Positions 1 through 64,000 of a stretch of DNA of 64,000 bases are shown here, in pieces. Below the pieces are notes generated by a model. It saw only the letters and a list, made by a program, of their open reading frames with translations. It ran no database searches and was not told where the DNA came from. The position numbers and the translations under genes were made by a program. The stretch is from Armatimonadetes bacterium DC (GTDB lineage: Bacteria > Armatimonadota > Fimbriimonadia > Fimbriimonadales > GBS-DC). The DNA lies in the NCBI GenBank assembly GCA_001442985.1, contig LDYB01000004.1, positions 13,063 through 77,062 on the forward strand, read 5' to 3'. Position 1 is the stretch's first letter. Each line of letters begins with the position of its first letter.

Positions 1-814
1 CGACCTTACTGAGGTTGCGATACTCGCCACCGCCGGGGCGACGCGCTTCCTGCTCCAGTTGCTGAGTCAGGCGTGCAAGGCGGGCGGCTGCCGACTGCTG
101 GGCAGTAATCGCATCGTAGAGTTGCGCCTCGAATCGGGCGATCTGCTGCAGGAGCAGGTTGGTCTGGTTGTCTCCCTGAATCACATCTTTGTTCTGGTTG
201 AGGTACTCGCTCAGTTGGCGTGTGGCGCGTTCATACTCGCGCTGGGCGTCTTCATACTGGCGCTGCACGAACTCGCGTGAGGGGCGGGCAACCTGCGCGT
301 TAAGGTTGCTGTAATGCTCCTGAAACTTACTGAGCAGAATGGTCATTGCGTATTCTGCCTGTCGGCGCGCCTCTTCGTCCCCCTGCGTTCGAATGGAAAC
401 GCTGAGGTACTCGGTGTTAGGGATAGGCTTAATTTCAAGGCGGTTGAGCAGGTCTAAGGCGCCGCGCAGGTCTTGCTCATTCGGGGGGTAGTTTTGCCGA
501 ATCGTTTCTGCAGGGGCCCAGTTGCCGCTATCGCGCAGCTCGCGCCAGGTGCTGAGTAGCACGGTATAGCTGCGTACCACATTCGCCATATTCTGCAGGC
601 GCGTAATCAGGTCCACCTGAAGGGTGTAGGGGTCGGGATAGATAACCGTGCGGTTGGACTGCAGGGCGCGATACTCGGCGATAACGGCAACACCCTCCCA
701 CTCGTTTGGCTTAGTCCAGTAGTAGGTGAACACCGCGCCCGTGACAACGCCCGTGATCAGGGCAATCCACCACCAGCGCCGTTTCAGAAGTTTAATTGCT
801 TGCCATAAAGTCAT
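1..814 (-). CDS. Polysaccharide chain-length determinant (Wzz/GumC-like) protein, 5' part only; gene continues past the window start
   Basis: Open frame running off the left edge, so absent from the ORF track. My translation from ATG 814 gives MTLWQAIKLLKRRWWWIALITGVVTGAVFTYYW..., an N-terminal TM helix followed by a long Q/E/R-rich coiled-coil-like region. GGGAGG SD 8 nt upstream. Directly follows the wza-like gene. Confidence 0.6.
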   Translation of the reverse strand, partial: MTLWQAIKLLKRRWWWIALITGVVTGAVFTYYWTKPNEWEGVAVIAEYRALQSNRTVIYPDPYTLQVDLITRLQNMANVVRSYTVLLSTWRELRDSGNWAPAETIRQNYPPNEQDLRGALDLLNRLEIKPIPNTEYLSVSIRTQGDEEARRQAEYAMTILLSKFQEHYSNLNAQVARPSREFVQRQYEDAQREYERATRQLSEYLNQNKDVIQGDNQTNLLLQQIARFEAQLYDAITAQQSAAARLARLTQQLEQEARRPGGGEYRNLSKV

Positions 815-830
815 CGTTGAAACCTCCCTC

Positions 831-1742
831 TTAGGGTCTCCAGAGCGAGCGGGCTATGCCGAGATTTCTCAGCAGCCAGAGAATAGAGAGCGCTCGATAG
901 GCTTGATCGTAGTTCGGCGTGCGCGTTTCCGCCACATACACAACATCACCGGGCTGGAGTTCGATATTCTGACTCATGTCGCCCTTGTGCAGGAGCTTGA
1001 TCATATCCACCTGGATTTGCTCCTCTTTGCCCTCGCTATTTTTGCGTATCACATAGGTACGGCTGAGCGCGGCGCGCTCGGTTTCCCATGACGCCTGGCT
1101 CAGCGCGTCCAGCACGGTCAAACGGGGGCGCCATGTGTAAAGTCCAGGGCGCTTCACCTGCCCGCCCACGAAGTAGCGATTCTGGGTCTCTTCGGGAATG
1201 AAGATGGTGTCGCCATCTTGTAGAGGGATATTGAGACTCAGGTCTCCCTCCTCGTAGAGCCGGCGCAGGTTGAGAGGAATTTTGGTGCCATCGATACGCT
1301 GGAGCCAGGAGTCTTCCATGCGGGCGCGTTCCACCACAGGACCCCCTGCATAGGAAAGTGCATCCAGCAGGCGGTCGCCGTCCTTAAATTCGTAAACGCC
1401 AGGGCGATTCACGAATCCCAGCACGGAAACACGCGGGCGATGGTACTGCTCGATGTTCACCACGACACGCGCTCGGGTCAGATATTGCATGCGCACCAGT
1501 TCGCGCGCGATGCGGTCTGCAAGTTCATCGGGGGTCAGCCCCTGGGCTTGAAGTGTGCCTATCGGAGAAAACGAGATCGTGCCATCACGGCGCACAACAA
1601 TCCCGCGCTGAAACAGTTCCGGGAAGCCATCCACACTAATAGTAATCACATCGTCCGCTTGCAGGCGGTAGGGACCTTCGGTTCGCTGGGCGTGCAGCCA
1701 ACAGACCAGCGCCATGCTCATCCCAATCAAGAACCAGCGCAT
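831..1742 (-). CDS. Polysaccharide export protein (Wza-like, Poly_export + SLBB domains)
   Basis: ORF 831..2015 trimmed to ATG 1742 (MRWFLIGMSMALVCWLHAQ signal peptide, GGGAGGG SD). Motifs: YRLQADDVITISV, DGTISFSPIGTLQAQGLTPDELA, VSVLGFVNRPGVYEF, LLDALSYAGG, YFVGGQVKRPGLY. Confidence 0.85.
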   Translation of the reverse strand: MRWFLIGMSMALVCWLHAQRTEGPYRLQADDVITISVDGFPELFQRGIVVRRDGTISFSPIGTLQAQGLTPDELADRIARELVRMQYLTRARVVVNIEQYHRPRVSVLGFVNRPGVYEFKDGDRLLDALSYAGGPVVERARMEDSWLQRIDGTKIPLNLRRLYEEGDLSLNIPLQDGDTIFIPEETQNRYFVGGQVKRPGLYTWRPRLTVLDALSQASWETERAALSRTYVIRKNSEGKEEQIQVDMIKLLHKGDMSQNIELQPGDVVYVAETRTPNYDQAYRALSILWLLRNLGIARSLWRP

Positions 1743-1781
1743 ACAACTCCCTCCCATAAGGTTCGTTCCATCTCCTGAGAC

Positions 1782-1797
1782 AGCAACTTTCGTGCCA
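1782..1797 (-). promoter_or_regulatory. sigma54 (RpoN) -24/-12 promoter element facing the wza-like operon
   Basis: Reverse complement reads TGGCACGaaagTTGCT. All specified positions of the TGGCACG-N4-TTGCW consensus match, with GG-N10-GC spacing. Predicted TSS near 1771, giving a 29-nt leader with an SD before ATG 1742. Confidence 0.7.
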
Positions 1798-1862
1798 TGC
1801 GTTCCACTCCTTGTTGGATTATCGGCATCTCCTCTCGATTTCTCAAGGTATCCGCCATGCAG

Positions 1863-1870
1863 ATTATACC
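1863..1870 (-). promoter_or_regulatory. Possible distal sigma70-type extended -10 box (GGTATAAT) for the wza-like operon
   Basis: Reverse complement of agattatacc is GGTATAATCT, the same box type seen at many gene starts in this window. It would give a leader of about 114 nt. Confidence 0.35.
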
Positions 1871-1881
1871 TGACATCCGTT

Positions 1882-1897
1882 TGGCACGGAAGTTGCT
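1882..1897 (+). promoter_or_regulatory. sigma54 (RpoN) -24/-12 promoter element facing the secreted propeller protein/HDOD operon
   Basis: TGGCACGgaagTTGCT, a perfect consensus with GG-N10-GC spacing. It is 17/18 identical to the divergent copy at 1782-1797. Predicted TSS near 1908. Confidence 0.7.
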
Positions 1898-2080
1898 GTG
1901 GCTTTTTGCGAGGGCGCCGTGCCTGCAGCACGAGGCGGAATTGGACGCTTAACAGCGAAGGGTTAGGGCTTGGCGAGCTGTGTTCGTGCTGCCTATCGGC
2001 GCCCTCTCTTCCCAACTCTCGCGATTTTACCTGCCCGCCTCCCGCTTACCGTATGGAACAAGCCGAGTGGGAGGCGAACA

Positions 2081-3829
2081 ATGAAGCGACTTTGGGGAGT
2101 TTCTCTGGGAATTGCGCTGGTCTGTACCCTTTACGGCGATCCGAACGCTTTACGCACGCCCACAGGCTACCTCTGGGCTGGAACCACCTTTACGCTCCGG
2201 GCGCACGCCACAGCAGGCAGCCTGACGCAGAGTTCCGCGCCTGCACAGGTGCGCGTGGGGCAAATCATCCACTGGCAAACGATGGTGGACTCCCCCGCTG
2301 GCGCCAGCATTCCCATCGGGAGCGCCGTGTTCAGCACGCGCGTGGTCAATATGGGCAACGGCTATGATCGGCTTAGTTTCGAAGTGTGGCAGGACGAACT
2401 GACAGACCCCCTGTGGACGGTGCGTCTCTATGAGAACCCCCGCGGCGACGGACAGATTTCAAGCAGCACGCTGATTGCCACCCCAGGAAGCGGAGGGCAA
2501 GGACGCCTGATAGCGCCCGGGGAGACGATTCAGTACCTTGTGCAGGCAACTCCGCCCGGCAGCTCCGTACCAACCGACGGCGTGTGGGTGGCGGCGACCT
2601 ATAATACCTCCGTGCCTTCCCGGACCAACCGCCTGCTGGGCGAATTTGTGGCGGGGGTTCGTCGCTCTGCAGGGGTGCATAGTCGGGCTACCAGTAACCT
2701 GAACTACCTGATTGCCGTAGCGCCCGTGTTAGCCGATTCAAGACTTTTCTGGATCGGGACTGACCCGGCAACTAACCGGAGCCTTCTCTATTACACCCCC
2801 AATCCCATCACGGTGCAGGGTAGCACGCTTTCTTCTAACCGGCAGACCTATGGGCGCACACTTTCCAACTTCGCGCCCTCGGGTTTCAGTGTGGTACTGG
2901 GCACGGGCTGGTTCACGGGCAACGGCTCCCAGCTGGTGCGGATTGACCTCGCCCGGGTGCTTGCGAATAATACTTCTGCAGACCCCTATCAGGTCGTTTC
3001 GTTGCCCAACACGCAGCCGCGTCTGGATCTGACCCCCGCAATTTACAACGGGCGACTTTATGTCGCAGGAGCCGATAACCGTCTGCATGTGATTCGCGAC
3101 AACGGCACATGGGCAGCCCAGAGCGCACGCCCCTCCACCACCGTGGGGAACTTCTCCTGCTCGCCGCTCGTGGCGGGTTCCTCGCTGTATATTGGCACGG
3201 ATCGGGGCTACATTCTGCGCTTTGACCTGACCAACGGCGGAATCGCCCAGTCGCGCCAGGTGGCGAGCAACCTCCCCATTCGGAGTCTGGCGCTGACGCG
3301 CGATGGGCGTCTGCTGCTGGCGCGGGCAGGCGACAACCGGGTGTTGGGGCTGCTGGTTGGCAACCTGACAACCTATTACTACTACAATACCCCCCAGCCC
3401 ATCGTTTCGCCCCTCACCTATCACTGGGATACCGACACGGTGTTGTTTATGACTCAGGATGGCTTTCTGTACGCGCTGAATGCGCAAACGGGCATGCCGC
3501 GTCCGCATTATCCCCAGCAAATCTGGAGCGGGCAGCCCCTCCAGCGCGCGACGCTGGCAGTGATGCTTCAGGAAGGACGCAAGGCTTACTATGTGTACGC
3601 CTTAGCCCAGCAAGCCACAGCAGGGGGGGGCACTCAGGGGCGGTTCGCAATGATTACGCTGGTCAACCCCTATAACCAATACGAGGTTTCCGAGACCTCG
3701 ATGTATACTGGCTCGGATTACCTGCCGTGGATCAGTTTTACGGGCAACCAGAGCTACAGCTTCTGCCTGATTGCGGCGCGAACCCATGCAACACCGCAGG
3801 GGGTTGTCGCAGCGATTAACATCCGATAA
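2081..3829 (+). CDS. Secreted protein, paralog A: N-terminal Ig-like (DUF11/CARDB-like) region plus C-terminal PQQ-like beta-propeller repeats
   Basis: ORF 1970..3829 trimmed to ATG 2081 (MKRLWGVSLGIALVCTLYG signal peptide, GGGAGG SD). VVNMGNGYDRL and APGETIQYLV resemble DUF11-type Ig domains. Repeated LYVAGADNRLHVI / LYIGTDRGYILRFD / DGFLYALNAQTG blades. Full-length paralog at 27631..29325. Confidence 0.8.
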   Translation: MKRLWGVSLGIALVCTLYGDPNALRTPTGYLWAGTTFTLRAHATAGSLTQSSAPAQVRVGQIIHWQTMVDSPAGASIPIGSAVFSTRVVNMGNGYDRLSFEVWQDELTDPLWTVRLYENPRGDGQISSSTLIATPGSGGQGRLIAPGETIQYLVQATPPGSSVPTDGVWVAATYNTSVPSRTNRLLGEFVAGVRRSAGVHSRATSNLNYLIAVAPVLADSRLFWIGTDPATNRSLLYYTPNPITVQGSTLSSNRQTYGRTLSNFAPSGFSVVLGTGWFTGNGSQLVRIDLARVLANNTSADPYQVVSLPNTQPRLDLTPAIYNGRLYVAGADNRLHVIRDNGTWAAQSARPSTTVGNFSCSPLVAGSSLYIGTDRGYILRFDLTNGGIAQSRQVASNLPIRSLALTRDGRLLLARAGDNRVLGLLVGNLTTYYYYNTPQPIVSPLTYHWDTDTVLFMTQDGFLYALNAQTGMPRPHYPQQIWSGQPLQRATLAVMLQEGRKAYYVYALAQQATAGGGTQGRFAMITLVNPYNQYEVSETSMYTGSDYLPWISFTGNQSYSFCLIAARTHATPQGVVAAINIR

Positions 3830-3849
3830 CCTGTGGAGGTGAGTGAACG

Positions 3850-4698
3850 ATGGAACTCAGTGCATTGAGCATTCGTGTGGCGCGGACCCCGGGCTTGGGG
3901 ATGTTGCCCCAGATTACCAGCCAGATTCTGCGCATGGTGGACAATCCGAACGCTTCGCCGCGTCAAATCGGTGCGCTGATCGAGCGCGACCCCGGTCTGG
4001 CGTCCAAGCTGCTGAAGACCGCCAACAGCGCGTATTACGGCTCGCCGGGCAAGATTAAGACCGTCTCGCAAGCCATTTCGGTGATGGGGCTGTCGGCGGT
4101 GCGCTCGGTGGTGGTGAGTCAGGCATATCAGCAGATGACGGCGGTCCGGGGCGCTTCCAAACGGTTTGATCGGCTGGCGTTCTGGCAACACTCGCTGGCG
4201 ACTGCCAGCGCCGCGCGGGTGCTGGCGAAGCTCAAAGGCTACCGCGACCCCGAAGAAGCCTTTCTGGCGGGACTGATGCACGATGCGGGGCGGCTGGTGA
4301 TGGATCGGTTCCTGCCCAACGAGTTTGATCAGATTTGCACGCTGGCGCTGGAGCGCGTCATCCCGCTGATTGAAGCCGAACGCGAGGTGCTGGGCTATAC
4401 CCATGTGGAAATTGGCGACATGCTGGCAGAGCAGTGGAACCTGCCCGATGGCTTGCGCACTGCCATCCGCATGCACCATCAGCCGAAGGGCACCTTCGCG
4501 GAATGCCCGCTGGGCTATCTGGTCTACGCTGCCAATATCGTGGCGCATCAAGTGGGGTTCGCGCTACAGCCGCCCGTCCTCTACAGTCTGGAAGAGCAGC
4601 CCAAGCAGGAGCTGGGGATCCCGGACGCGCAGCTGGAGGGGCTGAAGCAGGTCGTCCTGCAGGAGGTCATGCGCACCCAGGAAGTGCTGAAAATTTAG
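3850..4698 (+). CDS. HDOD domain protein (stand-alone signalling/regulatory module)
   Basis: LPQITSQILRMVDNPNASPRQIGALIERDPGLASKLLKTANSAYYG, AISVMG, LMHDAG, GYTHVEIGDMLAEQWNLP, IRMHH. GGAGG SD. Begins 20 nt after the upstream gene. Confidence 0.85.
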   Translation: MELSALSIRVARTPGLGMLPQITSQILRMVDNPNASPRQIGALIERDPGLASKLLKTANSAYYGSPGKIKTVSQAISVMGLSAVRSVVVSQAYQQMTAVRGASKRFDRLAFWQHSLATASAARVLAKLKGYRDPEEAFLAGLMHDAGRLVMDRFLPNEFDQICTLALERVIPLIEAEREVLGYTHVEIGDMLAEQWNLPDGLRTAIRMHHQPKGTFAECPLGYLVYAANIVAHQVGFALQPPVLYSLEEQPKQELGIPDAQLEGLKQVVLQEVMRTQEVLKI

Positions 4699-4994
4699 CC
4701 CAGCAGGAAACTGCTCACCAGAACCCCCAGGCTCCAGAGGCTCACATACAGCCCGATTGCCAGTCGGGTCCAGCGAGCCACAAACTGCGGGTTGTGCTTG
4801 CGATACCACTCGGCAAACCCAATTGCAAGCACAACCGTCGCGCCTTTCACTGCAAAAAAGGCGAACCAGCCAAACCCCAGCACCCAGTTCATAATCGGGT
4901 TGAACTCGGTCGCCAAGCCGTTCGTGATGAGCCAGTAGGTGCTGAGCGCGTCCGCAAGGCAAATCAAGAGAAGTGCCCAACTCTCCCGTGTCAT
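4695..4994 (-). CDS. Small integral membrane protein (DUF5658-like, E-x-NP motif)
   Basis: ORF 4695..5105 trimmed to ATG 4994 (MTRESWALLLICLADALSTYWLITNGLATEFNPIMNW...). Three predicted TM helices. Paralog at 51551..52012. Confidence 0.7.
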   Translation of the reverse strand: MTRESWALLLICLADALSTYWLITNGLATEFNPIMNWVLGFGWFAFFAVKGATVVLAIGFAEWYRKHNPQFVARWTRLAIGLYVSLWSLGVLVSSFLLG

Positions 4995-5010
4995 AGCAAG
5001 GGGGCGAATC

Positions 5011-5026
5011 AGCAACTTTCGTGCCA
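5011..5026 (-). promoter_or_regulatory. sigma54 (RpoN) -24/-12 promoter element upstream of the DUF5658-like gene
   Basis: Reverse complement reads TGGCACGaaagTTGCT, identical over 16 nt to the 1782-1797 copy. It lies in the 50-nt gap between the nnr stop and ATG 4994. Predicted TSS near 5000, only about 6 nt before the ATG. Confidence 0.65.
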
Positions 5027-5044
5027 GACAGGCTGGAGAGATTA

Positions 5045-6577
5045 TCAGTTTTGCGCAAGGGCGCGGCTGAGTTCCTCGGCGGTGTAGGGGCGCGCCCGCT
5101 GGCATGCCAGTCGTTGTCCTGCCTGAGCGTGCAGGTAGGCGCCCGCGACGGCTGCGCGTTCAGGGGTCAGCCCCTGCGCCAGAAGACCCGCAATCGCGCC
5201 TGTCAGCACATCGCCCGACCCGCCCGTGCCCAGCGACGGCTCCGCGAAGGGGTTCACCCACAGGCGCGCCTCCGCCGCAATCAGCGTGTAGGCGCCTTTG
5301 AGCAGGCACACCGCGCGGTAGCGTTCGGCAATTGCCTGCGCCGAGCCAAAACGCTCCCTTTGAATCTGGGCGGTTTCTAACCCCAGCAGGCGCGCCGCCT
5401 CGCCGGGATGCGGCGTCAAAACCGTTTTGCTGGAGAGAGGCGTCTCCGAACCCAGGCGCGCCAGCCAGTTCAAGCCATCAGCGTCTATCACCAGCGGGCG
5501 ATCCCGCTCGCTCCAGAGTGCCAGCAGTTCCAGAACCGCTCTGCCGACCGATTCGGCTTGCCCCAGCCCTGGTCCGAGCGCCAGCACGGAGTACCGCTCC
5601 AGTCGTTCGGCGAGCCAGCGCACGCCCTCCAGCGTGAGCGCGCCCGTGCCTTCATCCGGCAGGGGAAGCGTCATCAACTCGGGGTAGAAGCTGGCGACCT
5701 GCGGCTGGACACGGCTGGGGCACGCCACGGTGGCAAGCCCTGCCCCCACGCGCAGAGCCGACATCGCGCTCAGCGCGGGCGCGCCCACCATCCCCACCGA
5801 ACCGCCCACCACCAGCACATGACCCCGATGCCCTTTATGCGCGTCAGGCGCCCAGCAGGGCAGCCATGCACGCACCTGTGGCTCGCTCACAATCCAGCCC
5901 GCAGGTTCCACTTCCGTCACGCGTGAGGGCGGGATGCCTATCGGCACGGCGACCCACTGCCCCACATGGCTCGGACCCGCGTTCTGGAAAAAGCCGCGCT
6001 TGGGAAACGCCATCGTCACGGTATAGGTGGCGCGCACCGCAGCGCCCAGCGCTTCGCCCGTCTCGCCGTTCAGCCCGGAGGGGATATCAATCGCCACAAT
6101 CGGGCGCCCCGAAGCGTTCATCGCCTCAATCAGCGTCCTGAGGGGGGGCTGAATGGCGCCGCGTGTGCCTGTACCCAGCAAGGCGTCCACCAGCAGGTCT
6201 TCGTCCCGAAAGAGGTCGGGGTGTGGAGTGTCGGGGATGGCGAGTGCGGGCACTTTCAACGCCTGCAGGATGCGCCACTGAACGGCAGGGTCGCCCTGAA
6301 ACTGGCTGGGGTCGCAAGTGAGCCATAAATGCACGCGCGCGCCCGCTTCATGCAGGTAGCGCGCCACCACCATCCCGTCGCCGCCGTTATTGCCTTTGCC
6401 CACCACCACCGCGACGGAGCGCTTCTCTATCGGCGCGAACCATTCGCAAATCTTCTGGAACACGCCGAACCCTGCGCGTTCCATTAAAATCAGCGACGGG
6501 ATGCCGTCCTGCTCGATGGCGAGCTGATCCAGCCGCCGCATCGCCTCCACGCCTAACACCGGCATGCTGGGGTACAT
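5045..6577 (-). CDS. nnr: Bifunctional NAD(P)H-hydrate repair enzyme (epimerase / ADP-dependent dehydratase)
   Basis: YjeF_N motif GKGNNGGDG and C-terminal kinase-like GGSGDVLTG. Start uncertain: ATG 6577, ATG 6565 or TTG 6592. Confidence 0.9.
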   Translation of the reverse strand: MYPSMPVLGVEAMRRLDQLAIEQDGIPSLILMERAGFGVFQKICEWFAPIEKRSVAVVVGKGNNGGDGMVVARYLHEAGARVHLWLTCDPSQFQGDPAVQWRILQALKVPALAIPDTPHPDLFRDEDLLVDALLGTGTRGAIQPPLRTLIEAMNASGRPIVAIDIPSGLNGETGEALGAAVRATYTVTMAFPKRGFFQNAGPSHVGQWVAVPIGIPPSRVTEVEPAGWIVSEPQVRAWLPCWAPDAHKGHRGHVLVVGGSVGMVGAPALSAMSALRVGAGLATVACPSRVQPQVASFYPELMTLPLPDEGTGALTLEGVRWLAERLERYSVLALGPGLGQAESVGRAVLELLALWSERDRPLVIDADGLNWLARLGSETPLSSKTVLTPHPGEAARLLGLETAQIQRERFGSAQAIAERYRAVCLLKGAYTLIAAEARLWVNPFAEPSLGTGGSGDVLTGAIAGLLAQGLTPERAAVAGAYLHAQAGQRLACQRARPYTAEELSRALAQN

Positions 6578-6595
6578 AGGCAATTCACACAACCT

Positions 6596-6632
6596 TTTTG
6601 AAAAGAGCCTCCCCTGATTGAGGGAGGCTCTT
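6596..6632 (-). terminator. Rho-independent terminator after etfA
   Basis: Stem AAGAGCCTCCC / GGGAGGCTCTT (11 bp, 8-nt loop) followed on the minus strand by TTTTC. Confidence 0.7.
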
Positions 6633-6636
6633 CGTA

Positions 6637-7599
6637 TTACCCTCTGGCGTTTTTGAGCTCCTCAATCAGCTGAGGCACAACCTCGTAGAGGTCTGCCACC
6701 AGCCCATAGTCGGCGACCTGAAAGATGGGCGCTTCGGGGTCAATATTAATCGCCACAATCACACGCGAGTCTTTCATGCCCGCGAGGTGTTGCACCGAGC
6801 CAGAGATGGCTACCGCGATATAGAGTTCGGGGGCGACGGTCTTGCCCGTTTGCCCAACCTGCAGTTCGTTCGGGGCAATCCCGGCGTCGACGGCAGCACG
6901 GGTGGCGCCCACTGCCCCACCCAGCACATCTGCCAGCCCGCCGATGTATTTTTCAAAAGTCTGAGGGTCTTTGAGGGGGCGTCCGCCGGAGACCACCACG
7001 CGCGCCTGAGTGAGGTCGGGGCGTCCACCGCTGCTGCCTTGCAGGCTGAGCCATTCGGAGCGCGTGGGGATTTCGGCAGGCAGTTCCGCATTCTGGATAG
7101 GGGAAGCGCCTTCTTTCGGCTCTGGCTTGCCCCATGCGGGACCGCGCACGGTCAGCACAACGGGCGTGCCCTCCACTTCAAAAGTGCCAATCAGGTTCGC
7201 CGAGTAGATGGGGCGTCGAGCAATCAGCGTGCCGTTCAGGGATTCGAGGGCAGTAATGTCGCTGAGCATGGGCGCGTCTAACAGTCCAGCCGCGCGGGCG
7301 AGCGTGTCGCGGCTGAAGGTGGTGGTTGTGCTGGCAATCAGGTCTGCGCCAATCTGCCGCGCGAGGTGGGCAATCACAGGCGCATAGCGTTCGGCGAGGG
7401 GTTTGGCAAGGCGCGGGTCGTCCGCCACCCACACGGTCTGAGCGCCGTAGCCCGTGAGTAGCTCCAGATTCTGCAGGGAAGAGCCTACCGCCAGAATGTG
7501 GAAGTCGTTCGGGGCGATTTTCTGCGCAAAAGCAATCGCGGGCAGGGTCTTCTCCGAAACACGGCTGCCGTCCGTTTCCGCAACAATCAGAATCTTCAT
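6637..7599 (-). CDS. etfA: Electron transfer flavoprotein alpha subunit
   Basis: 320 aa. C-terminal FAD-binding signature [19 protein letters not shown]. Follows etfB. Confidence 0.95.
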
Positions 7600-7613
7600 G
7601 CTTGTTTCCTCCT

Positions 7614-8363
7614 TCAGATGACGCGCGCCTCTTCCTTGAGCAGGCGCACCAGCTCTTTGACATCCGCGACACGCTTGCCTGCCTGGCGTGCGGGCGGTTT
7701 TTCAACCTTCTTGAGGCGCACGCGCGCTTTGGGTGTGATGCCCAGGTCGGCGGGTGTCAGCGTTTCCAGCGGTTTTGTGCGGGCGCGCACAATCCCTGTG
7801 AGGGCGACATAGCGTGGCTCGTTCAGGCGCAGGTCGGCAGTAATTACCGCAGGCAGGGGCACGCGAATCGTCTCGATGCCGTTATCGGTTTCACGCTCGA
7901 CGGTGGCAGTGCTGTCTTCAATCGTGATTTTAGAGGCGAAGGTCGCCTGCGGCAGGTTCAAAATCGCTGCCAGCATCTGCCCTACCTGATTGTCGTCCAT
8001 GTCAATCGCCTGTTTGCCCATCAAGATAAGCTGGGGCTGTTCGCGTTGCACAATCGCTGCCAGCAGGCGTGCGATAGAAGGGGGGTCCAGCGGCTCTTCG
8101 GTTTGCACGAGGATGGCGCGGTCGGCGCCCATCGCCAGCGCCGTGCGTAACTGCTCCTGCGACTCCGCGCCGCCGATAGAGACTGCCACAATTTCGGTCG
8201 CCTTGCCTGCCTCTTTCAGACGAATTGCTTCTTCTAATGCAATCTCATCGAAGGGGTTGACCGCCATCGTCAGCCCCTCACGCGCAATATCGGTACCGTC
8301 GGCGTTGGGGCTGATTTTGGCATATGGGTCGGGAACACGCTTGACAGTAACGAGAACCTTCAT
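7614..8363 (-). CDS. etfB: Electron transfer flavoprotein beta subunit
   Basis: MKVLVTVKRVPDPYAK..., VNPFDEIALEEA, typical ETF-beta. AAGGAGG SD. Confidence 0.95.
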   Translation of the reverse strand: MKVLVTVKRVPDPYAKISPNADGTDIAREGLTMAVNPFDEIALEEAIRLKEAGKATEIVAVSIGGAESQEQLRTALAMGADRAILVQTEEPLDPPSIARLLAAIVQREQPQLILMGKQAIDMDDNQVGQMLAAILNLPQATFASKITIEDSTATVERETDNGIETIRVPLPAVITADLRLNEPRYVALTGIVRARTKPLETLTPADLGITPKARVRLKKVEKPPARQAGKRVADVKELVRLLKEEARVI

Positions 8364-8391
8364 CGGTTATTGCCTCCTTATTCCGCGCGAG

Positions 8392-8397
8392 ATTATA
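8392..8397 (-). promoter_or_regulatory. -10 box (GGGGTATAAT on minus strand) for etfBA, leadered
   Basis: Reverse complement of gattataccc. About 22-nt leader carrying AAGGAGG before ATG 8363. Confidence 0.5.
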
Positions 8398-8410
8398 CCC
8401 CAAGCGAGGG

Positions 8411-8416
8411 TATACT
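8411..8416 (+). promoter_or_regulatory. -10 box (GGGTATACT) for the P-type ATPase, leaderless-type
   Basis: 8 nt between the hexamer and ATG 8425. Confidence 0.5.
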
Positions 8417-8424
8417 TGCAGAGG

Positions 8425-11121
8425 ATGGCACTTCCCGAAGTGGTTGGAACGGAGCGCCCCGTGTGGCATGCCGTGCCATGCGAGCAGGTGGCGCGTTTTC
8501 TGAACACCAGCCCGAACGGGTTGTCGCAGCAGGAGGCGCAGGCGCGGCTGAACCGCTACGGCGAAAATGTGCTGGAAGAAGCAAAGCCCATCAGTATTTT
8601 TCAGTTAATCCTTCACCAGTTTCAGAGTCCCCTGATTTACATTCTGCTGGTCGCGGCGCTGGTTACGCTCTGGATGGGGGACTATATCGATTCCGCAGTG
8701 ATAGCGGCGGTCCTATTGCTGAACGCGACCGTGGGTTTCGTGCAGGAATACAAAGCAGAGCGCTCCGTGCGTGCCCTGCAGCGGTTGACCGCGCCCCGCG
8801 CCCATGTGATTCGCGATGGGGTTGAGAAGGTGATTGAAAGTCGCCTGCTGGTGCCGGGCGATGTGGTGCTGCTGGAATCGGGCGTGCGTGCGCCCGCAGA
8901 TATACGGCTTTTCTCCGCCACGGCGCTTCAGGCAGACGAATCGTTGTTGACGGGGGAATCGGTTCCTGTGCTGAAGCAAACGGCGCCTGTGCCCGAGACG
9001 ACTCCGCTTGCCGATCGGGTGAACATGGTGTACGCGGGTTCCATCATCACAACGGGGCGCGGGCGGGGCTATGTGGTGGCGACGGGCAAGCACACGGAGC
9101 TGGGCAAAATTACCGAAAGCATCCGCGAGCAGGCAACGCCCGAAACGCCCCTGCAGCGCCGCATGCGCCAGTTTGCCAACATTCTGGGCGTCGCAATTGG
9201 CATCAGCTGTGCGCTGATTTTCGCGCTGGGGCTGGCGCTGGGCAATAGCCCCCTGCACATGTTCAAGGTGGTGGTGGGGATTGCGGTCGCCTCAATTCCC
9301 GAAGGGCTGCCGATTGTGCTGACGATTACGCTGGCGCTGAGTGTGAACCGCATGGCGCAGCGGAACGCCCTCGTGCGAAACCTGCCCGCTGTGGAAACCC
9401 TCGGCAGCACGACGGTCATCGGTTCTGACAAGACGGGTACGCTGACCATGAATCGCATGACGGTACAGGAATACTGGGTCGCAGGTGAGGTGTTTCGCAT
9501 GGAAGCCCTCGCCGAGTCGGTTCGCGAGGACCATGACGATTCGCACCCGTTCCTGCTGGCGCTGCTGACGGGCATTTTGACCAACGAGGCAGATGTGCGC
9601 GAAACAGAGGCGGGCTACGAGATTCATGGCGACCCGACGGAAGCCGCGCTGCTGATGGCGGCGCTTCGGGCGGGGCTACACTACCGCACAGTACGGGCGG
9701 CGCACCCTGTAGTGGGCGAAATCCCCTTCGAGCCAGAACTGCAATATTCCGCCAGTGTGCGCCAGCGGGGCGACGAGCATTGGGTTTTTGTGAAGGGCGC
9801 CCCTGAGCGTGTGTTCCGCATGGCCCAGGCGTGGCTGACCCCCGAAGGGGAGAGACCTTTTGATTCCGCCGCGCGGGAACAGGTTCAGGCGCAGGCGCGG
9901 GCGATGGCGCAGCGCGGGTTGCGCGTGCTGGCGCTCGCTTATCGACGCCTTCCCCAACCGCTGGACCCTTCTGAAGGCGTGCCCGAACCCACCGGGCTGG
10001 TGTTGATTGGGCTGGTGGGTATGATGGACCCGCCGCGCCCGGGCGTGCTGGAGGCAATTCAGGACTGCCACCGCGCAGGCATTCGCGTGCTGATGATTAC
10101 AGGCGACCACGCCGAAACGGCGCGCGCGATTGCCCACGAGCTGGGAATTGCCGACCGCGACGCCCCCGTGCTGACGGGAGTTGACCTGCAACAGATGGAC
10201 AACGCCACCCTTCAGGAGCAGGTCAAACAGGTGAATGTGTTTGCGCGAGTCACGCCCGAGCAGAAGTTGCGCATCGTGCGGGCGCTTCAGGCGAATGGCG
10301 AGGTCGTGGCGGTTACGGGCGATGGGGTGAACGATGCGCCCGCGCTCAAAGCCGCCGATGTCGGCATCGCGATGGGACGCTCAGGCACCGATGTCGCCCG
10401 CGAGGCTGCCGATATTGTGCTGGCAGATGATAACTTCGTGTCTATCCGCAACGCCGTAGAAGAGGGGCGAATCGCCTTTGACAATGTGCGCAACGCCACC
10501 TTTTTCCTGCTCTCCACAGGCATGGGGTCTATCTTGCTGTTTTTCCTGACGCTGCTGGCAGGGCTACCCGTGCCGATGCTGGCGGCGCAGCTGCTCTGGC
10601 TGAACCTGGTCACGAACGGATTGCAGGTTGTGGCGCTGGCGTTTGAGCCGGGCGACCGTAGCGTGCTGTTGCGCAAGCCGCGCTCACGCAACGAAGGGAT
10701 TATCTCGCCCCTGCTGTGGGAACGCACGGTGATTGTCGGCGCCCTGATTGCCGTCGCTACTTTCTGGTCGTTCCAGCAGGAGTATGCCCGAACAGGGAAT
10801 TTGACCTACGCCCAGACGGTGGCGCTCACCACGATGGTGCTGTTCCAGAACTTCCATGTGGGCAACTGTCGCTCGGAGCATCGCTCGGCGTTTCTGTTGA
10901 GTCCCCTGCGCAATCCGTTTCTGCTGCTGGCGGCAATCAGCGCGTTAACGGTGCATGCGCTGGCGCTCTATCTGCCCCCGACGCAGTTCGTGTTGCGCGT
11001 GGCGCCCATCCCGCTGGAGACATGGGTGCAGATGGCGTTGGTGGCGTTGAGCGTGGTGGTTGTGGTGGAGATTCACAAGTGGGTGCGCCATCCCCATCTG
11101 GCGCGCATGCGGGTCAATTAG
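8425..11121 (+). CDS. Cation-translocating P-type ATPase (type II, Ca2+/Mg2+-like; substrate not resolved)
   Basis: ORF 7990..11121 trimmed to ATG 8425, because the upstream part overlaps etfB. Motifs: cation-ATPase-N domain, TGES, DKTGTLT, GDGVNDAPALK. Confidence 0.9.
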   Translation: MALPEVVGTERPVWHAVPCEQVARFLNTSPNGLSQQEAQARLNRYGENVLEEAKPISIFQLILHQFQSPLIYILLVAALVTLWMGDYIDSAVIAAVLLLNATVGFVQEYKAERSVRALQRLTAPRAHVIRDGVEKVIESRLLVPGDVVLLESGVRAPADIRLFSATALQADESLLTGESVPVLKQTAPVPETTPLADRVNMVYAGSIITTGRGRGYVVATGKHTELGKITESIREQATPETPLQRRMRQFANILGVAIGISCALIFALGLALGNSPLHMFKVVVGIAVASIPEGLPIVLTITLALSVNRMAQRNALVRNLPAVETLGSTTVIGSDKTGTLTMNRMTVQEYWVAGEVFRMEALAESVREDHDDSHPFLLALLTGILTNEADVRETEAGYEIHGDPTEAALLMAALRAGLHYRTVRAAHPVVGEIPFEPELQYSASVRQRGDEHWVFVKGAPERVFRMAQAWLTPEGERPFDSAAREQVQAQARAMAQRGLRVLALAYRRLPQPLDPSEGVPEPTGLVLIGLVGMMDPPRPGVLEAIQDCHRAGIRVLMITGDHAETARAIAHELGIADRDAPVLTGVDLQQMDNATLQEQVKQVNVFARVTPEQKLRIVRALQANGEVVAVTGDGVNDAPALKAADVGIAMGRSGTDVAREAADIVLADDNFVSIRNAVEEGRIAFDNVRNATFFLLSTGMGSILLFFLTLLAGLPVPMLAAQLLWLNLVTNGLQVVALAFEPGDRSVLLRKPRSRNEGIISPLLWERTVIVGALIAVATFWSFQQEYARTGNLTYAQTVALTTMVLFQNFHVGNCRSEHRSAFLLSPLRNPFLLLAAISALTVHALALYLPPTQFVLRVAPIPLETWVQMALVALSVVVVVEIHKWVRHPHLARMRVN

Positions 11122-12838
11122 CGAACACGCCTTCTTTGGTTTCCTGAAGCATCTGATAGTGGCGGGCACGGCACTGGTTCATCAGCTCCAGTCGCAGTTC
11201 GTTCTCCACCCCCAGCAGGCGCATGATACGCCCCGCAATCTCAATAAAGGTCTCAAACTCTTCGGGAATCACATCGGTCGCGCCTGCGGCATAGAGCGGC
11301 TCAATTTCCGACACATACCGGGTGCGGGCAATCACATAGACGGTCGGGTTCAGTTCGCGCACAGCGCGCACGGTGTAGCGTGTGCTGATGGGGTCCGAGA
11401 CCGCGATCACGACGGCGCGCGCATGCTCCACGCCTGCCGCGTGCAACACTTCGGGCTGGGCGGCGTCGCCGTAAATCACAGGGATGCCCATCTTCTGCGC
11501 TTCGCGAACCAGCGCGCCGTTCAGCTCCACCACCACGAAGGGGGTGCCAATCTCCCTCAGCAGGTTCGCCAGATTACGCCCGTTCAAACCGAACCCAACG
11601 ATAATGATGTGGTCGCGATAGGGCACGGGCTGGTGTCGCTGCTGACCATAGTGAGAAAAGAGCGAGGCGCGTCCTGTCCAGCGTGCCAGCCAGCGGTAGG
11701 TTCCTGAGAGCAACAGCGGGGTGAGCAGAATGCTCAGCGAAGTGCCCGCCACCAGTCCGTGAACGAGCTCTTCTGGCAACACCCGCATCGCTCGCGCTTG
11801 TTCCATCAGCACGAATGAGAACTCGCCAATATTCGCCAGCACCGCCCCTGCCAACAGCCCCATGCGCAACGGGCGCTTGATGAGCCACGCAATCCCCACC
11901 ACAATCAACCACTTGAGCGCCATCAGCCCGACCGTCCAGCTCAACACCTGCCCCCAGCTTGCCTGAAGATACGCAAGGTCCACCAGCAGCCCCACGGAGA
12001 TGAAAAAGAGCGCCAGAAAGCTGTCGCGAAACGGCACAATATTGGCGGTAATCTGATGGCTATAGGGCGTTTCGGAGATAATCACGCCTGCCACAAACGC
12101 GCCCAGCGCAGGCGAAAGCCCCAGCTTCTGCGTGAGGTAGCCCATTAGCAACGCAATAAACAGCGAACCCAGCACGGGAATTTCGCGCGTGTCGGTGGAG
12201 ACAATCCAGCGCAACACGGTTGGCACGAAGGCACGCGCCACCAGGTAAACCGCTCCCACTCCCACCACCGTCAGCAAGAGCTTGACCCCTATCGCACCCC
12301 AGCCTTCCTGTCCCAGCCGGGACACCAGGGGCATCATTGCCATAAACAGAGGCGCCATCACATCTTGAAAGAGCAGAACCCCCACGGCGAAACGCCCGTG
12401 CGTGCTGTCCAGCTCTTCGCGCTGTTTGAGCAGTTTGATTCCGACCGCCGTGCTGCTGAGGCTGATAATCATGCCCAGCGCGAGCGCCGCGGCAGCCCCA
12501 TACCCCAGCAGCGCCGCCCCCACGGCGCACACCAGCACCGTGATGGCTATCTGGGCGATGCCTCCGCGTAGCACATAGTGGCGCAGCTGCCACAACCGAT
12601 CCAGCGAGAACTCCACGCCCAGCGAGAACAGCAGCAGCACCAAGCCGATTTCCGCCAGCGTGTGAATCGCTTCCGCTTCGCCCACCCAACCCAACCCATG
12701 AGGACCAATCAGCACACCCGTGAGAATGAACCCCACAATAGGGGGAATGCGCAAACGCTGAAACAGCACCACCACCACGATGCTGAGACCAATCACGAGG
12801 AGAATGCTCTCCGCCAGCGAGGCTGTATGCGTTTGCAT
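11114..12838 (-). CDS. Monovalent cation:proton antiporter (CPA2, KefB/KefC-like) with C-terminal TrkA-N domain
   Basis: About 12 TM helices of the Na+/H+ exchanger type, then Rossmann IIIVGFGLNGRNLA...GDAAQPEVLHAAG. Confidence 0.85.
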   Translation of the reverse strand: MQTHTASLAESILLVIGLSIVVVVLFQRLRIPPIVGFILTGVLIGPHGLGWVGEAEAIHTLAEIGLVLLLFSLGVEFSLDRLWQLRHYVLRGGIAQIAITVLVCAVGAALLGYGAAAALALGMIISLSSTAVGIKLLKQREELDSTHGRFAVGVLLFQDVMAPLFMAMMPLVSRLGQEGWGAIGVKLLLTVVGVGAVYLVARAFVPTVLRWIVSTDTREIPVLGSLFIALLMGYLTQKLGLSPALGAFVAGVIISETPYSHQITANIVPFRDSFLALFFISVGLLVDLAYLQASWGQVLSWTVGLMALKWLIVVGIAWLIKRPLRMGLLAGAVLANIGEFSFVLMEQARAMRVLPEELVHGLVAGTSLSILLTPLLLSGTYRWLARWTGRASLFSHYGQQRHQPVPYRDHIIIVGFGLNGRNLANLLREIGTPFVVVELNGALVREAQKMGIPVIYGDAAQPEVLHAAGVEHARAVVIAVSDPISTRYTVRAVRELNPTVYVIARTRYVSEIEPLYAAGATDVIPEEFETFIEIAGRIMRLLGVENELRLELMNQCRARHYQMLQETKEGVFAN

Positions 12839-12868
12839 CCGGAAGACACTCCCAATCCTGAGGGAAAA

Positions 12869-12874
12869 AGTATA
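12869..12874 (-). promoter_or_regulatory. -10 box (CTTGTCGGGTATACT on minus strand) for the CPA2 antiporter, leadered
   Basis: Reverse complement of agtatacccgacaag. The same 15-mer occurs at 14997-15011. Confidence 0.45.
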
Positions 12875-12886
12875 CCCGACAAGGGT

Positions 12887-13609
12887 TCAGGGTTCGTAGC
12901 GGATGGTGTCCGCGGCGCGATAGATTCTGCCGCCGATTTTGAGTTCCACCCACACGGTATGTTCGCCGGCGGTTGCGGGCAGTTGCCACTCCAGTTCCGA
13001 CTGGGGTTTGCGCCATGGCTGCCAGTTCTGTCCATCGGCGCTCAGGCGAATCTCAGAAGCGAGCGCCGCGCCATGAACGAACAGTTTCACCTTGCGGGAG
13101 CGGGTAATCGGGGCGTCGTTCTCTATAATCAGGGGGTAGACGCCCTCGCGTCGGGCGAAAACCACACAGCAAATTTTGGCGGAGAGCGAGTTGGGTTTTT
13201 CTCTCACGCCCACGCCGAGCTCGCGATAGTCTGGCGAGAGCAGAATTTTGCGGTGCTGCTCGCTTCGGAGCCATGCTTCCAGTGCATCGCCCCATGTGGG
13301 CGCGAAGGCTAAGATTTCGCCGACTGCCTGAATCTCATAGCCGCGCTCGCGCAGTCGCTGGGAGGGGCGCCGCCCCTCTTTGTCGTGATGGGTCAGCTGC
13401 CCAGTCTCTGCAATCACTTCCGCTTGATACTGCGCCGCATCGCTGATAATCGGGTTCAGTTTTAGCGGCGGTACGCCATGCGCGGCGCGCAGCGCGTTCA
13501 GCTCCGCTGTATAGGCTGCCAGCGCCGTCGCGTTCTCTGTTGCGTCATAACCTGCGGCTCCAAGACAATAAGCCCAGAGCCACAGCCCAACGAGCCATCC
13601 TTTTCGCAT
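12887..13609 (-). CDS. Secreted CAP/SCP (YkwD-like) domain protein with a C-terminal beta-rich domain
   Basis: ORF trimmed to ATG 13609 (MRKGWLVGLWLWAYCLGAAG signal). NALRAAHGVPPL, HHDKEG, GEILAF, WLRSEQHRKILL are typical of the CAP superfamily. Confidence 0.75.
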   Translation of the reverse strand: MRKGWLVGLWLWAYCLGAAGYDATENATALAAYTAELNALRAAHGVPPLKLNPIISDAAQYQAEVIAETGQLTHHDKEGRRPSQRLRERGYEIQAVGEILAFAPTWGDALEAWLRSEQHRKILLSPDYRELGVGVREKPNSLSAKICCVVFARREGVYPLIIENDAPITRSRKVKLFVHGAALASEIRLSADGQNWQPWRKPQSELEWQLPATAGEHTVWVELKIGGRIYRAADTIRYEP

Positions 13610-13684
13610 ATCACACGCGCCACTGCCTCCATGATAACCCATCCCAGAGGCAGGGCGGTAGGGACTTTTGTCCTGAATTTCCTC

Positions 13685-14989
13685 TTACTTGCTGGCGCGG
13701 ACAGGGCGCATCATTTTCTCAATCGCGTCGGGGTCGTCCGGGAGTGCGGCGGAAAGGTTCACCACGCCCTTTTCGGTCATCATGTAGTCATCTTCAATCC
13801 GAATGCCGATATTCTCGCTGGGGATGTAGACCCCCGGCTCAATGGTGAACACCATGCCGGGCTGGAGCGGCTTGCCCAGATCGGGGTCATGCACATCCAT
13901 GCCCATCATGTGCGAGAGCCCGTGAACGAAGAAGGCGTCTAAGGTGCGTTCCTGTCCGTTTTCGTCACGGGCGCGCAGGGGCGAGTTGCGCAATACCTCC
14001 ACCGCCTTCATGTGCAGGTCGCGCAGGGTCATGCCCGGTTTGGCGTGGCGCTCCACCGCGCGTTTGGCTTCCAGCACCGCCATGTAAAGTTCGCGCTGGC
14101 GTTTGGTGAACTTGCCCGAAACCGGGTAGGTGCGGGTGATATCTGCCGCGTAATAGGAATACTCTGCGCCGATATCGATCAGCACCAGCTCGCCTGCCTG
14201 CATGCGGCGCTTGTTCGCATTGTAATGCAGAATGCAGCTGTTCGGACCGGAGCCGATAATGCATGGATACGCCTCGCGCTCGGAGCCGTGCCGACGGAAG
14301 GTCGCCTGCACAATCGCTTCGATCTCGTACTCATAAACGCCGGGTTTAATGGCGCGCGCCAGATTGCGATGAGCTTCTATTGTCGCCTGAATTGCCTTGC
14401 GAATCAGGCGCTGTTCGGCAGGCGACTTGATAAGGCGCAGCTCCGCCATCGCCCGCTCAATAGAAAGGGGTTCCACTTCGGGGCGAATCTGGCGCAGGGT
14501 GTCGGCGTAGCCCGTGCGGGCATGGCGGTTCATCAGCACCCGCGGATGATGTTGCAGAGCGGTTTCCAGAAACGCCTGCAGTTCCGCCATCGGGCGCACG
14601 GAGCGGATGCCCGTTGCCAGCTCGGTCTCTTTATCGGGCTGGAAAGTGCGCCCCTCAAAAATCTGGGAGATTCGCGACTGGGGTCTCAAAAACAGAATCT
14701 CGCGCTCGCCAGTGGGGCTATCCATCGGCAACACCACCAGCAGGGCGTTCGGCGCTTCCACACCCGTGAGGTACATAAAGTGGCTATCCTGCCGGTAGCG
14801 CATGCGGGTGGGAGCCGGGGGTTCGCTGGCAACCAGCGCCATCTGGTCCGGTTCCAGCTGTTGCGCCAGTCGGGTTCGGCGTTGCGCATACTCGTTAATC
14901 TCGATGCCCCAGAGCGTGCGCGGCTCTGAAACCGCATGCACTACCCCAAAACATAACACCCACAACCAGAAAACACGCCAGCGTCGCAT
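13685..14989 (-). CDS. Xaa-Pro aminopeptidase (M24B) with signal peptide
   Basis: ORF 13685..15472 trimmed to ATG 14989 (MRRWRVFWLWVLCFGVVHA). Motifs: DIGAEYSYYAADITRT, HGLSHMMGMDVHD, EPGVYIP, IRIEDD. Confidence 0.9.
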   Translation of the reverse strand: MRRWRVFWLWVLCFGVVHAVSEPRTLWGIEINEYAQRRTRLAQQLEPDQMALVASEPPAPTRMRYRQDSHFMYLTGVEAPNALLVVLPMDSPTGEREILFLRPQSRISQIFEGRTFQPDKETELATGIRSVRPMAELQAFLETALQHHPRVLMNRHARTGYADTLRQIRPEVEPLSIERAMAELRLIKSPAEQRLIRKAIQATIEAHRNLARAIKPGVYEYEIEAIVQATFRRHGSEREAYPCIIGSGPNSCILHYNANKRRMQAGELVLIDIGAEYSYYAADITRTYPVSGKFTKRQRELYMAVLEAKRAVERHAKPGMTLRDLHMKAVEVLRNSPLRARDENGQERTLDAFFVHGLSHMMGMDVHDPDLGKPLQPGMVFTIEPGVYIPSENIGIRIEDDYMMTEKGVVNLSAALPDDPDAIEKMMRPVRASK

Positions 14990-14996
14990 GCCTGCC

Positions 14997-15002
14997 AGTA
15001 TA
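14997..15002 (-). promoter_or_regulatory. -10 box (GGGTATACT) for the aminopeptidase, leaderless-type
   Basis: 7 nt to ATG 14989, no SD. Lies 13 bp from the divergent box at 15016. Confidence 0.6.
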
Positions 15003-15015
15003 CCCGACAAGTGGG

Positions 15016-15021
15016 TATAAT
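15016..15021 (+). promoter_or_regulatory. -10 box (GGGTATAAT) for the Clp-fold protease, leaderless-type
   Basis: 7 nt to ATG 15029, no SD. Confidence 0.6.
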
Positions 15022-15028
15022 CCTGCAC

Positions 15029-15919
15029 ATGGAAGTTTCGCCCCTGAGTGCCCTGATTTCGCAACTGTTCTGGCTCTTCTTTATCTTTATGATGCTGATG
15101 CCGATGGTGCGCCAGCGGATGCTGGAATCGGCGCGCCTCAGCATGATTCGCCAAATTGAGAAAATGCGCGGCACCCGCGTGATTGTGCTGATTCATCGCC
15201 AGGAAGCGCTTTCGTTTTTTGGCATCCCCGTGTTCCGCTTTATCAGCGTGGAAGACTCGGAAGAAGTGTTGCGCGCAATCCGCATGACCCCGCCCGATAT
15301 GCCGATTGACATCATCCTGCACACGCCCGGAGGGCTGGTGCTGGCGAGCCAGCAGATTGCCTGCGCCCTGTGCGACCACAAGGCGAAAGTAACCGCCTTC
15401 GTGCCGCACTATGCGATGTCGGGGGGCACGCTGATCGCGCTCGCCGCCGACGAGATTGTGATGGACCCGCACGCCGTGCTGGGTCCTGTAGACCCGCAGG
15501 TGGGGCAGTTCCCTGCCGCCTCCATTCTCAAAGTGGTGGAGCAGAAACCCATCAGCGAAGTAGATGACCAGACGCTGATTCTGGCAGATATTTCTCGCAA
15601 GGCGTTGGCGCAGGCGCTGGAGCTGGTGCGCAATGTGCTGGTGGCGAACGGCATGCCCTTAGAGCAAGCCGAGCAGGTGGCGGATAAGCTCACCCAGGGT
15701 TATTACACGCATGATTACGCGATTACCGCCGACGAGGCGCGCGCGATGGGGCTGAATGTGCGCACCGACCTGCCCCAGGAGATTTATCAGCTGATGGCGC
15801 TCTACCCGCAGCCGGTACAGCGCACGGCAGGCGTGGACTATGTGCCTGTGCCCTACCATCCAGAGCCTGCGCCGCCCCAGCCGCAACGCCCCGTGCGTGG
15901 AAGAAGGATACGCAATTAG
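15029..15919 (+). CDS. Membrane-anchored SDH-family Clp-fold serine protease
   Basis: N-terminal TM helix. IILHTPGGLVLASQQIA and YAMSGGTLIALAADEIVM match the serine dehydrogenase proteinase (ClpP-fold) family. Confidence 0.8.
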   Translation: MEVSPLSALISQLFWLFFIFMMLMPMVRQRMLESARLSMIRQIEKMRGTRVIVLIHRQEALSFFGIPVFRFISVEDSEEVLRAIRMTPPDMPIDIILHTPGGLVLASQQIACALCDHKAKVTAFVPHYAMSGGTLIALAADEIVMDPHAVLGPVDPQVGQFPAASILKVVEQKPISEVDDQTLILADISRKALAQALELVRNVLVANGMPLEQAEQVADKLTQGYYTHDYAITADEARAMGLNVRTDLPQEIYQLMALYPQPVQRTAGVDYVPVPYHPEPAPPQPQRPVRGRRIRN

Positions 15920-17475
15920 AGCTGCCAGCGCAACTGCACGCCCTCCGCGCTCAACTGTGCCTGATAAGCCGCGAGAAGCGCAGGCGCTTCGTAAACATGA
16001 TGCGGCTCTGTGCCCTGCTCAAGGCAGAAAGCCAGCAGAGTGCCCACTGCCTCGCCGATATTCCACTCCACAGGATGCAGGCGATAGCAGCCGTTGGTGA
16101 TGTGGGTCGTGCCGATGTTTTTGCATGCGGGTAGCAGGTTGCGCACCCGGATGGGGAGCAACGCGCCCAGCGGAATCTGAAACGGGAGCGCGTCAATATC
16201 CAGATAGGTGTCGCCTCCCGTGGTGGGGTGCAGGTCGATTCGGTAGTGCCCGACGCCGACGGTATCGGGGAACGGCTCGGCGAGCGTGGCGTTGGGGCGA
16301 CAGGCAGCGCTTAAGTGTTGCTCGCAGACGGTGAACCGCGCCCGGATTCGTCGCGCCTCGCGGATGTAGGGCGCTTTCGCCAGCCCGTCGGGCGTGCCCG
16401 TGATGTCGGGACGCAGGCGCAAGCCCGGATAGCCCACCTCCCCATCGGGGCGCGGCGCCTCCGTCTGCAGCCAGTAGAGCAAACTCAGCGACAGCTGACG
16501 CGCCGACTCCAGATGGGCGCTCGCCTCTGCTTCAGGCACATCCAGAATGTTGCCCTCAAAATAATCGTTCTGGGGCCAGTTCACAATCGTAACAGGTTCG
16601 GGGGCGAGGTGGGGTTCGTAAATCGCAGGGTTCACAATCTGTCGATAGGTAAAAAGCGCTACGCCCTGTTCTCCGAACAGGCTTAACGGACGCGGCTGGA
16701 GCGTGATGGGATGCACATCCGTCCAGCTGAAAAACGGCGCGTGCCAGAAGGGCGGCTGATAGGCGCGCCAGCGCTCGTACTGGGCAGGCTTTTCAATCGT
16801 GTAATCGCCATCGGGGTCATAGCCGAGCGCCATGCACCATGTGAACGCCTGCATATTATGGGGTTCGGGTTCTGGCTTGGCATGGGGTTCCCCCGTTTCG
16901 CGTTGCGACTCGGCGCCCGTAACATACTCTACGCTCGCAAGGGGAAGCAGGTCGCCCAGCTCGCTGGCGTCCACAAAATAGTCGGCGTACACAATCAGGC
17001 TGTCGCCCGTCGCCGTGTTGAGGAACCGCACCGCACGCACGAAATCGCCTTCGGTGAGCGCCTCTATGGGCTTGTGATGGTACAGCACGGTGAGCCAGCC
17101 GCCCATCTGCGGGTAGGCAAGCATGGCGTTCAACACGGCGACCCCCACTTTCGGCTCGTGGCACAGGCGACTGACCCAGCCCCCGCCGGGGTTCAGGTAG
17201 GGGTCTTCCCGCGCGGCAGGTTTGAGCGGGTAGTAGCGACGGTAGTAATCGCGCACCGCCTCGCGATAGGCGCGGTAGCGTTGGGTACAGCCCTGCTCTT
17301 CGATCCAGCGATGTTCGTCGGGTGGCACGGCTTGCGTGGTGAGCTGCCCGCCCAGCCAGTCGGTTGGCTCCGTCAGAATCGTTGGAATACGGTGGCTGGC
17401 GAGCGCGAGGGCGCAGGCGCAGCCGCCCACGCCGCCGCCCACAATCAACACGCGGGTACGCACTTCGCGCTCCAT
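15916..17475 (-). CDS. FAD-dependent oxidoreductase (FAD_oxidored family)
   Basis: ORF trimmed to ATG 17475. VLIVGGGVGGCACALALA dinucleotide fold, then a long family-specific body. Confidence 0.8.
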   Translation of the reverse strand: MEREVRTRVLIVGGGVGGCACALALASHRIPTILTEPTDWLGGQLTTQAVPPDEHRWIEEQGCTQRYRAYREAVRDYYRRYYPLKPAAREDPYLNPGGGWVSRLCHEPKVGVAVLNAMLAYPQMGGWLTVLYHHKPIEALTEGDFVRAVRFLNTATGDSLIVYADYFVDASELGDLLPLASVEYVTGAESQRETGEPHAKPEPEPHNMQAFTWCMALGYDPDGDYTIEKPAQYERWRAYQPPFWHAPFFSWTDVHPITLQPRPLSLFGEQGVALFTYRQIVNPAIYEPHLAPEPVTIVNWPQNDYFEGNILDVPEAEASAHLESARQLSLSLLYWLQTEAPRPDGEVGYPGLRLRPDITGTPDGLAKAPYIREARRIRARFTVCEQHLSAACRPNATLAEPFPDTVGVGHYRIDLHPTTGGDTYLDIDALPFQIPLGALLPIRVRNLLPACKNIGTTHITNGCYRLHPVEWNIGEAVGTLLAFCLEQGTEPHHVYEAPALLAAYQAQLSAEGVQLRWQL

Positions 17476-17483
17476 CCACGGGG

Positions 17484-17489
17484 ATTGTA
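17484..17489 (-). promoter_or_regulatory. -10 box (AGGTACAAT) for the FAD oxidoreductase, leaderless-type
   Basis: 8 nt to ATG 17475. Confidence 0.55.
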
Positions 17490-17548
17490 CCTGAAAGTGT
17501 CCTGACCTCCAGAAAAAACGGGTAGACTCCGAAAATAGAAACAGGGCT

Positions 17549-18772
17549 GTGAGCAATTTTGTCATTCGCCTTGAGGAAGGCGTAGGCGATGTGGCGTATG
17601 GGCGCCTGACCAGCACCGCAGGCGATCTGCTGCCCGCCACCCTGACGCGCGGCGAGGGGGAAGCATGGGGCACTACCTCGCAAGCGCCCGATGGCGTCGC
17701 CGCCCCGTTTCGCCTGCCAGAGGTAGGGCGTCTCTATGTGTGGGTCAACAATCAGGGCAGGGGGTTCACGGCGAATCATTCACCTTTGACCCTCTCCAGC
17801 GCGTTTGTCAAGGAGCGAACGGCGCAGCTGACCCAGAGCATGAAGCAGTACGCTCGCAGGGGCGTGCCCGTCAGCGCGGCGCAACACCATCTGGAAGCGG
17901 CGCAATCGGCAACAGAACCCCTGATGCAGATGAGCCACCTGATACGCGCCAGTGAGGCGCTCGTGCGCGCGGTGGCTCTCACGCGCCTGCAGCGGCTCAA
18001 GGGGCGCCCCGTGTTTCTTTGGGGAGTGCAGGTATACTCCAGCCAGCCCGATGCCGAACATCTCGCTCCCTTCAATACCCTCGCGCTCCCGCTCGGCTGC
18101 AGAGCCGACTGGGTTCCGCTCATCCAGTACGCCCAGCAGGAGCGCAAGGTGCTGATCGGCACGGAGCTGGGCGCAGAAGCGCTTCAAACTCCTGAGAAAC
18201 ATCTGCAGTCCTGCCTGATGCGCTATCGCGGCTGGGTGCGCTACTGGCAGATTCTGGACGATGCCCCCACCCACCTCAAGTCGCTGGGAGCCGACCATGC
18301 CACCCAGCTCTACGCGCTGCGGCGGGTTCTGCAAACGGCACGCGAAATAGACCCCATGTCGGTGCGCCTGCTGGGTGTGGGACACAGTCTCTACCACCGC
18401 AAAAGCGGGCTGGCGTTCCTGCAGGCGTGCGTGGAGCTGGAACTGCCCTTTGAGGGCGTCCACCTGACGCTTTACTGGCATGACGGCGATTTGTTTTACT
18501 TTGACCATCTGCTGGAGCAGTACGGCGAGGTGGGCAAGCCGCTCTACCTGACGCTCAAGCTCCCTCCTGAAACCCCTCACGAGACTTTCTGGCGCGAGGA
18601 CGCCGCCCGCTGGATTGACTCCTTCTGCTGGCTGGCTATCAGCAAGCCGTTTGTCGTTGGGGTGCTGTTTGAGGAGCGCTCCGAAGACCCACTATATGGC
18701 GACAGTCATGGCGTCGTGCGCTCACTGATTCAGCGGGGGTATAATCCCCAACACTATGAATCACTGGAGTGA
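17549..18772 (+). CDS. Hypothetical protein (407 aa), fold not recognised
   Basis: GTG start. Long ORF with high third-position GC and natural-looking composition. I recognise no family motif. Overlaps the next gene by 17 nt. Confidence 0.65.
   Translation: MSNFVIRLEEGVGDVAYGRLTSTAGDLLPATLTRGEGEAWGTTSQAPDGVAAPFRLPEVGRLYVWVNNQGRGFTANHSPLTLSSAFVKERTAQLTQSMKQYARRGVPVSAAQHHLEAAQSATEPLMQMSHLIRASEALVRAVALTRLQRLKGRPVFLWGVQVYSSQPDAEHLAPFNTLALPLGCRADWVPLIQYAQQERKVLIGTELGAEALQTPEKHLQSCLMRYRGWVRYWQILDDAPTHLKSLGADHATQLYALRRVLQTAREIDPMSVRLLGVGHSLYHRKSGLAFLQACVELELPFEGVHLTLYWHDGDLFYFDHLLEQYGEVGKPLYLTLKLPPETPHETFWREDAARWIDSFCWLAISKPFVVGVLFEERSEDPLYGDSHGVVRSLIQRGYNPQHYESLE
18740..18745 (+). promoter_or_regulatory. 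Internal -10 box (GGGGTATAAT) for the translin-family gene
   Basis: Lies inside the 3' end of the upstream CDS. 10 nt to ATG 18756, no SD. Confidence 0.5.
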
Positions 18773-19391
18773 GATTGCCGAGCGACTGCGCCAGCAGATG
18801 GAGGAGAGCCATCAGGCACGGGAAGCGGGCTTACAATCTTGCAGGCGAGCAGTTCAACTGTGTGCGCGCGCGATTCGAAGTTTGCACCGGCGCGAATTCG
18901 AGGCGTGTCGTGATTTGTTGAGTCAGGCGCACGCCGAAATCCAGCAGGCGCGCGAGCGTTTGCGCCCCTACCCCGAAGTCTATTACGCAGGCTTTTTGCA
19001 CGACGCCGAAAAGGAGTATGTGGAAGGCGAGGTGCTTTACGCGATTGTGCTGGGCAATGCGCTCCCTGAACCCGAAGAGCTGGAGGTCGGTATCCCCGCC
19101 TACCTGAACGGGATGGCAGAGGCGGCTTCGGAGTGTCGGCGCTATGTGCTGGACCTGTTGCGGGCAGGCGAAATCACCCACGCTGAAACGCTTCTGCAGG
19201 TGATGGACGAGATTTACGACGAGCTCATCACCTTTGACTATCCCGACGCGCTGACGGGCGGCTTGCGTCGGACATGTGATGCCCTGCGCGCGGTGCTGGA
19301 ACGCACCCGCGCCGACCTGACTCTCACCGCCACACAAAAGCAGCTGGAAAACGCGCTCGCCAGCGTCTATCAGCTGGTCAGCGAGCGTTAG
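18756..19391 (+). CDS. Translin-family protein
   Basis: Helical protein of 211 aa. HRREFEACRDLL, PEVYYAGFLHDAEKEYVEGE, YLNGMAEAASECRRYVLDLLRAG, FDYPDAL..LRRTCD match the translin/TRAX pattern as I remember it. Confidence 0.7.
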   Translation: MNHWSEIAERLRQQMEESHQAREAGLQSCRRAVQLCARAIRSLHRREFEACRDLLSQAHAEIQQARERLRPYPEVYYAGFLHDAEKEYVEGEVLYAIVLGNALPEPEELEVGIPAYLNGMAEAASECRRYVLDLLRAGEITHAETLLQVMDEIYDELITFDYPDALTGGLRRTCDALRAVLERTRADLTLTATQKQLENALASVYQLVSER

Positions 19392-20236
19392 GGGACGCCT
19401 TTCGGCAACGGGGCGTAATAGGTTTCGTGGCAAAACTCGCGCTCGGTTTTGCCGCTCCACTGCTTGATTCGCCAGAGCCGTATGAGCATGCCGGGGCGTC
19501 CTGGTTGGGGTCGGAAGCCGCGCACCTCGAGCGGCGCTTGCACTGCAGACCGCTCACAGACCAGCTCACAACGCGGCACATGGCGGGCAATCTCGGCTTC
19601 GGTGACAAGCGCTTCCACCACGCACACAAGTCGGTTTCCCTCTGCTCGCGCTCGCAGGCGCACGGGGAAAGGGTAAGGGTTGCGCAGGCGCAAATCGGCG
19701 ATTCCCTGCGCCACGGCAGCGTCCAGACCGGGCGCGACATACTGGGGCGCGACGGCGTGGGGATGGCGCTCCACCACCTCCAGCCCTGCCAGCAGCGCCG
19801 CGTTATACACATTCGTTGAGGTCTGGCACACGCCGCCGCCCCACGCAGGCACTAAAATACCCCCATAGCTCACAGGGGCGCGCTGGAAACCCTCCGAGCG
19901 CACCCACTTGCCCACACACCCGTTGAATGACCAGGTGGCGTTTGGCGCGAGGGTCTGCCCGTCGATGCGTCGCGCCGCCAGCAGGGCGTTATGCCGCTGG
20001 GCGGGCGTGCGCCCCTCCAGCGAGGTGGTGAAGTTGGCAATCGGGCGCCACCGTTTTGAATCTTTGGAACCCGCACAGCCACTCAGGCACAGCGTAAGCC
20101 CTACCCCCACAAGAAGGGCAACGCTTCCCAATCCCGAGACGCCATGCCCGGAGCCGCCGGGTCGCCCTTGCACCGCTTTCACCGAAGTGTTCGACGATTC
20201 ACAGGGGGAATCGTTAGCAGGCGCTTTCAGGAACAC
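19388..20236 (-). CDS. VanW-family lipoprotein
   Basis: Lipobox LSGC. WSFNGCVG, GGGVCQTSTNVYNAALLAGL, RHPH. Start (GTG 20236) uncertain. Confidence 0.8.
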   Translation of the reverse strand: MFLKAPANDSPCESSNTSVKAVQGRPGGSGHGVSGLGSVALLVGVGLTLCLSGCAGSKDSKRWRPIANFTTSLEGRTPAQRHNALLAARRIDGQTLAPNATWSFNGCVGKWVRSEGFQRAPVSYGGILVPAWGGGVCQTSTNVYNAALLAGLEVVERHPHAVAPQYVAPGLDAAVAQGIADLRLRNPYPFPVRLRARAEGNRLVCVVEALVTEAEIARHVPRCELVCERSAVQAPLEVRGFRPQPGRPGMLIRLWRIKQWSGKTEREFCHETYYAPLPKGVP

Positions 20237-20259
20237 CGCGCGCCATCTCCCCCATCAGG

Positions 20260-20265
20260 TATAAT
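20260..20265 (+). promoter_or_regulatory. -10 box (AGGTATAAT) for the SOD-family gene, leaderless-type
   Basis: 9 nt to ATG 20275, no SD. Confidence 0.55.
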
Positions 20266-20274
20266 AGCCTCACT

Positions 20275-21027
20275 ATGGCAGCAAGACGCCTCTCGCGTCG
20301 GGAGTTCCTCAAGTCCGCTACTGCCGCTGCGGGGCTTGGGTTACTCGCTCCCCACGCGCTGACCGCAACACCACTGTACAGGAGGGATTTGCGTATGGCT
20401 GAGATTCAAGTTGTGGAGGTTGTGGCAAAGCCGTTGCCCGAAAAAGTGTTCCAGACCGAAAAGTTCGGCATTTCCCGAAAAACCCACGAGGAACACTACA
20501 AGCTCTATCAGGGCTATGTGAACAAGACCAACGAGATTCGTAAGGCGCTCAGTGCGCTCACTGCCGACGACTTCGCGAAAGGCAACCAGACCTACAGCCT
20601 GATTCGCTCGCTGAAGGTGGATTACACCTTCGCGCTGGGCGGAGTGAAGAACCACGAGCTCTACTTCGAGAACATCGGGGGCGGTGGTTCCGAGCCGAGC
20701 AGCGAACTGCGCAGTGCGCTGGCACGCTACTTCGGCTCGTATGAGCGCTGGCTGGACGACTTCAAAGCGACAGGGATGGCAGCGCGCGGCTGGGTCTGGC
20801 TCGCTTACGACCACGACGACGGCACCCTTTTCAACTATATCGGCGACGCCCAGAACACCTTCCCGGTATGGAACGCCACCCCCATCCTCGCGATGGATAC
20901 CTACGAGCATGCCTACTTCTACGACTTCCAGACGGCACGCGCTAAATACATCGAGGCGTTCGTTCAGGCGATTGACTGGGATGTGGTGAACGCACGCTAC
21001 GAGGCGATTCTGCGCTCAAAGCGCTAA
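20275..21027 (+). CDS. Fe/Mn superoxide dismutase-family protein with twin-arginine signal
   Basis: N-terminus SRREFLK...AAAGLGLLAP. SOD-like ligand contexts THEEHYKLYQGYV, VKNHELYF, DTYEHAYFYDF. Confidence 0.75.
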   Translation: MAARRLSRREFLKSATAAAGLGLLAPHALTATPLYRRDLRMAEIQVVEVVAKPLPEKVFQTEKFGISRKTHEEHYKLYQGYVNKTNEIRKALSALTADDFAKGNQTYSLIRSLKVDYTFALGGVKNHELYFENIGGGGSEPSSELRSALARYFGSYERWLDDFKATGMAARGWVWLAYDHDDGTLFNYIGDAQNTFPVWNATPILAMDTYEHAYFYDFQTARAKYIEAFVQAIDWDVVNARYEAILRSKR

Positions 21028-21036
21028 CCCATAAGT

Positions 21037-21067
21037 GGGGTTCCCTCTGTCTCTCAGGGGGAACCCC
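21037..21067 (+). terminator. Hairpin after the SOD-family gene (no U-tract)
   Basis: GGGGTTCCC...GGGAACCCC stem of 9-10 bp, beginning 10 nt after the stop. Confidence 0.4.
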
Positions 21068-21114
21068 TCACGGCGGAACCTCAGGGAGCGGGCACGAAAC
21101 AACGGAGGCTCGCT

Positions 21115-22593
21115 ATGGCATATCGCGATTTTCAGGACTTTCTGCTACGGCTGGAACAGGAAAACGAACTGCGTCGTGTCCGCTATCCGTTAGACCCCTA
21201 TCTGGAGATTACGGAAGTCGCCGACCGCGTGATGAAGTCAGGCGGTCCCGCCCTGCTGATTGAGCGCCCCAAAGGCTACGATATCGCGGTCGCCATCAAC
21301 ACGATGGGGTCGCGCAAGCGCATGAGCATGGCGCTTGGCGTGGACGACTTTGAAACCATTGCCCGCGAAGTGGAGGCGCTACTCAAACCCGAAGTGCCCC
21401 AGCTGGAGGGCGGTTTACTGGGCAAGTTGCGTGCCTTGCCCGAACTGATGCCCCAGCTCGGCAGGCTCCTGCAGGTGGCGCGCTCAGTACCCCCCACCCG
21501 CGTCAAAGAGGGCATCTCGCAAGAGGTGGTCAAAACAGGCGACCAGATAGACCTGTTTGAGTTCCCCATTCTGCACTGCTGGCCTCAGGATGGAGGGCGC
21601 TACATCACGCTGCCGCTGGTGTTCACGCACGACCCCAACACGGGCAAGCGCAATGTGGGCATGTATCGCATTCAGGTGCTGGACAAGCGCACCACCGCGA
21701 TGCACTGGCAGATTCACAAGGTAGGCGCGGAGCATTATCAGCACGCCGAGAAGCGCGGCGAGCCGATTCAGGTGGCGGTCGCGCTGGGCGATGACCCCGC
21801 GCTCACCTTCAGCGCGATTGCGCCCCTGCCGCCCGCGATTGACGAGCTGATGTTCGCAGGCTTCCTGCGCAAAAAGCCTGTGGAGCTGGTGCCCGCGAAA
21901 ACCGTGGATATTCTCGTGCCCGCAAACGCTGAGATTGTGATCGAGGGCTACATCAACCCCGGCGAGCGGTGTCTGGAAGGTCCCTTTGGCGACCACACGG
22001 GCTACTATAGCCTCGCCGATTACTACCCCGTGTTTCATGTAACGGCAATTACGCACCGCCAGAAACCTGTCTATCCCGCCACGATTGTGGGCGTACCCCC
22101 GATGGAAGACGGCTGGATGGGCAAAGCGGTGGAGCGCATTTTCCTGCCGCTGGTGCGGCTCACCCTGCCCGAAATCGTGGACATGAACCTGCCTGTGGAA
22201 GGCGTCTTCCATAACTTCTGCTTCGTGAGCATCCGCAAGCGCTATCCGGGGCACGCCTTCAAGGTGATGAACGCGCTCTGGGGGCTGGGGCAGCTGATGT
22301 TCAGCAAATTCATCGTGGTGTTCGATGAGGATGTGAATGTGCAGGACCTGGGCGAAGTGCTGTGGCGCTGGGGCGCCAATGTAGACCCCGAACGCGACAC
22401 CCTGATTGTGAAAGGACCCGTGGATGTGCTGGACCACGCCAGCCCCTATGTGGGATACGGCAGTAAAATCGGCTTTGACGCCACCACCAAGTGGAAAGAA
22501 GAAGGCTTCACCCGCGAGTGGCCCGATGTGATTCGCATGAGTCCCGAAGTCAAAGCCAGAATAGATGCCATCTGGGAACAGCTGGGATTGTAG
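21115..22593 (+). CDS. UbiD-family (prenylated-FMN dependent) decarboxylase
   Basis: 492 aa. MAYRDFQDFLLRLEQENELRRV, RYITLPLVFT, GMYRIQV, HWQIHK, FGDHTGYY are typical UbiD motifs. Confidence 0.9.
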   Translation: MAYRDFQDFLLRLEQENELRRVRYPLDPYLEITEVADRVMKSGGPALLIERPKGYDIAVAINTMGSRKRMSMALGVDDFETIAREVEALLKPEVPQLEGGLLGKLRALPELMPQLGRLLQVARSVPPTRVKEGISQEVVKTGDQIDLFEFPILHCWPQDGGRYITLPLVFTHDPNTGKRNVGMYRIQVLDKRTTAMHWQIHKVGAEHYQHAEKRGEPIQVAVALGDDPALTFSAIAPLPPAIDELMFAGFLRKKPVELVPAKTVDILVPANAEIVIEGYINPGERCLEGPFGDHTGYYSLADYYPVFHVTAITHRQKPVYPATIVGVPPMEDGWMGKAVERIFLPLVRLTLPEIVDMNLPVEGVFHNFCFVSIRKRYPGHAFKVMNALWGLGQLMFSKFIVVFDEDVNVQDLGEVLWRWGANVDPERDTLIVKGPVDVLDHASPYVGYGSKIGFDATTKWKEEGFTREWPDVIRMSPEVKARIDAIWEQLGL

Positions 22594-22607
22594 GGGAACC
22601 TTTTGGG

Positions 22608-22613
22608 TATGAT
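22608..22613 (+). promoter_or_regulatory. -10 box (GGGTATGAT) placing the TSS at the 5' edge of the TPP riboswitch
   Basis: The hexamer ends 4-8 nt before the P1 stem. Confidence 0.45.
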
Positions 22614-22616
22614 TAA

Positions 22617-24095
<1,479 letters not shown>

Positions 24096-24100
24096 GCCCA

Positions 24101-24135
24101 AAGGAGCAGGGCAGGGGCTTTTTGCCCTGCTCCTT
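24101..24135 (+). terminator. Hairpin after thiC (12-bp stem, U-run in the loop rather than the tail)
   Basis: AAGGAGCAGGGC ... GCCCTGCTCCTT. Confidence 0.45.
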
Positions 24136-24143
24136 CAAACGGG

Positions 24144-24149
24144 TACAAT
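24144..24149 (+). promoter_or_regulatory. -10 box (GGGTACAAT) for lepA, leaderless-type
   Basis: 8 nt to ATG 24158, no SD. Confidence 0.55.
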
Positions 24150-24157
24150 TTCCCCGT

Positions 24158-25954
24158 ATGCAATCGCATATCCGAAACTTCTGTATTATCGCGCATGTAG
24201 ACCACGGCAAATCCACGCTGGCAGACCGCCTGCTGGAGTTCACAGGCGCGATTGCCCGCGGCACCCCGGTAGAGCAGGTGCTGGACACGATGGACCTGGA
24301 GCGCGAGCGCGGAATCACGATTAAAATGACCGCCGTGCGCCTTTCCTACACTGCCCGCGACGGGAAAACCTATCAGCTCAACCTGATTGACACACCGGGG
24401 CATGTGGACTTCACCTACGAAGTCTCGCGCAGTCTGGCAGCGTGCGAGGGCGCCATTCTGGTGGTGGACGCCGTGCAGGGCGTGGAAGCGCAAACGATTG
24501 CCAACACGAACCTTGCCTACAATCAGGGGCTGACAATTGTGCCCGTGATTAACAAGATCGATTTGCCCTCTGCAGACCCCGAGCGGGTCAAAGAGGAGAT
24601 GGAACACGCCCTGTTGATAGACCCCAGCGAGGTCATCTTAGCCAGCGCGAAAGAGGGTATCGGGATTGAGGAGATTCTGGAGGCAATCGTGCAGCGCATC
24701 CCCCCGCCGAAAGGCGACCCCAACGCGCCGCTTCGGGCGCTGGTCTACGACTCCCACTACGACCCCTATGTGGGCGTGGTGGCGTATGTACGGGTGGTGG
24801 ATGGCAGGGTGCAACCGGGCGACCGCATCATGTTTATGTCCAACGGCAAGGTGTTCGAAGTGGCGCAGGTGGGCTACTTCACCCCCCAGCTGCGCCCTGC
24901 CGAGCGCCTGGACACGGGCGAGGTGGGCTATATTACTGCTTCCATCAAGTCGGTGAAAGACGCGCAGGTGGGCGACACGATTACTTCCGCAGACCGCCCC
25001 GCAAAAGAGCCACTGCCCGGTTTCCGTAAGGTCAAGCCGATGGTGTTCTGCGGCTTGTACCCGGTGGAAGGCGATAAATACCCCGACCTGCGCGACGCGC
25101 TGGAAAAGCTCAGCCTTAATGACGCCGCCATCACCTTCGAGCCAGAAAACAGTGCCGCGCTTGGCTTCGGGTTCCGATGCGGCTTTCTGGGGCTGTTGCA
25201 TATGGAAATTGTGCAGGAACGCCTGGAGCGCGAGTTCGGGCTGGAGCTGATTGCCACCGCCCCCAGCGTCGCCTATCGCGTGACGCTGGAGGACGGAACC
25301 CAGCTGGAAATAGACAACCCCACCCACTGGCCCAATCCGGGCACCATCGAGAAGGTGGAGGAACCCGTAGTCTTCGCCACGGTGATGGTTCCCAACGACT
25401 ATGTGGGCGCGGTGATGGAGCTCTGCATGGGGCGGCGCGGCGAGTTTGTGAAAATGGAGTACCCCACGCCCCAGCGCGTGATTCTGTATTATCGCCTGCC
25501 CCTCAGCGAGATTCTGCTGGACTTTTATGACCAGCTCAAGACCCGCACGCGCGGCTACGCCTCGTTTGACTATGAGCCGGCAGGCTATCGCGAAGTGGAC
25601 GCCGTGAAAATCGATGTGCTGATTAACGGCGACCCTGTGGACGCGCTGAGCTTTATCGCCCCGCGCGAGCGCGCCTACGCCCGCGCGAAGGTGCTGGTGG
25701 AACGCCTCAAAGAGGTCATCCCGCGCCAGCAGTTTGAGGTGCGCATTCAGGCGGCAATTGGCTCGCGCGTGATTGCCTCCGAGACCATCAAGCCGTTCCG
25801 CAAGAATGTGATTGCCAAGTGTTATGGGGGCGATATCACGCGCAAGCGCAAGCTGCTGGAGCGCCAGAAAGAGGGCAAGAAGCGCATGAAGCAGGTCGGC
25901 ACGGTGGAAGTGCCTCAAGAGGCGTTTCTGAGCGTGCTGAAGGTCAACGATTAA
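24158..25954 (+). CDS. lepA: Elongation factor 4
   Basis: ORF trimmed to [26 protein letters not shown]. Full-length LepA. Confidence 0.95.
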
Positions 25955-27429
25955 GGAAGCCCCGAGGAGACCCGCGTCGCGCTTGCCTCCACCGCCTGCC
26001 GTGCAGGAGCCGTAAGCCACGAGGGCGCCAGCCCCAGCAGAATCAGCCCCAGCACGCACGCCAGCAGGCACGCCGCCATCGGCGCCGGCATGCGCCACCG
26101 CTCGACCGTCTCACGAGGCGGTGTATAGAGCGCGAACACCAGCCCCAGATAGTATGCCGCGCCCACCACGCTGGTCAGCGCCAGCAGAATCGCCAGCAGC
26201 ACCTGCCCCGCCTCCAGCGATGCCACAAACAGATACCACTTGCCCCAAAAGCCTGCGGTGGGCGGAATGCCCGCAAGAGAGACCAGAAGCACCGCCATCG
26301 CGTGCGCCGCGAACGGCTGACGGTAATATAAGCCCCGTAGCGCCTCGATGGTGGTGGCGTCGCCCGCACGCGCCATCACCGTTAGCACCGCGAACGCGCC
26401 CACGCTCATCAGGCTATAGGCAACCAGATAGTAAAGAATCCCGCTCAAACCCGTGGCGTTCAAACTCACCAGCCCCACCGCCATATAGCCCGCGTGCGCA
26501 ATACTGGAGTATGCCAGCATCCGCTTCGCGTCGCGTTGCACCAGCGCCAGCAGGTTGCCCACCACCATCGAGAGCGCCGCCAGCCACCACAGAATCGGCG
26601 CCCACAGCCCCGCCATGCCTGCCGCGCCCTCCACAAACCGTATCAGCACGCCAAACACCGCGACCTTCACCACCGCCGACATGTAAGCGGTCGCAATCGT
26701 GGGCGCGCCCTGATACACATCAGGCGTCCACATGTGGAACGGCACGAGCGACGCTTTAAACGCCAGCCCCACCAGCAGCAACGCCACACTGGCAATCAGC
26801 ATGGCGCTGGTCGCCGTGCCGGGCGCACTGTTGCCCCATCCCCGCGCAATTGCCATCAGGTCTACGCTCCCCGTCGCCCCGTAAAGCATCGCAATCCCAT
26901 ACAAAAAGAAGGCAGACGCAAACGCACCCAGCAGAAAATATTTCAGCGCGGACTCTTCGGAGCGCACCTCATAGCGCGCCAGCCCTGCCAGCACATAGAG
27001 CGCCAGCGACAGCACCTCCAGCCCCAGAAACACCACCATCAGGTTTGTGCTGGAGACCATAATCACCGCGCCCGCGCTGGCAAACAATAAGAGCGGATAA
27101 AACTCCCCATAGCGTAAATCCCGCTGTTGCAGATACTCTTCGGAAAACAGCAGGGTGAGCGCCGTCGCGCCCAGAATCGCCAGAGTGAGCAAGCTGCTAA
27201 TCGTGTCCACGCGCCAGAGATTCTCGAAAGTGGTCAGACTCGTTTGCCAGAGGGAGATTTGAAAATAGCCCGCAAGCGCCAGCCCAATCAGCCCAATCAC
27301 AATCAGAGGCGCGTGCCTGCCTCTGGGCAAAAACATCTCCACCAGCAGTACCAGCGTCGCCGTTGCAATCAGGCTCATCAACGGCAAAAGCGCATTCCAT
27401 TCAATCTCTGGACGAACCGTCGCTTCCAT
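25951..27429 (-). CDS. nuoN: NADH-quinone oxidoreductase subunit N (antiporter-like), not adjacent to other nuo genes
   Basis: ORF 25951..28062 trimmed to ATG 27429 ([17 protein letters not shown]...). 14-TM NuoN/ND2 pattern: [24 protein letters not shown]. Confidence 0.85.
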
Positions 27430-27438
27430 GCGCCCATG

Positions 27439-27444
27439 AGTATA
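27439..27444 (-). promoter_or_regulatory. -10 box (CGGTATACT) for nuoN, leaderless-type
   Basis: 9 nt to ATG 27429. Confidence 0.5.
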
Positions 27445-27474
27445 CCGAATCGCGGGCATTTGGGGCGATTCGGT
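27444..27474. repeat. Perfect 10-bp inverted repeat ACCGAATCGC-N11-GCGATTCGGT
   Basis: Read directly from the sequence. It abuts the nuoN -10 box and covers its -35 region. Confidence 0.8.
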
Positions 27475-27508
27475 CTTCAAGACGGCAGGAAATTTTAATG
27501 GGATGGGG

Positions 27509-27514
27509 TATAAT
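27509..27514 (+). promoter_or_regulatory. -10 box (GGGGTATAAT) upstream of propeller paralog B, about 110-nt leader
   Basis: Same box type as elsewhere in the window. The next start codon with an SD is ATG 27631. Confidence 0.45.
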
Positions 27515-27630
27515 CTCCTCAAACGAAACGCCCTGTTTGGCTTATCCTGCTTTGTCGCAAAGGATGGCTGAGACGCCTCTGAGTTTCCGACTTGAACCTT
27601 CCCTGGAGTGTGCGTTGGCAGAGGACGGCT

Positions 27631-29325
27631 ATGAGACAGTGGGCACTGGCAGGATGGCTCGCGTGCGCAACCGTGCTTTGGGCGCAGCAGGTACCGCGCA
27701 CGCCAGGCGGTGAATTGTGGGCAGGTACGACCCTTCAACTTCGCGCGGCGGTGGTGAACAGTTCGGGAAGCGCCGTTGCGCTCTCCAATCCCGCCGAAGT
27801 ACGGGTCGGGCAAGTCGTGCGCTGGCGGGTAGAGTACGAGTCGCTTCCCCACGGAACGACCGACCGCGATGCATGGTTTACGCTTCTGGTGCAAAATCGG
27901 GGCAACGGTTACGACACCTTGCTCCCGAAACTCAACACCCTGGAAGCGCCCGACGCGACCCCATGGCAAATTACGCTCTATGAGCAGCTCACGCCAGACC
28001 AGAGTTTCGAGGGGGCAACTCTGGTGAGTGAGGCGCTGGCTCCTGTGGCGCCGGGGGAACAACGCCGGCTCTTCTTACGCGCCCGCGCGCCCAGCGATCG
28101 CAACACCGACGGTGCCTTCCTCTTTTTGAACGCACGCCCGCTGATGGACGCGAGCCTGCGCTTCGAACGCAACTTTGTAGCAGGTGTGGAAGCCACTCGT
28201 GGCGTCGCAACTCAAGCCACAACATGGAGCAGCTACACCCTGGTTGCAGAACCCGCTCTCATAGAAGGCAGGCTCTGGTGGGTAGCGAACAACGGAACGG
28301 ACACCCGGGTTTTCTTCACGCCCCAGCCTCTCACGACAACGGGTACCTTTACGAATAACACCCAAGGGGGCGCCAAGTTAATCGGGATTACGCCCGGTGG
28401 GGCAGGGGTCTTCACGAATGAATGGCTGTTCCTGACCGCATCTAACGGCGCGGTGGGAGCATTCCCGCTGAACCTCCTGAGCCAGAATGGGTTGCTTGCG
28501 CCCACATGGCTCAACCTGCCCCTGCCTGTTCGCACCGATGTGGCGCCTGTTTGGGATGGCGTGCTGGTTTTCTTTGCAGACATCACGGAGCAGGTGATTG
28601 TGTTTGACCCTGTCAGGGGGCTGGCAACCTCCCTGCTTCGCCCCACCGATAGCCCGATCGTTGCGCTCTATACGCTTCCAGAGCGGACTGTGGTCGTTGC
28701 CCGGGCGAATGGCTTGTTTGAGGTGATTCAGAACGGCGTGCGCGTGCGGAGTAATGTGCGCTTACCGAACGCGGGCACGACCCCTCTGCTGGGTGCGGCT
28801 TATGATGCCCGCCGGGGTAATTTGATTGTTTCGGCAGGCACGCGCATTGGTTGCTACAACTTCCGTGCAAATCAGTGGCTCTGGGTGCTGAACACAGGAA
28901 CCGCGCTGATAGGAGCGCCCGTCTACGACTTCGCTACCGACGCATGCTATGTGCTGGACAGCACAGGACAGCTCTGGGCGCTGGATTCGGGAGGAGGGGC
29001 GGTACGCCCGCTCTACCCGCAGCGGTGCTTCAATCGCCTCCTCAGCAAAGCCACCCTGACCGCACTGGCACGCCAGGACCGCAAAGTAAGCTATGTGTAT
29101 GTGCTGGCGCAGTTCTCAGACGGTACTGTGGAGACCCGCCTGATTACCGCCGTGAACCCCTTCAACCGCTTTGTGAACACCACTATTCCTGCTGGCGCGG
29201 TGATAGGGAGCCGCTGGCTGGTTACGGGGGATGGCGACAGCGATTTTCTCATCGCGTGGTGCTGGCGCGGCGTGATTATTAACGGCACAGAGCGTGGCGC
29301 ATTCTATGCCTTTCGCCCCCGATAA
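27631..29325 (+). CDS. Secreted protein, paralog B: Ig-like (DUF11/CARDB-like) region plus beta-propeller repeats
   Basis: ORF trimmed to ATG 27631 (MRQWALAGWLACATVLWAQQ signal). Collinear with 2081..3829 through the blocks RTPxGxLWAGTT, VRVGQ, NxGNGYD, LYE, APGE, FVAGV, YVYxLAQ, VNPxN. Confidence 0.8.
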   Translation: MRQWALAGWLACATVLWAQQVPRTPGGELWAGTTLQLRAAVVNSSGSAVALSNPAEVRVGQVVRWRVEYESLPHGTTDRDAWFTLLVQNRGNGYDTLLPKLNTLEAPDATPWQITLYEQLTPDQSFEGATLVSEALAPVAPGEQRRLFLRARAPSDRNTDGAFLFLNARPLMDASLRFERNFVAGVEATRGVATQATTWSSYTLVAEPALIEGRLWWVANNGTDTRVFFTPQPLTTTGTFTNNTQGGAKLIGITPGGAGVFTNEWLFLTASNGAVGAFPLNLLSQNGLLAPTWLNLPLPVRTDVAPVWDGVLVFFADITEQVIVFDPVRGLATSLLRPTDSPIVALYTLPERTVVVARANGLFEVIQNGVRVRSNVRLPNAGTTPLLGAAYDARRGNLIVSAGTRIGCYNFRANQWLWVLNTGTALIGAPVYDFATDACYVLDSTGQLWALDSGGGAVRPLYPQRCFNRLLSKATLTALARQDRKVSYVYVLAQFSDGTVETRLITAVNPFNRFVNTTIPAGAVIGSRWLVTGDGDSDFLIAWCWRGVIINGTERGAFYAFRPR

Positions 29326-29330
29326 GCAGG

Positions 29331-29336
29331 TACAAT
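29331..29336 (+). promoter_or_regulatory. -10 box (AGGTACAAT) for the ABC ATPase, leaderless-type
   Basis: 7 nt to ATG 29344. Begins 6 nt after the stop of the upstream gene. Confidence 0.5.
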
Positions 29337-29343
29337 TCGCCCG

Positions 29344-30273
29344 ATGTGGGCGATTGAAACGCGCGGGCTGAAAAAGGTTTACCGTTCGCTTATCGGGGGG
29401 ACTCCGGTTGTCGCCGTCGCCGAGCTGAACCTGCAGGTTCCCTACGGGTGCGTGTTCGGCTTTCTGGGACCGAACGGCGCGGGGAAGACGACCACCATCC
29501 AGATTCTGATTGGGAATGTGTACCCGACGGCGGGGCAGGCGTGGGTGCTGGGCTACAAAGCAGGCGCCCTTGCGGCGAAACGGCGTCTGGGGTTCCTGCC
29601 GGAGAAGTTTCAGTTCCATGAGTTTCTCACCGCCGAAGAGTTTTTGAAACTGCATGGGCGTCTGGCAGGGATGGACGGCAAAACGCTCGCAAAACGCATC
29701 GACGAGGTGCTGGAGCTGGTGGGACTGCAGGAGCGCCGCAAGAGCCGTATCCGTGAGTTCTCCAAAGGGATGCAGCAGCGCATCGGGCTGGCACAGGCGA
29801 TTTTACACGACCCCGATCTCGTAATTCTGGATGAGCCGACCTCCGCACTGGACCCGCTGGGCAGGCGGCGCGTGCGCGAGGTCATCGAGTATCTCAAACA
29901 GCAGGGCAAAACCGTGTTCCTGAACTCGCATCTGCTCTCGGAGGTGGAGCGCAGTTGCGACATGGTGGCGATTCTCAACAAAGGGCGTGTGGTGAAGCAG
30001 GGCACGCTGGAGGCGTTGCTGGTTCATAAATCGGTGGTGGTGCTGGAGTTGCGTCAGGTGGTTCCCTCTGTTCTGGAGGCGCTGGAGCGCGTAGCGACAA
30101 AGGTGCAACCGCTGGACACAAACCGTGTGATGGCAGAGGTCGCCGATGAGCGGGCAATCCCCGAGCTGGCACGCGCGGTGGTCTACGCCGGCGGCGAGCT
30201 GATGGGGATGCAAGCCAAACGGGAAACGCTGGAAGACCTCTTTATCCAGCTGGTGGAAGGGGAGGCGAAGTGA
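29344..30273 (+). CDS. ABC transporter ATP-binding protein (ABC-2 type)
   Basis: Walker A GPNGAGKTT, signature FSKGMQQR, Walker B LVILDEPT. Confidence 0.9.
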   Translation: MWAIETRGLKKVYRSLIGGTPVVAVAELNLQVPYGCVFGFLGPNGAGKTTTIQILIGNVYPTAGQAWVLGYKAGALAAKRRLGFLPEKFQFHEFLTAEEFLKLHGRLAGMDGKTLAKRIDEVLELVGLQERRKSRIREFSKGMQQRIGLAQAILHDPDLVILDEPTSALDPLGRRRVREVIEYLKQQGKTVFLNSHLLSEVERSCDMVAILNKGRVVKQGTLEALLVHKSVVVLELRQVVPSVLEALERVATKVQPLDTNRVMAEVADERAIPELARAVVYAGGELMGMQAKRETLEDLFIQLVEGEAK

Positions 30274-30274
30274 G

Positions 30275-31120
30275 ATGGGCGCAGTGGCTGCGATTATGAC
30301 CCTCACGCTCAAAGAGGCGATGCGTCGGCGCGCCTTTCTGGGCACGCTGATTATTCTGGTCGTGCTGTACGGCTTGAGCTTCCTGCCGAAGGCGTTCCAC
30401 GAGGCGTTCGGGGGCAGCGAGCGACGCTTCGAGTTGGGCATCCAGCTGATGACCAGCTTCGGAATCGACTCCATCAAATTTTTCGCGTCGGTGCTGGCAA
30501 TCGTGTTGAGCGCGGGCACGATTACGGGCGAGATTGAGCGGGGCTATCTGGCGGCGATTTTGCCGCGCCCCTTGCACCGCTGGCAGGTCTATCTGGGCAA
30601 GTGGCTGGGCGTGATGGTGTTCTGCGCGGTGAATGTGGTTCTCTGGAGCGCGATGCTCTGGCTCTCAGTGTACCTGCAGGGCAGGTCGCGCCCTGAAATC
30701 TGGCATGCGCTCCCCTATGTGCTGCTGTACCCTGTGTTATACGGCACGCTCGCGCTGATGTTCTCCAGCTTTGCGGGCACTTCCGTCGCCCTGATGTTCA
30801 CGGTGGCGCTGGGCGCGTTCGCCTATTTCGCGGATCATTTTCTGCGCCCGCTGGTGGTGTTTATTGACGCCGCCATCCTCCAGCGCATCGTGTGGCTGTC
30901 GGAGTGGGTGCTGCCGATGGCGACGCTGAAGCGTTTCGTGATGGCAGAGGTGCGTCTGCCTTTTACCGGGCGCATCGAGGACGCGCCCTTCGCCAGCGAA
31001 GCGGTACGATTCTTTCTGAATCCGCCCACCCGCGCATGGGAGCTGGGCTATGTCGCGCTCTATATTCTCGTTGCGCTGCTGATTGGGGGAATCATCTTCC
31101 AGCGGCGCGATGTGCAATAA
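30275..31120 (+). CDS. ABC-2 family permease (NosY-like, 6 TM)
   Basis: The ATG lies 1 nt after the ATPase stop. 281-aa polytopic protein resembling ABC-2/NosY-type permeases. Confidence 0.75.
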   Translation: MGAVAAIMTLTLKEAMRRRAFLGTLIILVVLYGLSFLPKAFHEAFGGSERRFELGIQLMTSFGIDSIKFFASVLAIVLSAGTITGEIERGYLAAILPRPLHRWQVYLGKWLGVMVFCAVNVVLWSAMLWLSVYLQGRSRPEIWHALPYVLLYPVLYGTLALMFSSFAGTSVALMFTVALGAFAYFADHFLRPLVVFIDAAILQRIVWLSEWVLPMATLKRFVMAEVRLPFTGRIEDAPFASEAVRFFLNPPTRAWELGYVALYILVALLIGGIIFQRRDVQ

Positions 31121-31149
31121 GCCCCGAACCTCGCATTTTCCCCGATACA

Positions 31150-31197
31150 AAAAACGCCCCGAAGTGGCACAATCGTAATAGCGAATACACTTCGGGG
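31150..31197 (-). terminator. 10-bp hairpin with a T6 tail on the minus strand; its 3' arm on the plus strand covers the SD of the 31209 ORF
   Basis: CCCCGAAGTG (31157-66) pairs with CACTTCGGGG (31188-97), 21-nt loop. The minus-strand tail reads CGTTTTTTG. Confidence 0.45.
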
Positions 31198-31208
31198 AGG
31201 TATCGAGC

Positions 31209-31424
31209 ATGTCTTTCAAGGATGCACAGCAGTATGTGGGGATGATGTGCGAAGTGTCGTGGCGTGATCGCCGTGGGGAGGTTCAGACCAAAAACCTCTT
31301 TATCGCGGATGTAACCTTCGTGCCGCTGTACGGTGTGTGCTTCATCACGGACAGTGGCGAGATACGCCTCGACCGGGTGGTGCAGGTCAATCCGTTAGAG
31401 CAGCCAGGCGAGAAGGCGGCTTAA
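31209..31424 (+). CDS. Small hypothetical protein (71 aa, beta-rich)
   Basis: GGGGAGG SD 8 nt upstream. High third-position GC. Followed by a terminator. Confidence 0.6.
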   Translation: MSFKDAQQYVGMMCEVSWRDRRGEVQTKNLFIADVTFVPLYGVCFITDSGEIRLDRVVQVNPLEQPGEKAA

Positions 31425-31430
31425 GGCTGG

Positions 31431-31469
31431 GCGGCTGGGGACTGTGCCCCAGCCGCGCTTTCAGTTTTC
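31431..31469 (+). terminator. Rho-independent terminator between convergent genes
   Basis: GCGGCTGGGG-ACTGTG-CCCCAGCCGC followed by GCTTTCAGTTTTC. Confidence 0.65.
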
Positions 31470-32591
31470 TACGCGGTAGTGCTTGACGGCATCCTCGTCG
31501 ATTTCGACGCCCAGCCCTGGCTTTGACGGCACAGGCAGATAGCCTTCCGAATCGGGCACAATCGGTTCCGTGAGGAAGTAGTCGCGTGCTTTCAGGTCCC
31601 AGCCGGGCGGCTCGTAGGGGAACTCTGCCCATTCGCAATTGGGCGAAGCGCCCATCAGTTGCAGGTTCGCCGCCAATCCCAGCCCGCTGGTCCAGGTGTG
31701 AGGGGCAATCTGCTTGCCGAAGGCTTCTGCCATGCCCGCAATCTTTTTGCCCATCAGGATGCCGCTGGAGAGGCACACATCGGGCTGCAGGATATCGATG
31801 GCGTCGCGAATGAGGTACTCGCGGAACTCGTGAAGATCCTGGTTCATCTCCCCGCTGGCGAGGGGGATGGGCGCTTTTTCGCGCAGGCGTCGGTAGCCTT
31901 CGTAGTCGTTTTTGTCTAACGGCTCTTCCAGCCAGCGCACGCCCAGTTCCGCCAGCTCTTCGGCAACGCGCAGGGCGGTGGACACATCCCATTTGGGTGC
32001 AGGCGCCATGCCTGCCACGCGCCAGCCCATGTTCGCGTCTACCATAATCTCCATATCGGGGTAGCGCTCGCGAACGGCGCGGGCGACCGCCATATCCTCG
32101 CGCCAGTCCCAGCTGTGGAACCGGAGCTTGACCGCGCGGATGCCCATCTCCCGCACCTGTGCCACATAGTCCAGTCGCTCTTCCACGGAGCGCAGCTCGC
32201 CCGTGCTGGCGTAGGCGCGCACGCGCTCCTGATAGCCGCCCAGCAGGCGGTAGACAGGCTGCCCCAGCGCCTTGCCGATAATGTCCCAGAACGCCATTTC
32301 AATCCACCACAGGCGCAGTCCCAGAAAAGTGGCGGAGCGGGCAATCTGCACCACCTCTTCCACATTCATCGGGTCGCGCCCGAACAGGAACGGCAACAGG
32401 AGCTGCTGGAGACCGCTCCCCTCGCGGCTGAAGGCGACCCCCGCGGCATAGCCCTTGATGCCCTCATCGGTTTCCAGCGTGAGCAGATGCACACGGTGCG
32501 CCGTCTGCGGGTAGCCGGGAAGCCACGCGGGGTAGAACGGAGTCTCCAGCGGGTACTCCAGCAGGCACAGGTCCACGCCGACGATGCGCAT
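31461..32591 (-). CDS. Enolase-superfamily enzyme (mandelate racemase / muconate lactonizing enzyme family)
   Basis: 376 aa. AVKLRF, IMVDANMGW, WLEEP, PLASGE, DILQPD are the typical metal-ligand and barrel motifs. Confidence 0.85.
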   Translation of the reverse strand: MRIVGVDLCLLEYPLETPFYPAWLPGYPQTAHRVHLLTLETDEGIKGYAAGVAFSREGSGLQQLLLPFLFGRDPMNVEEVVQIARSATFLGLRLWWIEMAFWDIIGKALGQPVYRLLGGYQERVRAYASTGELRSVEERLDYVAQVREMGIRAVKLRFHSWDWREDMAVARAVRERYPDMEIMVDANMGWRVAGMAPAPKWDVSTALRVAEELAELGVRWLEEPLDKNDYEGYRRLREKAPIPLASGEMNQDLHEFREYLIRDAIDILQPDVCLSSGILMGKKIAGMAEAFGKQIAPHTWTSGLGLAANLQLMGASPNCEWAEFPYEPPGWDLKARDYFLTEPIVPDSEGYLPVPSKPGLGVEIDEDAVKHYRVEN

Positions 32592-32592
32592 C

Positions 32593-32997
32593 TCAGGCTC
32601 CCAGTCCCTTCTCTTTCAGGTATTCGCGGTAGACGGCGACCGCCTGGGGCATCGTGTTGGTGAGTTGCATAATCCCGCTGACGCGCCCTTTCGGCTGGAT
32701 TTTGCGCTGGGTGAATGCCATCATGGCGTTCTCCTGCCCCGTGTAGAGTTTGTGGAACAGGTCTGCCGTGAGCGTCAGCGCCGCTTCCTCTTCGCCGTCG
32801 GGCTTTTCGGTCAGCAGCTCCAGCTTGCCGCCGCGCGTGTCAATCCAGAAATCGATATCGGGCTGCTTGATATGGATGGCAATCAGCATATCCAGCTTCT
32901 GCCACCCCTCGCGAATCACATCCACATTGCGCAGGCGGTCGATAAACTCAAACACGAACGCCCTCGCTTGCTCCGGGTCTTTATACGGAAACCCCAT
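32593..32997 (-). CDS. SCP2 sterol-binding-domain protein
   Basis: 134 aa. LTADLFHKLYTGQENAMMAFTQRKIQPKGRVSGIMQL matches the SCP2 C-terminal pattern. AAGGAGG SD. Confidence 0.75.
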   Translation of the reverse strand: MGFPYKDPEQARAFVFEFIDRLRNVDVIREGWQKLDMLIAIHIKQPDIDFWIDTRGGKLELLTEKPDGEEEAALTLTADLFHKLYTGQENAMMAFTQRKIQPKGRVSGIMQLTNTMPQAVAVYREYLKEKGLGA

Positions 32998-33129
32998 CGT
33001 TGCGAACCTCCTTCGTTGAGTGTTGACTGACTCTTTATTCGGGGCATGCAGGCGATTTTCCTGCTACCCCTGCACAAATGCGGGGCTTCTGCCGAAATTG
33101 AGCAGATAGCAGGAGTCGGAACGGTTCTG

Positions 33130-33135
33130 TAGAAT
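33130..33135 (+). promoter_or_regulatory. -10 box (TGTAGAAT, extended TG) for the 33143 gene
   Basis: 7 nt to GTG 33143 and 13 nt to ATG 33149. Confidence 0.45.
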
Positions 33136-33142
33136 TGCGAGG

Positions 33143-33742
33143 GTGCCTATGGATCAGGCGTTAGGTTTACGCAGAGCGGCTCAAGCGAAGCGGGAGGTGC
33201 AAACCCGTTTGGGGGTGCCCCTTATTCATGCGCATGTGCTGCTGAGCGCCGAGGGGCGTGTGGAGGCGCCGCCGTGTACGCTGCTGTGGCACTGGCGTGA
33301 CTCGGCGCGTGGGCGTGTGGGGTGGGATATGCAGGCGCGTCTGCATGTGGTGGGGGGTCCCCACCAGTTTTCGGCGCCGGAGTTGAGCCAGTGGCGTGCC
33401 CTGTTCCGTGAATGGTGGCTGTGCGGGCGCACGCTGGAGGTCATGCTTTATGCCGATGTGGGCTGGCTCTGGCTGAATTCAGGGCGGGAACTGCTGGAGC
33501 GCCTGCGCCCCACGCTTCACTGGCTCTGCAGAAACCAGCCGGAACTCCCGATAATTTTAGCAGGTCTCGGCGAATCGTCCATTGAGCGGATTCAGCGCTG
33601 GGCAAGCGCGCGGTTTCCGCTCCAGTTCCTGAGACCGGAAGCACTCTATGGCGGAGCGGAGCGTAAGCGGAACGGCTACTATCGGCTTTTGCGCTTGTGC
33701 CACGCTCCCACCCATATCTCGGTCGTCAAGGAGGCTCTATGA
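33143..33742 (+). CDS. Hypothetical protein with a FlhG-type N-terminal DQAxxLR motif but no Walker A
   Basis: The N-terminus M(P)MDQALGLRR contains DQAxxLR exactly. There is no GKGGxGK[ST] anywhere. The stop overlaps the glgA ATG (ATGA). Confidence 0.6.
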   Translation: MPMDQALGLRRAAQAKREVQTRLGVPLIHAHVLLSAEGRVEAPPCTLLWHWRDSARGRVGWDMQARLHVVGGPHQFSAPELSQWRALFREWWLCGRTLEVMLYADVGWLWLNSGRELLERLRPTLHWLCRNQPELPIILAGLGESSIERIQRWASARFPLQFLRPEALYGGAERKRNGYYRLLRLCHAPTHISVVKEAL

Positions 33743-35238
33743 ACCGTTCAATGCGTGTTTTGTTGGCTTCGGCAGAGGTTGCACCCTACGCAAAGGTCGG
33801 TGGATTAGCCGATGTGGCAGGCTCCCTTCCCAAAGCGCTCCATCAGCTCGGACACGATGTGCGAGTTGTTATGCCCGCCTACCCGATGGTAACGCAAAAC
33901 GAGCGCTGGAGCGTTCGCCCATTGCGTGAATTCCTCGTTCCGATTCACCCCAGCTGGCGCGAAACGGCTACCCTGTATACCGTTGAATCGGCGCCTGTGC
34001 CCACCTACCTGCTCCGTGTGGGCGCATGGTTTGACAACGCTACCGAATCCAGCAAAATTTACGCCGTAGACCCCAGAGCCTATATCGCTTTCTGCCACGC
34101 GGTCGTGCAGATGGTCGCAGAGATGGCAGACGAGTGGACGCCCCAGATTCTGCACTGCAACGACTGGCACACGGCGCTTATTCCTGTATTGCTTCGGGTG
34201 AAGCAACAGCCTTTCTATTCGGCTATCGCGAGCGTTTATACAATCCATAATCTGGCATATCAGGGCGTGTTTGAGCGCGACTTTTTTGCCGAGACAGGCT
34301 TGCCTGAAACGCTTTTTGATATCGAAGGGCTGGAATTTTATGGCAAGGTGAACCTGATGAAGGGCGCTTTGCTCTTCAGCGACTATGTGAACACGGTCAG
34401 CCCGACCTATGCGCAGGAGATACAGACCCCCGAATATGGTGAACAGCTGGAAGGGGTTCTGCGTCGGCTGGATGCGGAGGGGCGGCTTCTGGGCATCCTG
34501 AACGGCATCGACTATGAGGAATGGAACCCCCAAACCGACCCGCATATTCCTGCCCACTACTCGGCGGACGACCTTTCGGGCAAGGCGGTGTGTAAGGCGC
34601 AGCTGCAAACCGAGTGCGGCTGGCAACCCGACCCTTCCAAAGCGGTGATTGGGCTGGTGTCGCGCCTGACCGACCAGAAGGGGCTGGACCTCATCAAGGC
34701 AATCGGGGCGCGCATTCTGCAGCTGCCCGTGCAGCTGGTGGTGCTGGGCACAGGCGACCCCAGCTATGAGCGCTATTTCCGCGCCCTGCACAAGCGCCAC
34801 CGCGCGAAAGTGCATGCCACTATCGGATTCGATAACGCGCTGGCACATCGCATTTATGCGGGTTCTGACATGTTTCTGATGCCCTCACGGTTTGAGCCGT
34901 GCGGTTTAGGGCAAATGATTAGTTTGCGATATGGAACAATCCCCATAGTGCGGCAGACGGGTGGCTTGGCGGACAGCATCACGCCTTACGATGCCGAGCG
35001 CGAAGTGGGCAACGGTTTCGCGTTCCGTGCCTATCAGCCTGAAGCGCTCTATCGGGCGGTGGAGCAGGCGGTTCAGGTATTTGGGCAGACGGAGCGCTGG
35101 AGCCGCCTGGTGAAGCGCGTGATGCAGGAGGACTGGTCATGGTCCCGTTCGGCGGGTGCCTATGCGGAACTCTACGCACGCGCTCTGGAGGCGCGCGCCC
35201 GAATCGCCACCACGACCGCGCAACCTGCCGTGCGATGA
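33739..35238 (+). CDS. glgA: Glycogen synthase (GT5)
   Basis: ORF trimmed to ATG 33739 (AAGGAGG SD). MRVLLASAEVAPYAKVGGLADV (KxGGL), PSRFEPCGL. Confidence 0.95.
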   Translation: MNRSMRVLLASAEVAPYAKVGGLADVAGSLPKALHQLGHDVRVVMPAYPMVTQNERWSVRPLREFLVPIHPSWRETATLYTVESAPVPTYLLRVGAWFDNATESSKIYAVDPRAYIAFCHAVVQMVAEMADEWTPQILHCNDWHTALIPVLLRVKQQPFYSAIASVYTIHNLAYQGVFERDFFAETGLPETLFDIEGLEFYGKVNLMKGALLFSDYVNTVSPTYAQEIQTPEYGEQLEGVLRRLDAEGRLLGILNGIDYEEWNPQTDPHIPAHYSADDLSGKAVCKAQLQTECGWQPDPSKAVIGLVSRLTDQKGLDLIKAIGARILQLPVQLVVLGTGDPSYERYFRALHKRHRAKVHATIGFDNALAHRIYAGSDMFLMPSRFEPCGLGQMISLRYGTIPIVRQTGGLADSITPYDAEREVGNGFAFRAYQPEALYRAVEQAVQVFGQTERWSRLVKRVMQEDWSWSRSAGAYAELYARALEARARIATTTAQPAVR

Positions 35239-35278
35239 GGAGGTTCCAGCGCAACCACGAGGAACCGAATGAAGACGC

Positions 35279-35530
35279 ATGAACTGGAGCGTGGCGCCCC
35301 GCATTACAGGGGGGCTTGGCTGTATGCTGGTGCTGGTGCTCGGAATCATTTCGGGCATCGACCCCGTGCTGTGTACCATCCGGGGACTCATCGGGGGCAT
35401 GGTCGGGTGGATCGCTGGCGCACTGTGGGCGTTCTGGATGAGCCAGCTCATGCCACCCGAACCGCCGCAGCACGAACATGCTCCCGAACCGCCGTCGGAT
35501 TCCTCCGACAGCGAAGCGGACGCCGCTTAG
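35279..35530 (+). CDS. Small membrane protein (83 aa, 2 TM, acidic/proline tail)
   Basis: High third-position GC. The hydrophobic segments GGLGCMLVLVLGIISGI and LIGGMVGWIAGALWAFW support this frame. The alternative frame (35269) is Arg-rich and implausible. Confidence 0.6.
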   Translation: MNWSVAPRITGGLGCMLVLVLGIISGIDPVLCTIRGLIGGMVGWIAGALWAFWMSQLMPPEPPQHEHAPEPPSDSSDSEADAA

Positions 35531-35549
35531 GCAACTGAGGGAGGCTGTT

Positions 35550-36326
35550 ATGGACGCTTATCAACTTGCGGACGCATGGCGCAACTTCAAGGTCTACGGC
35601 GATATGGAAAGCCGAGACCAGATTATCCGCCATTATGCGCATCTGATCAAACTCACGGTGGCGCGTGTTGTACCCTACCCGCCTGCGGGTATGGAGTGGG
35701 AGGACCTGTATAGCCACGGTGCCATCGGCTTGATTCGCGCGGTGGACACCTTTGACCCGACCCGGAATGTGAAGTTCGAAACCTACGCGATTGCACTGAT
35801 TCGAGGCGCCGTGCTGGAAGCGTTGCGCTCGGAAGACTGGGTGCCGCGCTCCGCACGCGACAAGCTCCGGACTTTAGAACGCGCGTGGGTGCAACTGGAA
35901 GCGCAGCTGGGGCGCCCCCCCACTGAAGAGGAAACCGCCGAGGCGATGGGGATTTCGATGGAAGAGTATCGACAACTCCTGATTGATTACGCCCGCACGA
36001 ACCTCATCTCGCTTGACAGCTGCCTCGTGAACGGCGACGACGACAACGAGAACGGCAACTCGCTCGCTGAGGTGCTGACCGCCTATGAGGACCCCTACGA
36101 GGAGCTGATGGAGCGTGAACAGATGCGAGCGCTCCAGCAGGCGATCGAGAGCCTCTCGGAACGCGAACAGCGGGTGATCCAACTCTACTATTACGAGGGG
36201 CTTACCTTCAAGGAGATTGGTCAGGTGCTGGGCATCTCCGAGTCGCGCGTGTATCAGCTGCACACCCGTGCGATTGCGCGGATGCGGGAGCAGTTGTGTC
36301 ATACGCTGGGCATCCCCGTCGAGTGA
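35550..36326 (+). CDS. fliA: FliA/WhiG-family (sigma28) RNA polymerase sigma factor
   Basis: ORF trimmed to ATG 35550 (GAGGGAGG SD). DLYSHGAIGLIRAVDTFDP, FETYAIALIRGAVLEALR, DWVPRSARDK, HTH LTFKEIGQVLGISESRVYQLHTRAI. Confidence 0.85.
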   Translation: MDAYQLADAWRNFKVYGDMESRDQIIRHYAHLIKLTVARVVPYPPAGMEWEDLYSHGAIGLIRAVDTFDPTRNVKFETYAIALIRGAVLEALRSEDWVPRSARDKLRTLERAWVQLEAQLGRPPTEEETAEAMGISMEEYRQLLIDYARTNLISLDSCLVNGDDDNENGNSLAEVLTAYEDPYEELMEREQMRALQQAIESLSEREQRVIQLYYYEGLTFKEIGQVLGISESRVYQLHTRAIARMREQLCHTLGIPVE

Positions 36327-36366
36327 GGCAGGGGATTGCCTTCCTGTGGCGAATCGTGTGCGTGCG

Positions 36367-36699
36367 ATGAGTGACGAGCGCACAGGAGGGCTGTCGCCTC
36401 TGCTGAATGTGGGCTTTTACAATTTCGTGTTGACGGATAAAGTCGTGGCGCTGGTGCGGAGCGACTCGGCGCCCATCAAGCGTCTGATCCAGCAGCTGCG
36501 TCGGGAGGGCACGCGCCTGATTGATGCGACTCAGGGGCGTCGCACGCGCTGTGTGGTGTTTCTCAGCAGCGGTCAGGTGGTGCTGTCGGCGCTCACGCAG
36601 GAGACTCTGGCAAAGCGTTTGCTCCGTGCGTCTGCCGTGCTGGAGACGGCGGAAGAAGAGCTGGAGGCGCTTGCCTCGGAAGAGGGGGATGGGGTATAA
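36367..36699 (+). CDS. remA: RemA-family (DUF370) regulatory protein with an acidic C-terminal extension
   Basis: LLNVGFYNFV, SDSAPIKRLIQ, LIDATQGRRTRCVVFL, VLSALTQETLAKRL align with Bacillus RemA as I remember it. Confidence 0.8.
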   Translation: MSDERTGGLSPLLNVGFYNFVLTDKVVALVRSDSAPIKRLIQQLRREGTRLIDATQGRRTRCVVFLSSGQVVLSALTQETLAKRLLRASAVLETAEEELEALASEEGDGV

Positions 36700-36700
36700 T
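36695..36700 (+). promoter_or_regulatory. -10 box (GGGGTATAAT) for tRNA-Gly, overlapping the remA stop codon
   Basis: 10 nt to the first tRNA nucleotide at 36711. Confidence 0.5.
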
Positions 36701-36710
36701 TAAGCCGCGA

Positions 36711-36784
<74 letters not shown>

Positions 36785-36801
36785 GAAAGGGCGGTGAGAG
36801 G

Positions 36802-37932
36802 ATGCAACGCGCTCGCCTCAAAAAATGGTTGCTGTTGCTAATCGGGGCTGTGCTGCTGATAGGGGGAGCTGCCCTCTACTGGGAGTTCCAGAATCGGCGC
36901 ATGCCCGCAATGGGAACACTTCTGGAAGAAGCCACCCAGATTGCATTAGCCCAGCCCGACCGACTCTATAACCCCGACGACTACCTCCTGCTCGCAGACC
37001 TCTGGATGGCGCAGGGGCGCCCTGAAAACGCGCGCCGCCTGTTCCAGTGGCTTACCGAACACCCCCTACAACTGAGCGACGGCGGGATTCGAAACGCACA
37101 GGTGCAGCTGGCAATTGCCCTGCGCTGGCTCAAACTCAACGAAATCAACGAAGCGGAAAAGGCATTCGTGCGGGCGTGTTCGCAAGCGCTCTGGCTACAA
37201 CACGACCCAGAGACTCACGCACATCTGACGGCGTTCTTCCTGAAGTACCTTGAAACACAGCCCCTTGCCAGAGCAAAGGCACTCGCAGAAAAGGTGGACG
37301 AGGAGAAACGCCCGACAGTGCTGAGTGCGCTGGCAGCCGCTTTGCACGCAGCGGGGCGCATTCAGGAGGCACGGCAGATCCAGGCAACGCCTTCGCTTCC
37401 TGTGCCAGCTCGCTCGCAGCAGGCGCCGTCCCCCCTGCGCGTTTATCTGGAGAATAATCAACTGGAGGAGGCGATTGCGCTCTACAGGCGGTCATCAGGC
37501 TATACCGAGGAGTGGCTCCTGCTGGCGCAGAAGCTGATTGAGCAGGGGCGTGTCGAGCAGGCGCTGGCGCTGTTCGCACGCAACTCGCTTCTGTCCTCGA
37601 AGGTGCGCCTGATGGTGGCACGCCACTACGCCCGACAGGGGCAACTGAACAAGGCGCTGGAAGTGCTGGAACAGATTCCCAGCCTCAAAGACGAGCCAGC
37701 CCTTGTGGAGGTGGCAGATGCGCTGGCAGAAGGGGGGCACTATCGCCAGGCGCTTCGAATCGCGAACGCGCTCGGCGCGACGGCTCGCAGCGAGGCGCTC
37801 CAGCATATTGCGATGTCCATGATTGAGCATGGGCGCTACGGTCAAGCCTACCGCATCACGCAGGAAGCCGAACCGGCGCATCGTCTTGCCGTACTCTGTG
37901 CGCTCCTGCGTCAGCAGGCTCGGAGTCTGTAA
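36802..37932 (+). CDS. Membrane-anchored helical-repeat (TPR/HEAT-like) protein, hypothetical
   Basis: N-terminal TM helix WLLLLIGAVLLIGGAALYW followed by Ala/Leu-rich helical repeats. Confidence 0.65.
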   Translation: MQRARLKKWLLLLIGAVLLIGGAALYWEFQNRRMPAMGTLLEEATQIALAQPDRLYNPDDYLLLADLWMAQGRPENARRLFQWLTEHPLQLSDGGIRNAQVQLAIALRWLKLNEINEAEKAFVRACSQALWLQHDPETHAHLTAFFLKYLETQPLARAKALAEKVDEEKRPTVLSALAAALHAAGRIQEARQIQATPSLPVPARSQQAPSPLRVYLENNQLEEAIALYRRSSGYTEEWLLLAQKLIEQGRVEQALALFARNSLLSSKVRLMVARHYARQGQLNKALEVLEQIPSLKDEPALVEVADALAEGGHYRQALRIANALGATARSEALQHIAMSMIEHGRYGQAYRITQEAEPAHRLAVLCALLRQQARSL

Positions 37933-37965
37933 GCTTATGCCGACCTGCTTGTCTCTTCCGTTGCC

Positions 37966-38751
37966 TTACTCGCGCATACAGTAGTAAGCGTAGTCCAGCG
38001 ACTCGAAAAACGGGATTTTCGGGCAGAAAATGCGCGGGTCCACGGTGCCGTTGCAGTCGCGGATGCGCGGGCGCTCCTTGAGCGAGCGATACCACCTGGC
38101 ATGCCCGTCAAAGAAAGTATAGTTTGCCCCCGCGGTATGCACAAACGAGGGGCAGTCGCAGTAATAAATCCCGCAAAACGCGCGATAGTGCCCATCGTTG
38201 AGCGTCTCTTGCTCGTCTATCAGCACGGCGAACTGGGCGATACGCTCCACCTGCGCTTCGGGGATGAAGCCTGCGACCGAGTTGAGCGCGTAGCTGATTT
38301 TCAACTCATCTTTGCGTCGGTGGGATGGACACACATAGACCTGGGCGTTTTTGACATAGGGATAGATAGCGCCCTGCGTGACGCCTGTTGCCGCCCACTG
38401 CGGATGCACGGGCGAAGTTTCAGGGTTGCCGCAGTCTTGAATAACCGGATAGTTCGGCACCCAGTGCCCCTCCGCGCGTGGGGTGATACCGCGTTGCCAC
38501 GGCGGACGCTCGTTGCCGTAAGTTACAAAGCCGCGACACCCTTCACTTAAGCCGGGGTTGACCCCATCATAGTCGGAGCGGTATGCCGCCAGTGCCATCC
38601 CCAGCTGGCGCATGTTGGAAAGGCACTGTGTCTGGCGCGCCTTCTCCCGCGCCTGCGCGAACACCGGGAACAGAATCGCTGCCAGAATGGCAATGATTGC
38701 AATAACCACCAGCAACTCTATGAGCGTGAATCCGTCACGAAAACGCTTCAT
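37966..38751 (-). CDS. Prepilin-type N-terminal cleavage/methylation domain protein with H-X9-DG (DUF1559) domain
   Basis: [31 protein letters not shown], and C-terminal [13 protein letters not shown] (H-X9-DG). GGAGGAGG SD. Confidence 0.85.
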
Positions 38752-38808
38752 ATACGCCACCTCCTCCGGAGCGGTTAAATATGACGCTTTCGCAATAATT
38801 CCTGCTAA

Positions 38809-39582
38809 TTATGCCGAATCGAGGGGTTTGCGCAGAATGCAATAGAGGTTGTTGGTGAAATACTCGGTGAGGAACGGCACTTTTGCGAGCAGGGCAAACA
38901 TTCGCAAGACAGGGTGGCGGCTGTTGTTGGGACGGAAAAACTCCACCTCAAACCCTGAGTTGTAGAGGATGGTTTGATAGTCACGGAACGCGAGCATGTT
39001 CAGCCCGAGGTCGCGATAGCTCTGCAGAGGACGCCCCACCCGCTGACCGACCTTGCGCAACACCCATCCCTGAGGCAGAATCAGATGCGCCCATGGCAGG
39101 TTAATGCCGAGTATCTTTTTGACGGTATCGTGGTCGCCGAAGGGGCTGTTCCAGAGGGGACCAATCGCGGCATAGAGTCGCCCGCCCGGTTTGAGCCGCT
39201 CCCGCATCGCCGCAAGCACCTTTGGTAAGTCCATCACATGCTCGAAAGTGTCTTTGGAAGTCATCAGGTCAAACTCGTATTCGGGGAACTCGGCGATATC
39301 GACGAGGTAGAACTCCACGCGCCCCAGCAGTTCGGGGTAGTTGATTTCCAGATTGCGCTTTGCGAACTCGATCAGGCGCGGGTTGAGGTCAATTCCCACC
39401 ACACGCGCGGCGCCCGCCTTCGCCATATCCACACACAGGCTGCCGTGCCCGCAGCCGAGGTCTAAAACCTTTTTCCCCTGCAGGTCGGGCTGACCGCCTA
39501 AACGGTTCCAGAAACGGGGGTTTTCCCACCTGCCCCGCCCGAAATACTCCACATCGGCAGGATCCAGAGTCGGCTTACTCAT
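38809..39582 (-). CDS. Class I SAM-dependent methyltransferase
   Basis: VLDLGCGHGSL (motif I), VVGIDLN, LKPGGRLY. Confidence 0.85.
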   Translation of the reverse strand: MSKPTLDPADVEYFGRGRWENPRFWNRLGGQPDLQGKKVLDLGCGHGSLCVDMAKAGAARVVGIDLNPRLIEFAKRNLEINYPELLGRVEFYLVDIAEFPEYEFDLMTSKDTFEHVMDLPKVLAAMRERLKPGGRLYAAIGPLWNSPFGDHDTVKKILGINLPWAHLILPQGWVLRKVGQRVGRPLQSYRDLGLNMLAFRDYQTILYNSGFEVEFFRPNNSRHPVLRMFALLAKVPFLTEYFTNNLYCILRKPLDSA

Positions 39583-42500
39583 TGTTCAGTACCAGTGGCT
39601 GCGCGTTCTCCAGTAAGCCCGGAATGTCTTCATATAGATACCGCATGTCGGGCAGGTAGAAGACCCGATAGCCCTGTTTCACCAGCGACTGCAGGAAACG
39701 CTCCCCTGCCTTCGGATCAGTTCCCTGAACACCACGCCAGAGGGGACGCGGATAACGAATCAGCCATGTATCGGTGTGCTTCAGGTACACATGTCCCATG
39801 CGAGAGGCTTCAGGGGACAGCTGACGGCGGGTGTAAAACTGTTGCGTCAGCAAGTAGGTAACATACAGTCGGTGTCCCATCAGCACCACGCTTCTTTCTG
39901 GAGGGTGCTGAACTAGCCCCTGCGCTATCCGCCATTCATGCTGGCGAAACATAAGCTCCTGCTGAATCTTGCCCTCGCCAACCCAGCGGAACTTAACACC
40001 GTCCCCGCGAAACTGCACATAGGGCATCGAAACGAGCAGAAAGGAGACGGTTGCAATGACCACCCATGAAAACGGTACCAGAGAACGGAACGAGACCAGC
40101 AGAGGGTAAAGAAAAGGCACCATGATCAGGGCATAGCCCGGCTTGTGGGGCTGGAGAATAATAAGCAACAACGACAACGCACTCATCCAGAACGGAATGT
40201 TCCACGGTTCCTGCCGGAGCAGCCGAATCAACTGAGGCAGCCCCCCCAGCACATACAGCACGCTGAACGCCATCCCCAGCAGACCGAACGCACGATAGAG
40301 GTCATAACCAATCCCCAGAATGCGCCACCAGAGTGAACCCTGCCACACACCCCCTGCCAGAAATTCCCATCCCCCTGTAAGCCAGCGCATGGGCACCAAC
40401 CAGAGCGCGAGGGTGGTCAGCAGTGCCAGCCCCAGAAAAAGTCCCACCTGCCCCCATTTTTTTGAACGCGCCCAGAGCGCCAGCGCGAACACAGGAATTG
40501 CCACGAGGGTCTGGCTCACGCGCGCCGCCACCGCACTCCCAACCCACCAGCCACTCCACAGGGGTTGATCGCGCACCAGCGTATACCAGCCCAGCACCAG
40601 CAGGCTGTTGGAGAGTGTGTATTCGGAGATACTGGCATTCTCCACGACCATCAGCGGGAAAAACGAGTAGGCTATCAGCACCCAGAACGCATGGGGAATG
40701 TGGAGCGTCAGGAGCAAGCGCGCATACACCACACAGGATAGCCCATACACCACGCTCCAGAACAGGTTCGCGCTCCACCAGCCAAGCGGATAGAAGAGCG
40801 CGTTTATCATCTCACTCAAGAAATACCCCGGGGGACGCGAGGGTTCATAAATCCCCTCATGCCACAACATAAGCGCTGTAATCGCGACGCCGGGAGCATC
40901 GGCATCGGAAGAGATTCCCGGATTATCGGGAAAGATACCCCCTATCAGCGGCAGGCGTACCAGTAGTACCAGCAAGCACCACAGAAACGCTCCCCGAAAG
41001 GAATAGGCAACTGCATAGACCCACTGGGTGCTACGCTCTTCTAAGGACGGTTTTGGAGCCATGCCACTAACTCCGTCTGGGGAACGGTGTTCTGTTCGTG
41101 CGTATTCAGGTCGCGCAGGGTGGCGGTGTGTTGCTGGAGCTCTTCTTCTCCCAGCAGCAGGGCATAGCGTGCGCCTGCGCGGTCGGCGCGTTTCATTTGC
41201 GCTTTGGGACTGCGCTCCTCGAGGTCTAAATCACACGCGATCCCCGCATGGCGCAACTGCTGGGCTAACAGCAGCGCGGGCACGCGCGCCGAGTCGCTCA
41301 TCGCCACCAGATAGACCAGCGGTCGGGGCGGCTCTGGCAACGGCACGCCCAGCTCTTGCATCACCAGCAGCGTACGCTCGATGCCAATTCCCACGCCCAG
41401 CGCGGGGGTGGGCGGTCCGCCGCACGATTCCACCAGCCCGTCGTAGCGCCCGCCGCCGCACAGCGCGTTCTGCGCTCCCAGCCCCTGCGCCACCACCTCA
41501 AAAGTGGTGCGCGTGTAGTAGTCCAGCCCCCGCACAAGCCGCACATCCCGCCGATAGGGCACATCCAGCGCCTTGAGCAGTGCCTGCAGCCGCTCAAAAT
41601 GCGCACGGCACGCCTCGCACAGGTAGGGGTCAATCGGCGGCGCGTTCTGCATAATGGCTTGACAGGTGGGCACTTTGCAGTCCAGAATGCGCAGGGGGTT
41701 CGTCTCCAATCGGGCGCGACAGGTTTCACAGAGCGCGTCGCGATGCGCCAGCCCGAACTGCCGAATCGCCTCCCGATAGGCAGGGCGACACACGGAGCAG
41801 CCAATCGTGTTGAGGCGCAGCTCCAGCTTCTCCAGTGGGATACCCAGCCCTGAAAAGAAGTGCAGAATCATCGAGAGCAGTTCGGCGTCGGCGATGGGTT
41901 CCGCCGTGCCGAGAATCTCGGCTCCGAACTGGTGCGCCTGACGGTAGCGCCCTTTCTGGGGGCGCTCGTAGCGAAAGATGGGCGTGATATAGTAGAGTTT
42001 CTGCACCCCGCCCTGCGCGTGCAGGCTATGCTCCAGATAAGCGCGCACGACGGGCGCCGTGCCTTCGGGTTTCAGGGTCAGGGAGCGCCCCCCGCGGTCT
42101 TCAAAAGTATACATCTCTTTGGACACAATATCGGTCGCCTCGCCAACGCTTCGTGTGAAGAGTTCCGTCTCTTCGAAAATGGGGGTGCGAATCTCCCGAT
42201 AGCCGTACAGATGGCACAGGTCGCGCCAGCGCGCCTCCACATACTGCCACAGGTGGCTGGTGTCGGGCAAAATGTCCTGCGTGCCGCGCGGAGCCGAATA
42301 GCGTGCGCCCATCTCTCACTCCTGATTCACTTTCGGCTGAATCTTCTTCCCCAGATAGCTCTGGATTTTAGGATTATTGTTCAGCAGGTTGACCAGTCCG
42401 CCCATGCCCGGCGCCACATGGATTTCGTTCTCGAAGACCACTATAAAAGTGGGCGTGGAGTTGACCCCCAGCCTGGAGCCTTCCTCAAAGTCGCGGTAGA

Positions 42501-45500
42501 TTTTTTTGAAATGGATGTCCTGATTGTCCATCGCGGCGCGCACCTTTTTCGCGTCCAGCCCCAGCTGCTTGGCGAGGCGCTCGATGGCATTAGGGGATAG
42601 CCCCTCCTGAGTCTCGAACAGAGCGCGGTACATCTCCCAGAATTTGCCCTGGGCGCCTGCTTCTTCAGCGGCAGAGGCAGCCACCCATGCCATCGGGTGG
42701 ATATTAATCAGCGGGTAATGGCGAAAGACAAAAAGCGCCTTGTCGCCCAGTTCGGGCAATACCTGCTCTTCCAGCAGCTCGAACGCCTGTCGGCATGCGG
42801 GGCACTGGAAGTCGGAAAACTCCACAATCACCAGTTTCGCGTTTGGGTTGCCCTTGCGCCAGCCCTGTCCGTCCAGATAAAGCAGCTTGAGCCGCGCCTC
42901 ATCGTAGGGAACCTGGGTGGGTTTCGTCGCGCGTTGCCACTGCCAGTAGCCGTAGCCAAAGCCAATCACCATCATCAGCATCGAAACCATCAGCGCCCGC
43001 ACCAGTTCACGCCCTGTCATGCTGGCAGGTTCCGGCGCACTGCGCAACCCGATCAGGGCGAAGACCCACACCAGCAGATTAGACACCGCCGCCCCCAGAC
43101 ACCACCAGCACGGCGCCCCCTTCGCATACAGGTTCAGCACAAAGAGTTGCACATAGGTCAGGTAGGCGAACGCCAGCACCCCCAGCGTGCTTAAGCCCGC
43201 AATCAGTTTACCGTAAAGTCGCCACTGCTCCGGTTGTTGCAGGCGCGAGAGCGCCAGCGTGAGCAAGATTCCGAAGTAGCCGAACCCCCACATCGCCGTT
43301 GGGAACCCAAGAAACCGCGCATAGGGGGAACGCGCCACCTCGTCGCAGCCGCCCCCCGTGCAGGGAAGTGCATACCCTGCCGAGTGTGAAACCCATAACA
43401 AGCCCGAAATAATCAGTCCGAGTGTTGAGAAGAGAATAATCAGGCGGTTCACCATGTGTGCGCCCATAATGGCTCATCCTCCGGGCTATAAGTGTACCCT
43501 ATCCTGCCGATTCGGCTTGCGTGCGATAGTAGGCGCAGAGGTCGGTCAGCGGGCAGGCTTCACAGCGCGGGCGTGGCGCTTTGCACACCGCACGCCCGTG
43601 CCGTATCAGCGCCACATGGAACCGGTAGACCAGCGGTTCGGGCACAATTTGCTCCAGGGCGTCGTGGGCTTTCGCCTCGCCCAGCGACTTTGGAATCAGC
43701 CCCAATCGCCACGACACACGGAACACATGGGTATCCACCGGGATCACGGGACGCCCCAGCGCAAAGCACAGCACAATCGCGGCGCACTTGGGACCGATTC
43801 CGGGCAGACTCAGCAGGAACCGACGCGCCTCGTGAGTGGGCAGCTCCGCCAGCCAGTTAAGGTCATAGGCGCCACGCGCTTCATAAATGGCTTTCAACAC
43901 TGCCTGAATGCGCCGCGCTTTCTGGTTCGCCAGCCCGCCCGAACGGATGGCGTCCGCAACCTTTTCCATGGGCGCCTCCACGACCGCCTGCCAGGTGGGG
44001 AAGGCTTTTCGCAACGATTCGTAGGCTCGAAATGAGTTGGCGTCAGAAGTGTGTTGCGAGAGAATGCAGTGAATCAGCTCTTCCAGCGGCTCGGCGCGGG
44101 GTTTCCATTCGGCGACACCATAGAGGGGTTCCAGACGCGCAAGGATTTCGCCCACCAGTTCTGCCTTCATCGGGGAGAGATTCTACCTCGCGGGCGCGGG
44201 AAGTGTGCCGCTCCCCGCGCCCGTTGGAGGTGGGTGTTGGCTGTGGAGTGAGACGGCTAACTGGTTCGGGACTCAAGCCGGTTCAGCCATGCGATGATGC
44301 CTGCGAAAAGCGCCGCCATCACGAGAGCCGCTGCCAGATACGGCACGCCCAGCACCTCGTGGAGCGTCACCTTGCCCAGGTCCATCGGCTTCATCAGAAC
44401 AGGTTCAATCGCAGGGTAGACCAGAATGAACACCAGTGCGCCGGTGAGTCCCCCCAGCACGGTGAGCAGTCCATCGCGCACGCCGCCGCCCAGCCCAACC
44501 AGCGCGGTGCCGGGGCAGTATCCGGCAATAGACATCCCCACGCCGAAGATGAGACCGCCCAACACGACACCCCACACATAGAGCGGCTTCACCTTCAGGT
44601 TGGCATACTCCGGGAAGAAGGTCGCCAGCACTGCGGCGCCCACCATCCCGACGGTGATGGCGGTCAGCATCACCTTGAGCATCGTGAAGTCTTTAAACGC
44701 CAGCCCGCGCATCACAATCCCGCAGCGGCTGAACCCCGCGCGATGAAGCGCGAAGCCAAACAGAACCCCTGTAAGAAGCCCCAGAATCTGTTTTGTTTCC
44801 ATCGCTTATCCCTCCTGTGCCGATTGGTTACGAAGCATCAGCATCGCGACCAGCACGCCTGCCGCAAACGCCGCCATGCCGAACACAAACCCGCTCAATG
44901 CCAGCTGGGCGATTCCGCTGAGCATATGCCCGCTGGTACACCCACCTGCCAGTCGCGCTCCGAACAGGATCAGAAAGCCGCCCACGAACGCCATCAACCC
45001 GCGCGTCCATGCCGAACGGAAGGGCACGGGGTCTACAGCGCAAGTGGCGCCTTCTCCTGTGGAGCGCCCATTCAGCATTCGGGAGAGCAACGCGCCCAGC
45101 GCCATCCCGAAGACCAGCATCACTTCCCAGCCAAGCTTGGTGCCTATCTTCTGCAGATAAGGCTGCGACTCGGCAAAGCCCGGCACAATCTTATCCACCA
45201 GCCAGCCCACGAACTGAGGATACGCGGTGGAAACCCCCAGCGGCTGCACGGTGGCGATGGCAAAAATCTGGGTCAGCCCAATCATGCCGCCCCATATCAG
45301 CCAGGGCGGCAGGGTCCCTTTACGCACGCGCGTTTCAACCGCCTCATGAGAAACCCGATTCGCAATCATTGTTGTCGATGCCTCCTGCTATGGTTTGTCC
45401 ATGAGTATAAGAGGCGCGGCAGGTGCGAAAGGATTCATCTGGGCTAACGAAAAAGCCGCCCGTAGCCTTTCGAACTACGGGCGGCTTGGTGCAGTCCCGA

Positions 45501-48500
45501 CCTACTATCGAAATTCACTGCGTGGGGTAGACATATTCTATAGTGAACAGGGTTCCTTCGGGTGGCACCGTCGTCTCCCATCGCATAATGGAGAGCAGGC
45601 GCGGGGGTGTGGCACGCAACAGGGTGCGCACCGCCGCATTCTCAGGAACTCTGAGCAGCTCGCCGTACACCTCGTAGTGAATCACCAGCTTGACGGGGTT
45701 TGGATGCCGATTCGTCAAGCGCACCTGCACTTTCCTCATCTCGAGGCGGCTGTCGTCGTACCATCGCTGCGTACCCGCCAGCTGAAGCCGCTGGCGGATT
45801 TCCCCCTGATCCCATACTCTGTCTTCGGCTTCAAAGTAGTAGAGCTGGTCGTCGGGTTGCAGGCGTACTTCCACCGAACCGCCTGCAGGTGTGAAGGGCA
45901 AGGTGTCCTGTCCCTGAACCGCCATCTCGCGTCGTATCAGCACAGCCCCTGAAGGGAGAGGGAACTTCGCAGGGTTCACAATCCGCAGGGCTTTCCAGAT
46001 GGAGCCTGCTATCTCAGTGGCTGTGTAGAACTGGCGCAGCTGGGAGCTGGTTTCGATACGCGGGTTGCGCTCCCACTCCCAGCGCAGCGATTCGGGCACC
46101 TTTGCAGTGCGCGTCCAGAGGTAGACCGTCTCGTAGGGTACGGTGAGCGTTTCCAGCGTGAACGAGGCGCTCTGCCCACGACTCATGCTTCGGATACGCG
46201 GCAACGGGAACAGATGCACCACGCCCACGCCCTCTTCCAGAATCGGAAACACCCAGGTCGGGCGGTTCTGGGGCTGGACGAGGTTCAACCCCATGCCGGG
46301 GGGCGAGGAAGCAGGCGCGGCGCTCGGAACTGTGCTTGGGGAACCGCCAAATCCCCCGAAGTCCCCAAACGGGTACCCGAAATAGTCAGGGTAGTAGCGC
46401 TGGCGCTCGTCGCCGAACCATGTCAGAATCTGCCAGTAGTCGGCGTTCAGGTTCAAGGGGTCGTCTATCTGGCGGAGCAAAAAATGAGGCGTGCCTACCG
46501 CCAGAAAGAGTTCGGCATCGTTCAGGTCTTCCAGCTGGTTCACCACCGCGCCGCGCAGGGTCAGAGTCGCCTCACCTTGTTTTGGCGTATCAAGGAGCAT
46601 CTCATAGCTGGGGACCCAGCCGATGCCCTGCTCAATACACGCAATCCCGACAGTGATTTTCTGCCCTTTGCGAACCCCGTCCAGCACCATTTCAAGGGTT
46701 GTGTCGGGCAGCCTCACTTCGCGTGTGCGTTTATAGTCGCCCAGAAAGCGTACCCGCGCCACCTGCGAGGGGTGAAACGGCACGATTCCGTCGGGCGACT
46801 CCACAGCGAACTGAGCTGCCTCTGCCAGCGCGGAGGTTTCGTCTTCAAGGGTTCGGGGCGCGTAGTAACCACGCGAGAAACCGCGTCGGCTCAGGGAACG
46901 CACAAACGCAGGGTCTAAAATCGGCTTCATCACCATCAGCTTGCCACGGTACATGCGCTCTTCCGTAGGAACGAGCATCTGCGTATAATATCGCGGATTG
47001 GGGTCTCGAATCGCGTTCAGCGTAATCTCCACCTCCGCGCCGTCGTTGAGCAGTAGCAGTTCTGCAAGGCTTTTCACGGTCTGGGTCTCTCTGCGTTCCA
47101 CGGCGTGGATGGAAATCACGCGCACTTTCGGGTCGGTCGTGTAGCCCCATACAGCGCCGAAAATCGGCTTCACGGTATTTTTCAGCACCACGCGGTCGCC
47201 TTCGGCGGTGAAGGTGGCTTCGCGGAAGGTCAGGGCGTAGCCGTTGCGGAACACCACCACGCGGCGGATGGGCGCTTCCACCTCACGGACTGAGGGTTCG
47301 CCATATCCCACAGCGACGCTCAACACCGCCAGAGCGCCGCACAGCCATCGGGTATGCATAAAGCGGCACCTCCTGAAAATCTGACGCCCACTTTGGCGGC
47401 GCGTTTCGCAAGAGCTGGCAGGATTCGGGCGGACAGAAGCGTATCTGCTTATCAGGAGGTAAGCGATGTTAAAGCAGTTTGAGAAGTGGGTGAGCAGTTT
47501 TCTGGCATGTCTGCTGGTGGGCGGGGCTTTCGCCCAGTTCCCGAATCTGCCGCCTCAGGACGACCTGGAGCCTCTGCCTTTTCCTGACCAGCCCGCCGAG
47601 TTCGTGCCCGGCGAGCTGGTCGTCGGGCTGGACCCTGTAGAGCCGAAGGCGTTGCCGTTGCAAGCCATCGCTTTCGTGGGCACAGTAGTTGAGACCATCC
47701 CCCAGATAGGGGTTTATCGGGTGGTGCTGGCGCCGCACATTTCGATGGACGACGCTAAGGCGTTCCTTGAGGCGATTCCGGGCGTGGAGTATGTAGAGCC
47801 GAACTACATTTATCGGGCTTTTGCCACCCCGAACGACCCTGGCTATGGGCAGCAGTACGGTCTGCAACGCATTCAGGCGAATCTGGCGTGGGACCTCTGG
47901 CAGCCACAGGCTGTGCGTTATATTGCCATCATCGACACGGGGATTGATTATAACCATTCTGACCTGACAAATAAGTTCCGCAGGCATTCCAACGGGCAGA
48001 TTTATGGCTACAACACGCTGAACAACACCACCAACGCGAACGACGACAACGGGCATGGCACGCACTGCGCAGGGATCGCGGCGGCGGAGATTAACAACGG
48101 GATTGGTGTGGCGGGTGTTGCCGCATGGAACCCTGCTGTTTCGGGCTACAACGCCTATGTGCAGCTGATGCCTGTTAAGGTGCTGGATGCGAACGGCTCT
48201 GGCTCATTGACTGCCGTCGCGAATGGGATTACATGGGCAGCCGATAATGGGGCGCATGTGCTGAGCTTGAGTTTAGGCGGCGCGAGCGGCTCCACCGCGC
48301 TCTCGAACGCCGTGACCTATGCGTGGAACCGGGGCTGCCTGATTGTCGCCGCGGCAGGGAATGGTGGCAGTTCCTCGCCCCAGTATCCTGCCTACTACAC
48401 GAATGTGATTGCGGTCGCCGCCACCGACTCCAGCGATCGGTTGACCTCGTTCTCCCAGTACGGTTCGTGGGTGGATATTGCGGCGCCGGGCGCTTCGATT

Positions 48501-51500
48501 TACTCCACTTATCGGGGCAACAGCTATGCGACGCTTTCGGGTACTTCGATGGCGTGTCCGCATGTGTCGGGCGCGGCGGCGCTCGTGTGGTCGCACGCGC
48601 CAAACCTGACGAACCAGCAACTGCGTGCCATTCTGGAGCAGAATGTAGACCCCTATCAGCCCTACAGCGGGCGCACCATTGCTTCGGGCGCAGGACGCCT
48701 GAATGTGTATCGTGCCCTGCAGGCGGCAGGGGGCGGCGGTGGCACGACGCCCTCGCTCAGCAATCTCACGCTGAACCCCAGCACGGTTGTGGGAGGCAAC
48801 AGTAGCACAGGAACCGTGACCCTGACCGCCGCCGCGCCCTCGGGTGGCTTCACGGTGCAGTTGAGCAGCAGCAATCCGTCGGTAGCCAGCGTGCCGGGTT
48901 CCATCACCGTGCCTGCCGGGCAGTCCTCTGCGAGCTTCACCATCGCCACCCAGCAGGTCTCCAGCACGACGCAGGTCACCATCACTGCCAGCGCAGGCAG
49001 CGTCTCCCGACAGGCGACGCTCACGGTCAACCCGCCATCTGGCTCCGTCTCGCTGGAGTCGCTCACAATTAGCCCGACCTCCGTGTGGGGCGGTAGCAGT
49101 GCTACAGGTACTGTAACGCTCAATGCCCCCGCACCTGCGGGCGGTGTGGTGGTGCAACTGCGCAGCAGCAACTCTGGCGCGGCGTCCGTGCCGAGCAGTA
49201 TTACCATCCCCGCGGGGCAACGCAGTGTGAGTTTCACCATCCGCACGACCGCCTGCTGGTACTGCTTCGTTCGCACGGTGACGATTACAGCGACCTATAA
49301 CGGCGTGTCGCGTTCTGCTTCGTTGACCATCTGGTTCTGAGACAAGCCAGCAACCCCCTGAGGCAGTCCAAACCTCAGGGGGTAAACAAAACGATGACCC
49401 GTCGTGTGGCTCTGGAAACAGCGGTGATGACCCACGGCTTGCCCGCCCCCTACAACGAGCAGGCGGGCGTGCAGATGTGCGACGCCGTGCGACAGGCAGG
49501 GGGCGTGCCCGTCGTGATTGGCATCATTGAGGGTGAGCCGATTGTGGGGCTTACAGAGGAGCAAATGCGCCACTTAGCACGCCACCCCGCGCCCCAGAAA
49601 GTGGCGCTCCATAATCTGGCGCTGGTGTGTGCGCAGAGGCAATCGGGGGGCACGACGGTTTCCGCCACACTCTGGCTGGCGCGTCGGGCAGGCATCAGCG
49701 TGATGGCAACTGGGGGGATTGGAGGCGTGCATCGCGGCGACGCCCACGACATCAGTGCCGACTTGCCCGCGCTTGCCCGACTGCCGCTGCTGGTGGTGTG
49801 TAGCGGCGCGAAGGTGATTTTAGACCTGCCCGCCACGCGCGAATGGCTGGAAACATGGGGCATTCCAGTGGTGGGCTATCAGACCGACGAACTGCCGGGC
49901 TTCTACACCGCCCACACAGGTCTGCGCGTGGACGCGGTTGCCAACACTGTGGAGCAAATTGGCGCTTTCTGGCATGCCCATCAGCACATGGGCACAGGCA
50001 CGGCGATGCTGGTCGTTCAGCCTCCGCCTGCAGAGCATGCGATGCCCGCGAAAGAGGTGGAGGCGATGATTGCGCAGGCGTGTGCGGAGGCGGAAGCGCA
50101 GGGCATTCAGGGCGCGGCGACAACCCCGTATCTGCTCCGCAGGCTGGCGGAGCTCAGCGAGGGACGCACGGTGCCCCTCAACCTCGCCCTGCTGAAGGCG
50201 AACGCTCATCTGGCAGGCGCGATTGCCACCGTGCTGGAAGACTAACTCTGATCCCGTAGCGCACGCAAAACCGCCAGCACCTCCTGCGCGTGCCCAGCAG
50301 GTGAAACTTTCGGAAACACATGACGCACCACCCCAGACGGGTCAATTATGAAGGTGATACGCGCCACGCCCCAGTAGGTTTTGCCATACATCGATTTCTG
50401 CTGCCACGCCCCATAGGCTTCGCTTACCTGATGGGACTCATCTGCCAGCAGGGGGAAGGGTAGCCCATATTTCTCAGCGAACTTCTGATGAGAGCGCACG
50501 CTGTCCGCGCTAACGCCCAGCACCACGATGCCCTCGCGCTCAAACTCGGCAAAGTTATCGCGAAAGGCGCACGCCTCCTGCGTACAACCCGGTGTCATAT
50601 CTTTGGGATAAAAATACAGCACCACCCAGCGCCCGCGAAAGTCCGAGAGGCGTACTGGCTTGCCCTGCTGGTCGGGCAGTTCAAAATCAGGCGCAGGCTT
50701 CCCCACGAGGCTTTCCATATCTCCAGTATACCTACTTCTCCAGCACGGCTTCTACCCACAGGCGTTGCTGCTCGTCCACCGAGACGGCAATCTGCCCCAG
50801 ACGCCACAGCTCCAGCACTGCCAGAAACGAGACCAGCACCTCGTAAATATCGGTTGCCTCCTGTTCCAGCAGGGCTTCAAGGCGCACGGGTTGCGCCGAC
50901 TGTTTCAACTGTTCGCGGAGCGCCACCATGCGGGCGTGGATGGAGAAATAGCGCCGTTCGGGGATAGCGGTCGGCGCCGGGGACGCACGCTGAAGCACCC
51001 GACGAAGCGCCAGCCAGAGGGCATCGGGCAACTCGGCGTTCGTAGGCAGGGGCGCTTCAATGGAGTCGGGGTCTACGGAATAGCCGCGGAAGAAGATTTG
51101 CAGTCGCTTTTCCTCACAGGCGCGTAAAAACTCCACGCGTGGCAGGTACTCGTCAGGCAGGCGCATCGGTTCCAGCCACGCCGCTTCGGGTTCCGCTTCC
51201 GGCTCCGGTTCGGGCATCAACAGGCGTTCCGCCTTGCGCTCGGTCAGGTGCGCCAGAATCGCCAGCGAGTCGGAGGCTTCGTCTAAATCGCCCACAGAGC
51301 GCCAGTAGTCATAGCACGCGCGGGCAATCGGCGCTAAATCCACCTCCAGCAGGTCTACCTTATGCTTGCGCAAGAGATGCACCAGCCAGCCCAGCGAGCC
51401 ATAGCCCAGCGGCAACTGAACGGGCACGCGCGGCGGCGCCCACTCCGGACTGCCGATATGGAACCGTCGCATAAGCGCAATTCTACCTGTTTCCAGATTC

Positions 51501-54500
51501 CGGTGAAGTTTGCCGAGAATTTGTGGAACACTCCCTCTGGAGGCAAGCGTATGGAAGCGCGGCGGCGGTACCTGAGCAACGAGAGCTGGGCAATCATTCT
51601 CATCTGTGTTGCCGACCTGTTGATTACGCTGGTGCTGATCGACAAGGGGCTGGCAGAAGAGGGCAACCCCCTGATGCGGTTCTATCTGGGGCACGGGGTC
51701 TGGGCGTTCGTGCTGGCGAAAAGCATTATGGTGGCGGCGCCCGTTGTCATTATCGAGTGGGGACTGCGCCATCGCCCGCGCACCGTCGCAACCCTGGCAC
51801 GAGCGGGTATCGCAGGCTATCTGGGCATTTACGCCCTGATGTTCCTCACAATTAATGTGCCCGCGATGCGCACCGCGCAGGAGCCAGACTGGGCGGAGTT
51901 CCCGCCCATCGACAGGGAGCTGTTGCGGCTGGAACGCGAGGGCTATCTCCCGGGACCTGAGATGCCTGAAGATGTACGGGCACCAAAAGCGCCGCATGCG
52001 CCCAGTCGGTAATCAATCGCTCTCGTTTCGCAGGCGCATCAGGTAAGTTTCCAGTAAAATCGCGGCGGCGACGGCATCCACCACCTGCTTGCGCTTCTCG
52101 CGACGCACCTCCATCGTTAGCAGGCGTCGTTCCGCCTCCTGCGTGCTGAACCGCTCGTCCACAATTTCGATGGGCACACGCAGTCGCGTGCGGAGGGCAT
52201 CAATGAACCGTTCCACCTGTTCTGCACGCTCGCTTTTTGCGCCCCACAGGTGGATTGGCATCCCCACCACCACGCGCTCCGCGCCCGATTCGCGAAGCCA
52301 CGCCACAACCCTTTCAATATCGTTCGGCAACACTGTTGCGGGCAACGCCACGCCCACCTCGGTCTGGGCGACCGCCACGCCAATCCGCTTCTCGCCGTAG
52401 TCCAGCGCCACGACCTTCATGCGTTTTCCCAGTTCAGCACCACCTTACCCGCCGTGCCGGAGGCGGTCAGCTCGAACGCCTGCTCGTACTCGTGCCATGC
52501 CAGCTCGTGCGTGATGGCGGGGCGCACATCCAGCCGTCCCGACACCAGCAGGCTCTGCATCGTCTCCCATGTTTGATAGAGTCGCCTGCCCAGAATGGCG
52601 TGAATCTCCACCGCTTTGAAAATCAGTGCGTTCAGGTCTACGGGCACAGGCTCGGCGAATAGCCCCAGCAGGCTAATGCGCCCGCCCGGACGAATCGCTT
52701 CGGTCAGCAGGGCGATTGCCGACGGGTGTCCCGACATCTCCAGCCCGACATCCACGCCTGCGCCGTCGGTGGCTTTGCGGATGGCAGTTAGCACATCGTC
52801 GTGCGTGGGGTCAAACACGGCGTCGGCGCCCATGCGCATCGCCAGCTCGCGCCGATAGGGGCGCACTTCGGTGGCGAAAACCTGGCGCGCCCCACACGCC
52901 CGCGCCACCGCGATACTGAACAGCCCAATCGCCCCACAGCCCGTAATCAGCACCGACCTGCCTGCAATCTCGCCCGAAAGCACGGTATGCACCGCGTTCC
53001 CCAGCGGGTCCTGCACCGTCGCCACTTCGGGGGGGATTCGGGGGTCGGTCTTCTGGGCGTTCGCAGCAGGGATGGCAATCAGCGGCGCGAAGCACCCATC
53101 GGTATCCACACCCAGAATCCGTGTGTTCAGGCAGACATGCGCCTGTCCCTCGCGACACGGTTTACAGCGCCCACATACGATGTGGCTCTCGCCTGCCACA
53201 AAATCGCCCACCTGCAAGCCTTCCACACCGTCGCCGACCGCCACCACATGCCCGCAAAACTCATGCCCGATAATCAGCGGCGGCTTCAAGCGCGACTGCG
53301 CCCATGAATCCCAGCGATAGATGTGCAGGTCGGTCCCACACAGGGAGGTTCGGCTCACTTTAATCAGCACCTCGCCGTAGCGAGGGGTTGGCTCTGGCAC
53401 CTCACACAGTTCCAGCCCGACGGCGGGCTGCGTTTTGCAGATGGCTTTCATCCCTGCCTAAGTATACCCCCTGTCAGCGGGTACAATTTCAAACACCTTA
53501 TGGACTACGATGTGATTGTTGTGGGGACGGGACACGCCGGATGTGAGGCAGCCTTAGCCGCCGCGCGCATGGGCTGTCGCACGCTTGCCGTCACGCTGAA
53601 TCTCGCGCGAACCGCCCATATGCCCTGCAACTGCAGTATCGGCGGACCCGCGAAAGGGCATCTCGTGCGCGAAATTGACGCGCTCGGCGGGCAAATGGGC
53701 ATCAACACCGACCTCACACTCACCCACATTCGCTTTGTGGGCACAGGCAAGGGACCTGCCGTGCGCACCCTCCGCGCCCATGCCGATAAAGACCTCTATC
53801 CCGCCCAGATGCTCGCCACTTTGCAGGCGCAACCGAACCTCACTCTGCTGGAGGGAAGTGTTGAGTCGCTGCTGGTGCGCGACGAGACTTGCTACGGCGT
53901 GCGCCTTGCCGATGGCACCGAGATTACGGCTCGCGCTGTGGTGCTGACCACGGGCACCTTCCTGAACGGACTGTGCCATATCGGCGAGCGCAAAATTCAA
54001 TCTGCCCGCTTCGGCGACCCGCCCGCCACAGGCTTGACCGAATGTTTGCGTCAGCTGGGGTTCCGTATCGGGCGGTTCAAGACGGGCACCACACCCCGCA
54101 TCGACAAAAAGAGCGTGGATTTCAGCCAGTGGCAGGAGGTGCCTTCCGAGCCGTGCCCGCCCTTCTCGTATATGCATGACAGCCTCAATCCGCCGCGCCC
54201 CCTGCTGCCCTGCTGGCAGACCTACACCAACGAGCGCACGCACGCCATCATCCGGGAGAACCTGCACCGCTCCGCGATGTATGGGGGGCATATCGTGGGC
54301 GTGGGACCCCGATTCTGCCCCAGTATAGAAGATAAAATCGTGCGCTTCCCCGACAAGGACCGCCACCCCGTCTATCTGGAGCAGGAATACTGGGATAAGG
54401 ACGACCTCTATGTGCAGGGCATGTCCACCAGCCTGCCCGAAGAGGTGCAGCTGGCATTCCTGCGCACGCTACCGGGGCTGGAAGAGGTGGTGATGATTCG

Positions 54501-57500
54501 CCCCGGCTACGCGGTGGAATATGATATGGTCTTCCCCGACCAGCTATACCCGACTCTGATGACCAAGCAGGTGCGCGGGCTGTTTCTGGCAGGGCAGGTG
54601 AACGGCACTTCGGGCTATGAAGAGGCGGCGGCGCAGGGGCTGGTGGCGGGCATTAATGCCGCGCTCTATGTGCAGAACCGCGAGCCGATGGTGCTGGATC
54701 GCGCGAGCAGCTATATCGGCGTGCTGATTGACGATCTGGTCACCAAAGGCGTGGAAGACCCCTATCGGATGCTCACAGGGCGCGCCGAGCATCGCCTGCA
54801 CCTGCGCCATGATAATGCCGACGAGCGTCTCACCCCGATTGGGCGACAGGTGGGGCTGGTGGACGACGCCCGCTGGAAGCGCTACTGCGAACGACAGGAG
54901 CGCATTCAGGCGGAGCTGGAACGCCTTGAGCAACTGGAAATCAGCGGACGCCACAACCCGCAACTGCTTGCGCTGGGTGGCACACCCGTGAACGCCCGAA
55001 TCAGCGCCCGCGAGTACCTCCGTCGCCCCGAAGCCACTTACGCAATGATTAATGCGCTCTTCCCTACAGAGAACCCGCTCCCGGCGGAGCTGGCGGAGCA
55101 GGTAGAGATTATCGCCAAGTATGAAGTCTATCTGCGCAAACAGCAGCAACAGATTCAGCAGATGCGCCGCATGGAACACTGGGTCATCCCAGACGATCTG
55201 GATTACGAGCAGTTGCCCGCGATTTCCCGTGAATCGCGTGAGAAGCTCTCGCGTGTGCGCCCGCGCACATTGGGTCAGGCGTCGCGTATCCCCGGCGTGC
55301 GCCCCGCCGACATTGCCTGCCTGATGATTTACCTCAAGTCGCGGAGTGGGAAGTAGTTCAACTGGAACGAACCCAGCCCTGCGCGCGGCGCAGGCGTTTC
55401 AAGACGCGCTCCTTGCCCAGTACCGCCATCATCTCAAACAGGCTCGGTCCTGTCGTGCGCCCGCTGAGCGCCACCCGAACGGGGTGAATCACCTCGCCGC
55501 CCTTGACGCCCAGCCACGCAATCACCTCGCGCGTAACGCGCTCCACCGACTCGGCGTCAAACGATTCCAGTGCCTCGTAGCGGCGAATCAGTTCCTCCAG
55601 CATCTGGGGGATGTGGGGCTGGGTGTACCACTTGCGCACCGCCGCCTCGTCAATTGGATAATCGTCGCGGAAGAAGAAATCGGTCAGCGACACCACATCT
55701 TTGAGGACCTTCATCTTCTCCTGCTCCAGAGGAATTACCCGCTCGGCGTAGGCGCGAGTCGGCTCATCCAGCTCCTTCGGGAGCAAGCCCGCCTCCTGCA
55801 GATAGGGCAGGCAGTATTCCACCAGCTGCTCTTTAGAAAGCCGTCGGATATAAACCCCATTCATCCAGAGCAACTTATCGTGGTGGAACACGAAGGGGTT
55901 ATCCGACACGCGCTCCAGCGAGAAGAGTTCAATAATCTCCTCACGGCTCAGGATTTCGCGGTCGTCGCCGGGGTTCCAGCCACAGAGCGCGAGGAAATTG
56001 AACATCGCGTCGGGCAGGTAGCCCTCCTTGATGAACTCCACGAACTGCACATGCCCGTGCCGCTTGGAGAGTTTCTGGCGGTCGGGTCCGAGCAGCAGGG
56101 GCAGGTGAGCGAACTTTGGCGGTTCCCACCCCAGCGCCTTGTAAAGGTTCAGATGGCGCGGCATGCTGGAAATCCACTCGTCGCCCCGAATCACATGGGT
56201 AATCTCCATCAGGTGGTCGTCCACAATATTCGCCAGATGATAAGTCGGGTAGCCGTCCGACTTGAGCATCACGAAATCGTCCGTGAGCGCATTGCGGAAC
56301 TCGGTGTAGCCGTGAATCAGGTCTTCGTAGCCGATAGTTCCCTCCAGCGGCATCGCGAACCGGATGACATAGGGCAACCCCGCGGCTTCGCGGGCGCGCA
56401 CTTCCTCAGGGGTCAGTCGGCGGCATCGGCGGTCATACATGGTCGTCGCGGCGCCCATCGCTTTCTGAGCCTCGCGCATGCGCTCCAGGTCTTCGGGCGT
56501 GCAGAAGCACTTATAGGCTTTGCCCTCTTCCACCAGACGGTGCGCTATCTCCTGATAGATTGCGAGCCGCTGGGATTGATGGTACGGTCCATAGGGTCCG
56601 CCGACATCGGGACCCTCGTCCCACTCGATGCCCAGCCAGCGGAGCGACCACTTGATGTCGTCTTCCGAGCCGGGCACATAGCGGTTGCGGTCGGTGTCTT
56701 CGATCCGCAGGATGAATTTGCCCCCGTGATGACGGGCAAACACATAGTTGAAAAGAGCCGTGCGGATATTCCCCACATGGGGGGAACCCGTCGGACTGGG
56801 CGCGTAGCGTACTCGTACCATGTTCGAGATTGTACCCGACGGGGGAAGCAGACTTGCGGACGCTTAGGTTTGGCTCGCGCCCCGAAGACGGTATAATCCT
56901 TCTGATGTCCACGCGTACCGAAATTGAGCTACCTTTGGAGCAGTGGCAACAGCTACAGCAGCTGGCGAAGCGACGCGAGCGAAGCGTAGAGCAGTTGATT
57001 GCGGAAGCCGTCGCTTATTGGCTGCAACAACAGGCGATAGAGGCGTGGGAAGCGCGCAAGCAGCGAGCGCTCTCAGTGGTGGGGCGCTTCCCCGCGGAAC
57101 CTGACCTGGCGCAGAAACACGACGAGTATCTGGAGGTTGAATGAGCGTCTATCTGGATACCTCAGCGGTGTTGGCAGTGCTCAATCCCAACGATAAGTTC
57201 CATCTATCGGCACGGGAGCAGTGGCAAACCCTGCTGGAGAGCGCTACGCTCCTTGTGTGCTCCAACTATGTGCTACTGGAAACCTTGGCGCTGGTACAGC
57301 GCCGAATGGGATTAGATGCAGTACGCACCGTAATCGCTGATGTTGTACCAATACTACAAGTCGAGTGGGTTTCCCCAACAGAACACTGGGCGGCTGTGCA
57401 ACTGTGGCTCAGTCTAAATCGTCGTCAGGTAAGTTTAGTGGACTGCGTTAGCTTTGTACAGATGCGTCGGCTTGGCATCCAAGAAGTCTTCACCTTCGAT

Positions 57501-60500
57501 CCGCATTTCGCGGAACAAGGTTTTACCTGCCTACCGTAAAAAAAACCGTTCTATCCGTTGCGCGCAACACATTCCGAACCACTATCCCCATCGGGTATAG
57601 TTCATGCCCGCAACCACTTCAACCTATAACGAGGGAGCCAAACGCATGGAAGCCATTATCGCCCTGATTACGCTCAGTGCGCTGGAGATTGTGCTGGGGA
57701 TTGACAACATCATCTTCATCTCCATCCTGTCGGACAAGTTGCCCGAACATCAGCGGGCGCGGGCACGCTTCATTGGATTGGGTCTGGCGTTGATCATGCG
57801 CATTCTGCTTCTGCTCTCCATCACATGGGTGCTGGGACTGCAGAAGCCACTGTTTGAGCTATTCGGCAACGAGTTTTCGGGCAGAGACCTGATTCTGATT
57901 CTGGGCGGGCTGTTTCTGATGGGCAAGGCGACCTACGAGATTCATCACAAGGTGGAGATGGCAGACCAGCCCCATCCCATCCCGAAACGAATCAGCTTTG
58001 GGTGGGCAGTCGTGCAGATTGTGCTGATTGATCTTGTGTTTTCGGTGGACTCGGTGCTGACGGCGATTGGCATGGTGCGCGAGCTGTGGGTGATGGTTAC
58101 GGCAGTGATTGTTTCCATTGGGTTCATGCTGGCGTTCGCGGGTTCAGTAAGCAAACTCATCGACGCGCATCCCTCGCTGAAAGTGCTGGCGCTGGCGTTT
58201 CTGGTGCTGATTGGGTTCAACCTGCTGGGCGAGGGCTTCGGCTACCATATTCCCAAGGGCTACACTTATTTCGCGATGGCGTTCTCGGTGGCGGTGGAGG
58301 TCATCAACATTCGGATTGGGGCACGCAAAAAGGCGTAGGGCGTCTAAAAAGGTACAATCATATGGCGAGGGGCTGGGGAGATGATACCGATGCAGGAGCC
58401 GACGATACAGACGCCCGAAGCAGAGCGCATGCCGAAAGAACGCATCGAAGCGCTGATGCGCGAGGCGGTGCATCTGTACGAGCAGAACCGCCTTGACGAG
58501 GCGCTGCTGGCGTGCGAGGGGATTCTGGCGTTAGACCCGCGCCATGTGCATGCGCTCTCGTTGAAAGGGCTGATTCACGAGCGCAGGGGACAGATTGCGG
58601 ATGCGATTCATGCATATGAGCGCGTGCTGGAGATAGACCCCCTGAGTGTCTCCGAGCGCGCGCGGCTGGAAGCGTTGCGTGCGGGTGGGCAGCGCAAGCG
58701 CGTTGCGGCTCGTCCGCTCTGGCTGGAAGCGATGCCCGCCGTACTGGCGTTTCTGGGCGCAGGGCTGGTGCTGATGCTTGGCTTTGTGTGGCTCATTCGC
58801 GCGACGACTCCGCCCCCGGCACCCCAGCCTGCGAGTTCCCCTGCCACGACCTTCGCGCCCGCGCCTGCCTCGTCCGCCCCGGTGCAGAACCCCAGTCCGA
58901 TACCGCCGCCCACAGTCTCGCGTCCCGAGCCAGCGGAAGGCGCGGTGCCCCCAGTGATAGTAGACCCCAGCAAGGTGGCGCTGACGCCGAGCAATCCGCC
59001 CGCGCCCCCTCTCACAGGCGCCCTGCCGAACCTGCCCGCGCCCCAGAACAAAGCCGAAAAAGAGTCGCAGCCCGAATCTTCCAGAACCTCCGAATCGCCG
59101 AAACCCCAGAGCGAAGTGATGCCCGATGTGAAGGTGGAGGAGCGCGACCCCGGCGTGTACGAGATTCAGGTTCACCGTGTGGGTTCGGGCGAGGCTAATT
59201 CTTCGCGCGAAGACCCCCTTGCTGCCGCACGCCGTTACCAGATGGCGGGCAACTATCGCGAAGCCATCGCGGCGTACCAGCGCGCCCTGCCGAACGCGCC
59301 CTCGCCCGGCTATGTGCATCAGCAGATTGCGACCTGCTACCTGCGCCTGAACGAGAAAGCGAACGCCCGCACCCACTTCCAGCAAGCCATTCGCGAGTAT
59401 GAGCGCCAGATCAGCGCAGGGCGCGATGTGGAAAGCGCACGGCAGGGCATCGCCGCCTGCCAGGACGGGCTGAAACTATGCGAGGAGTAAGTGCGCTTCT
59501 GCTGGGCTTTCTCCTTTGCTGGCAGAGCCTGAGCGCCCAGCAGGCGCCCCTGATGCTGGTCTATCAGGAGCGTGTGCCCGCCTCTAACCCGGAGGAAGAC
59601 CCCAACCTGCCCATTCAGGCGCCGCTCACCGCGTTTTTGAACGAGATTCGCAAGGTGCGTGTGGAGTGGTATCAGCCCACTCATCCCGCGGTGCAGCAGG
59701 TCTTGCAGGCGCGCGGACTTGCCCCCAGCCGCGCCGAACAGCCTGATACCAGCCTGCTGATGCAGGTCGCGCGAGCGATGGGAGCGACTTACATGCTCAC
59801 CGTGCGTTGCACGAACGGCAAGAAAGGGCAGATTCAGTACGCCTGCACGCTGTGGCAGCTCGGGCGGCGCGCCCCGCTCTGGCAAAGTGAAGGCATCCAG
59901 CAGTTCACTGACGAAACCTATCAGAACGCGCTGATGAGTCTTTTGCGCACGCTGGCGATGCGCATGAATCAGGAAGCGTTTGCCGATTTGCCCACGCTTC
60001 CTGAAAAGCCCCAGCCGCCGCCCACCCCCCAAAGTCAGCCGCCGTCCCTTCCTGCCGACACCCCCCAGAAGCGACTGGAGCAACTGATTCGGGAGGGGCG
60101 CCTGCGCGAAGCGATTGCCCCCCTGCGCACGCTTATCAATCAGGAACCCACCAACCTCGCCTATCGCCTGCAACTGATCCAGATTTACCGCCAGCTCGGC
60201 CTGGAGGGTCTGGCAGCACAGGCTGTTGACGACGCACTTGCGCTTTTCCCGGACGACGAAACGCTCCTGAATCTCTGGGCGCGCTCGCTGCAGGAGAGTC
60301 ATGACCCCCCGCAGGTGATAGAGGCGCTCCAGCACAAACTGCGCGAGAACCCCGCCTCCAGCACCCTGCGCCTGCACCTTTTCGATGCGCTGTTAGCCGC
60401 AGGACGCACCGACGAGGCAGAAACGGTGCTGACCCCTTTCCAGAACACGGACCTGCCCGAAGTGCGCTGGCGCGAGTACCTGCTCCAGGGCGCAAAACGA

Positions 60501-63500
60501 CGCTACGCGATTACAGGCGAACCCGTGCAGGGCTTCGGGGAGCAAGCGGGTCTGTGGTGGACGATTGTCTCGGGCGCGTTCACCGATTTCGCAAACGAGA
60601 TTTTAGACCTCCGCCGCCTCGCCAGCGACCCCGCCCCCAACTGGAAACAACTCCGTGAACGGGGCGAGAAACTGGTACAACAGATTCTGGAGTTCGGGCA
60701 GTGGGTGGGGCGGATGCAACCCGACGCCACCCTCCAGAAACCTTACCAGCATGTACGGTTCGGGGCGCAGTTGCTGGGGCAGTCGGCGCAACATATGGCA
60801 CGCTACTTGCTGTCGCGCAATAACGAGGAGGCGGAACAGGCAGCCACGCTCCGCATCGAGGCGTTGCGCGAGCTGGAATCTGCCCAGCCGAAACCTGAGT
60901 GATGATCGAACTGGGGTTGCTAATGGGTCTGGCTGTGCTGGGGGGCGCCGCCATCACATGGTGGAGCCGACGCGCCTGCCCCTTCTGTCCACGCCCCCCT
61001 GTGATGGCGCATCAGCGCGTGCAGATGGAGGTGGAGGGGCAGACCTACACCGTGCTGTTGCATACAATAACGGAAAGCCATCTTGTGCTGACGCCGCCGG
61101 TGCGCAACGGATTGCCCCTGCGTTTTGAGACGGGCACGCGCGTGCGCCTGACGCTCACTGCGCCGGGCGGCGTGTATACAATGGAGAGCCAGTTCACCGG
61201 GTTCACGCGCGAAGGCGCCCACTCCTATCTGCTGATCGCGAACCCTTCCCGCTGGCAGGTGCATCAGCGACGTCGGCAACCGCGCGTCCTGCTCGCCGAC
61301 GAAGTGCCCCTCGAAGCGTGCGCCAACGGCAAGACCTTCATCGGCTGGGTGCAGGATGTGAGCGCAGGGGGCATGCGCCTGTTCGCCCCCGTGCCGCTCG
61401 CCGAAGGAACCCTGCTGCAGCTGGACATCCCGCCGGGTCTGAAGGGAGCGCTTTCGGAGGGCATCCGCACCGCGCAGGTTCGCGCCTGCAAGCGTACCCT
61501 GCACCGCCACGATTACCTCTTCTGTCTGCACCTCGCCTTCACCGATGGCTAACGCGCCCGACCTCTCGGTGATTATCGTCAACTACAACACGCGCGACCT
61601 GCTGCGGGAGTGTTTGCTGGCTCTGAGGCACTGCGCAGGGGTCTCTCTGGAGATCATCGTGGTGGACAACGCCTCCGCCGACGGCAGCGCAGAGATGGTG
61701 CGCACTGAGTTCCCGGAGGTCGTGCTGATTGCGAACGCCGAAAACAGGGGCTTTGGCGCGGGGTGTAATCAGGGATTGCGCGTGGCGCAGGGGCGTTATG
61801 CGCTGATTCTGAACGCCGATGCGCGCCCTCAGCAACACGCGCTCGCCCGACTCGTCGCATTTATGGACGCCCATCCCGAAGCCGCTGCCTGCGGGGGACA
61901 GCTCCGCTATCCCGACGGACGCATCCAGCCCTCGTGTGCAACGGACCTGACCCTCTGGGCGGTCTTCTGTGAGCAAACAATGCTGGAGAAGCTGTTCCCC
62001 AAAACGCGCCTGTTCGGCGGCTACTGGCGCACATGGTGGGACTTCAGCAGCACCATAGAGACCGAGCAGCTGATGGGCGCATGCCTGATGCTCCGCCGCC
62101 AGCCCGATGGAGCCTTTCCCGAATTTGACGAGGCGTACTTCCTCTACTGCGAGGACACCGACCTCTGCTATCGCCTGCGCAGAGCAGGGGGCAAGCTCTA
62201 TTATGTGCATGACGCGATTTTTGTGCATCATCTGGGGGCAAGCGGGGAGGGTCAGCGTGCCGAGATGGTGATTTATTACAATCGCGGCAAGGAGCGGTTC
62301 TTTCGCAAGTTTCATGGGGCGCTCCCTGCCGCGCTCTGTTTTCTGCTGAACCAGTTCGGTGCGCTCCTGCGCTGGCTGATCGGGTTCAGCCTGACAATCT
62401 TGACGCTGGGGCGCGTGGCGCGGTATCGCCGCTACGCCAGCATCTTCTGGCGCGTGTTCTGGCGACGCATGCCTAATGCCCATCAATAGACACAGGACGG
62501 TAGCCGCCCCGTGCCCGATAGTACAGGAACTGCGCCCCGAACAGCACCACCAGAATCGCAGGCAGGATGGCGACCACACGGAAGGTCATCGCCGCGCCCT
62601 CGCGCAGTGCCTGATCCAGCACCTTCACCTGTTCCTGTGCCGTCGGATCGCCGGCTTCTGCCTGCTGGCGCAATTCCGCAGCTTTTTCGGGGCTGTACCG
62701 TCCGTCCACCACCACAATCTGGCGCACTTCGGGCGTGAGATTACGGATGGTGTATTCGTCATAGATGCGCCCCATCGAGGGACCCGCGACGCCTGCGGCA
62801 ATCATGCCTGCCGCGCCCATCACCGCCAGCAGGAATTCGCCCCCACGCGGATAGCGCTCCGACACCACGCCCAGCATCGTGGGCCAGAAGTAGGCTTTGC
62901 CTATCCCGAAAATGGTCGCCGCCAGAAACGCCATCCCCGCCTCGAAGGCGTAGCTCAGCATGTACAGCCCCACCGCGGCGAACGCCGCGCAGATTGCCAG
63001 CAACCCGATTGGCGTGAACACCCGCGCGACAGGTCCCGCCACAAGGCGCAACACGAACATCAACCCCGAAGTGTACACCAGAAACAGAATCCCACGAATG
63101 CCCACCGTGTCGGTCAGCACGGAACCCACCCACTGGTCGGGTCCCAGCTCGGTGATGGCGGTCATACACATGCACAGAATCAGCAACAGCACGCCGGGGC
63201 GCAGAATCTGCATGAACATCTCGCCCATGCTGACTCCCGAAGCGGCGCGCTCGGTTGGTGGAAAATGTTCCGTCCAGATCATGGCGCCGTAAATCAACGC
63301 GGGCACGATAATCATGCCCAGTCGCACCTGCCACGGAGCGTTGAAGAATTGCGCCAGCGCGAAGGTTACCAGCCCGCCAATAATCAGCCCACCTGGCCAC
63401 CATGCGTGCAGCACATTCAGCTTGTGGGTTTTCTCGTTGGGATACATGGTGGCTGCCAGCGGGTTAATCACCGCCTCCACGGTTCCGTTCGCCAGTCCCA

Positions 63501-64000
63501 CCAGCAGGGTAGACGCCAGCAACGCCACAAACCCATAGTTCGGCGAGAGAATCGTGAACACAATCCCAAGGATATGTCCCAGACACGCCAGCTTCAGCAG
63601 GCGTCCCATGCCAATCGTGTTGACCAGCGGACCCACCAGCAGGATGGCAATCGGGAAGCCCCAGATGCCCATCAGGTTCACCAGTCCCTGTTGCTCGTGG
63701 CTGATGTCGAAGGTGGTGCCCAGTTCCTTGAGGATGTCGGCGCGGATGGAAAACGCCATCGCCGTAGTGACCAGCGCAATACAGCTCGCAATAAACAGCT
63801 TCTGTGCGTTATAGCCTGCTCCGTTCATTGCTGCCTCCCCTGATGGTGGAGAGAGTTCGAATCAGGGCGTGATTTTCCTGCTATTTCGGCTTATAATAAT
63901 CGTGTTGTTTGTAGCGAGGGGGCACAGCAACCCGCTGCGCCCCGTGCGTGGAAGATTAGCACCCGCTGCCAAAGTGGAACAGCACGGTTAGCAGGTCGGC

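Follow-up and report, generated by a model that had tools for sequence, protein, structure and literature searches.

We conclude from sequence comparison that two outward-facing boxes in one intergenic region of the window (the whole stretch of 64,000 nucleotides that we analysed, from the metagenome-assembled genome of an uncultured member of the Fimbriimonadales, Armatimonadota) are very probably functional sigma-54 (RpoN) -24/-12 promoters standing back to back, one ahead of a wza-led polysaccharide export operon and the other ahead of a gene for a secreted beta-propeller protein. Sigma-54 binding, dependence on an activator, the transcription starts and any co-regulation of the genes behind such boxes are what we infer from this arrangement. 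The original prediction, which described two outward consensus boxes identical at 17 of 18 positions, reads as claimed: each is an exact match on its own strand, and the GG-N10-GC spacing holds in both (Table 1).

Table 1. Coordinates of the genes, predicted promoter elements and predicted RNA elements in the window.
Feature	Position	Strand	Remarks
Wzz/tyrosine-autokinase (PCP) gene, 5' part	1-814	-	Runs off the window; Wzz match weak (20.5 bits; Pfam cutoff 25.5)
Wza-like polysaccharide export protein	831-1742	-	First operon gene; Poly_export and two SLBB domains
Putative sigma-54 box, wza side	1782-1797	-	TGGCACGAAAGTTGCT; exact consensus match, GG-N10-GC spacing
Sigma-70-like promoter toward wza	1818-1846	-	-35 TTGAGA 1846..1841, 17 nt, -10 GATAAT 1823..1818; consensus scan 10/12
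Second -10-like box toward wza	1863-1870	-	GGTATAAT, reverse complement present; no conserved -35
Putative sigma-54 box, propeller side	1882-1897	+	TGGCACGGAAGTTGCT; exact consensus match, GG-N10-GC spacing
Conserved structured RNA element	1907-2010	+	P1 (1911-1919 paired with 1997-2005), internal loop, P2, variable apex
SD-pairing hairpin	2035-2077	+	SD GGGAGG 2069-2074 with CCUCCC 2038-2043; UGGAA 2054-2058 at the tip
Secreted 582-aa protein	2081-3829	+	Signal peptide; beta-sandwich region at the N-terminus, BamB/YxaL-like beta-propeller at the C-terminus; Pfam PQQ_2
HDOD-domain protein	3850-4698	+	HDOD 7e-61; 20 nt downstream of the propeller gene
DUF5658 membrane-protein gene	4695-4994	-	Pfam
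Third putative sigma-54 box	5011-5026	-	TGGCACGAAAGTTGCT; directly before the DUF5658 gene
Fourth putative sigma-54 box	60796-60811	+	TGGCACGCTACTTGCT; inside a TPR gene, at its 3' end; the PilZN+PilZ gene follows 91 nt further on
PilZN+PilZ gene	60902-61552	+	Overlaps the GT2 gene
GT2 glycosyltransferase gene	61545-62489	+	Overlaps the PilZN+PilZ gene

Two outward-facing boxes and their conservation

The window contains four exact matches to TGGCACGNNNNTTGCW (TGGCACG-N4-TTGCW), where dinucleotide shuffles lead one to expect 0.01, and none of 100 such shuffles contained at least four. Allowing one mismatch gave 12 matches against 8 expected, which is the background level; since these weaker matches add only background, the signal resides in the perfect sites. 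All four perfect boxes are co-oriented with a gene whose start lies about 16-185 nt downstream, the distance from the end of the box to the ATG being 40 nt for wza and 183 nt for the propeller gene. With the C of the GC placed at -12, transcription is predicted to start near 1771 on the minus strand and near 1908 on the plus strand, giving leaders of about 29 nt for wza and, with the propeller ATG corrected to 2081, about 173 nt for the propeller gene. The short wza leader with a GGGAGGG Shine-Dalgarno (SD) sequence had been foreseen, and it is there: the ATG is at 1742 and GGGAGGG at 1749-1755.

Conservation in orthologous intergenic regions, which we took from genomes and metagenomes, was among the checks proposed with the original prediction, and both boxes are kept, on the wza side in all seven distinct orthologous loci compared (Wza identity down to 52%) and on the propeller side in 10 of 11 true orthologues (propeller identity down to about 44%). 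The wza-side box reads TGGCAC[G/A]AAAGTTGCT in L001, L002, L003, L008, L009, L015 and L016, and also in L028 and L029, whose Wza proteins are 65% and 52% identical to the window copy, respectively. The GG and TTGCT of the propeller-side box are kept in L001, L002, L003, L008, L015, L016, L017, L019, L021, L022 and L029, with single changes outside the GG and GC in L002 (CGGCAC), L015 (TGGAAC) and L016 (TGGTAC); the box has been lost in the orthologue L023, and L024, a 31%-identical paralogue, never had one.

Across 24 box instances, positions 2, 3, 5, 6 and 12-16 (GG, A5, C6 and TTGCT) are invariant, and nearly all variation is confined to spacer positions 7-11. Flanks and spacer diverge around both boxes in the orthologous loci. 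In a seven-way intergenic alignment, invariant columns make up 94% of the wza box (15/16), 69% of the propeller box, 38% of the core between the boxes and 33% of the wza leader.

Each box also follows its own gene when the genes are separated. L028 has wza alone, with an H+-pyrophosphatase gene as upstream neighbour and no propeller gene nearby, and the box is retained; L017, L019, L021 and L022 have the propeller gene (44-48% identical) in four different neighbourhoods without wza, and there too the box is retained. Since neither promoter parts from its gene when the two genes are separated, the pair is best read as independent modules that happen to be neighbours in this subclade, and the comparative evidence supports the proposal of two divergent sigma-54 promoters.

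Genes and leader RNA downstream of the boxes

Domain searches upheld the earlier assignment of the flanking genes as wza-like, wzz-like, secreted propeller and HDOD. Past coordinate 1 the content of the window's own operon is taken by synteny from L015, L028 and L029, where the order is wza, Wzz/tyrosine autokinase, Bac_transf priming transferase, NAD-dependent epimerase, UbiA-family prenyltransferase, GtrA, exosortase EpsH, EpsI and an ABC ATPase; Exosortase_EpsH and EpsI are present in the orthologous operons of L028 and L029. An extra box is found within the operon of L029, before gtrA. EpsI scores 60 bits with TIGR02914, above the cutoff of 42.8. The best NCBIfam match of the Wza-like protein is TIGR03027 (XrtA/PEP-CTERM EPS export), at 143.5 bits versus a cutoff of 180, and the equivalog thresholds were likewise missed for XrtA (110.7 versus 208) and pepcterm_TyrKin (112 versus 231). 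Judged by these family models, this is an exosortase system but not demonstrably one of the XrtA subtype, and its subtype is unclassified.

On the other side of the intergenic region, the secreted propeller protein has an AlphaFold model with a pLDDT of 90.9, whose best solved folds by Foldseek are BamB and YxaL (E of about 1e-12); going by the model, the propeller fold is generic and points to no function. The family comprises about 110 homologue clusters, and every cluster with a source name comes from Fimbriimonadales or Armatimonadota; the nearest relatives of both the Wza and the propeller proteins are likewise from metagenome-assembled genomes labelled Fimbriimonadales or Armatimonadota. 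By sequence comparison, the propeller family is confined to Fimbriimonadales/Armatimonadota. The HDOD gene is probably co-transcribed with the propeller gene; the pairing is also found in L016 and L029 and is absent in L017, L019, L021, L022 and L023.

The third box, identical in sequence to the one on the wza side, persists in L001, L002, L003, L008 and L016, and its spacer differs from locus to locus. The fourth is invariant in L025, L026 and L027, and among 30 bins of 100 nt the one that holds it ranks first in conservation (95% versus 86% overall); this conservation is weak evidence because these relatives are close, only about 14% diverged. The TPR genes before PilZ were considered as PrsT and rejected, having generic TPR similarity only (54 bits versus a cutoff of 312).

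About 4 kb past the PilZ gene, L025 and L027 alike have a stand-alone PEP-CTERM gene behind a 650-nt intergenic region. In L025 this gene (13343-13780, minus strand) ends in VPEPASLTAIGVGLASLLGLRRCKR, and a perfect box, TGGCACAAAAGTTGCT, lies at 14126-14141, about 350 nt upstream. By synteny, the position of the PEP-CTERM gene would be just beyond the right end of the window. Three other PEP-CTERM genes (L024, L028 and L029) have no clear box.

The long propeller leader contains a conserved structured RNA element whose P1 stem pairs GGGCGYCG with CGRCGCCC and whose internal loop sets UGC(Y)U opposite GCCUAU. An RNAalifold consensus of 10 orthologous leaders has 96% of its cells paired, with compensatory changes in five pairs; the covariation score was reached by none of 500 shuffles, slid controls were 37-56% paired, and the window copy has a folding z-score of -3.0. 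A covariance model, R1, matched each locus once, on the sense strand only and in every case in the interval from the sigma-54 box to the propeller gene (72-96 bits, versus about 20 for the antisense strand). R1 also finds the L029 copy, which was left out of model building (37 bits, E=2.6e-5) and which adds a sixth covarying pair. Searched against Rfam 15 with the window, and permissively with 1600-2200, the leader gave nothing at the gathering threshold, the best matches being 11-15 bits with E>2.

Further downstream, the UGGAA at the tip of the SD-pairing hairpin is invariant in the leader alignment, as is UUUUACCUG (2025-2033) directly upstream of the hairpin, and minimum free energy folds of 11 orthologous 3' leader parts place the SD within a local hairpin in most. 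Two other candidates in the leader were rejected. TTTACC...TGGAAC in the proximal leader fails as a sigma-70/ECF-type promoter on geometry, because its GGAAC -35 lies just 27 nt before the ATG and the start would fall inside the open reading frame; the P1 stem with a U-run fails as an intrinsic terminator because the U-run occurs in L017 and L021 only.

Our best guess is that the leader may respond to a ligand or a protein and gate translation. More tentatively, the 1907-2010 element and the SD hairpin could constitute a new class of cis-regulatory RNA, a riboswitch or protein-binding leader confined to Fimbriimonadales, that adds a second, post-initiation checkpoint to an enhancer-dependent promoter; a separate suggestion, put forward just as tentatively, is that the locus is the first described Armatimonadota sigma-54 regulon, tied to an unclassified exosortase system.

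The intergenic core and competing readings of the boxes

Between the boxes lies a core of 84 bp, scant room for a conventional looping enhancer. It holds three conserved blocks, GATTATCGGCAT (1817-1828), TTTCTCAAGG (1839-1848) and GATTATACC (1862-1870); on the wza strand the first and second make up TTGAGA-17-GATAAT, and the third corresponds to GGTATAAT. The original prediction had proposed GGTATAAT as a distal sigma70-type element of the export operon, and the block is indeed invariant in seven aligned loci and recurs in L028: ATTATACC is unchanged in the seven, GGGTATAATC is retained in L028 and GCTATAAT in L029. Judged on sequence, TTGAGA-17-GATAAT, which adjoins GGTATAAT, is the better sigma-70 candidate; here ATTATCGGC is invariant in the seven loci, TCAAGG is present in six of seven and GATAAT is also found in L028. 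The GGTATAAT block keeps a distance of 45-47 bp from the GATAAT block, and the spacing to either sigma-54 box is variable. Since GGTATAAT and GATAAT recur at wza of L028 and are not consistently found upstream of the propeller-only loci (L017, L019, L021 and L022), we read both as wza-directed. The wza operon therefore probably also has upstream sigma-70-type promoters, which would provide basal, enhancer-independent transcription; alternatively, the conserved core blocks could be a wza-specific activator site.

A stronger claim of the original prediction was that EPS export and the propeller protein are co-regulated, the two sigma-54 promoters sharing one enhancer and being strictly co-induced. 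The promoters form an adjacent, divergent pair in the window and in L001, L002, L003, L008, L015, L016 and L029, and, seen from either predicted start, the conserved blocks GATTATCGG and GATTATACC are arranged in mirror image, at distances of about 45 and about 90 bp. Two outward -24/-12 promoters in one intergenic region are also known from E. coli, where zraP/zraSR and hycA/hypA (hyc/hyp) are divergent sigma-54 pairs with a central enhancer, the activator region having been mapped between more distant starts and hyc/hyp also having an IHF site. Unlike in the E. coli pairs, however, the predicted starts here are only about 137 bp apart and no palindromic activator site is visible; a repeat scan of 1700-1960 found no palindrome besides the boxes. 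The blocks follow wza (L028) and not consistently the propeller gene (L017, L019, L021 and L022), and their distances to the boxes vary by up to 68 bp. A search upstream of 25 box instances detected no shared activator motif and no motif-1-like enhancer, and the wza and propeller units are independent of each other, being unlinked in many genomes. Co-regulation through one enhancer is thus not borne out, and we consider it rather unlikely.

The motif could instead be the operator of a lineage-specific DNA-binding regulator, with transcription issuing from the sigma-70-like elements. Conserved sigma-70-like boxes do exist at wza, and rpoN was seen in neither the window nor 29 loci of relatives (RpoN box motif, six-frame translations, 364 kb); the same 364 kb yielded none of the bacterial enhancer-binding protein signatures (GAFTGA and the corresponding Walker A), and Pfam searches of 28 open reading frames of the window returned neither rpoN nor such an activator. 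Against this, the invariant positions fit the sigma-54 consensus exactly (GG-N10-GC, TGGCAC, TTGCT). The motif lacks symmetry and in every case faces the same way as the gene that follows it; in the propeller-only loci, and likewise at the DUF5658 and PEP-CTERM genes, the box is present without a conserved sigma-70 element; and a promoter consensus copied across five unrelated genes is not what one would expect of an operator. We judge an operator very improbable.

Least probable of all is that the boxes are the arms of an inverton or small mobile element whose core flips to switch wza and propeller expression: a repeat scan does return an 18-nt inverted repeat, 17/18 (94%) complementary, flanking the 84-bp segment, and this segment carries TTGAGA-17-GATAAT and GGTATAAT facing one way, but we reject the reading on the constant orientation of the core (the same in nine of nine orthologous loci from independent assemblies) and on the substitution pattern, in which arm complementarity falls to about 13/18 in L015 with the sigma-54 positions fixed. 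The motif also occurs singly before propeller, wza, DUF5658, PilZ and PEP-CTERM genes, and there is no recombinase domain among the neighbouring genes. The invertible segments known to us are, moreover, longer than 84 bp. Arms that diverge from each other in relatives, each with its consensus intact, follow the pattern of -24/-12 promoters and not that of a self-complementary repeat, which returns us to a pair of sigma-54 promoters.

Relation to known sigma-54 systems and biological meaning

Of the systems known, the proteobacterial PEP-CTERM/exosortase sigma-54 (PrsK/PrsR/PrsT) regulon comes closest. Haft et al. (2006) described proteobacterial PEP-CTERM genes as mostly single and preceded by long intergenic regions that contain an activator motif followed, at a distance of about 63 nt, by a sigma-54 motif; the latter is found together with PrsR, which is an activator of the NtrC type, with PrsK and with PrsT, a TPR protein (PMC1569441). 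In Aquincola, RpoN1 dependence and a -24/-12 start have been shown experimentally for pepA, and the EPS genes themselves seemed RpoN-independent (PMC9850573). Like that system, the loci studied here combine an EPS locus encoding a Wza-type exporter, a PCP/tyrosine kinase, a priming transferase, an exosortase and EpsI with a lone PEP-CTERM gene, a large intergenic region and a -24/-12 motif (L025 and L027), and have TPR genes nearby. They differ in phylum, being Armatimonadota, and in that the exosortase, exporter and kinase score below the XrtA equivalog cutoffs, the box stands directly before the export/exosortase operon, and there are targets outside the PEP-CTERM family (propeller, DUF5658, PilZ+GT2). 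No PrsR or PrsK gene was found in the window or in the relatives' loci.

The survey of Francke et al. (2011) ties sigma-54 to EPS and other envelope functions and reports the factor in nearly all diderm bacteria with LPS (PMC3162934). The boxes described here resemble the sigma-54 promoters that the survey associates with c-di-GMP-linked functions and with the synthesis and transport of EPS; propeller, HDOD and DUF5658 are not among the conserved associations in its accessible part, and the survey predates Armatimonadota genomes. Fimbriimonas is predicted to be diderm, and the sigma factors named in the accessible part of the Fimbriimonas ginsengisoli genome paper are rpoD, rpoE and fliA only (PMC4072686). 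Our literature search found no paper connecting sigma-54 with Armatimonadota, Fimbriimonas or Fimbriimonadales.

We propose that the minus-strand box would drive the wza-led operon through exosortase EpsH and EpsI, and that the plus-strand box would drive the lineage-specific secreted beta-propeller gene and then HDOD, by way of the long structured leader. Sigma-54 RNA polymerase would wait at each box as a closed complex and fire only after remodelling by an ATP-dependent enhancer-binding activator encoded elsewhere, and the outcome would be tight on/off control of cell-surface polymer production. Taken together, the boxes at the wza, propeller, DUF5658, PilZ+GT2 and PEP-CTERM genes suggest an Armatimonadota equivalent of the PEP-CTERM/exosortase sigma-54 regulon.

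The promoters themselves belong to the familiar sigma-54 class, and their added interest comes from the phylum, the exosortase link and an undescribed leader RNA. That leader is a clean candidate for a new structured regulatory RNA. The association of PEP-CTERM with sigma-54 would be extended from Proteobacteria to Armatimonadota, and rpoN and a PrsR-like activator are predicted to be encoded in these genomes. For a phylum of which few members have been cultured and whose genetics has hardly begun, the boxes would offer a regulatory map of surface-polymer production, in which one enhancer-dependent promoter type may serve the operon for EPS export and the exosortase, the gene of a PEP-CTERM protein, that of a glycosyltransferase linked to PilZ and that of the secreted propeller protein specific to this clade.

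Predicted promoter elements at the wza and DUF5658 genes

The sigma-70-like promoter directed at the Wza-like polysaccharide export gene (wza) is composed of two of the conserved blocks located between the sigma-54 boxes. At the DUF5658 gene, in the window as in loci L002 and L016 of relatives, the sigma-54 box lies only 16-25 nt upstream of the gene start; the predicted leader is therefore just ~5-14 nt and carries no Shine-Dalgarno sequence, and the transcript would be nearly leaderless, unusual for a sigma-54 transcript.

Features of the window and of related loci (L numbers; own coordinates)
Feature	Location	Strand	Context
Sigma-70-like promoter TTGAGA-17-GATAAT	window 1818-1846	-	directed at wza
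Structured RNA element, ~100 nt	window 1907-2010	+	propeller 5' leader
Conserved UUUUACCUG, then hairpin	window 2025-2077	+	downstream part of propeller leader
DUF5658 gene start with sigma-54 box	window 4994-5026	-	
	L002 331-375		
	L016 6560-6605		
Sigma-54-like site CGGCACGCTGATTGCT, one mismatch	window 7219-7234	-	ORF 6637-7599
TPP riboswitch	window 22616-22725	+	ORF from 22728
tRNA gene	window 36711-36781	+	
Fourth perfect sigma-54 box with downstream genes	window 60796-62489	+	
Stand-alone PEP-CTERM protein gene	L025 13343-14141	-	
	L027 8061-8708	-	
Extra sigma-54 box TGGCACGTTAATTGCT	L029 15865-15880	+	
Ribonucleotide reductase gene	L022 1-2570	-	carries an intein
Propeller upstream DNA, ~100 nt	L023 9902-10000		propeller orthologue

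Further sigma-54 boxes and other features

The fourth box falls within a TPR ORF, at its 3' end. Downstream of the box, a YcgR-like PilZN+PilZ gene and a GT2 glycosyltransferase gene overlap; the two possibly form a c-di-GMP-gated polysaccharide synthase pair. In two related loci, TGGCACAAAAGTTGCT occurs within the ~650-nt intergenic region before the PEP-CTERM gene, whose counterpart in the source genome would, by synteny, lie just past window coordinate 64000. The L029 box, at the end of a UbiA-family gene and immediately 5' of gtrA-epsH-epsI, may serve the exosortase half of the operon as an internal promoter. The mismatched site, inside an electron-transfer-flavoprotein-like ORF, is probably a chance match.

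The window also holds one tRNA gene and a TPP riboswitch (77 bits) immediately 5' of an ORF; the intein of a relative contains a LAGLIDADG endonuclease domain.

A structured leader of the propeller gene

In the downstream part of the leader of the secreted beta-propeller gene, UUUUACCUG is invariant and stands 5' of a hairpin in which CCUCCC pairs with the Shine-Dalgarno GGGAGG and whose tip bears an invariant UGGAA. Locus L023 (assembly GCA_026003115.1) retains this part, although the DNA before its propeller orthologue spans only ~100 nt and has neither a sigma-54 box nor the upstream P1/P2 RNA element, which looks like a natural promoter replacement. The upstream element itself shows covariation and conservation, is strand-specific and occurs as a single copy per locus; it matches no family in Rfam and could represent a new cis-regulatory RNA of Fimbriimonadales.

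Follow-up and report, generated by a model that had tools for sequence, protein, structure and literature searches.

The window analysed here is a 64,000-nucleotide stretch of a contig from Armatimonadetes bacterium DC, a member of the Fimbriimonadales. Near its left end a DUF5658 gene, a wza gene and two genes for a propeller-like and an HDOD protein lie together with three sigma-54-type elements, which we call P1, P2 and P3; a candidate fourth, P4, lies towards the right end. The features are as follows.

831..1742, minus strand: wza (Poly_export and SLBB by Pfam), first gene of its operon
1782..1797, minus strand: P1, sigma-54 element before wza, identical to P3 (consensus match)
1818..1846, minus strand: sigma-70-like promoter TTGAGA-17-GATAAT just upstream of P1 (10/12 match, conserved in alignment)
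1870..1863, minus strand: GGTATAAT box upstream of P1, conserved in alignment
1882..1897, plus strand: P2, sigma-54 element TGGCACGGAAGTTGCT, separated by 84 nt from the divergent P1
1908..2080, plus strand: conserved leader of the P2 transcript, about 173 nt (alignment and RNAalifold, three species only)
2081..3829, plus strand: secreted beta-propeller-like protein, 582 aa, first gene after P2 (Pfam PQQ_2, 9e-9)
3850..4698, plus strand: HDOD protein, 282 aa (Pfam HDOD, 7e-61)
4695..4994, minus strand: DUF5658 gene, target of P3, 99 aa (Pfam PF18902, E=3e-15)
4995..5000, minus strand: predicted transcription start at about 5000 and 6-nt leader CUUGCU (standard -12 to +1 spacing)
5011..5026, minus strand: P3, sigma-54-type -24/-12 element TGGCACGAAAGTTGCT, with GG at 5025-5024 and GC at 5013-5012
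60796..60811, plus strand: P4 candidate TGGCACGCTACTTGCT, a perfect sigma-54 consensus match (the fourth) within a TPR gene, at its 3' end

P3 matches the sigma-54 consensus perfectly, with its -24 GG and -12 GC exactly 10 nt apart within TGGCAC-N5-TTGC[A/T]. A first-pass annotation of this DNA had placed the element inside a 50-nt gap and had called it a repeat of P1. Both statements agree with our coordinates: the gap runs from the nnr stop codon (TGA, 5047..5045) to the DUF5658 ATG (4994..4992), and P3 and P1 (1797..1782, minus strand) are identical over 16 nt, or 17 including the next G. The P2 copy differs from P3 by one base. In the window, TGGCAC-N5-TTGCT is observed four times against an expectation of 0.04, and 0 of 100 shuffles reached four. 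All four consensus copies are oriented towards a downstream gene start; three are intergenic, at distances of 17-185 nt from the ATG, and the remaining one is inside a coding region, about 90 nt before the next gene.

This fourth copy changes the extent of what had been described as an island of 3.3 kb. The statement that the window holds no further perfect copy stands for the exact 16-mer but fails for the consensus, which TGGCACGctacTTGCT at 60796-60811 on the plus strand matches perfectly, so that sigma-54 sites reach well beyond the island. P4, with a predicted +1 at about 60822, precedes a PilZN-PilZ gene (ATG 60902) and, beyond that, a GT2 glycosyltransferase gene. It is invariant in two related species (loci L153 and L154) and falls in a 180-nt block with 90-93% three-way identity, compared with a background of about 80%.

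The gene behind P3 had been described as encoding a DUF5658-like protein with three transmembrane segments, and the Pfam match together with three predicted transmembrane helices bears this out. An AlphaFold2 model of the protein shows three helices (pLDDT 78), and a fold search with this model returned no significant match. Orthologue comparison shows a conserved N-terminus, M-x-[KR]-E-[ST]-W, in which E4 is invariant. The start codon had been called correctly: the ATG at 4994 is genuine because this N-terminus is conserved and because orthologues with longer leaders place a Shine-Dalgarno (SD) sequence before the same ATG. We rejected an N-terminal extension through the motif (ORF 4695..5105), which would overlap nnr and in which the motif would have to be coding although it occurs in three frames among orthologues. 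A downstream alternative start was likewise rejected, as E4, W6 and L8 are conserved in the protein and the orthologue SDs precede the upstream ATG.

We found the motif TGGC[A/G]C-N5-N[T/C]GCT 5' of the start codon in 57 of 57 DUF5658 orthologue records, which represent 38 distinct upstream sequences in at least eight different neighbourhoods, with protein identity down to about 55%. Eight motif positions are invariant across these records (T1, G2, G3, C4, C6, G14, C15 and T16), position 5 is A or G, and the spacer and both flanks vary; the spacer GAAAG is nonetheless conserved beyond what sigma-54 needs. At loci L009 and L010 the flanks have drifted and the core equivalent to P3 is kept. Relative to the ATG the motif stands in three different reading frames among orthologues, and is therefore non-coding. 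The neighbouring genes change from locus to locus and include nnr, a shikimate dehydrogenase-like gene, rplJL, a Dam methylase, peptidase M32 and ExoD, among others. No same-strand GGTAnAAT box, the promoter-like box common in this lineage, accompanies the DUF5658 gene at the compared loci.

A DUF5658 paralogue at 51553 in the window has no motif, and among more distant DUF5658 genes (41% identity or less) a relaxed pattern lies upstream of only 2 of 14, neither resembling the orthologue element. Across 0.36 Mb of related DNA, matches with a TTGC or GTGC -12 half all lie upstream of DUF5658, wza, propeller or PilZ genes, except for two sites inside coding sequences; TGGCAC matches with a looser CGC ending are located elsewhere. 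The core is invariant while spacer, flanks and context drift, which indicates a promoter-like element owned by the DUF5658 gene. The fixation of GG, GC and the adjoining T, C and T in all 57 records supports, at the level of sequence, the earlier reading of a sigma-54-type promoter. We conclude that P3 is very probably a genuine sigma-54 promoter, which accompanies a single small membrane-protein gene across the little-studied bacteria of the order Fimbriimonadales. As the aligned loci suggest, promoter and gene are a unit that has been kept together while changing its genomic neighbourhood across the order.

P1 has a predicted +1 at about 1771 and a 29-nt leader with the SD GGGAGGGAG, and is conserved as TGGCACAAAAGTTGCT in three related loci (L009, L010 and L011). 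The wza operon runs past the left edge of the window; gene tables of loci L091 and L092, combined with NCBIfam, show that it continues with wzc, a priming sugar transferase, an epimerase, a UbiA-like gene, GtrA, the exosortase EpsH and EpsI. In L091 the exosortase (16334-17248) carries the exosortase signature and scores below the XrtA cutoff, and EpsI (17236-18006, downstream of wza) scores 49.3 bits against the EpsI_fam cutoff of 42.8. P1 heads an exosortase/EpsI exopolysaccharide operon. The sigma-70-like promoter and the GGTATAAT box may serve wza as extra promoters; alternatively, the conserved blocks may be sites for an activator.

P2, with a predicted +1 at about 1908, is conserved in L009 and L010 and appears as CGGCACGGAAGTTGCT in L011. 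RNAalifold predicts, from three species only, that its leader may form a multibranch fold and a hairpin pairing CCUCCC with the SD GGGAGG; an Rfam search of the window and the P1/P2 region had no match there, and found only a TPP riboswitch and a tRNA elsewhere. The HDOD gene probably shares the P2 transcript with the propeller gene, and its 3' end runs 4 nt into that of the convergent DUF5658 gene; a terminator search found none.

The first-pass annotation had proposed that these genes form one functional unit. This holds in part: synteny of wza, propeller, HDOD and DUF5658 genes is seen in three close species, namely the window species and two close relatives, but is absent beyond them. The three promoters are accordingly not one conserved unit, as DUF5658 and its promoter occur elsewhere in at least eight unrelated neighbourhoods, and the position of P3 beside the wza/exosortase and propeller-HDOD operons is lineage-specific. 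HDOD homologues in other contexts (about 79% identity) have no TGGCAC-N5-TTGC nearby, except at one locus, and looser versions of the pattern near them are scattered coding-region matches only. At L083 and L087 a gene of 555-562 aa lies between DUF5658 and HDOD; we rejected it as a propeller homologue, as it has no similarity to the propeller protein and looks like an outer-membrane barrel. An envelope or biofilm theme for the sigma-54 targets is plausible because the wza promoter heads the exosortase/EpsI operon and P4 precedes PilZ and glycosyltransferase genes.

Sigma-54 promoters are tightly controlled and enhancer-dependent, and normally have long upstream regions and ordinary leaders; we know of no sigma-54 biology described for this phylum. 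A six-frame search of the window for GAFTGA, the Walker A of bacterial enhancer-binding proteins (bEBPs) or an RpoN box found none, in agreement with the earlier statement that the window encodes no AAA+ enhancer-binding protein. Searches by tblastn with E. coli NtrC and RpoN matched nothing in the window, nor in the roughly 0.36 Mb of Fimbriimonadales loci compared, and a database search with E. coli RpoN returned E. coli clusters only. Within 10 kb beyond the window we found the exosortase operon and no regulator, and neither the window nor the fetched loci contain PrsK, PrsR or PrsT. The genome paper of Fimbriimonas ginsengisoli lists rpoD, rpoE and fliA among 40 sigma genes and does not mention rpoN. 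A k-mer search detected no upstream activator site common to the promoters, only the GGTATAAT boxes of divergent genes. At some loci, L119 among them, the divergent intergenic region spans only about 48 nt, a point against the sigma-54 reading; an upstream activator sequence, expected some 70-150 bp upstream, is, however, not an absolute requirement, because enhancer-independent activators exist.

The position of P3 also constrains its transcript. Counting from the C of the GC (5012) as -12 puts the predicted +1 at 5000 and gives a predicted leader of 6 nt; as the earlier annotation had seen, the 17 nt from the -12 C to the ATG are too few for a normal leader. Such a transcript is not strictly leaderless. 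Its leader has no SD, and the predicted duplex with the anti-SD reaches only -0.7 kcal/mol. Across orthologues the gap from -12 C to ATG ranges from 11 to 54 nt, corresponding to predicted leaders of 0, 2, 4, 6, 10, 14, 30 and 43 nt. The 14 distinct sequences with at least 21 nt from GC to ATG, all with TGGCAC, each have an SD, in every case downstream of the predicted +1; with 12-17 nt and a TGGCAC element, there is none. Predicted leaders of 0-4 nt occur at eight loci (L082, L084, L087, L088, L108, L109, L118 and L132). The clade with TGGCGC instead carries a properly spaced, SD-like G-rich tract upstream of the predicted start, which counts against the sigma-54 reading.

Leaderless translation is best known from phyla without sigma-54. 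In the window, 11 of 17 GGTAnAAT boxes are followed after 7-12 nt by the ATG of a long ORF, against a background of 3.3% (P=5e-13); leaderless starts are predicted at 24158, 53500 and 56821, among others. The ORFs behind the boxes include lepA, mnmG and gltX, and for these three the N-termini align from profile position 1-2. A published survey counts only 25% SD-led genes in Fimbriimonadia (PMC10783764). The almost leaderless arrangement at P3, singled out earlier as unusual, is better described as the local form of a lineage-wide habit, and the Fimbriimonadales lineage, judged from its sequences, is rich in leaderless genes and appears to translate them routinely. In the TSS-mapping literature searched we found no earlier description of a sigma-54-driven leaderless mRNA.

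Taken together, these data make it probable that the motif at 5026..5011 on the minus strand is a sigma-54 (RpoN) -24/-12 promoter dedicated to the DUF5658 gene. In the mechanism we propose, sigma-54 RNA polymerase would sit on TGGCAC-N5-TTGCT as a closed complex until an AAA+ enhancer-binding activator, encoded outside the window, opened it in response to a signal that is probably of envelope or biofilm origin; we infer both sigma-54 and this activator to be present in the genome. Transcription would begin about 12 nt past the GC, near 5000, leaving a leader of about 4-6 nt and no Shine-Dalgarno. The DUF5658 mRNA would then be translated by the 5'-end-dependent (leaderless-type) route that appears to serve many housekeeping genes already, giving a small, putatively three-helix membrane protein. 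DUF5658, wza/exosortase and propeller-HDOD may all be members of a single sigma-54 regulon, small and dispersed, that serves cell-exterior functions.

The same motif could act as a sequence-specific operator or 5'-UTR element; transcription would then begin no further downstream than the motif itself, perhaps at a weak sigma-70 start, and the motif would be part of a 30-40 nt leader. The failure to find rpoN in the window, the related loci or the database search fits this, as do the SD-like tract of the TGGCGC clade, the more than necessary conservation of the spacer and a 5-bp hairpin (-6 to -7 kcal/mol) that GTGCT variants can form. However, the invariant positions are exactly the sigma-54 core, and T16 is fixed where a palindromic operator would need C. 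We rejected the RNA hairpin as the selected feature: covariation is absent, and 10 of the 19 distinct motifs have lost the inner pair. Upstream of the motif there is no conserved same-strand -10 box, although the GGTAnAAT of this lineage is very recognisable. The onset of the SD just after the predicted +1 in the longer-spaced sequences, and the correct orientation of the same element before wza, the propeller gene and PilZ, also argue for a promoter, and we consider the operator or UTR explanation unlikely.

A genuine sigma-54 site might instead play a minor role in the window species, with DUF5658 expressed mainly by read-through from nnr-etfAB and the short distance to the ATG meaningless. 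Read-through transcripts are possible, since the same-strand gene nnr stops 50 nt before DUF5658 and we detected no terminator. Neither possible transcript of the window species has an SD, and a 6-nt leader is suboptimal for strictly leaderless initiation, judging from work in E. coli. Against this, the promoter is unchanged in every lineage, including three (L084, L088 and L119) where read-through is impossible because the upstream gene is divergent, and at L009 and L010 the core outlasted its flanks; we regard a mainly read-through origin as quite improbable. More improbable still, to the point of being negligible, is an origin of the three copies by chance or from a dispersed REP- or MITE-like repeat family that has nothing to do with promoters; the first-pass annotation had named such a repeat family as refuting its reading. 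Two copies are indeed identical over 17 nt, but the identity ends there, and the element is therefore not part of a longer repeat; orthologues keep the consensus positions only and let the spacer change. A longer or dispersed repeat is thus rejected, and is contradicted as well by the copy number and by the association with gene starts, both in the window and, bar the two sites within coding sequences, in the related DNA.

If P3 is the dedicated sigma-54 promoter that we favour, DUF5658, a family of no known function, would be placed in a defined regulon with exopolysaccharide export and c-di-GMP-related genes, and this assignment would be a starting point for finding its role. More tentatively, it is possible, if on balance doubtful, that the Fimbriimonadales possess a small sigma-54 regulon in which a private DUF5658 cassette, its promoter abutting the start codon, yields a leaderless or ultra-short mRNA with no conventional upstream enhancer. 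Whole regulatory regions go down to 48 nt, and the activator would need to function in the absence of such an enhancer. Were this true, sigma-54 transcription and leaderless translation would be documented as naturally coupled for the first time, through an all-or-none promoter fused to a start codon in intergenic regions too short for a classical enhancer. A single promoter-gene pair would, in addition, offer a natural series of leaders, 0 to 43 nt long. This series, in which an SD appears only once room allows, would amount to a natural experiment on the shortest leader and bear on the switch between SD-led and 5'-end-dependent initiation.

The sigma-54 consensus, reportedly compiled by Barrios and colleagues in 1999, is said to read mrNrYTGGCACG-N4-TTGCWNNw. 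Like canonical sigma-54 promoters, P3 has the exact core TGGCACG-N4-TTGCT, its GG and GC separated by 10 nt, is oriented towards its gene, keeps an invariant core in orthologues and would have its activator elsewhere. Unlike them, in many Fimbriimonadales lineages it leaves only 11-17 nt between the -12 C and the start codon, and therefore no room for an SD leader; the Fimbriimonadales promoters also share no upstream activator site, and some of their intergenic regions measure only about 48 nt. Enhancer-independent bEBPs such as FlgR of Helicobacter and Campylobacter and CtcC of Chlamydia would explain a sigma-54 promoter without the room or conservation for such a site. For P3 this type of activator is a lead, a candidate only.

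Leaderless genes with a -10 box abutting the ORF have been described in Deinococcus-Thermus (PMC12340547) and in Actinobacteria. P3 resembles them in standing directly before the ATG with no SD, and the same architecture is frequent in the window for sigma-70-type promoters. It differs in that theirs are of the sigma-70 type, and the P3 copy of the window is predicted to keep a leader of about 6 nt.

The PEP-CTERM/EpsH exosortase systems of Proteobacteria carry sigma-54 motifs (Haft et al. 2006, PMC1569441), with 71 +/- 38 nt, and at minimum 23, between motif end and start codon (PMC1569441). As in this PrsK/PrsR/PrsT system, a sigma-54 motif occurs here at an exopolysaccharide locus with Wza, Wzc, a priming transferase, an exosortase and EpsI, and the targets are single genes scattered in the genome. 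In contrast, the P3 motif ends 16 nt from the start codon, and 10-13 nt in several relatives; we found no upstream 'motif 1' and no PrsR-type site about 63 nt upstream. The exosortase of the locus scores below the XrtA cutoff, and the known system was described in Proteobacteria. DUF5658 ends in ...VSSFLLG and the propeller protein in ...AAINIR, and therefore neither has a PEP-CTERM signal.

A parallel in gene type is E. coli pspG, which reportedly (work ascribed to Lloyd and colleagues, 2004) stands alone, encodes a small integral membrane protein and has a sigma-54 promoter of its own that PspF activates in trans. Unlike the DUF5658 gene, it carries sites for PspF and IHF as well as an ordinary SD leader, and the two proteins have no sequence or fold relationship. 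DUF5658 resembles it in being a small multi-helix membrane protein with a private, putative sigma-54 promoter and an activator that would lie at another locus, and by this analogy pspG is a plausible model for DUF5658 as an envelope-stress effector.

The minus strand at 5026..5011 reads TGGCACGAAAGTTGCT, a sigma-54-type element (P3) that lies in the 50-nt gap between the nnr TGA stop and the ATG (4994) of a 99-aa ORF. The first-pass annotation had called this motif a copy of 1782-1797, and its sequence, identity and position all bear this out: it matches 1797..1781 at all 17 nt and 1882..1897 (+) at all but one base. The ORF belongs to DUF5658 (Pfam, E=3e-15), and an AlphaFold2 model of its product (pLDDT 78) shows three long helices. 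The pattern TGGCAC-N5-TTGCT occurs four times in the window, versus 0.04 expected from dinucleotide shuffles of the window.

4695..4994 (-): DUF5658 gene
5045-6592: bifunctional Nnr gene (YjeF_N + Carb_kinase)

We gathered DUF5658 orthologue loci by exact-protein look-up, an HDOD-seeded genome scan, and a metagenome scan with a DUF5658 alignment. The motif is found upstream of DUF5658 in 57/57 orthologue records (38 distinct upstream sequences), 11 to 54 nt ahead of the start codon, and the encoded proteins are as little as ~55% identical to the window DUF5658. MAGs and metagenome contigs labelled Fimbriimonadales or Armatimonadota, many from hot-spring-type samples, contain identical proteins and near-identical DNA. 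Across the 38 distinct sequences, T1, G2, G3, C4, C6, G14, C15 and T16 never change; 25 sequences have A and 13 have G at position 5, position 12 is occupied by T or G, and position 13 by T, replaced by C in two. The spacer of 5 nt takes many forms (GAAAG, AGAAA, GCCAG, AAGAT, GCTGG, GGCGT and others), and either flank is free to vary. This profile is the one expected for a sigma-54 -24/-12 element, with GG and GC fixed 10 nt apart. The motif falls in three frames relative to the ATG and is therefore not coding. Gene neighbours differ between genomes (nnr; shikimate-dehydrogenase-like and dnaX; rplJ-rplL; a Dam-type methylase; peptidase M32; saccharopine-dehydrogenase-like and galactokinase genes; ExoD and PIG-L), so the motif travels with the DUF5658 gene. 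P3 and DUF5658 are best read as a conserved promoter-gene cassette.

Among distant DUF5658 genes (identity <=41%), a relaxed pattern matches upstream in only 2/14, and neither match resembles the orthologue element. The window's DUF5658 paralogue (51553-51855 (+), 42% identity) lacks the sigma-54 motif and has an ordinary Shine-Dalgarno (SD) sequence (GGAGG). A leaderless gene at 51472 is transcribed divergently from this paralogue.

All orthologues begin with M-x-[K/R]-E-[S/T]-W, with E4 invariant and W6 nearly so, and those with long leaders (L083, L089, L011 and others) have a good SD before the same ATG, which fixes ATG 4994 as the start codon. If the C of GC (5012) is taken as -12, +1 would fall at ~5000 and the leader would be CUUGCU, 6 nt and SD-less; its duplex with the anti-SD is worth -0.7 kcal/mol. 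P3 is so close to the ATG that the mRNA would be nearly leaderless in the window and effectively leaderless in several relatives.

Bases from the -12 C to the ATG at DUF5658 loci (L numbers denote related loci)
11: L082, first ATG
12: L108
12/15: L109, adjacent in-frame ATGs
13: L084, L088, L118, L132
13-14: TGGCGC clade (G at motif position 5)
15: L087, first ATG
17: window, L009, L010
20-28: many loci
41: L089
54: L083/L105

With at least 21 bases, 14/14 distinct sequences have an SD, all of it downstream of the predicted +1; where the distance is 12-17 bases, TGGCAC sequences have none. Indirectly, this pattern supports the start site as predicted, and also a switch of initiation mode between minimal-SD and leaderless-type.

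The first-pass annotation had considered a sigma-54-driven, essentially leaderless mRNA unusual. A short leader is not isolated here: 11 of the window's 17 GGTAnAAT boxes have the ATG of a long ORF 7-12 nt downstream, against a background of 3.3% (P=5e-13), and a twelfth precedes a tRNA.

15014, 18738, 20258, 24142, 29329, 53480, 56890 (+): GGTAnAAT boxes 7-12 nt before an ATG
56836, 51487, 44187, 17491 (-): GGTAnAAT boxes 7-12 nt before an ATG
36711-36781 (+): tRNA gene, mature 5' end 10 nt after a GGGGTATAAT box

The ORFs behind these boxes include lepA, mnmG, gltX, an ABC ATPase and a Tat-signal protein, and the lepA, mnmG and gltX products align to their NCBIfam models from profile position 1-2. 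With boxes this close to ATGs, a large share of transcription units is predicted to give leaderless sigma-70 transcripts. In the class Fimbriimonadia only 25% of genes are SD-led, among the lowest in Bacteria (published survey, PMC10783764). Together, these data indicate that promoters against start codons are routine in this lineage. The predicted short leader of the DUF5658 sigma-54 promoter is the same lineage habit, not an isolated oddity. The window also carries a TPP riboswitch at 22616-22725 (+) (77 bits).

An alternative explanation is that the element lies within the transcript, for which the main internal evidence is an SD-like tract in the MRHKETW clade (L110-L138), where most sequences have TGGCGC instead of TGGCAC. 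In the TGGCGC sequences, a G-rich, SD-like tract (-6 to -10.6 kcal/mol) fills the 12-13 nt ahead of the ATG with proper SD spacing, and it is upstream of the predicted sigma-54 start, hence outside the predicted mRNA; TGGCAC sister sequences have C-rich tracts and no SD. A second start within the motif, or a changed expression mode in that lineage, is a possible explanation. A hairpin, GGCAC-N5-GUGCU, lacks covariation support, and 10/19 distinct motifs break its inner pair. Position 16, an invariant T, would have to be C in a palindromic operator. The first-pass annotation had allowed for a dispersed repeat family; this is excluded, as identity stops at 17 nt and orthologue spacers and flanks vary. 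Read-through from nnr may contribute DUF5658 transcripts in the window species, but it cannot explain motif retention where the upstream gene is divergent. The best reading is that P3 is, quite probably, a genuine sigma-54-type promoter: a known kind of element, set in a compact, unusual architecture in an unstudied phylum.

We infer the presence of sigma-54 from the cis-element alone. The window encodes no RpoN and, as had been claimed, no AAA+ enhancer-binding protein; neither was found in ~0.36 Mb of related loci, and a database search for RpoN matched E. coli clusters only. The paper on the F. ginsengisoli genome counts 40 sigma genes, naming rpoD, rpoE and fliA, with no mention of rpoN. 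The promoters showed no upstream activator site in common. In the MRHKETW clade, only ~48 nt separate the divergent genes (e.g. L119 2442-2494), taken up by the -10 box of the leftward leaderless gene, then 2-3 nt, the sigma-54 element and 12-13 nt before the ATG; any enhancer would need to sit within neighbouring genes, or the activator would have to act without one.

The other sigma-54-type sites in the window, and related features, are as follows.

1797..1782 (-): P1, before wza
1818-1846 (-): sigma-70-like promoter TTGAGA-17-GATAAT, between P1 and P2, towards wza
1863-1870 (-): GGTATAAT box, between P1 and P2, towards wza
1882..1897 (+): P2, before the propeller and HDOD genes
1908-2080 (+): highly conserved propeller-gene 5' leader (L009 6059-6236; L011 6058-6243)
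60796-60811 (+): fourth perfect sigma-54 consensus, TGGCACGCTACTTGCT, inside the 3' end of TPR gene 59478-60902
L091 10001-18006: wza operon continuation, leftwards from window 1742
L083 6374-8041, L087 5379-7067: conserved 555-562-aa protein after DUF5658, same strand, in two other genera

The two closest relatives (L009/L010 and L011) retain P1 and P2, and the sigma-70-like promoter and GGTATAAT box between them are kept in L009 and L011; these two blocks could be tandem exopolysaccharide-operon promoters or activator-binding sites. The P1 operon extends past the window's left edge and comprises wza, wzc, an exopolysaccharide priming transferase, an epimerase, a UbiA-like protein (decaprenyl-phosphate phosphoribosyltransferase-like), GtrA, an exosortase (EpsH family, subtype unclassified) and EpsI. 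By gene content, it is a predicted exosortase-type exopolysaccharide system in Armatimonadota. P2 is predicted to drive the propeller and HDOD genes through a conserved ~173-nt leader, whose predicted fold is a 95-nt multibranch closed by GGGCGCCG/CGGCGCCC, together with a hairpin pairing CCUCCC with the Shine-Dalgarno GGGAGG. The leader has no Rfam match and may be an undescribed regulatory leader, on a comparison of three species with few compensatory changes. A propeller paralogue (27634-29172 (+), 29% identity) follows a GGTATAAT box at 27507; its leader is ~120 nt and lacks the sigma-54 motif.

The HDOD (+) and DUF5658 (-) genes are convergent, overlapping by 4 nt at 4695-4698. No terminator lies between them. 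P2 and P3 transcripts would collide, which could cause antisense effects or transcriptional interference.

The proposal that the three promoters form one functional unit holds only in part: their juxtaposition is lineage-specific rather than a conserved unit, and the wza-propeller-HDOD-DUF5658 order occurs only in three close species. HDOD homologues of ~79% identity sit in other genomic contexts, with strict TGGCAC-N5-TTGC absent within 8 kb in all loci but one and looser versions limited to scattered coding-region matches. DUF5658-HDOD adjacency is otherwise seen in only two arrangements (L083/L105; L087), with an unrelated, outer-membrane-like gene between. The 555-562-aa protein has no Pfam match, and its C-terminal ...LKLGV[EQ]F is characteristic of outer-membrane barrels. 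Beyond it comes a convergent HDOD gene, so HDOD and DUF5658 are linked here too, though arranged differently.

The 60796 site corrects the earlier statement that the other 59 kb held no further perfect copy, which is true of the exact 16-mer only. It lies 90 nt upstream of a PilZN-PilZ gene, the start of which overlaps the stop codon of the TPR gene; a GT2 glycosyltransferase comes next. Two related species (L153, L154) share the 60796 site without change, and it lies within one of the best conserved stretches of the TPR gene. The picture suggested by these sites is of a small dispersed sigma-54 regulon for cell-exterior and c-di-GMP-related functions.

A non-exhaustive search of the TSS-mapping literature turned up no account of leaderless mRNAs driven by sigma-54. 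For the proteobacterial PEP-CTERM regulon, the distance from the end of the sigma-54 motif to the start codon is 71 +/- 38 nt (minimum 23; PMC1569441); for DUF5658 it is 16 nt in the window and 10-13 nt in several relatives. The P1 operon matches the exosortase exopolysaccharide-sigma-54 association known from PEP-CTERM/exosortase systems (PMC1569441).

What the first reader, a model, noticed from the sequence alone, without database searches (positions are those of the whole stretch)
8411..56897. Pervasive leaderless gene starts: a GGTAnAnT -10 box 6-12 nt upstream of the start codon of at least 16 genes
Format below is hexamer, then gap in nt, then start. Plus strand: 8411 TATACT-8-ATG8425; 15016 TATAAT-7-ATG15029; 18740 TATAAT-10-ATG18756; 20260 TATAAT-9-ATG20275; 24144 TACAAT-8-ATG24158 (lepA); 29331 TACAAT-7-ATG29344; 33130 TAGAAT-7-GTG33143; 53482 TACAAT-12-ATG53500 (mnmG); 56892 TATAAT-7-ATG56905 (vapB). 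Minus strand: 15002 TATACT-7-ATG14989; 17489 TACAAT-8-ATG17475; 27444 TATACT-9-ATG27429 (nuoN); 44185 TAGAAT-9-ATG44170 (nth); 50730 TATACT-6-ATG50718 (bcp); 51485 TAGAAT-7-ATG51472 (scpA); 53466 TATACT-9-ATG53451 (tdh); 56834 TACAAT-7-ATG56821 (gltX). None of these has a properly spaced SD. Nearly all have G at -14/-13 (GGTA). Other genes in the window have clear GGAGG-type SDs, so two initiation modes coexist. These boxes also resolve the true starts of several over-extended ORFs in the track.
Basis: partly seen in the sequence, partly recalled or inferred. Interest (0 to 1): 0.65.

Follow-up and report, generated by a model that had tools for sequence, protein, structure and literature searches.

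The report
Leaderless genes with GG-TAnAnT promoter boxes
About a quarter of the genes in this Armatimonadota genome fragment have a promoter -10 box sitting 6-12 bases in front of the start codon and no ribosome-binding site, the known signature of leaderless mRNAs, here seen in a bacterial lineage where I found no report of it.

Summary
All 17 hexamer-gap-start sites are at the stated coordinates. An unbiased scan finds 31 GGTAnAnT octamers, and 16 have an ATG 6-10 nt downstream, against about 2 expected (P about 1e-11). Sixteen of 60 gene starts carry GG-TAnnnT at a gap of 6-12, against 6 of 1624 other ATGs. None of these has a Shine-Dalgarno core of 5 nt or more, whereas 24 other genes do.

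Profile matches and signal peptides support most of the start codons. The boxes cluster at transcription-unit heads. The same box precedes tRNA-Gly and a TPP riboswitch, so it acts as a promoter element. No -35 consensus exists.

Orthologues in related Fimbriimonadales-like MAGs keep the box-to-ATG spacing while the sequence changes. Distant homologues use GGAGG instead.

This is the known bacterial leaderless organisation (GeneMarkS-2 group C; Deinococcota, Actinobacteria). The lineage and the near-invariant GG at -14/-13 are the only new points. Transcription starts were not measured, so leaderless status remains an inference. Interest is modest.

The parts
8409..8427 (+). GGTATACT-8-ATG, P-type Ca-ATPase-like gene (8425..11121)
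   Evidence: Profile TIGR01522 positions 7-851 align to residues 17-889. One JGI gene call uses the same start, 898 aa. Divergent from the ETF-beta gene.
14987..15004 (-). GGTATACT-7-ATG, Xaa-Pro aminopeptidase (13685..14989)
   Evidence: The N-terminus MRRWRVFWLWVLCFGVVHA looks like a Sec signal peptide and accounts for the 28-aa extension over the family profile. The called start is the same.
15014..15031 (+). GGTATAAT-7-ATG, SDH-family Clp-fold protease (15029..15919)
   Evidence: NF047768 positions 1-260 align to residues 13-273. The divergent partner starts 39 bp away, so there is no room for a leader plus a promoter.
17473..17491 (-). GGTACAAT-8-ATG, FAD-dependent oxidoreductase (15916..17475)
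   Evidence: A GxGxxG motif lies at residues 13-18. Orthologues at 76% and 68-69% identity keep GGTACAAT-8 or GGTATACT-9, and those at 65% or below mostly have SD-like GGAG/GGAGG sequences instead.
18738..18758 (+). GGTATAAT-10-ATG, HAD-superfamily-like protein (18756..19391); the box lies inside the 3' end of the upstream gene
   Evidence: NF011160 positions 5-204 align to residues 5-204. There is no upstream in-frame start.
20258..20277 (+). GGTATAAT-9-ATG, superoxide dismutase with a twin-arginine signal (20275..21027)
   Evidence: The N-terminus MAARRLSRREFLK matches the TAT consensus. An alternative SD-led ATG at 20395 was chosen by the JGI callers.
24142..24160 (+). GGTACAAT-8-ATG, lepA (24158..25954)
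   Evidence: TIGR01393 positions 2-595 align to residues 4-597. This exact protein is on record in 4 contigs.
27427..27446 (-). GGTATACT-9-ATG, NuoN-like antiporter subunit (25951..27429)
   Evidence: TIGR01770 positions 1-471 align to residues 11-472.
29329..29346 (+). GGTACAAT-7-ATG, ABC transporter ATPase (29344..30273); the box overlaps the end of the upstream gene
   Evidence: There is no upstream in-frame start.
33128..33151 (+). TGTAGAAT-7-GTG (33143) or -13-ATG (33149), hypothetical protein
   Evidence: The gene callers chose ATG 33149. This is the weakest member.
44168..44187 (-). GGTAGAAT-9-ATG, HhH-GPD DNA glycosylase (43499..44170)
   Evidence: There is no upstream in-frame start.
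50716..50732 (-). GGTATACT-6-ATG, bcp/PrxQ peroxiredoxin (50242..50718)
   Evidence: NF006960 positions 6-153 align to residues 5-152. The box abuts the scpA stop codon.
51470..51487 (-). GGTAGAAT-7-ATG, ScpA-like (50732..51472)
   Evidence: with a weak family match. The called start is the same.
53449..53468 (-). GGTATACT-9-ATG, tdh (52417..53451)
   Evidence: NF003808 positions 1-341 align to residues 1-342. There is no upstream in-frame start.
53480..53502 (+). GGTACAAT-12-ATG, mnmG (53500..55356)
   Evidence: TIGR00136 positions 1-615 align to residues 3-615. Orthologues L094 (GGTACAAT-7-ATG) and L096 (GGTACAAT-10-ATG) keep the arrangement.
56819..56836 (-). GGTACAAT-7-ATG, gltX (55358..56821)
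   Evidence: TIGR00464 positions 2-465 align to residues 2-479. This is the only viable start: there is none upstream in frame, and the next one downstream would remove the HIGH motif.
56890..56907 (+). GGTATAAT-7-ATG, VapB-like antitoxin (56905..57144), followed by a PIN gene
   Evidence: The NCBI call uses the same start, 79 aa.
36693..36710 (+). GGTATAAT 10 nt upstream of tRNA-Gly (36711..36784): calibrates the box as a promoter
22606..22615 (+). GGTATGAT ending 2 nt before the TPP riboswitch match (22616..22725): calibrates the box as a promoter
8364..8399 (-). GGTATAAT about 28 nt upstream of the SD-led ETF-beta ATG (8363): the same box used with a short leader carrying AAGGAGG

Best explanation
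The window comes from an Armatimonadota genome whose closest relatives are Fimbriimonadales-like. Its housekeeping promoters consist essentially of a -10 element with consensus GG-TA(t/c/g)A(a/c)T and have no conserved -35 hexamer.

At 16-17 of about 60 genes, and at about half of the clear transcription-unit heads, this box lies 6-9 nt (rarely 10-12) upstream of the ATG. RNA polymerase would therefore start at or within a few nucleotides of the A of the start codon. The resulting mRNA has no 5' UTR and no Shine-Dalgarno sequence, and it would be translated by the leaderless route, in which a ribosome carrying initiator tRNA binds the 5'-terminal AUG.

The remaining genes use GGAGG-type Shine-Dalgarno sites, either after a short leader from the same kind of promoter or as internal operon genes.

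What is shown: the motif, its spacing, its exclusivity with the SD, its position at unit heads, the correctness of most start codons, and conservation in relatives.

What is inferred: the position of the transcription start, and the leaderless translation itself.
For: Sites and statistics:
- The sites are exact.
- Sixteen of 31 GGTAnAnT have ATG at a gap of 6-10, against 2 expected (P = 9e-12); shuffles reach at most 4.
- Sixteen of 60 gene starts carry the box, against 6 of 1624 other ATGs.
- Box versus SD of 5 nt or more gives counts of 0/16 against 24/44 (P = 6e-5).
- Twelve of 22 genes with a divergent upstream neighbour carry the box, against 5 of 37 same-strand followers (P = 0.0012).
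- Three divergent pairs have only 39-61 bp between the two start codons (14989/15029, 53451/53500, 8363/8425).

Start codons:
- Family-profile N-termini fit LepA, MnmG, Tdh, GltX, PrxQ, NuoN, the HAD-like protein, the ABC ATPase, the SDH protease and the ATPase.
- There is a TAT signal on the SOD and a Sec-like signal on the aminopeptidase.
- Eight genes have no upstream in-frame start.

Promoter role:
- The same box lies 10 nt before tRNA-Gly and 2 nt before a TPP riboswitch.
- It also lies 17-30 nt before SD-led ATGs.

Conservation:
- mnmG in L094 and L096 keeps the arrangement.
- FAD-oxidoreductase orthologues at 68-76% identity keep box+8/9+ATG with different sequence, and most homologues at 65% or below carry SD-like GGAG/GGAGG sequences instead.
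- The signature density is 18 versus 1 in Fimbriimonadales loci, and 33 versus 24 (no excess) in 600 kb of distant loci.
- Strain SNPs: 0 of 136 box positions, 0 of 51 ATG positions, 3 of 137 gap positions.

Literature:
- The identical architecture has been validated by dRNA-seq and reporters in Deinococcus (PMC4007540, PMC12340547).
- GeneMarkS-2 models it as group C (PMC6028130).
- Fimbriimonadia have only 25% SD usage, against 70% in Chthonomonadetes (PMC10783764).
Against: - No transcription-start or N-terminal peptide data exist for this organism.
- Gaps of 9-12 nt (6 sites) would leave 1-5 nt of leader.
- Five boxes follow a same-strand gene, three of them at 18 nt or less or overlapping it (18756, 29344, 50718). 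Those genes could also be read from an upstream transcript.
- The SOD has an alternative SD-led start at 20395, and hyp197 has an ATG 6 nt downstream of its GTG.
- NCBI start calls use GeneMarkS-2+, which models such boxes, so they are not fully independent.
- One close relative (L095) has a leadered mnmG.
- The SNP evidence has little power.
Confidence: 0.85

Rival explanations
1. The genes are transcribed from promoters further upstream. The TA-rich box would then act on the RNA as an SD-independent translation signal, for example an unstructured A/U-rich stretch bound by ribosomal protein S1, as in non-SD (group B-like) initiation.
For: The box is the only A/T-rich patch in GC-rich upstream regions. 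Three boxes lie 18 nt or less after, or overlapping, a same-strand gene.
Against: - The invariant positions are T1, A2 and T6, the sigma-70 -10 signature, plus GG upstream, rather than general A/U richness.
- The same box precedes a tRNA and a riboswitch, which are not translated.
- It also lies upstream of SD-led genes at promoter distance.
- It is enriched at unit heads, not at internal genes.
- Divergent pairs 39-48 bp apart leave no upstream promoter space.
Confidence: 0.06
2. The boxes are real promoters, but several of the annotated start codons are wrong. The true starts would lie downstream, so the mRNAs have ordinary leaders.
For: The SOD has AGGAGG-9-ATG 40 codons downstream, which JGI callers chose. 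hyp197 has an ATG two codons downstream with GAGG. The P-ATPase was called 12 codons shorter in some strains.
Against: - For LepA, MnmG, Tdh, GltX, PrxQ, the HAD-like protein and the ABC ATPase, the family profile begins within 0-5 residues of the proposed Met. No alternative start precedes the conserved motifs.
- The SOD extension is a textbook TAT signal, and the aminopeptidase extension is a Sec-like signal.
- Only the SOD, and at 4 nt the P-ATPase, has a usable SD at a downstream in-frame start codon that would not truncate conserved N-terminal motifs.
Confidence: 0.07
3. It is a chance or compositional coincidence of TA-rich hexamers and ATG in intergenic DNA.
For: Generic TANNNT is common (574 copies) and shows only a weak excess of ATG at gaps of 7-9.
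Against: The binomial P is 9e-12. Dinucleotide shuffles reach at most 4 against 16 observed. The Fisher P is 5e-20 against other ATGs. The pattern is conserved in relatives and absent from controls of similar GC content.
Confidence: 0.01

Closest known systems
Leaderless-mRNA organisation of Deinococcota (D. deserti dRNA-seq, PMC4007540; D. radiodurans and T. thermophilus -10-motif study, PMC12340547)
   Same: A TANNNT -10 box lies a few bp upstream of ATG/GTG without an SD, and a second class of genes has GGAG-type sites. About 30% of ORFs carry the motif there, against 27-28% here. The -35 is dispensable or weak.
   Different: The phylum is different (Armatimonadota). GG at -14/-13 is almost invariant here (16/17). 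Nothing has been validated experimentally here.
GeneMarkS-2 'group C' genomes (PMC6028130), mostly Actinobacteria and Deinococcus-Thermus
   Same: [quoted passage not shown] The paper predicts 25-50% of operons as leaderless, against 12 of 22 clear unit heads here.
   Different: I could not check whether any Armatimonadota genome was classed in group C, because the supplement is not held. The main text names no such phylum.
Corynebacterium glutamicum sigma-A promoters, extended -10 GNTANANTNG with poorly conserved -35 (PMC3917453)
   Same: There is a G at -14, a TAnAnT core and a weak or absent -35. Leaderless transcripts are frequent in that group.
   Different: Here both -14 and -13 are G, and no conserved G lies downstream of the hexamer.
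Mycobacterium tuberculosis leaderless transcriptome (PMC3898074)
   Same: A TANNNT -10 without a -35 consensus, and a quarter or more of genes leaderless.
   Different: GTG starts are common there. Here 16 of 17 are ATG.

Membership tests
Bacterial leaderless-mRNA genes (GeneMarkS-2 group C organisation) | [quoted passage not shown] | tested here: met
   There are 17 sites, with gaps of 6-12 and a mode of 7. The excess is highly significant.
Bacterial leaderless-mRNA genes (GeneMarkS-2 group C organisation) | No Shine-Dalgarno sequence at these genes, while other genes in the same genome use an SD (dual model) | tested here: met
   Counts are 0/16 against 24/44 with a core of 5 nt or more (Fisher P = 6e-5).
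Bacterial leaderless-mRNA genes (GeneMarkS-2 group C organisation) | Affects the first genes of transcription units | tested here: met
   Twelve of 22 genes with a divergent upstream neighbour, against 5 of 37 same-strand followers (P = 0.0012). Three cases lie directly behind a same-strand gene and would need internal promoters.
Bacterial leaderless-mRNA genes (GeneMarkS-2 group C organisation) | The transcription start is at, or 5 nt or less upstream of, the start codon | not testable with these tools
   No transcriptome data are available. Only the indirect -10-to-start geometry and the tRNA and riboswitch calibrators bear on it.
Bacterial leaderless-mRNA genes (GeneMarkS-2 group C organisation) | The protein N-terminus corresponds to the 5'-terminal AUG/GUG | tested here: inconclusive
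   Profile alignments and signal peptides support the start within a few residues for about 13 of 17 genes. There is no proteomic proof.
Bacterial leaderless-mRNA genes (GeneMarkS-2 group C organisation) | A lineage-wide trait rather than a local oddity | tested here: met
   Fimbriimonadales loci give 18 versus 1, other relatives 16 versus 3, a Chthonomonadales locus 1 versus 0, and distant loci 33 versus 24.
Classical extended -10 (TGn) promoters | TG at -15/-14 compensating for a weak -35 | tested here: not met
   The dinucleotide is GG, and it lies at -14/-13. No scanned site has TG before the second hexamer. A missing -35 is shared.
Non-SD ribosome-binding motif genomes (GeneMarkS-2 group B, Bacteroidota type) | The same upstream motif before all genes, including operon-internal ones, acting on leadered mRNA | tested here: not met
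   The motif is concentrated at unit heads, coexists with canonical GGAGG sites, and precedes RNA genes.

The most novel reading that the evidence does not exclude
Fimbriimonadia-type Armatimonadota may be a further major bacterial lineage, alongside Deinococcota and Actinobacteria, in which roughly a quarter of genes and half of transcription units are leaderless. These would be driven by a -35-independent promoter whose specificity element is GG at -14/-13 rather than the classical TG. The trait would be absent from the sister class Chthonomonadetes, which dates a switch of initiation mode inside one phylum.
Probability: 0.5. Interest if true: 0.4.

Novelty: new member of a known kind. Interest (0 to 1): 0.27.

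Why it matters
The practical value lies in annotation. In this lineage the box fixes start codons that SD-trained gene callers get wrong. Examples are the SOD, which loses its TAT signal in the JGI calls, gltX and the ATPase, which are shortened in some calls, and many over-extended ORFs.

It also adds a phylum-level data point on how leaderless initiation is distributed. The contrast within Armatimonadota (Fimbriimonadia-like versus Chthonomonadales) could help date gains or losses of SD dependence. The -35-less GG-TAnAnT consensus would be useful for promoter prediction or engineering in these mostly uncultured, apparently hot-environment bacteria.

It does not reveal a new mechanism.

Tried and rejected
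- A generic TANNNT-ATG statistic across 80 LepA loci was too noisy to separate lineages. It was replaced by G-TANNNT plus an ORF filter with a shifted-gap control.
- The classical -35/-10 scanner showed no enrichment (3 versus 3.3, and 6 versus 3.7). The terminator scan was uninformative for unit boundaries.
- Synteny-based comparison failed. Neighbours of mnmG and of the FAD oxidoreductase are not conserved in relatives, so only two orthologue series could be followed.
- The exact-protein look-up of the 8425 start found nothing, although a JGI call of the same length exists.
- The GeneMarkS-2 supplement is not held, so group assignment of Armatimonadota genomes could not be checked.
- No paper was found that links leaderless initiation with Armatimonadota or Fimbriimonas, and none mentions the assembly accession.
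- A search for further leaderless candidates among the 20 genes lacking both signals found none.

Full report
**Origin of the window.** The window has 59-63% G+C. It is identical to JGI metagenome contigs (samples 3300009825 and 3300002851) and 99.6% identical to contig JAIMAM010000001.1 of the NCBI MAG GCA_023511975.1. MnmG homologues at 79-88% identity are labelled Armatimonadota or Fimbriimonadales MAGs. The nearest species-representative hit for LepA is a Chthonomonadales MAG at 70%. The organism is therefore an uncultured Armatimonadota member, closest to the class Fimbriimonadia.

**Check of the observation.** Sixteen have GG immediately 5' of the hexamer, and one (33130) has TG.

I then scanned without reference to genes:
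- GGTAnAnT occurs 31 times on the two strands, and 16 copies have an ATG 6-10 nt downstream. About 2 are expected from the ATG frequency (binomial P = 9e-12).
- Two hundred dinucleotide-preserving shuffles give a mean of 0.69 and never more than 4.
- The gap histogram is sharply peaked: 6:1, 7:7, 8:3, 9:4, 10:1, 12:1.

**Gene map and the two classes of start.** I built a 60-gene map from the gene calls attached to public copies of this contig and checked it with a codon-usage score. The starts fall into three groups:
- Sixteen gene starts have GG-TAnnnT at a gap of 6-12, and none of them has a Shine-Dalgarno core of 5 nt or more.
- Twenty-four other genes have GGAGG-type cores at proper spacing, and none of them has a box.
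- Twenty genes have neither. Most are operon-internal with overlapping stops and starts.

The mutual exclusion has Fisher P = 6e-5. Among all other ATGs in the window, only 6 of 1624 have such a box (P = 5e-20).

**Are the start codons right?** NCBIfam profiles begin within a few residues of the proposed Met for most of the well-characterised genes:

| Gene | Protein residues | Profile positions |
|---|---|---|
| Tdh | 1-342 | 1-341 |
| GltX | from 2 | from 2 |
| MnmG | from 3 | from 1 |
| LepA | from 4 | from 2 |
| PrxQ | from 5 | from 6 |
| HAD-like protein | from 5 | from 5 |
| NuoN-like | from 9 | from 6 |

The ABC ATPase also fits. The SDH protease, the glycosylase, ScpA and the ATPase are 8-12 residues longer than their profiles.

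- The aminopeptidase has a 28-residue extension, MRRWRVFWLWVLCFGVVHA, which looks like a Sec signal.
- The SOD has a 40-residue extension that begins MAARRLSRREFLK, a textbook twin-arginine signal. The leaderless ATG 20275 is therefore better supported than the SD-led ATG 20395 that the JGI callers chose.
- Eight of the 17 genes have no in-frame start upstream at all.
- For GltX the next start downstream would delete the HIGH motif.
- The boxes do settle at least nine over-extended ORFs of the mechanical list, such as 24017, 53323, 13685..15472 and 25951..28062.

**Is the box a promoter or a translation signal?** Four observations favour a promoter.
1. The boxes are concentrated at heads of transcription units: 12 of 22 genes whose upstream neighbour is divergent, against 5 of 37 same-strand followers (P = 0.0012).
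2. Three divergent pairs leave only 39-61 bp between the two start codons, with the two boxes back to back 13-15 bp apart. No room remains for a leader plus a separate promoter.
3. The same octamer sits 10 nt before the mature 5' end of tRNA-Gly and 2 nt before the TPP riboswitch match. Neither is translated.
4. It also sits about 17-30 nt before several SD-led ATGs (8363, 12838, 43467, 58390), where it would give short leaders.

Aligning 27 boxes shows information only at GG and at T1, A2, A4 and T6. No -35 element appears. The classical -35/-10 scanner finds no excess either.

**Comparative evidence.**
- *mnmG.* Two Fimbriimonadales MAGs keep the arrangement: caGGTACAAT-7-ATG in L094 and caGGTACAAT-10-ATG in L096. 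In these loci the same signature also coincides with several other called gene starts, including nuoA, relA and purH-type (AICARFT/IMPCHase) genes. A third relative, L095, has a leadered mnmG.
- *FAD oxidoreductase at 17475.* The 98.4%-identical strain has two substitutions in the gap but none in the box. The 76% orthologue has GGTACAAT-8-ATG. Three orthologues at 68-69% have GGTATACT-9-ATG. Homologues at 65% identity or below mostly carry GGAGG-like sites instead.
- *Signature density.* A uniform statistic was used: G-TANNNT, then ATG at a gap of 6-10 opening an ORF of at least 80 codons, with a gap of 26-30 as control.

| Sequence set | Signal | Control |
|---|---|---|
| Window | 19 | 3 |
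| Two Fimbriimonadales loci | 18 | 1 |
| Other relatives | 16 | 3 |
| Chthonomonadales locus | 1 | 0 |
| 600 kb of distant loci | 33 | 24 |
| 393 kb of GC-matched loci from other phyla | 23 | 24 |

- *Strain variation.* Among strain variants, 0 of 136 box positions and 0 of 51 ATG positions vary, against 3 of 137 gap positions. This fits the model but has little power.

**Comparison with what is known.** This is the established signature of bacterial leaderless genes.
- In D. deserti, 60% of mRNAs start at or next to the AUG/GUG (PMC4007540).
- In D. radiodurans and T. thermophilus, the TANNNT motif next to ORFs was shown experimentally to be the -10 element, with about 30% of ORFs carrying it (PMC12340547).
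- GeneMarkS-2 formalises this as group C, with a Pribnow box 6-8 nt from the start and SD sites for the remaining genes (PMC6028130).
- C. glutamicum sigma-A promoters have an extended -10 of GNTANANTNG and a weak -35 (PMC3917453).
- For Armatimonadota I found only an SD-usage survey: 25% in Fimbriimonadia against 70% in Chthonomonadetes (PMC10783764). That matches what I see.
- I found no paper that states leaderless initiation for the phylum.

**Verdict.** Four sites are weaker: 33143, 18756, 53500 and 50718. The mechanism is not new. What is new is the lineage, the near-invariant GG at -14/-13, and the apparent contrast with Chthonomonadales within the same phylum. Transcription-start mapping is the decisive missing experiment.

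Noticed in passing
window 20275-21027: The Fe/Mn superoxide dismutase has a twin-arginine signal peptide (MAARRLSRREFLK...) when read from the leaderless ATG. It also has a strong AGGAGG-9-ATG at codon 41 (20395). Two isoforms, one exported and one cytoplasmic, are conceivable. The JGI gene calls drop the signal peptide.
   Followed up: partly
window 36711-36784; L092 15579 onward: In one strain variant (JGI 3300025775 contig) identity to the window stops at 36734, inside tRNA-Gly. Beyond that point lie phage-like genes: HTH, AAA_25, a terminase-like gene and a tyrosine integrase. ARAGORN finds no intact tRNA in that locus. This looks like an integrative element inserted in tRNA-Gly.
   Followed up: partly
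window 22616-22725: A TPP riboswitch (77 bits) lies upstream of thiC (22791), which has its own AGGAGG. A GGTATGAT box ends 2 nt before the riboswitch match.
   Followed up: partly
window 8392-8416, 14997-15021, 53461-53487: Back-to-back divergent -10 boxes form quasi-palindromes (ATACCC-N7-9-GGGTA) with 13-15 bp between the hexamers. They could be mistaken for transcription-factor operators. RNA polymerase bound at one promoter would probably occlude the other.
   Followed up: no
window 57594-57646: GGTATAGT lies 2 nt before ATG 57604, which is too close for that ATG to be a leaderless start. The TerC-family gene is more likely to start at 57646 after a leader of about 40 nt. TerC genes often carry a Mn riboswitch, but Rfam found none at the gathering threshold.
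   Followed up: no
window 17521-17549: GGTAGACT lies 20 nt before the GTG start of a 407-aa hypothetical gene. There is no SD and no start at leaderless distance, so the start or the initiation mode of this gene is unclear.
   Followed up: no
window 4695-4994 and 51551-52012: Two DUF5658 paralogues are present. The callers disagree on the start of the first one (99 versus 136 aa).
   Followed up: no
L094 13036-14820: A DarT / NADAR-DarT1 pair (a DNA ADP-ribosyltransferase toxin-antitoxin type) lies near mnmG in a related Fimbriimonadales MAG.
   Followed up: no
window 43499-44170 and 50242-50718: The best NCBIfam matches of the glycosylase and the peroxiredoxin are Deinococcus-defined families (DR2438-type glycosylase, PrxQ 'Dein'), both below their cut-offs. 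This may only reflect how the models were sampled.
   Followed up: no
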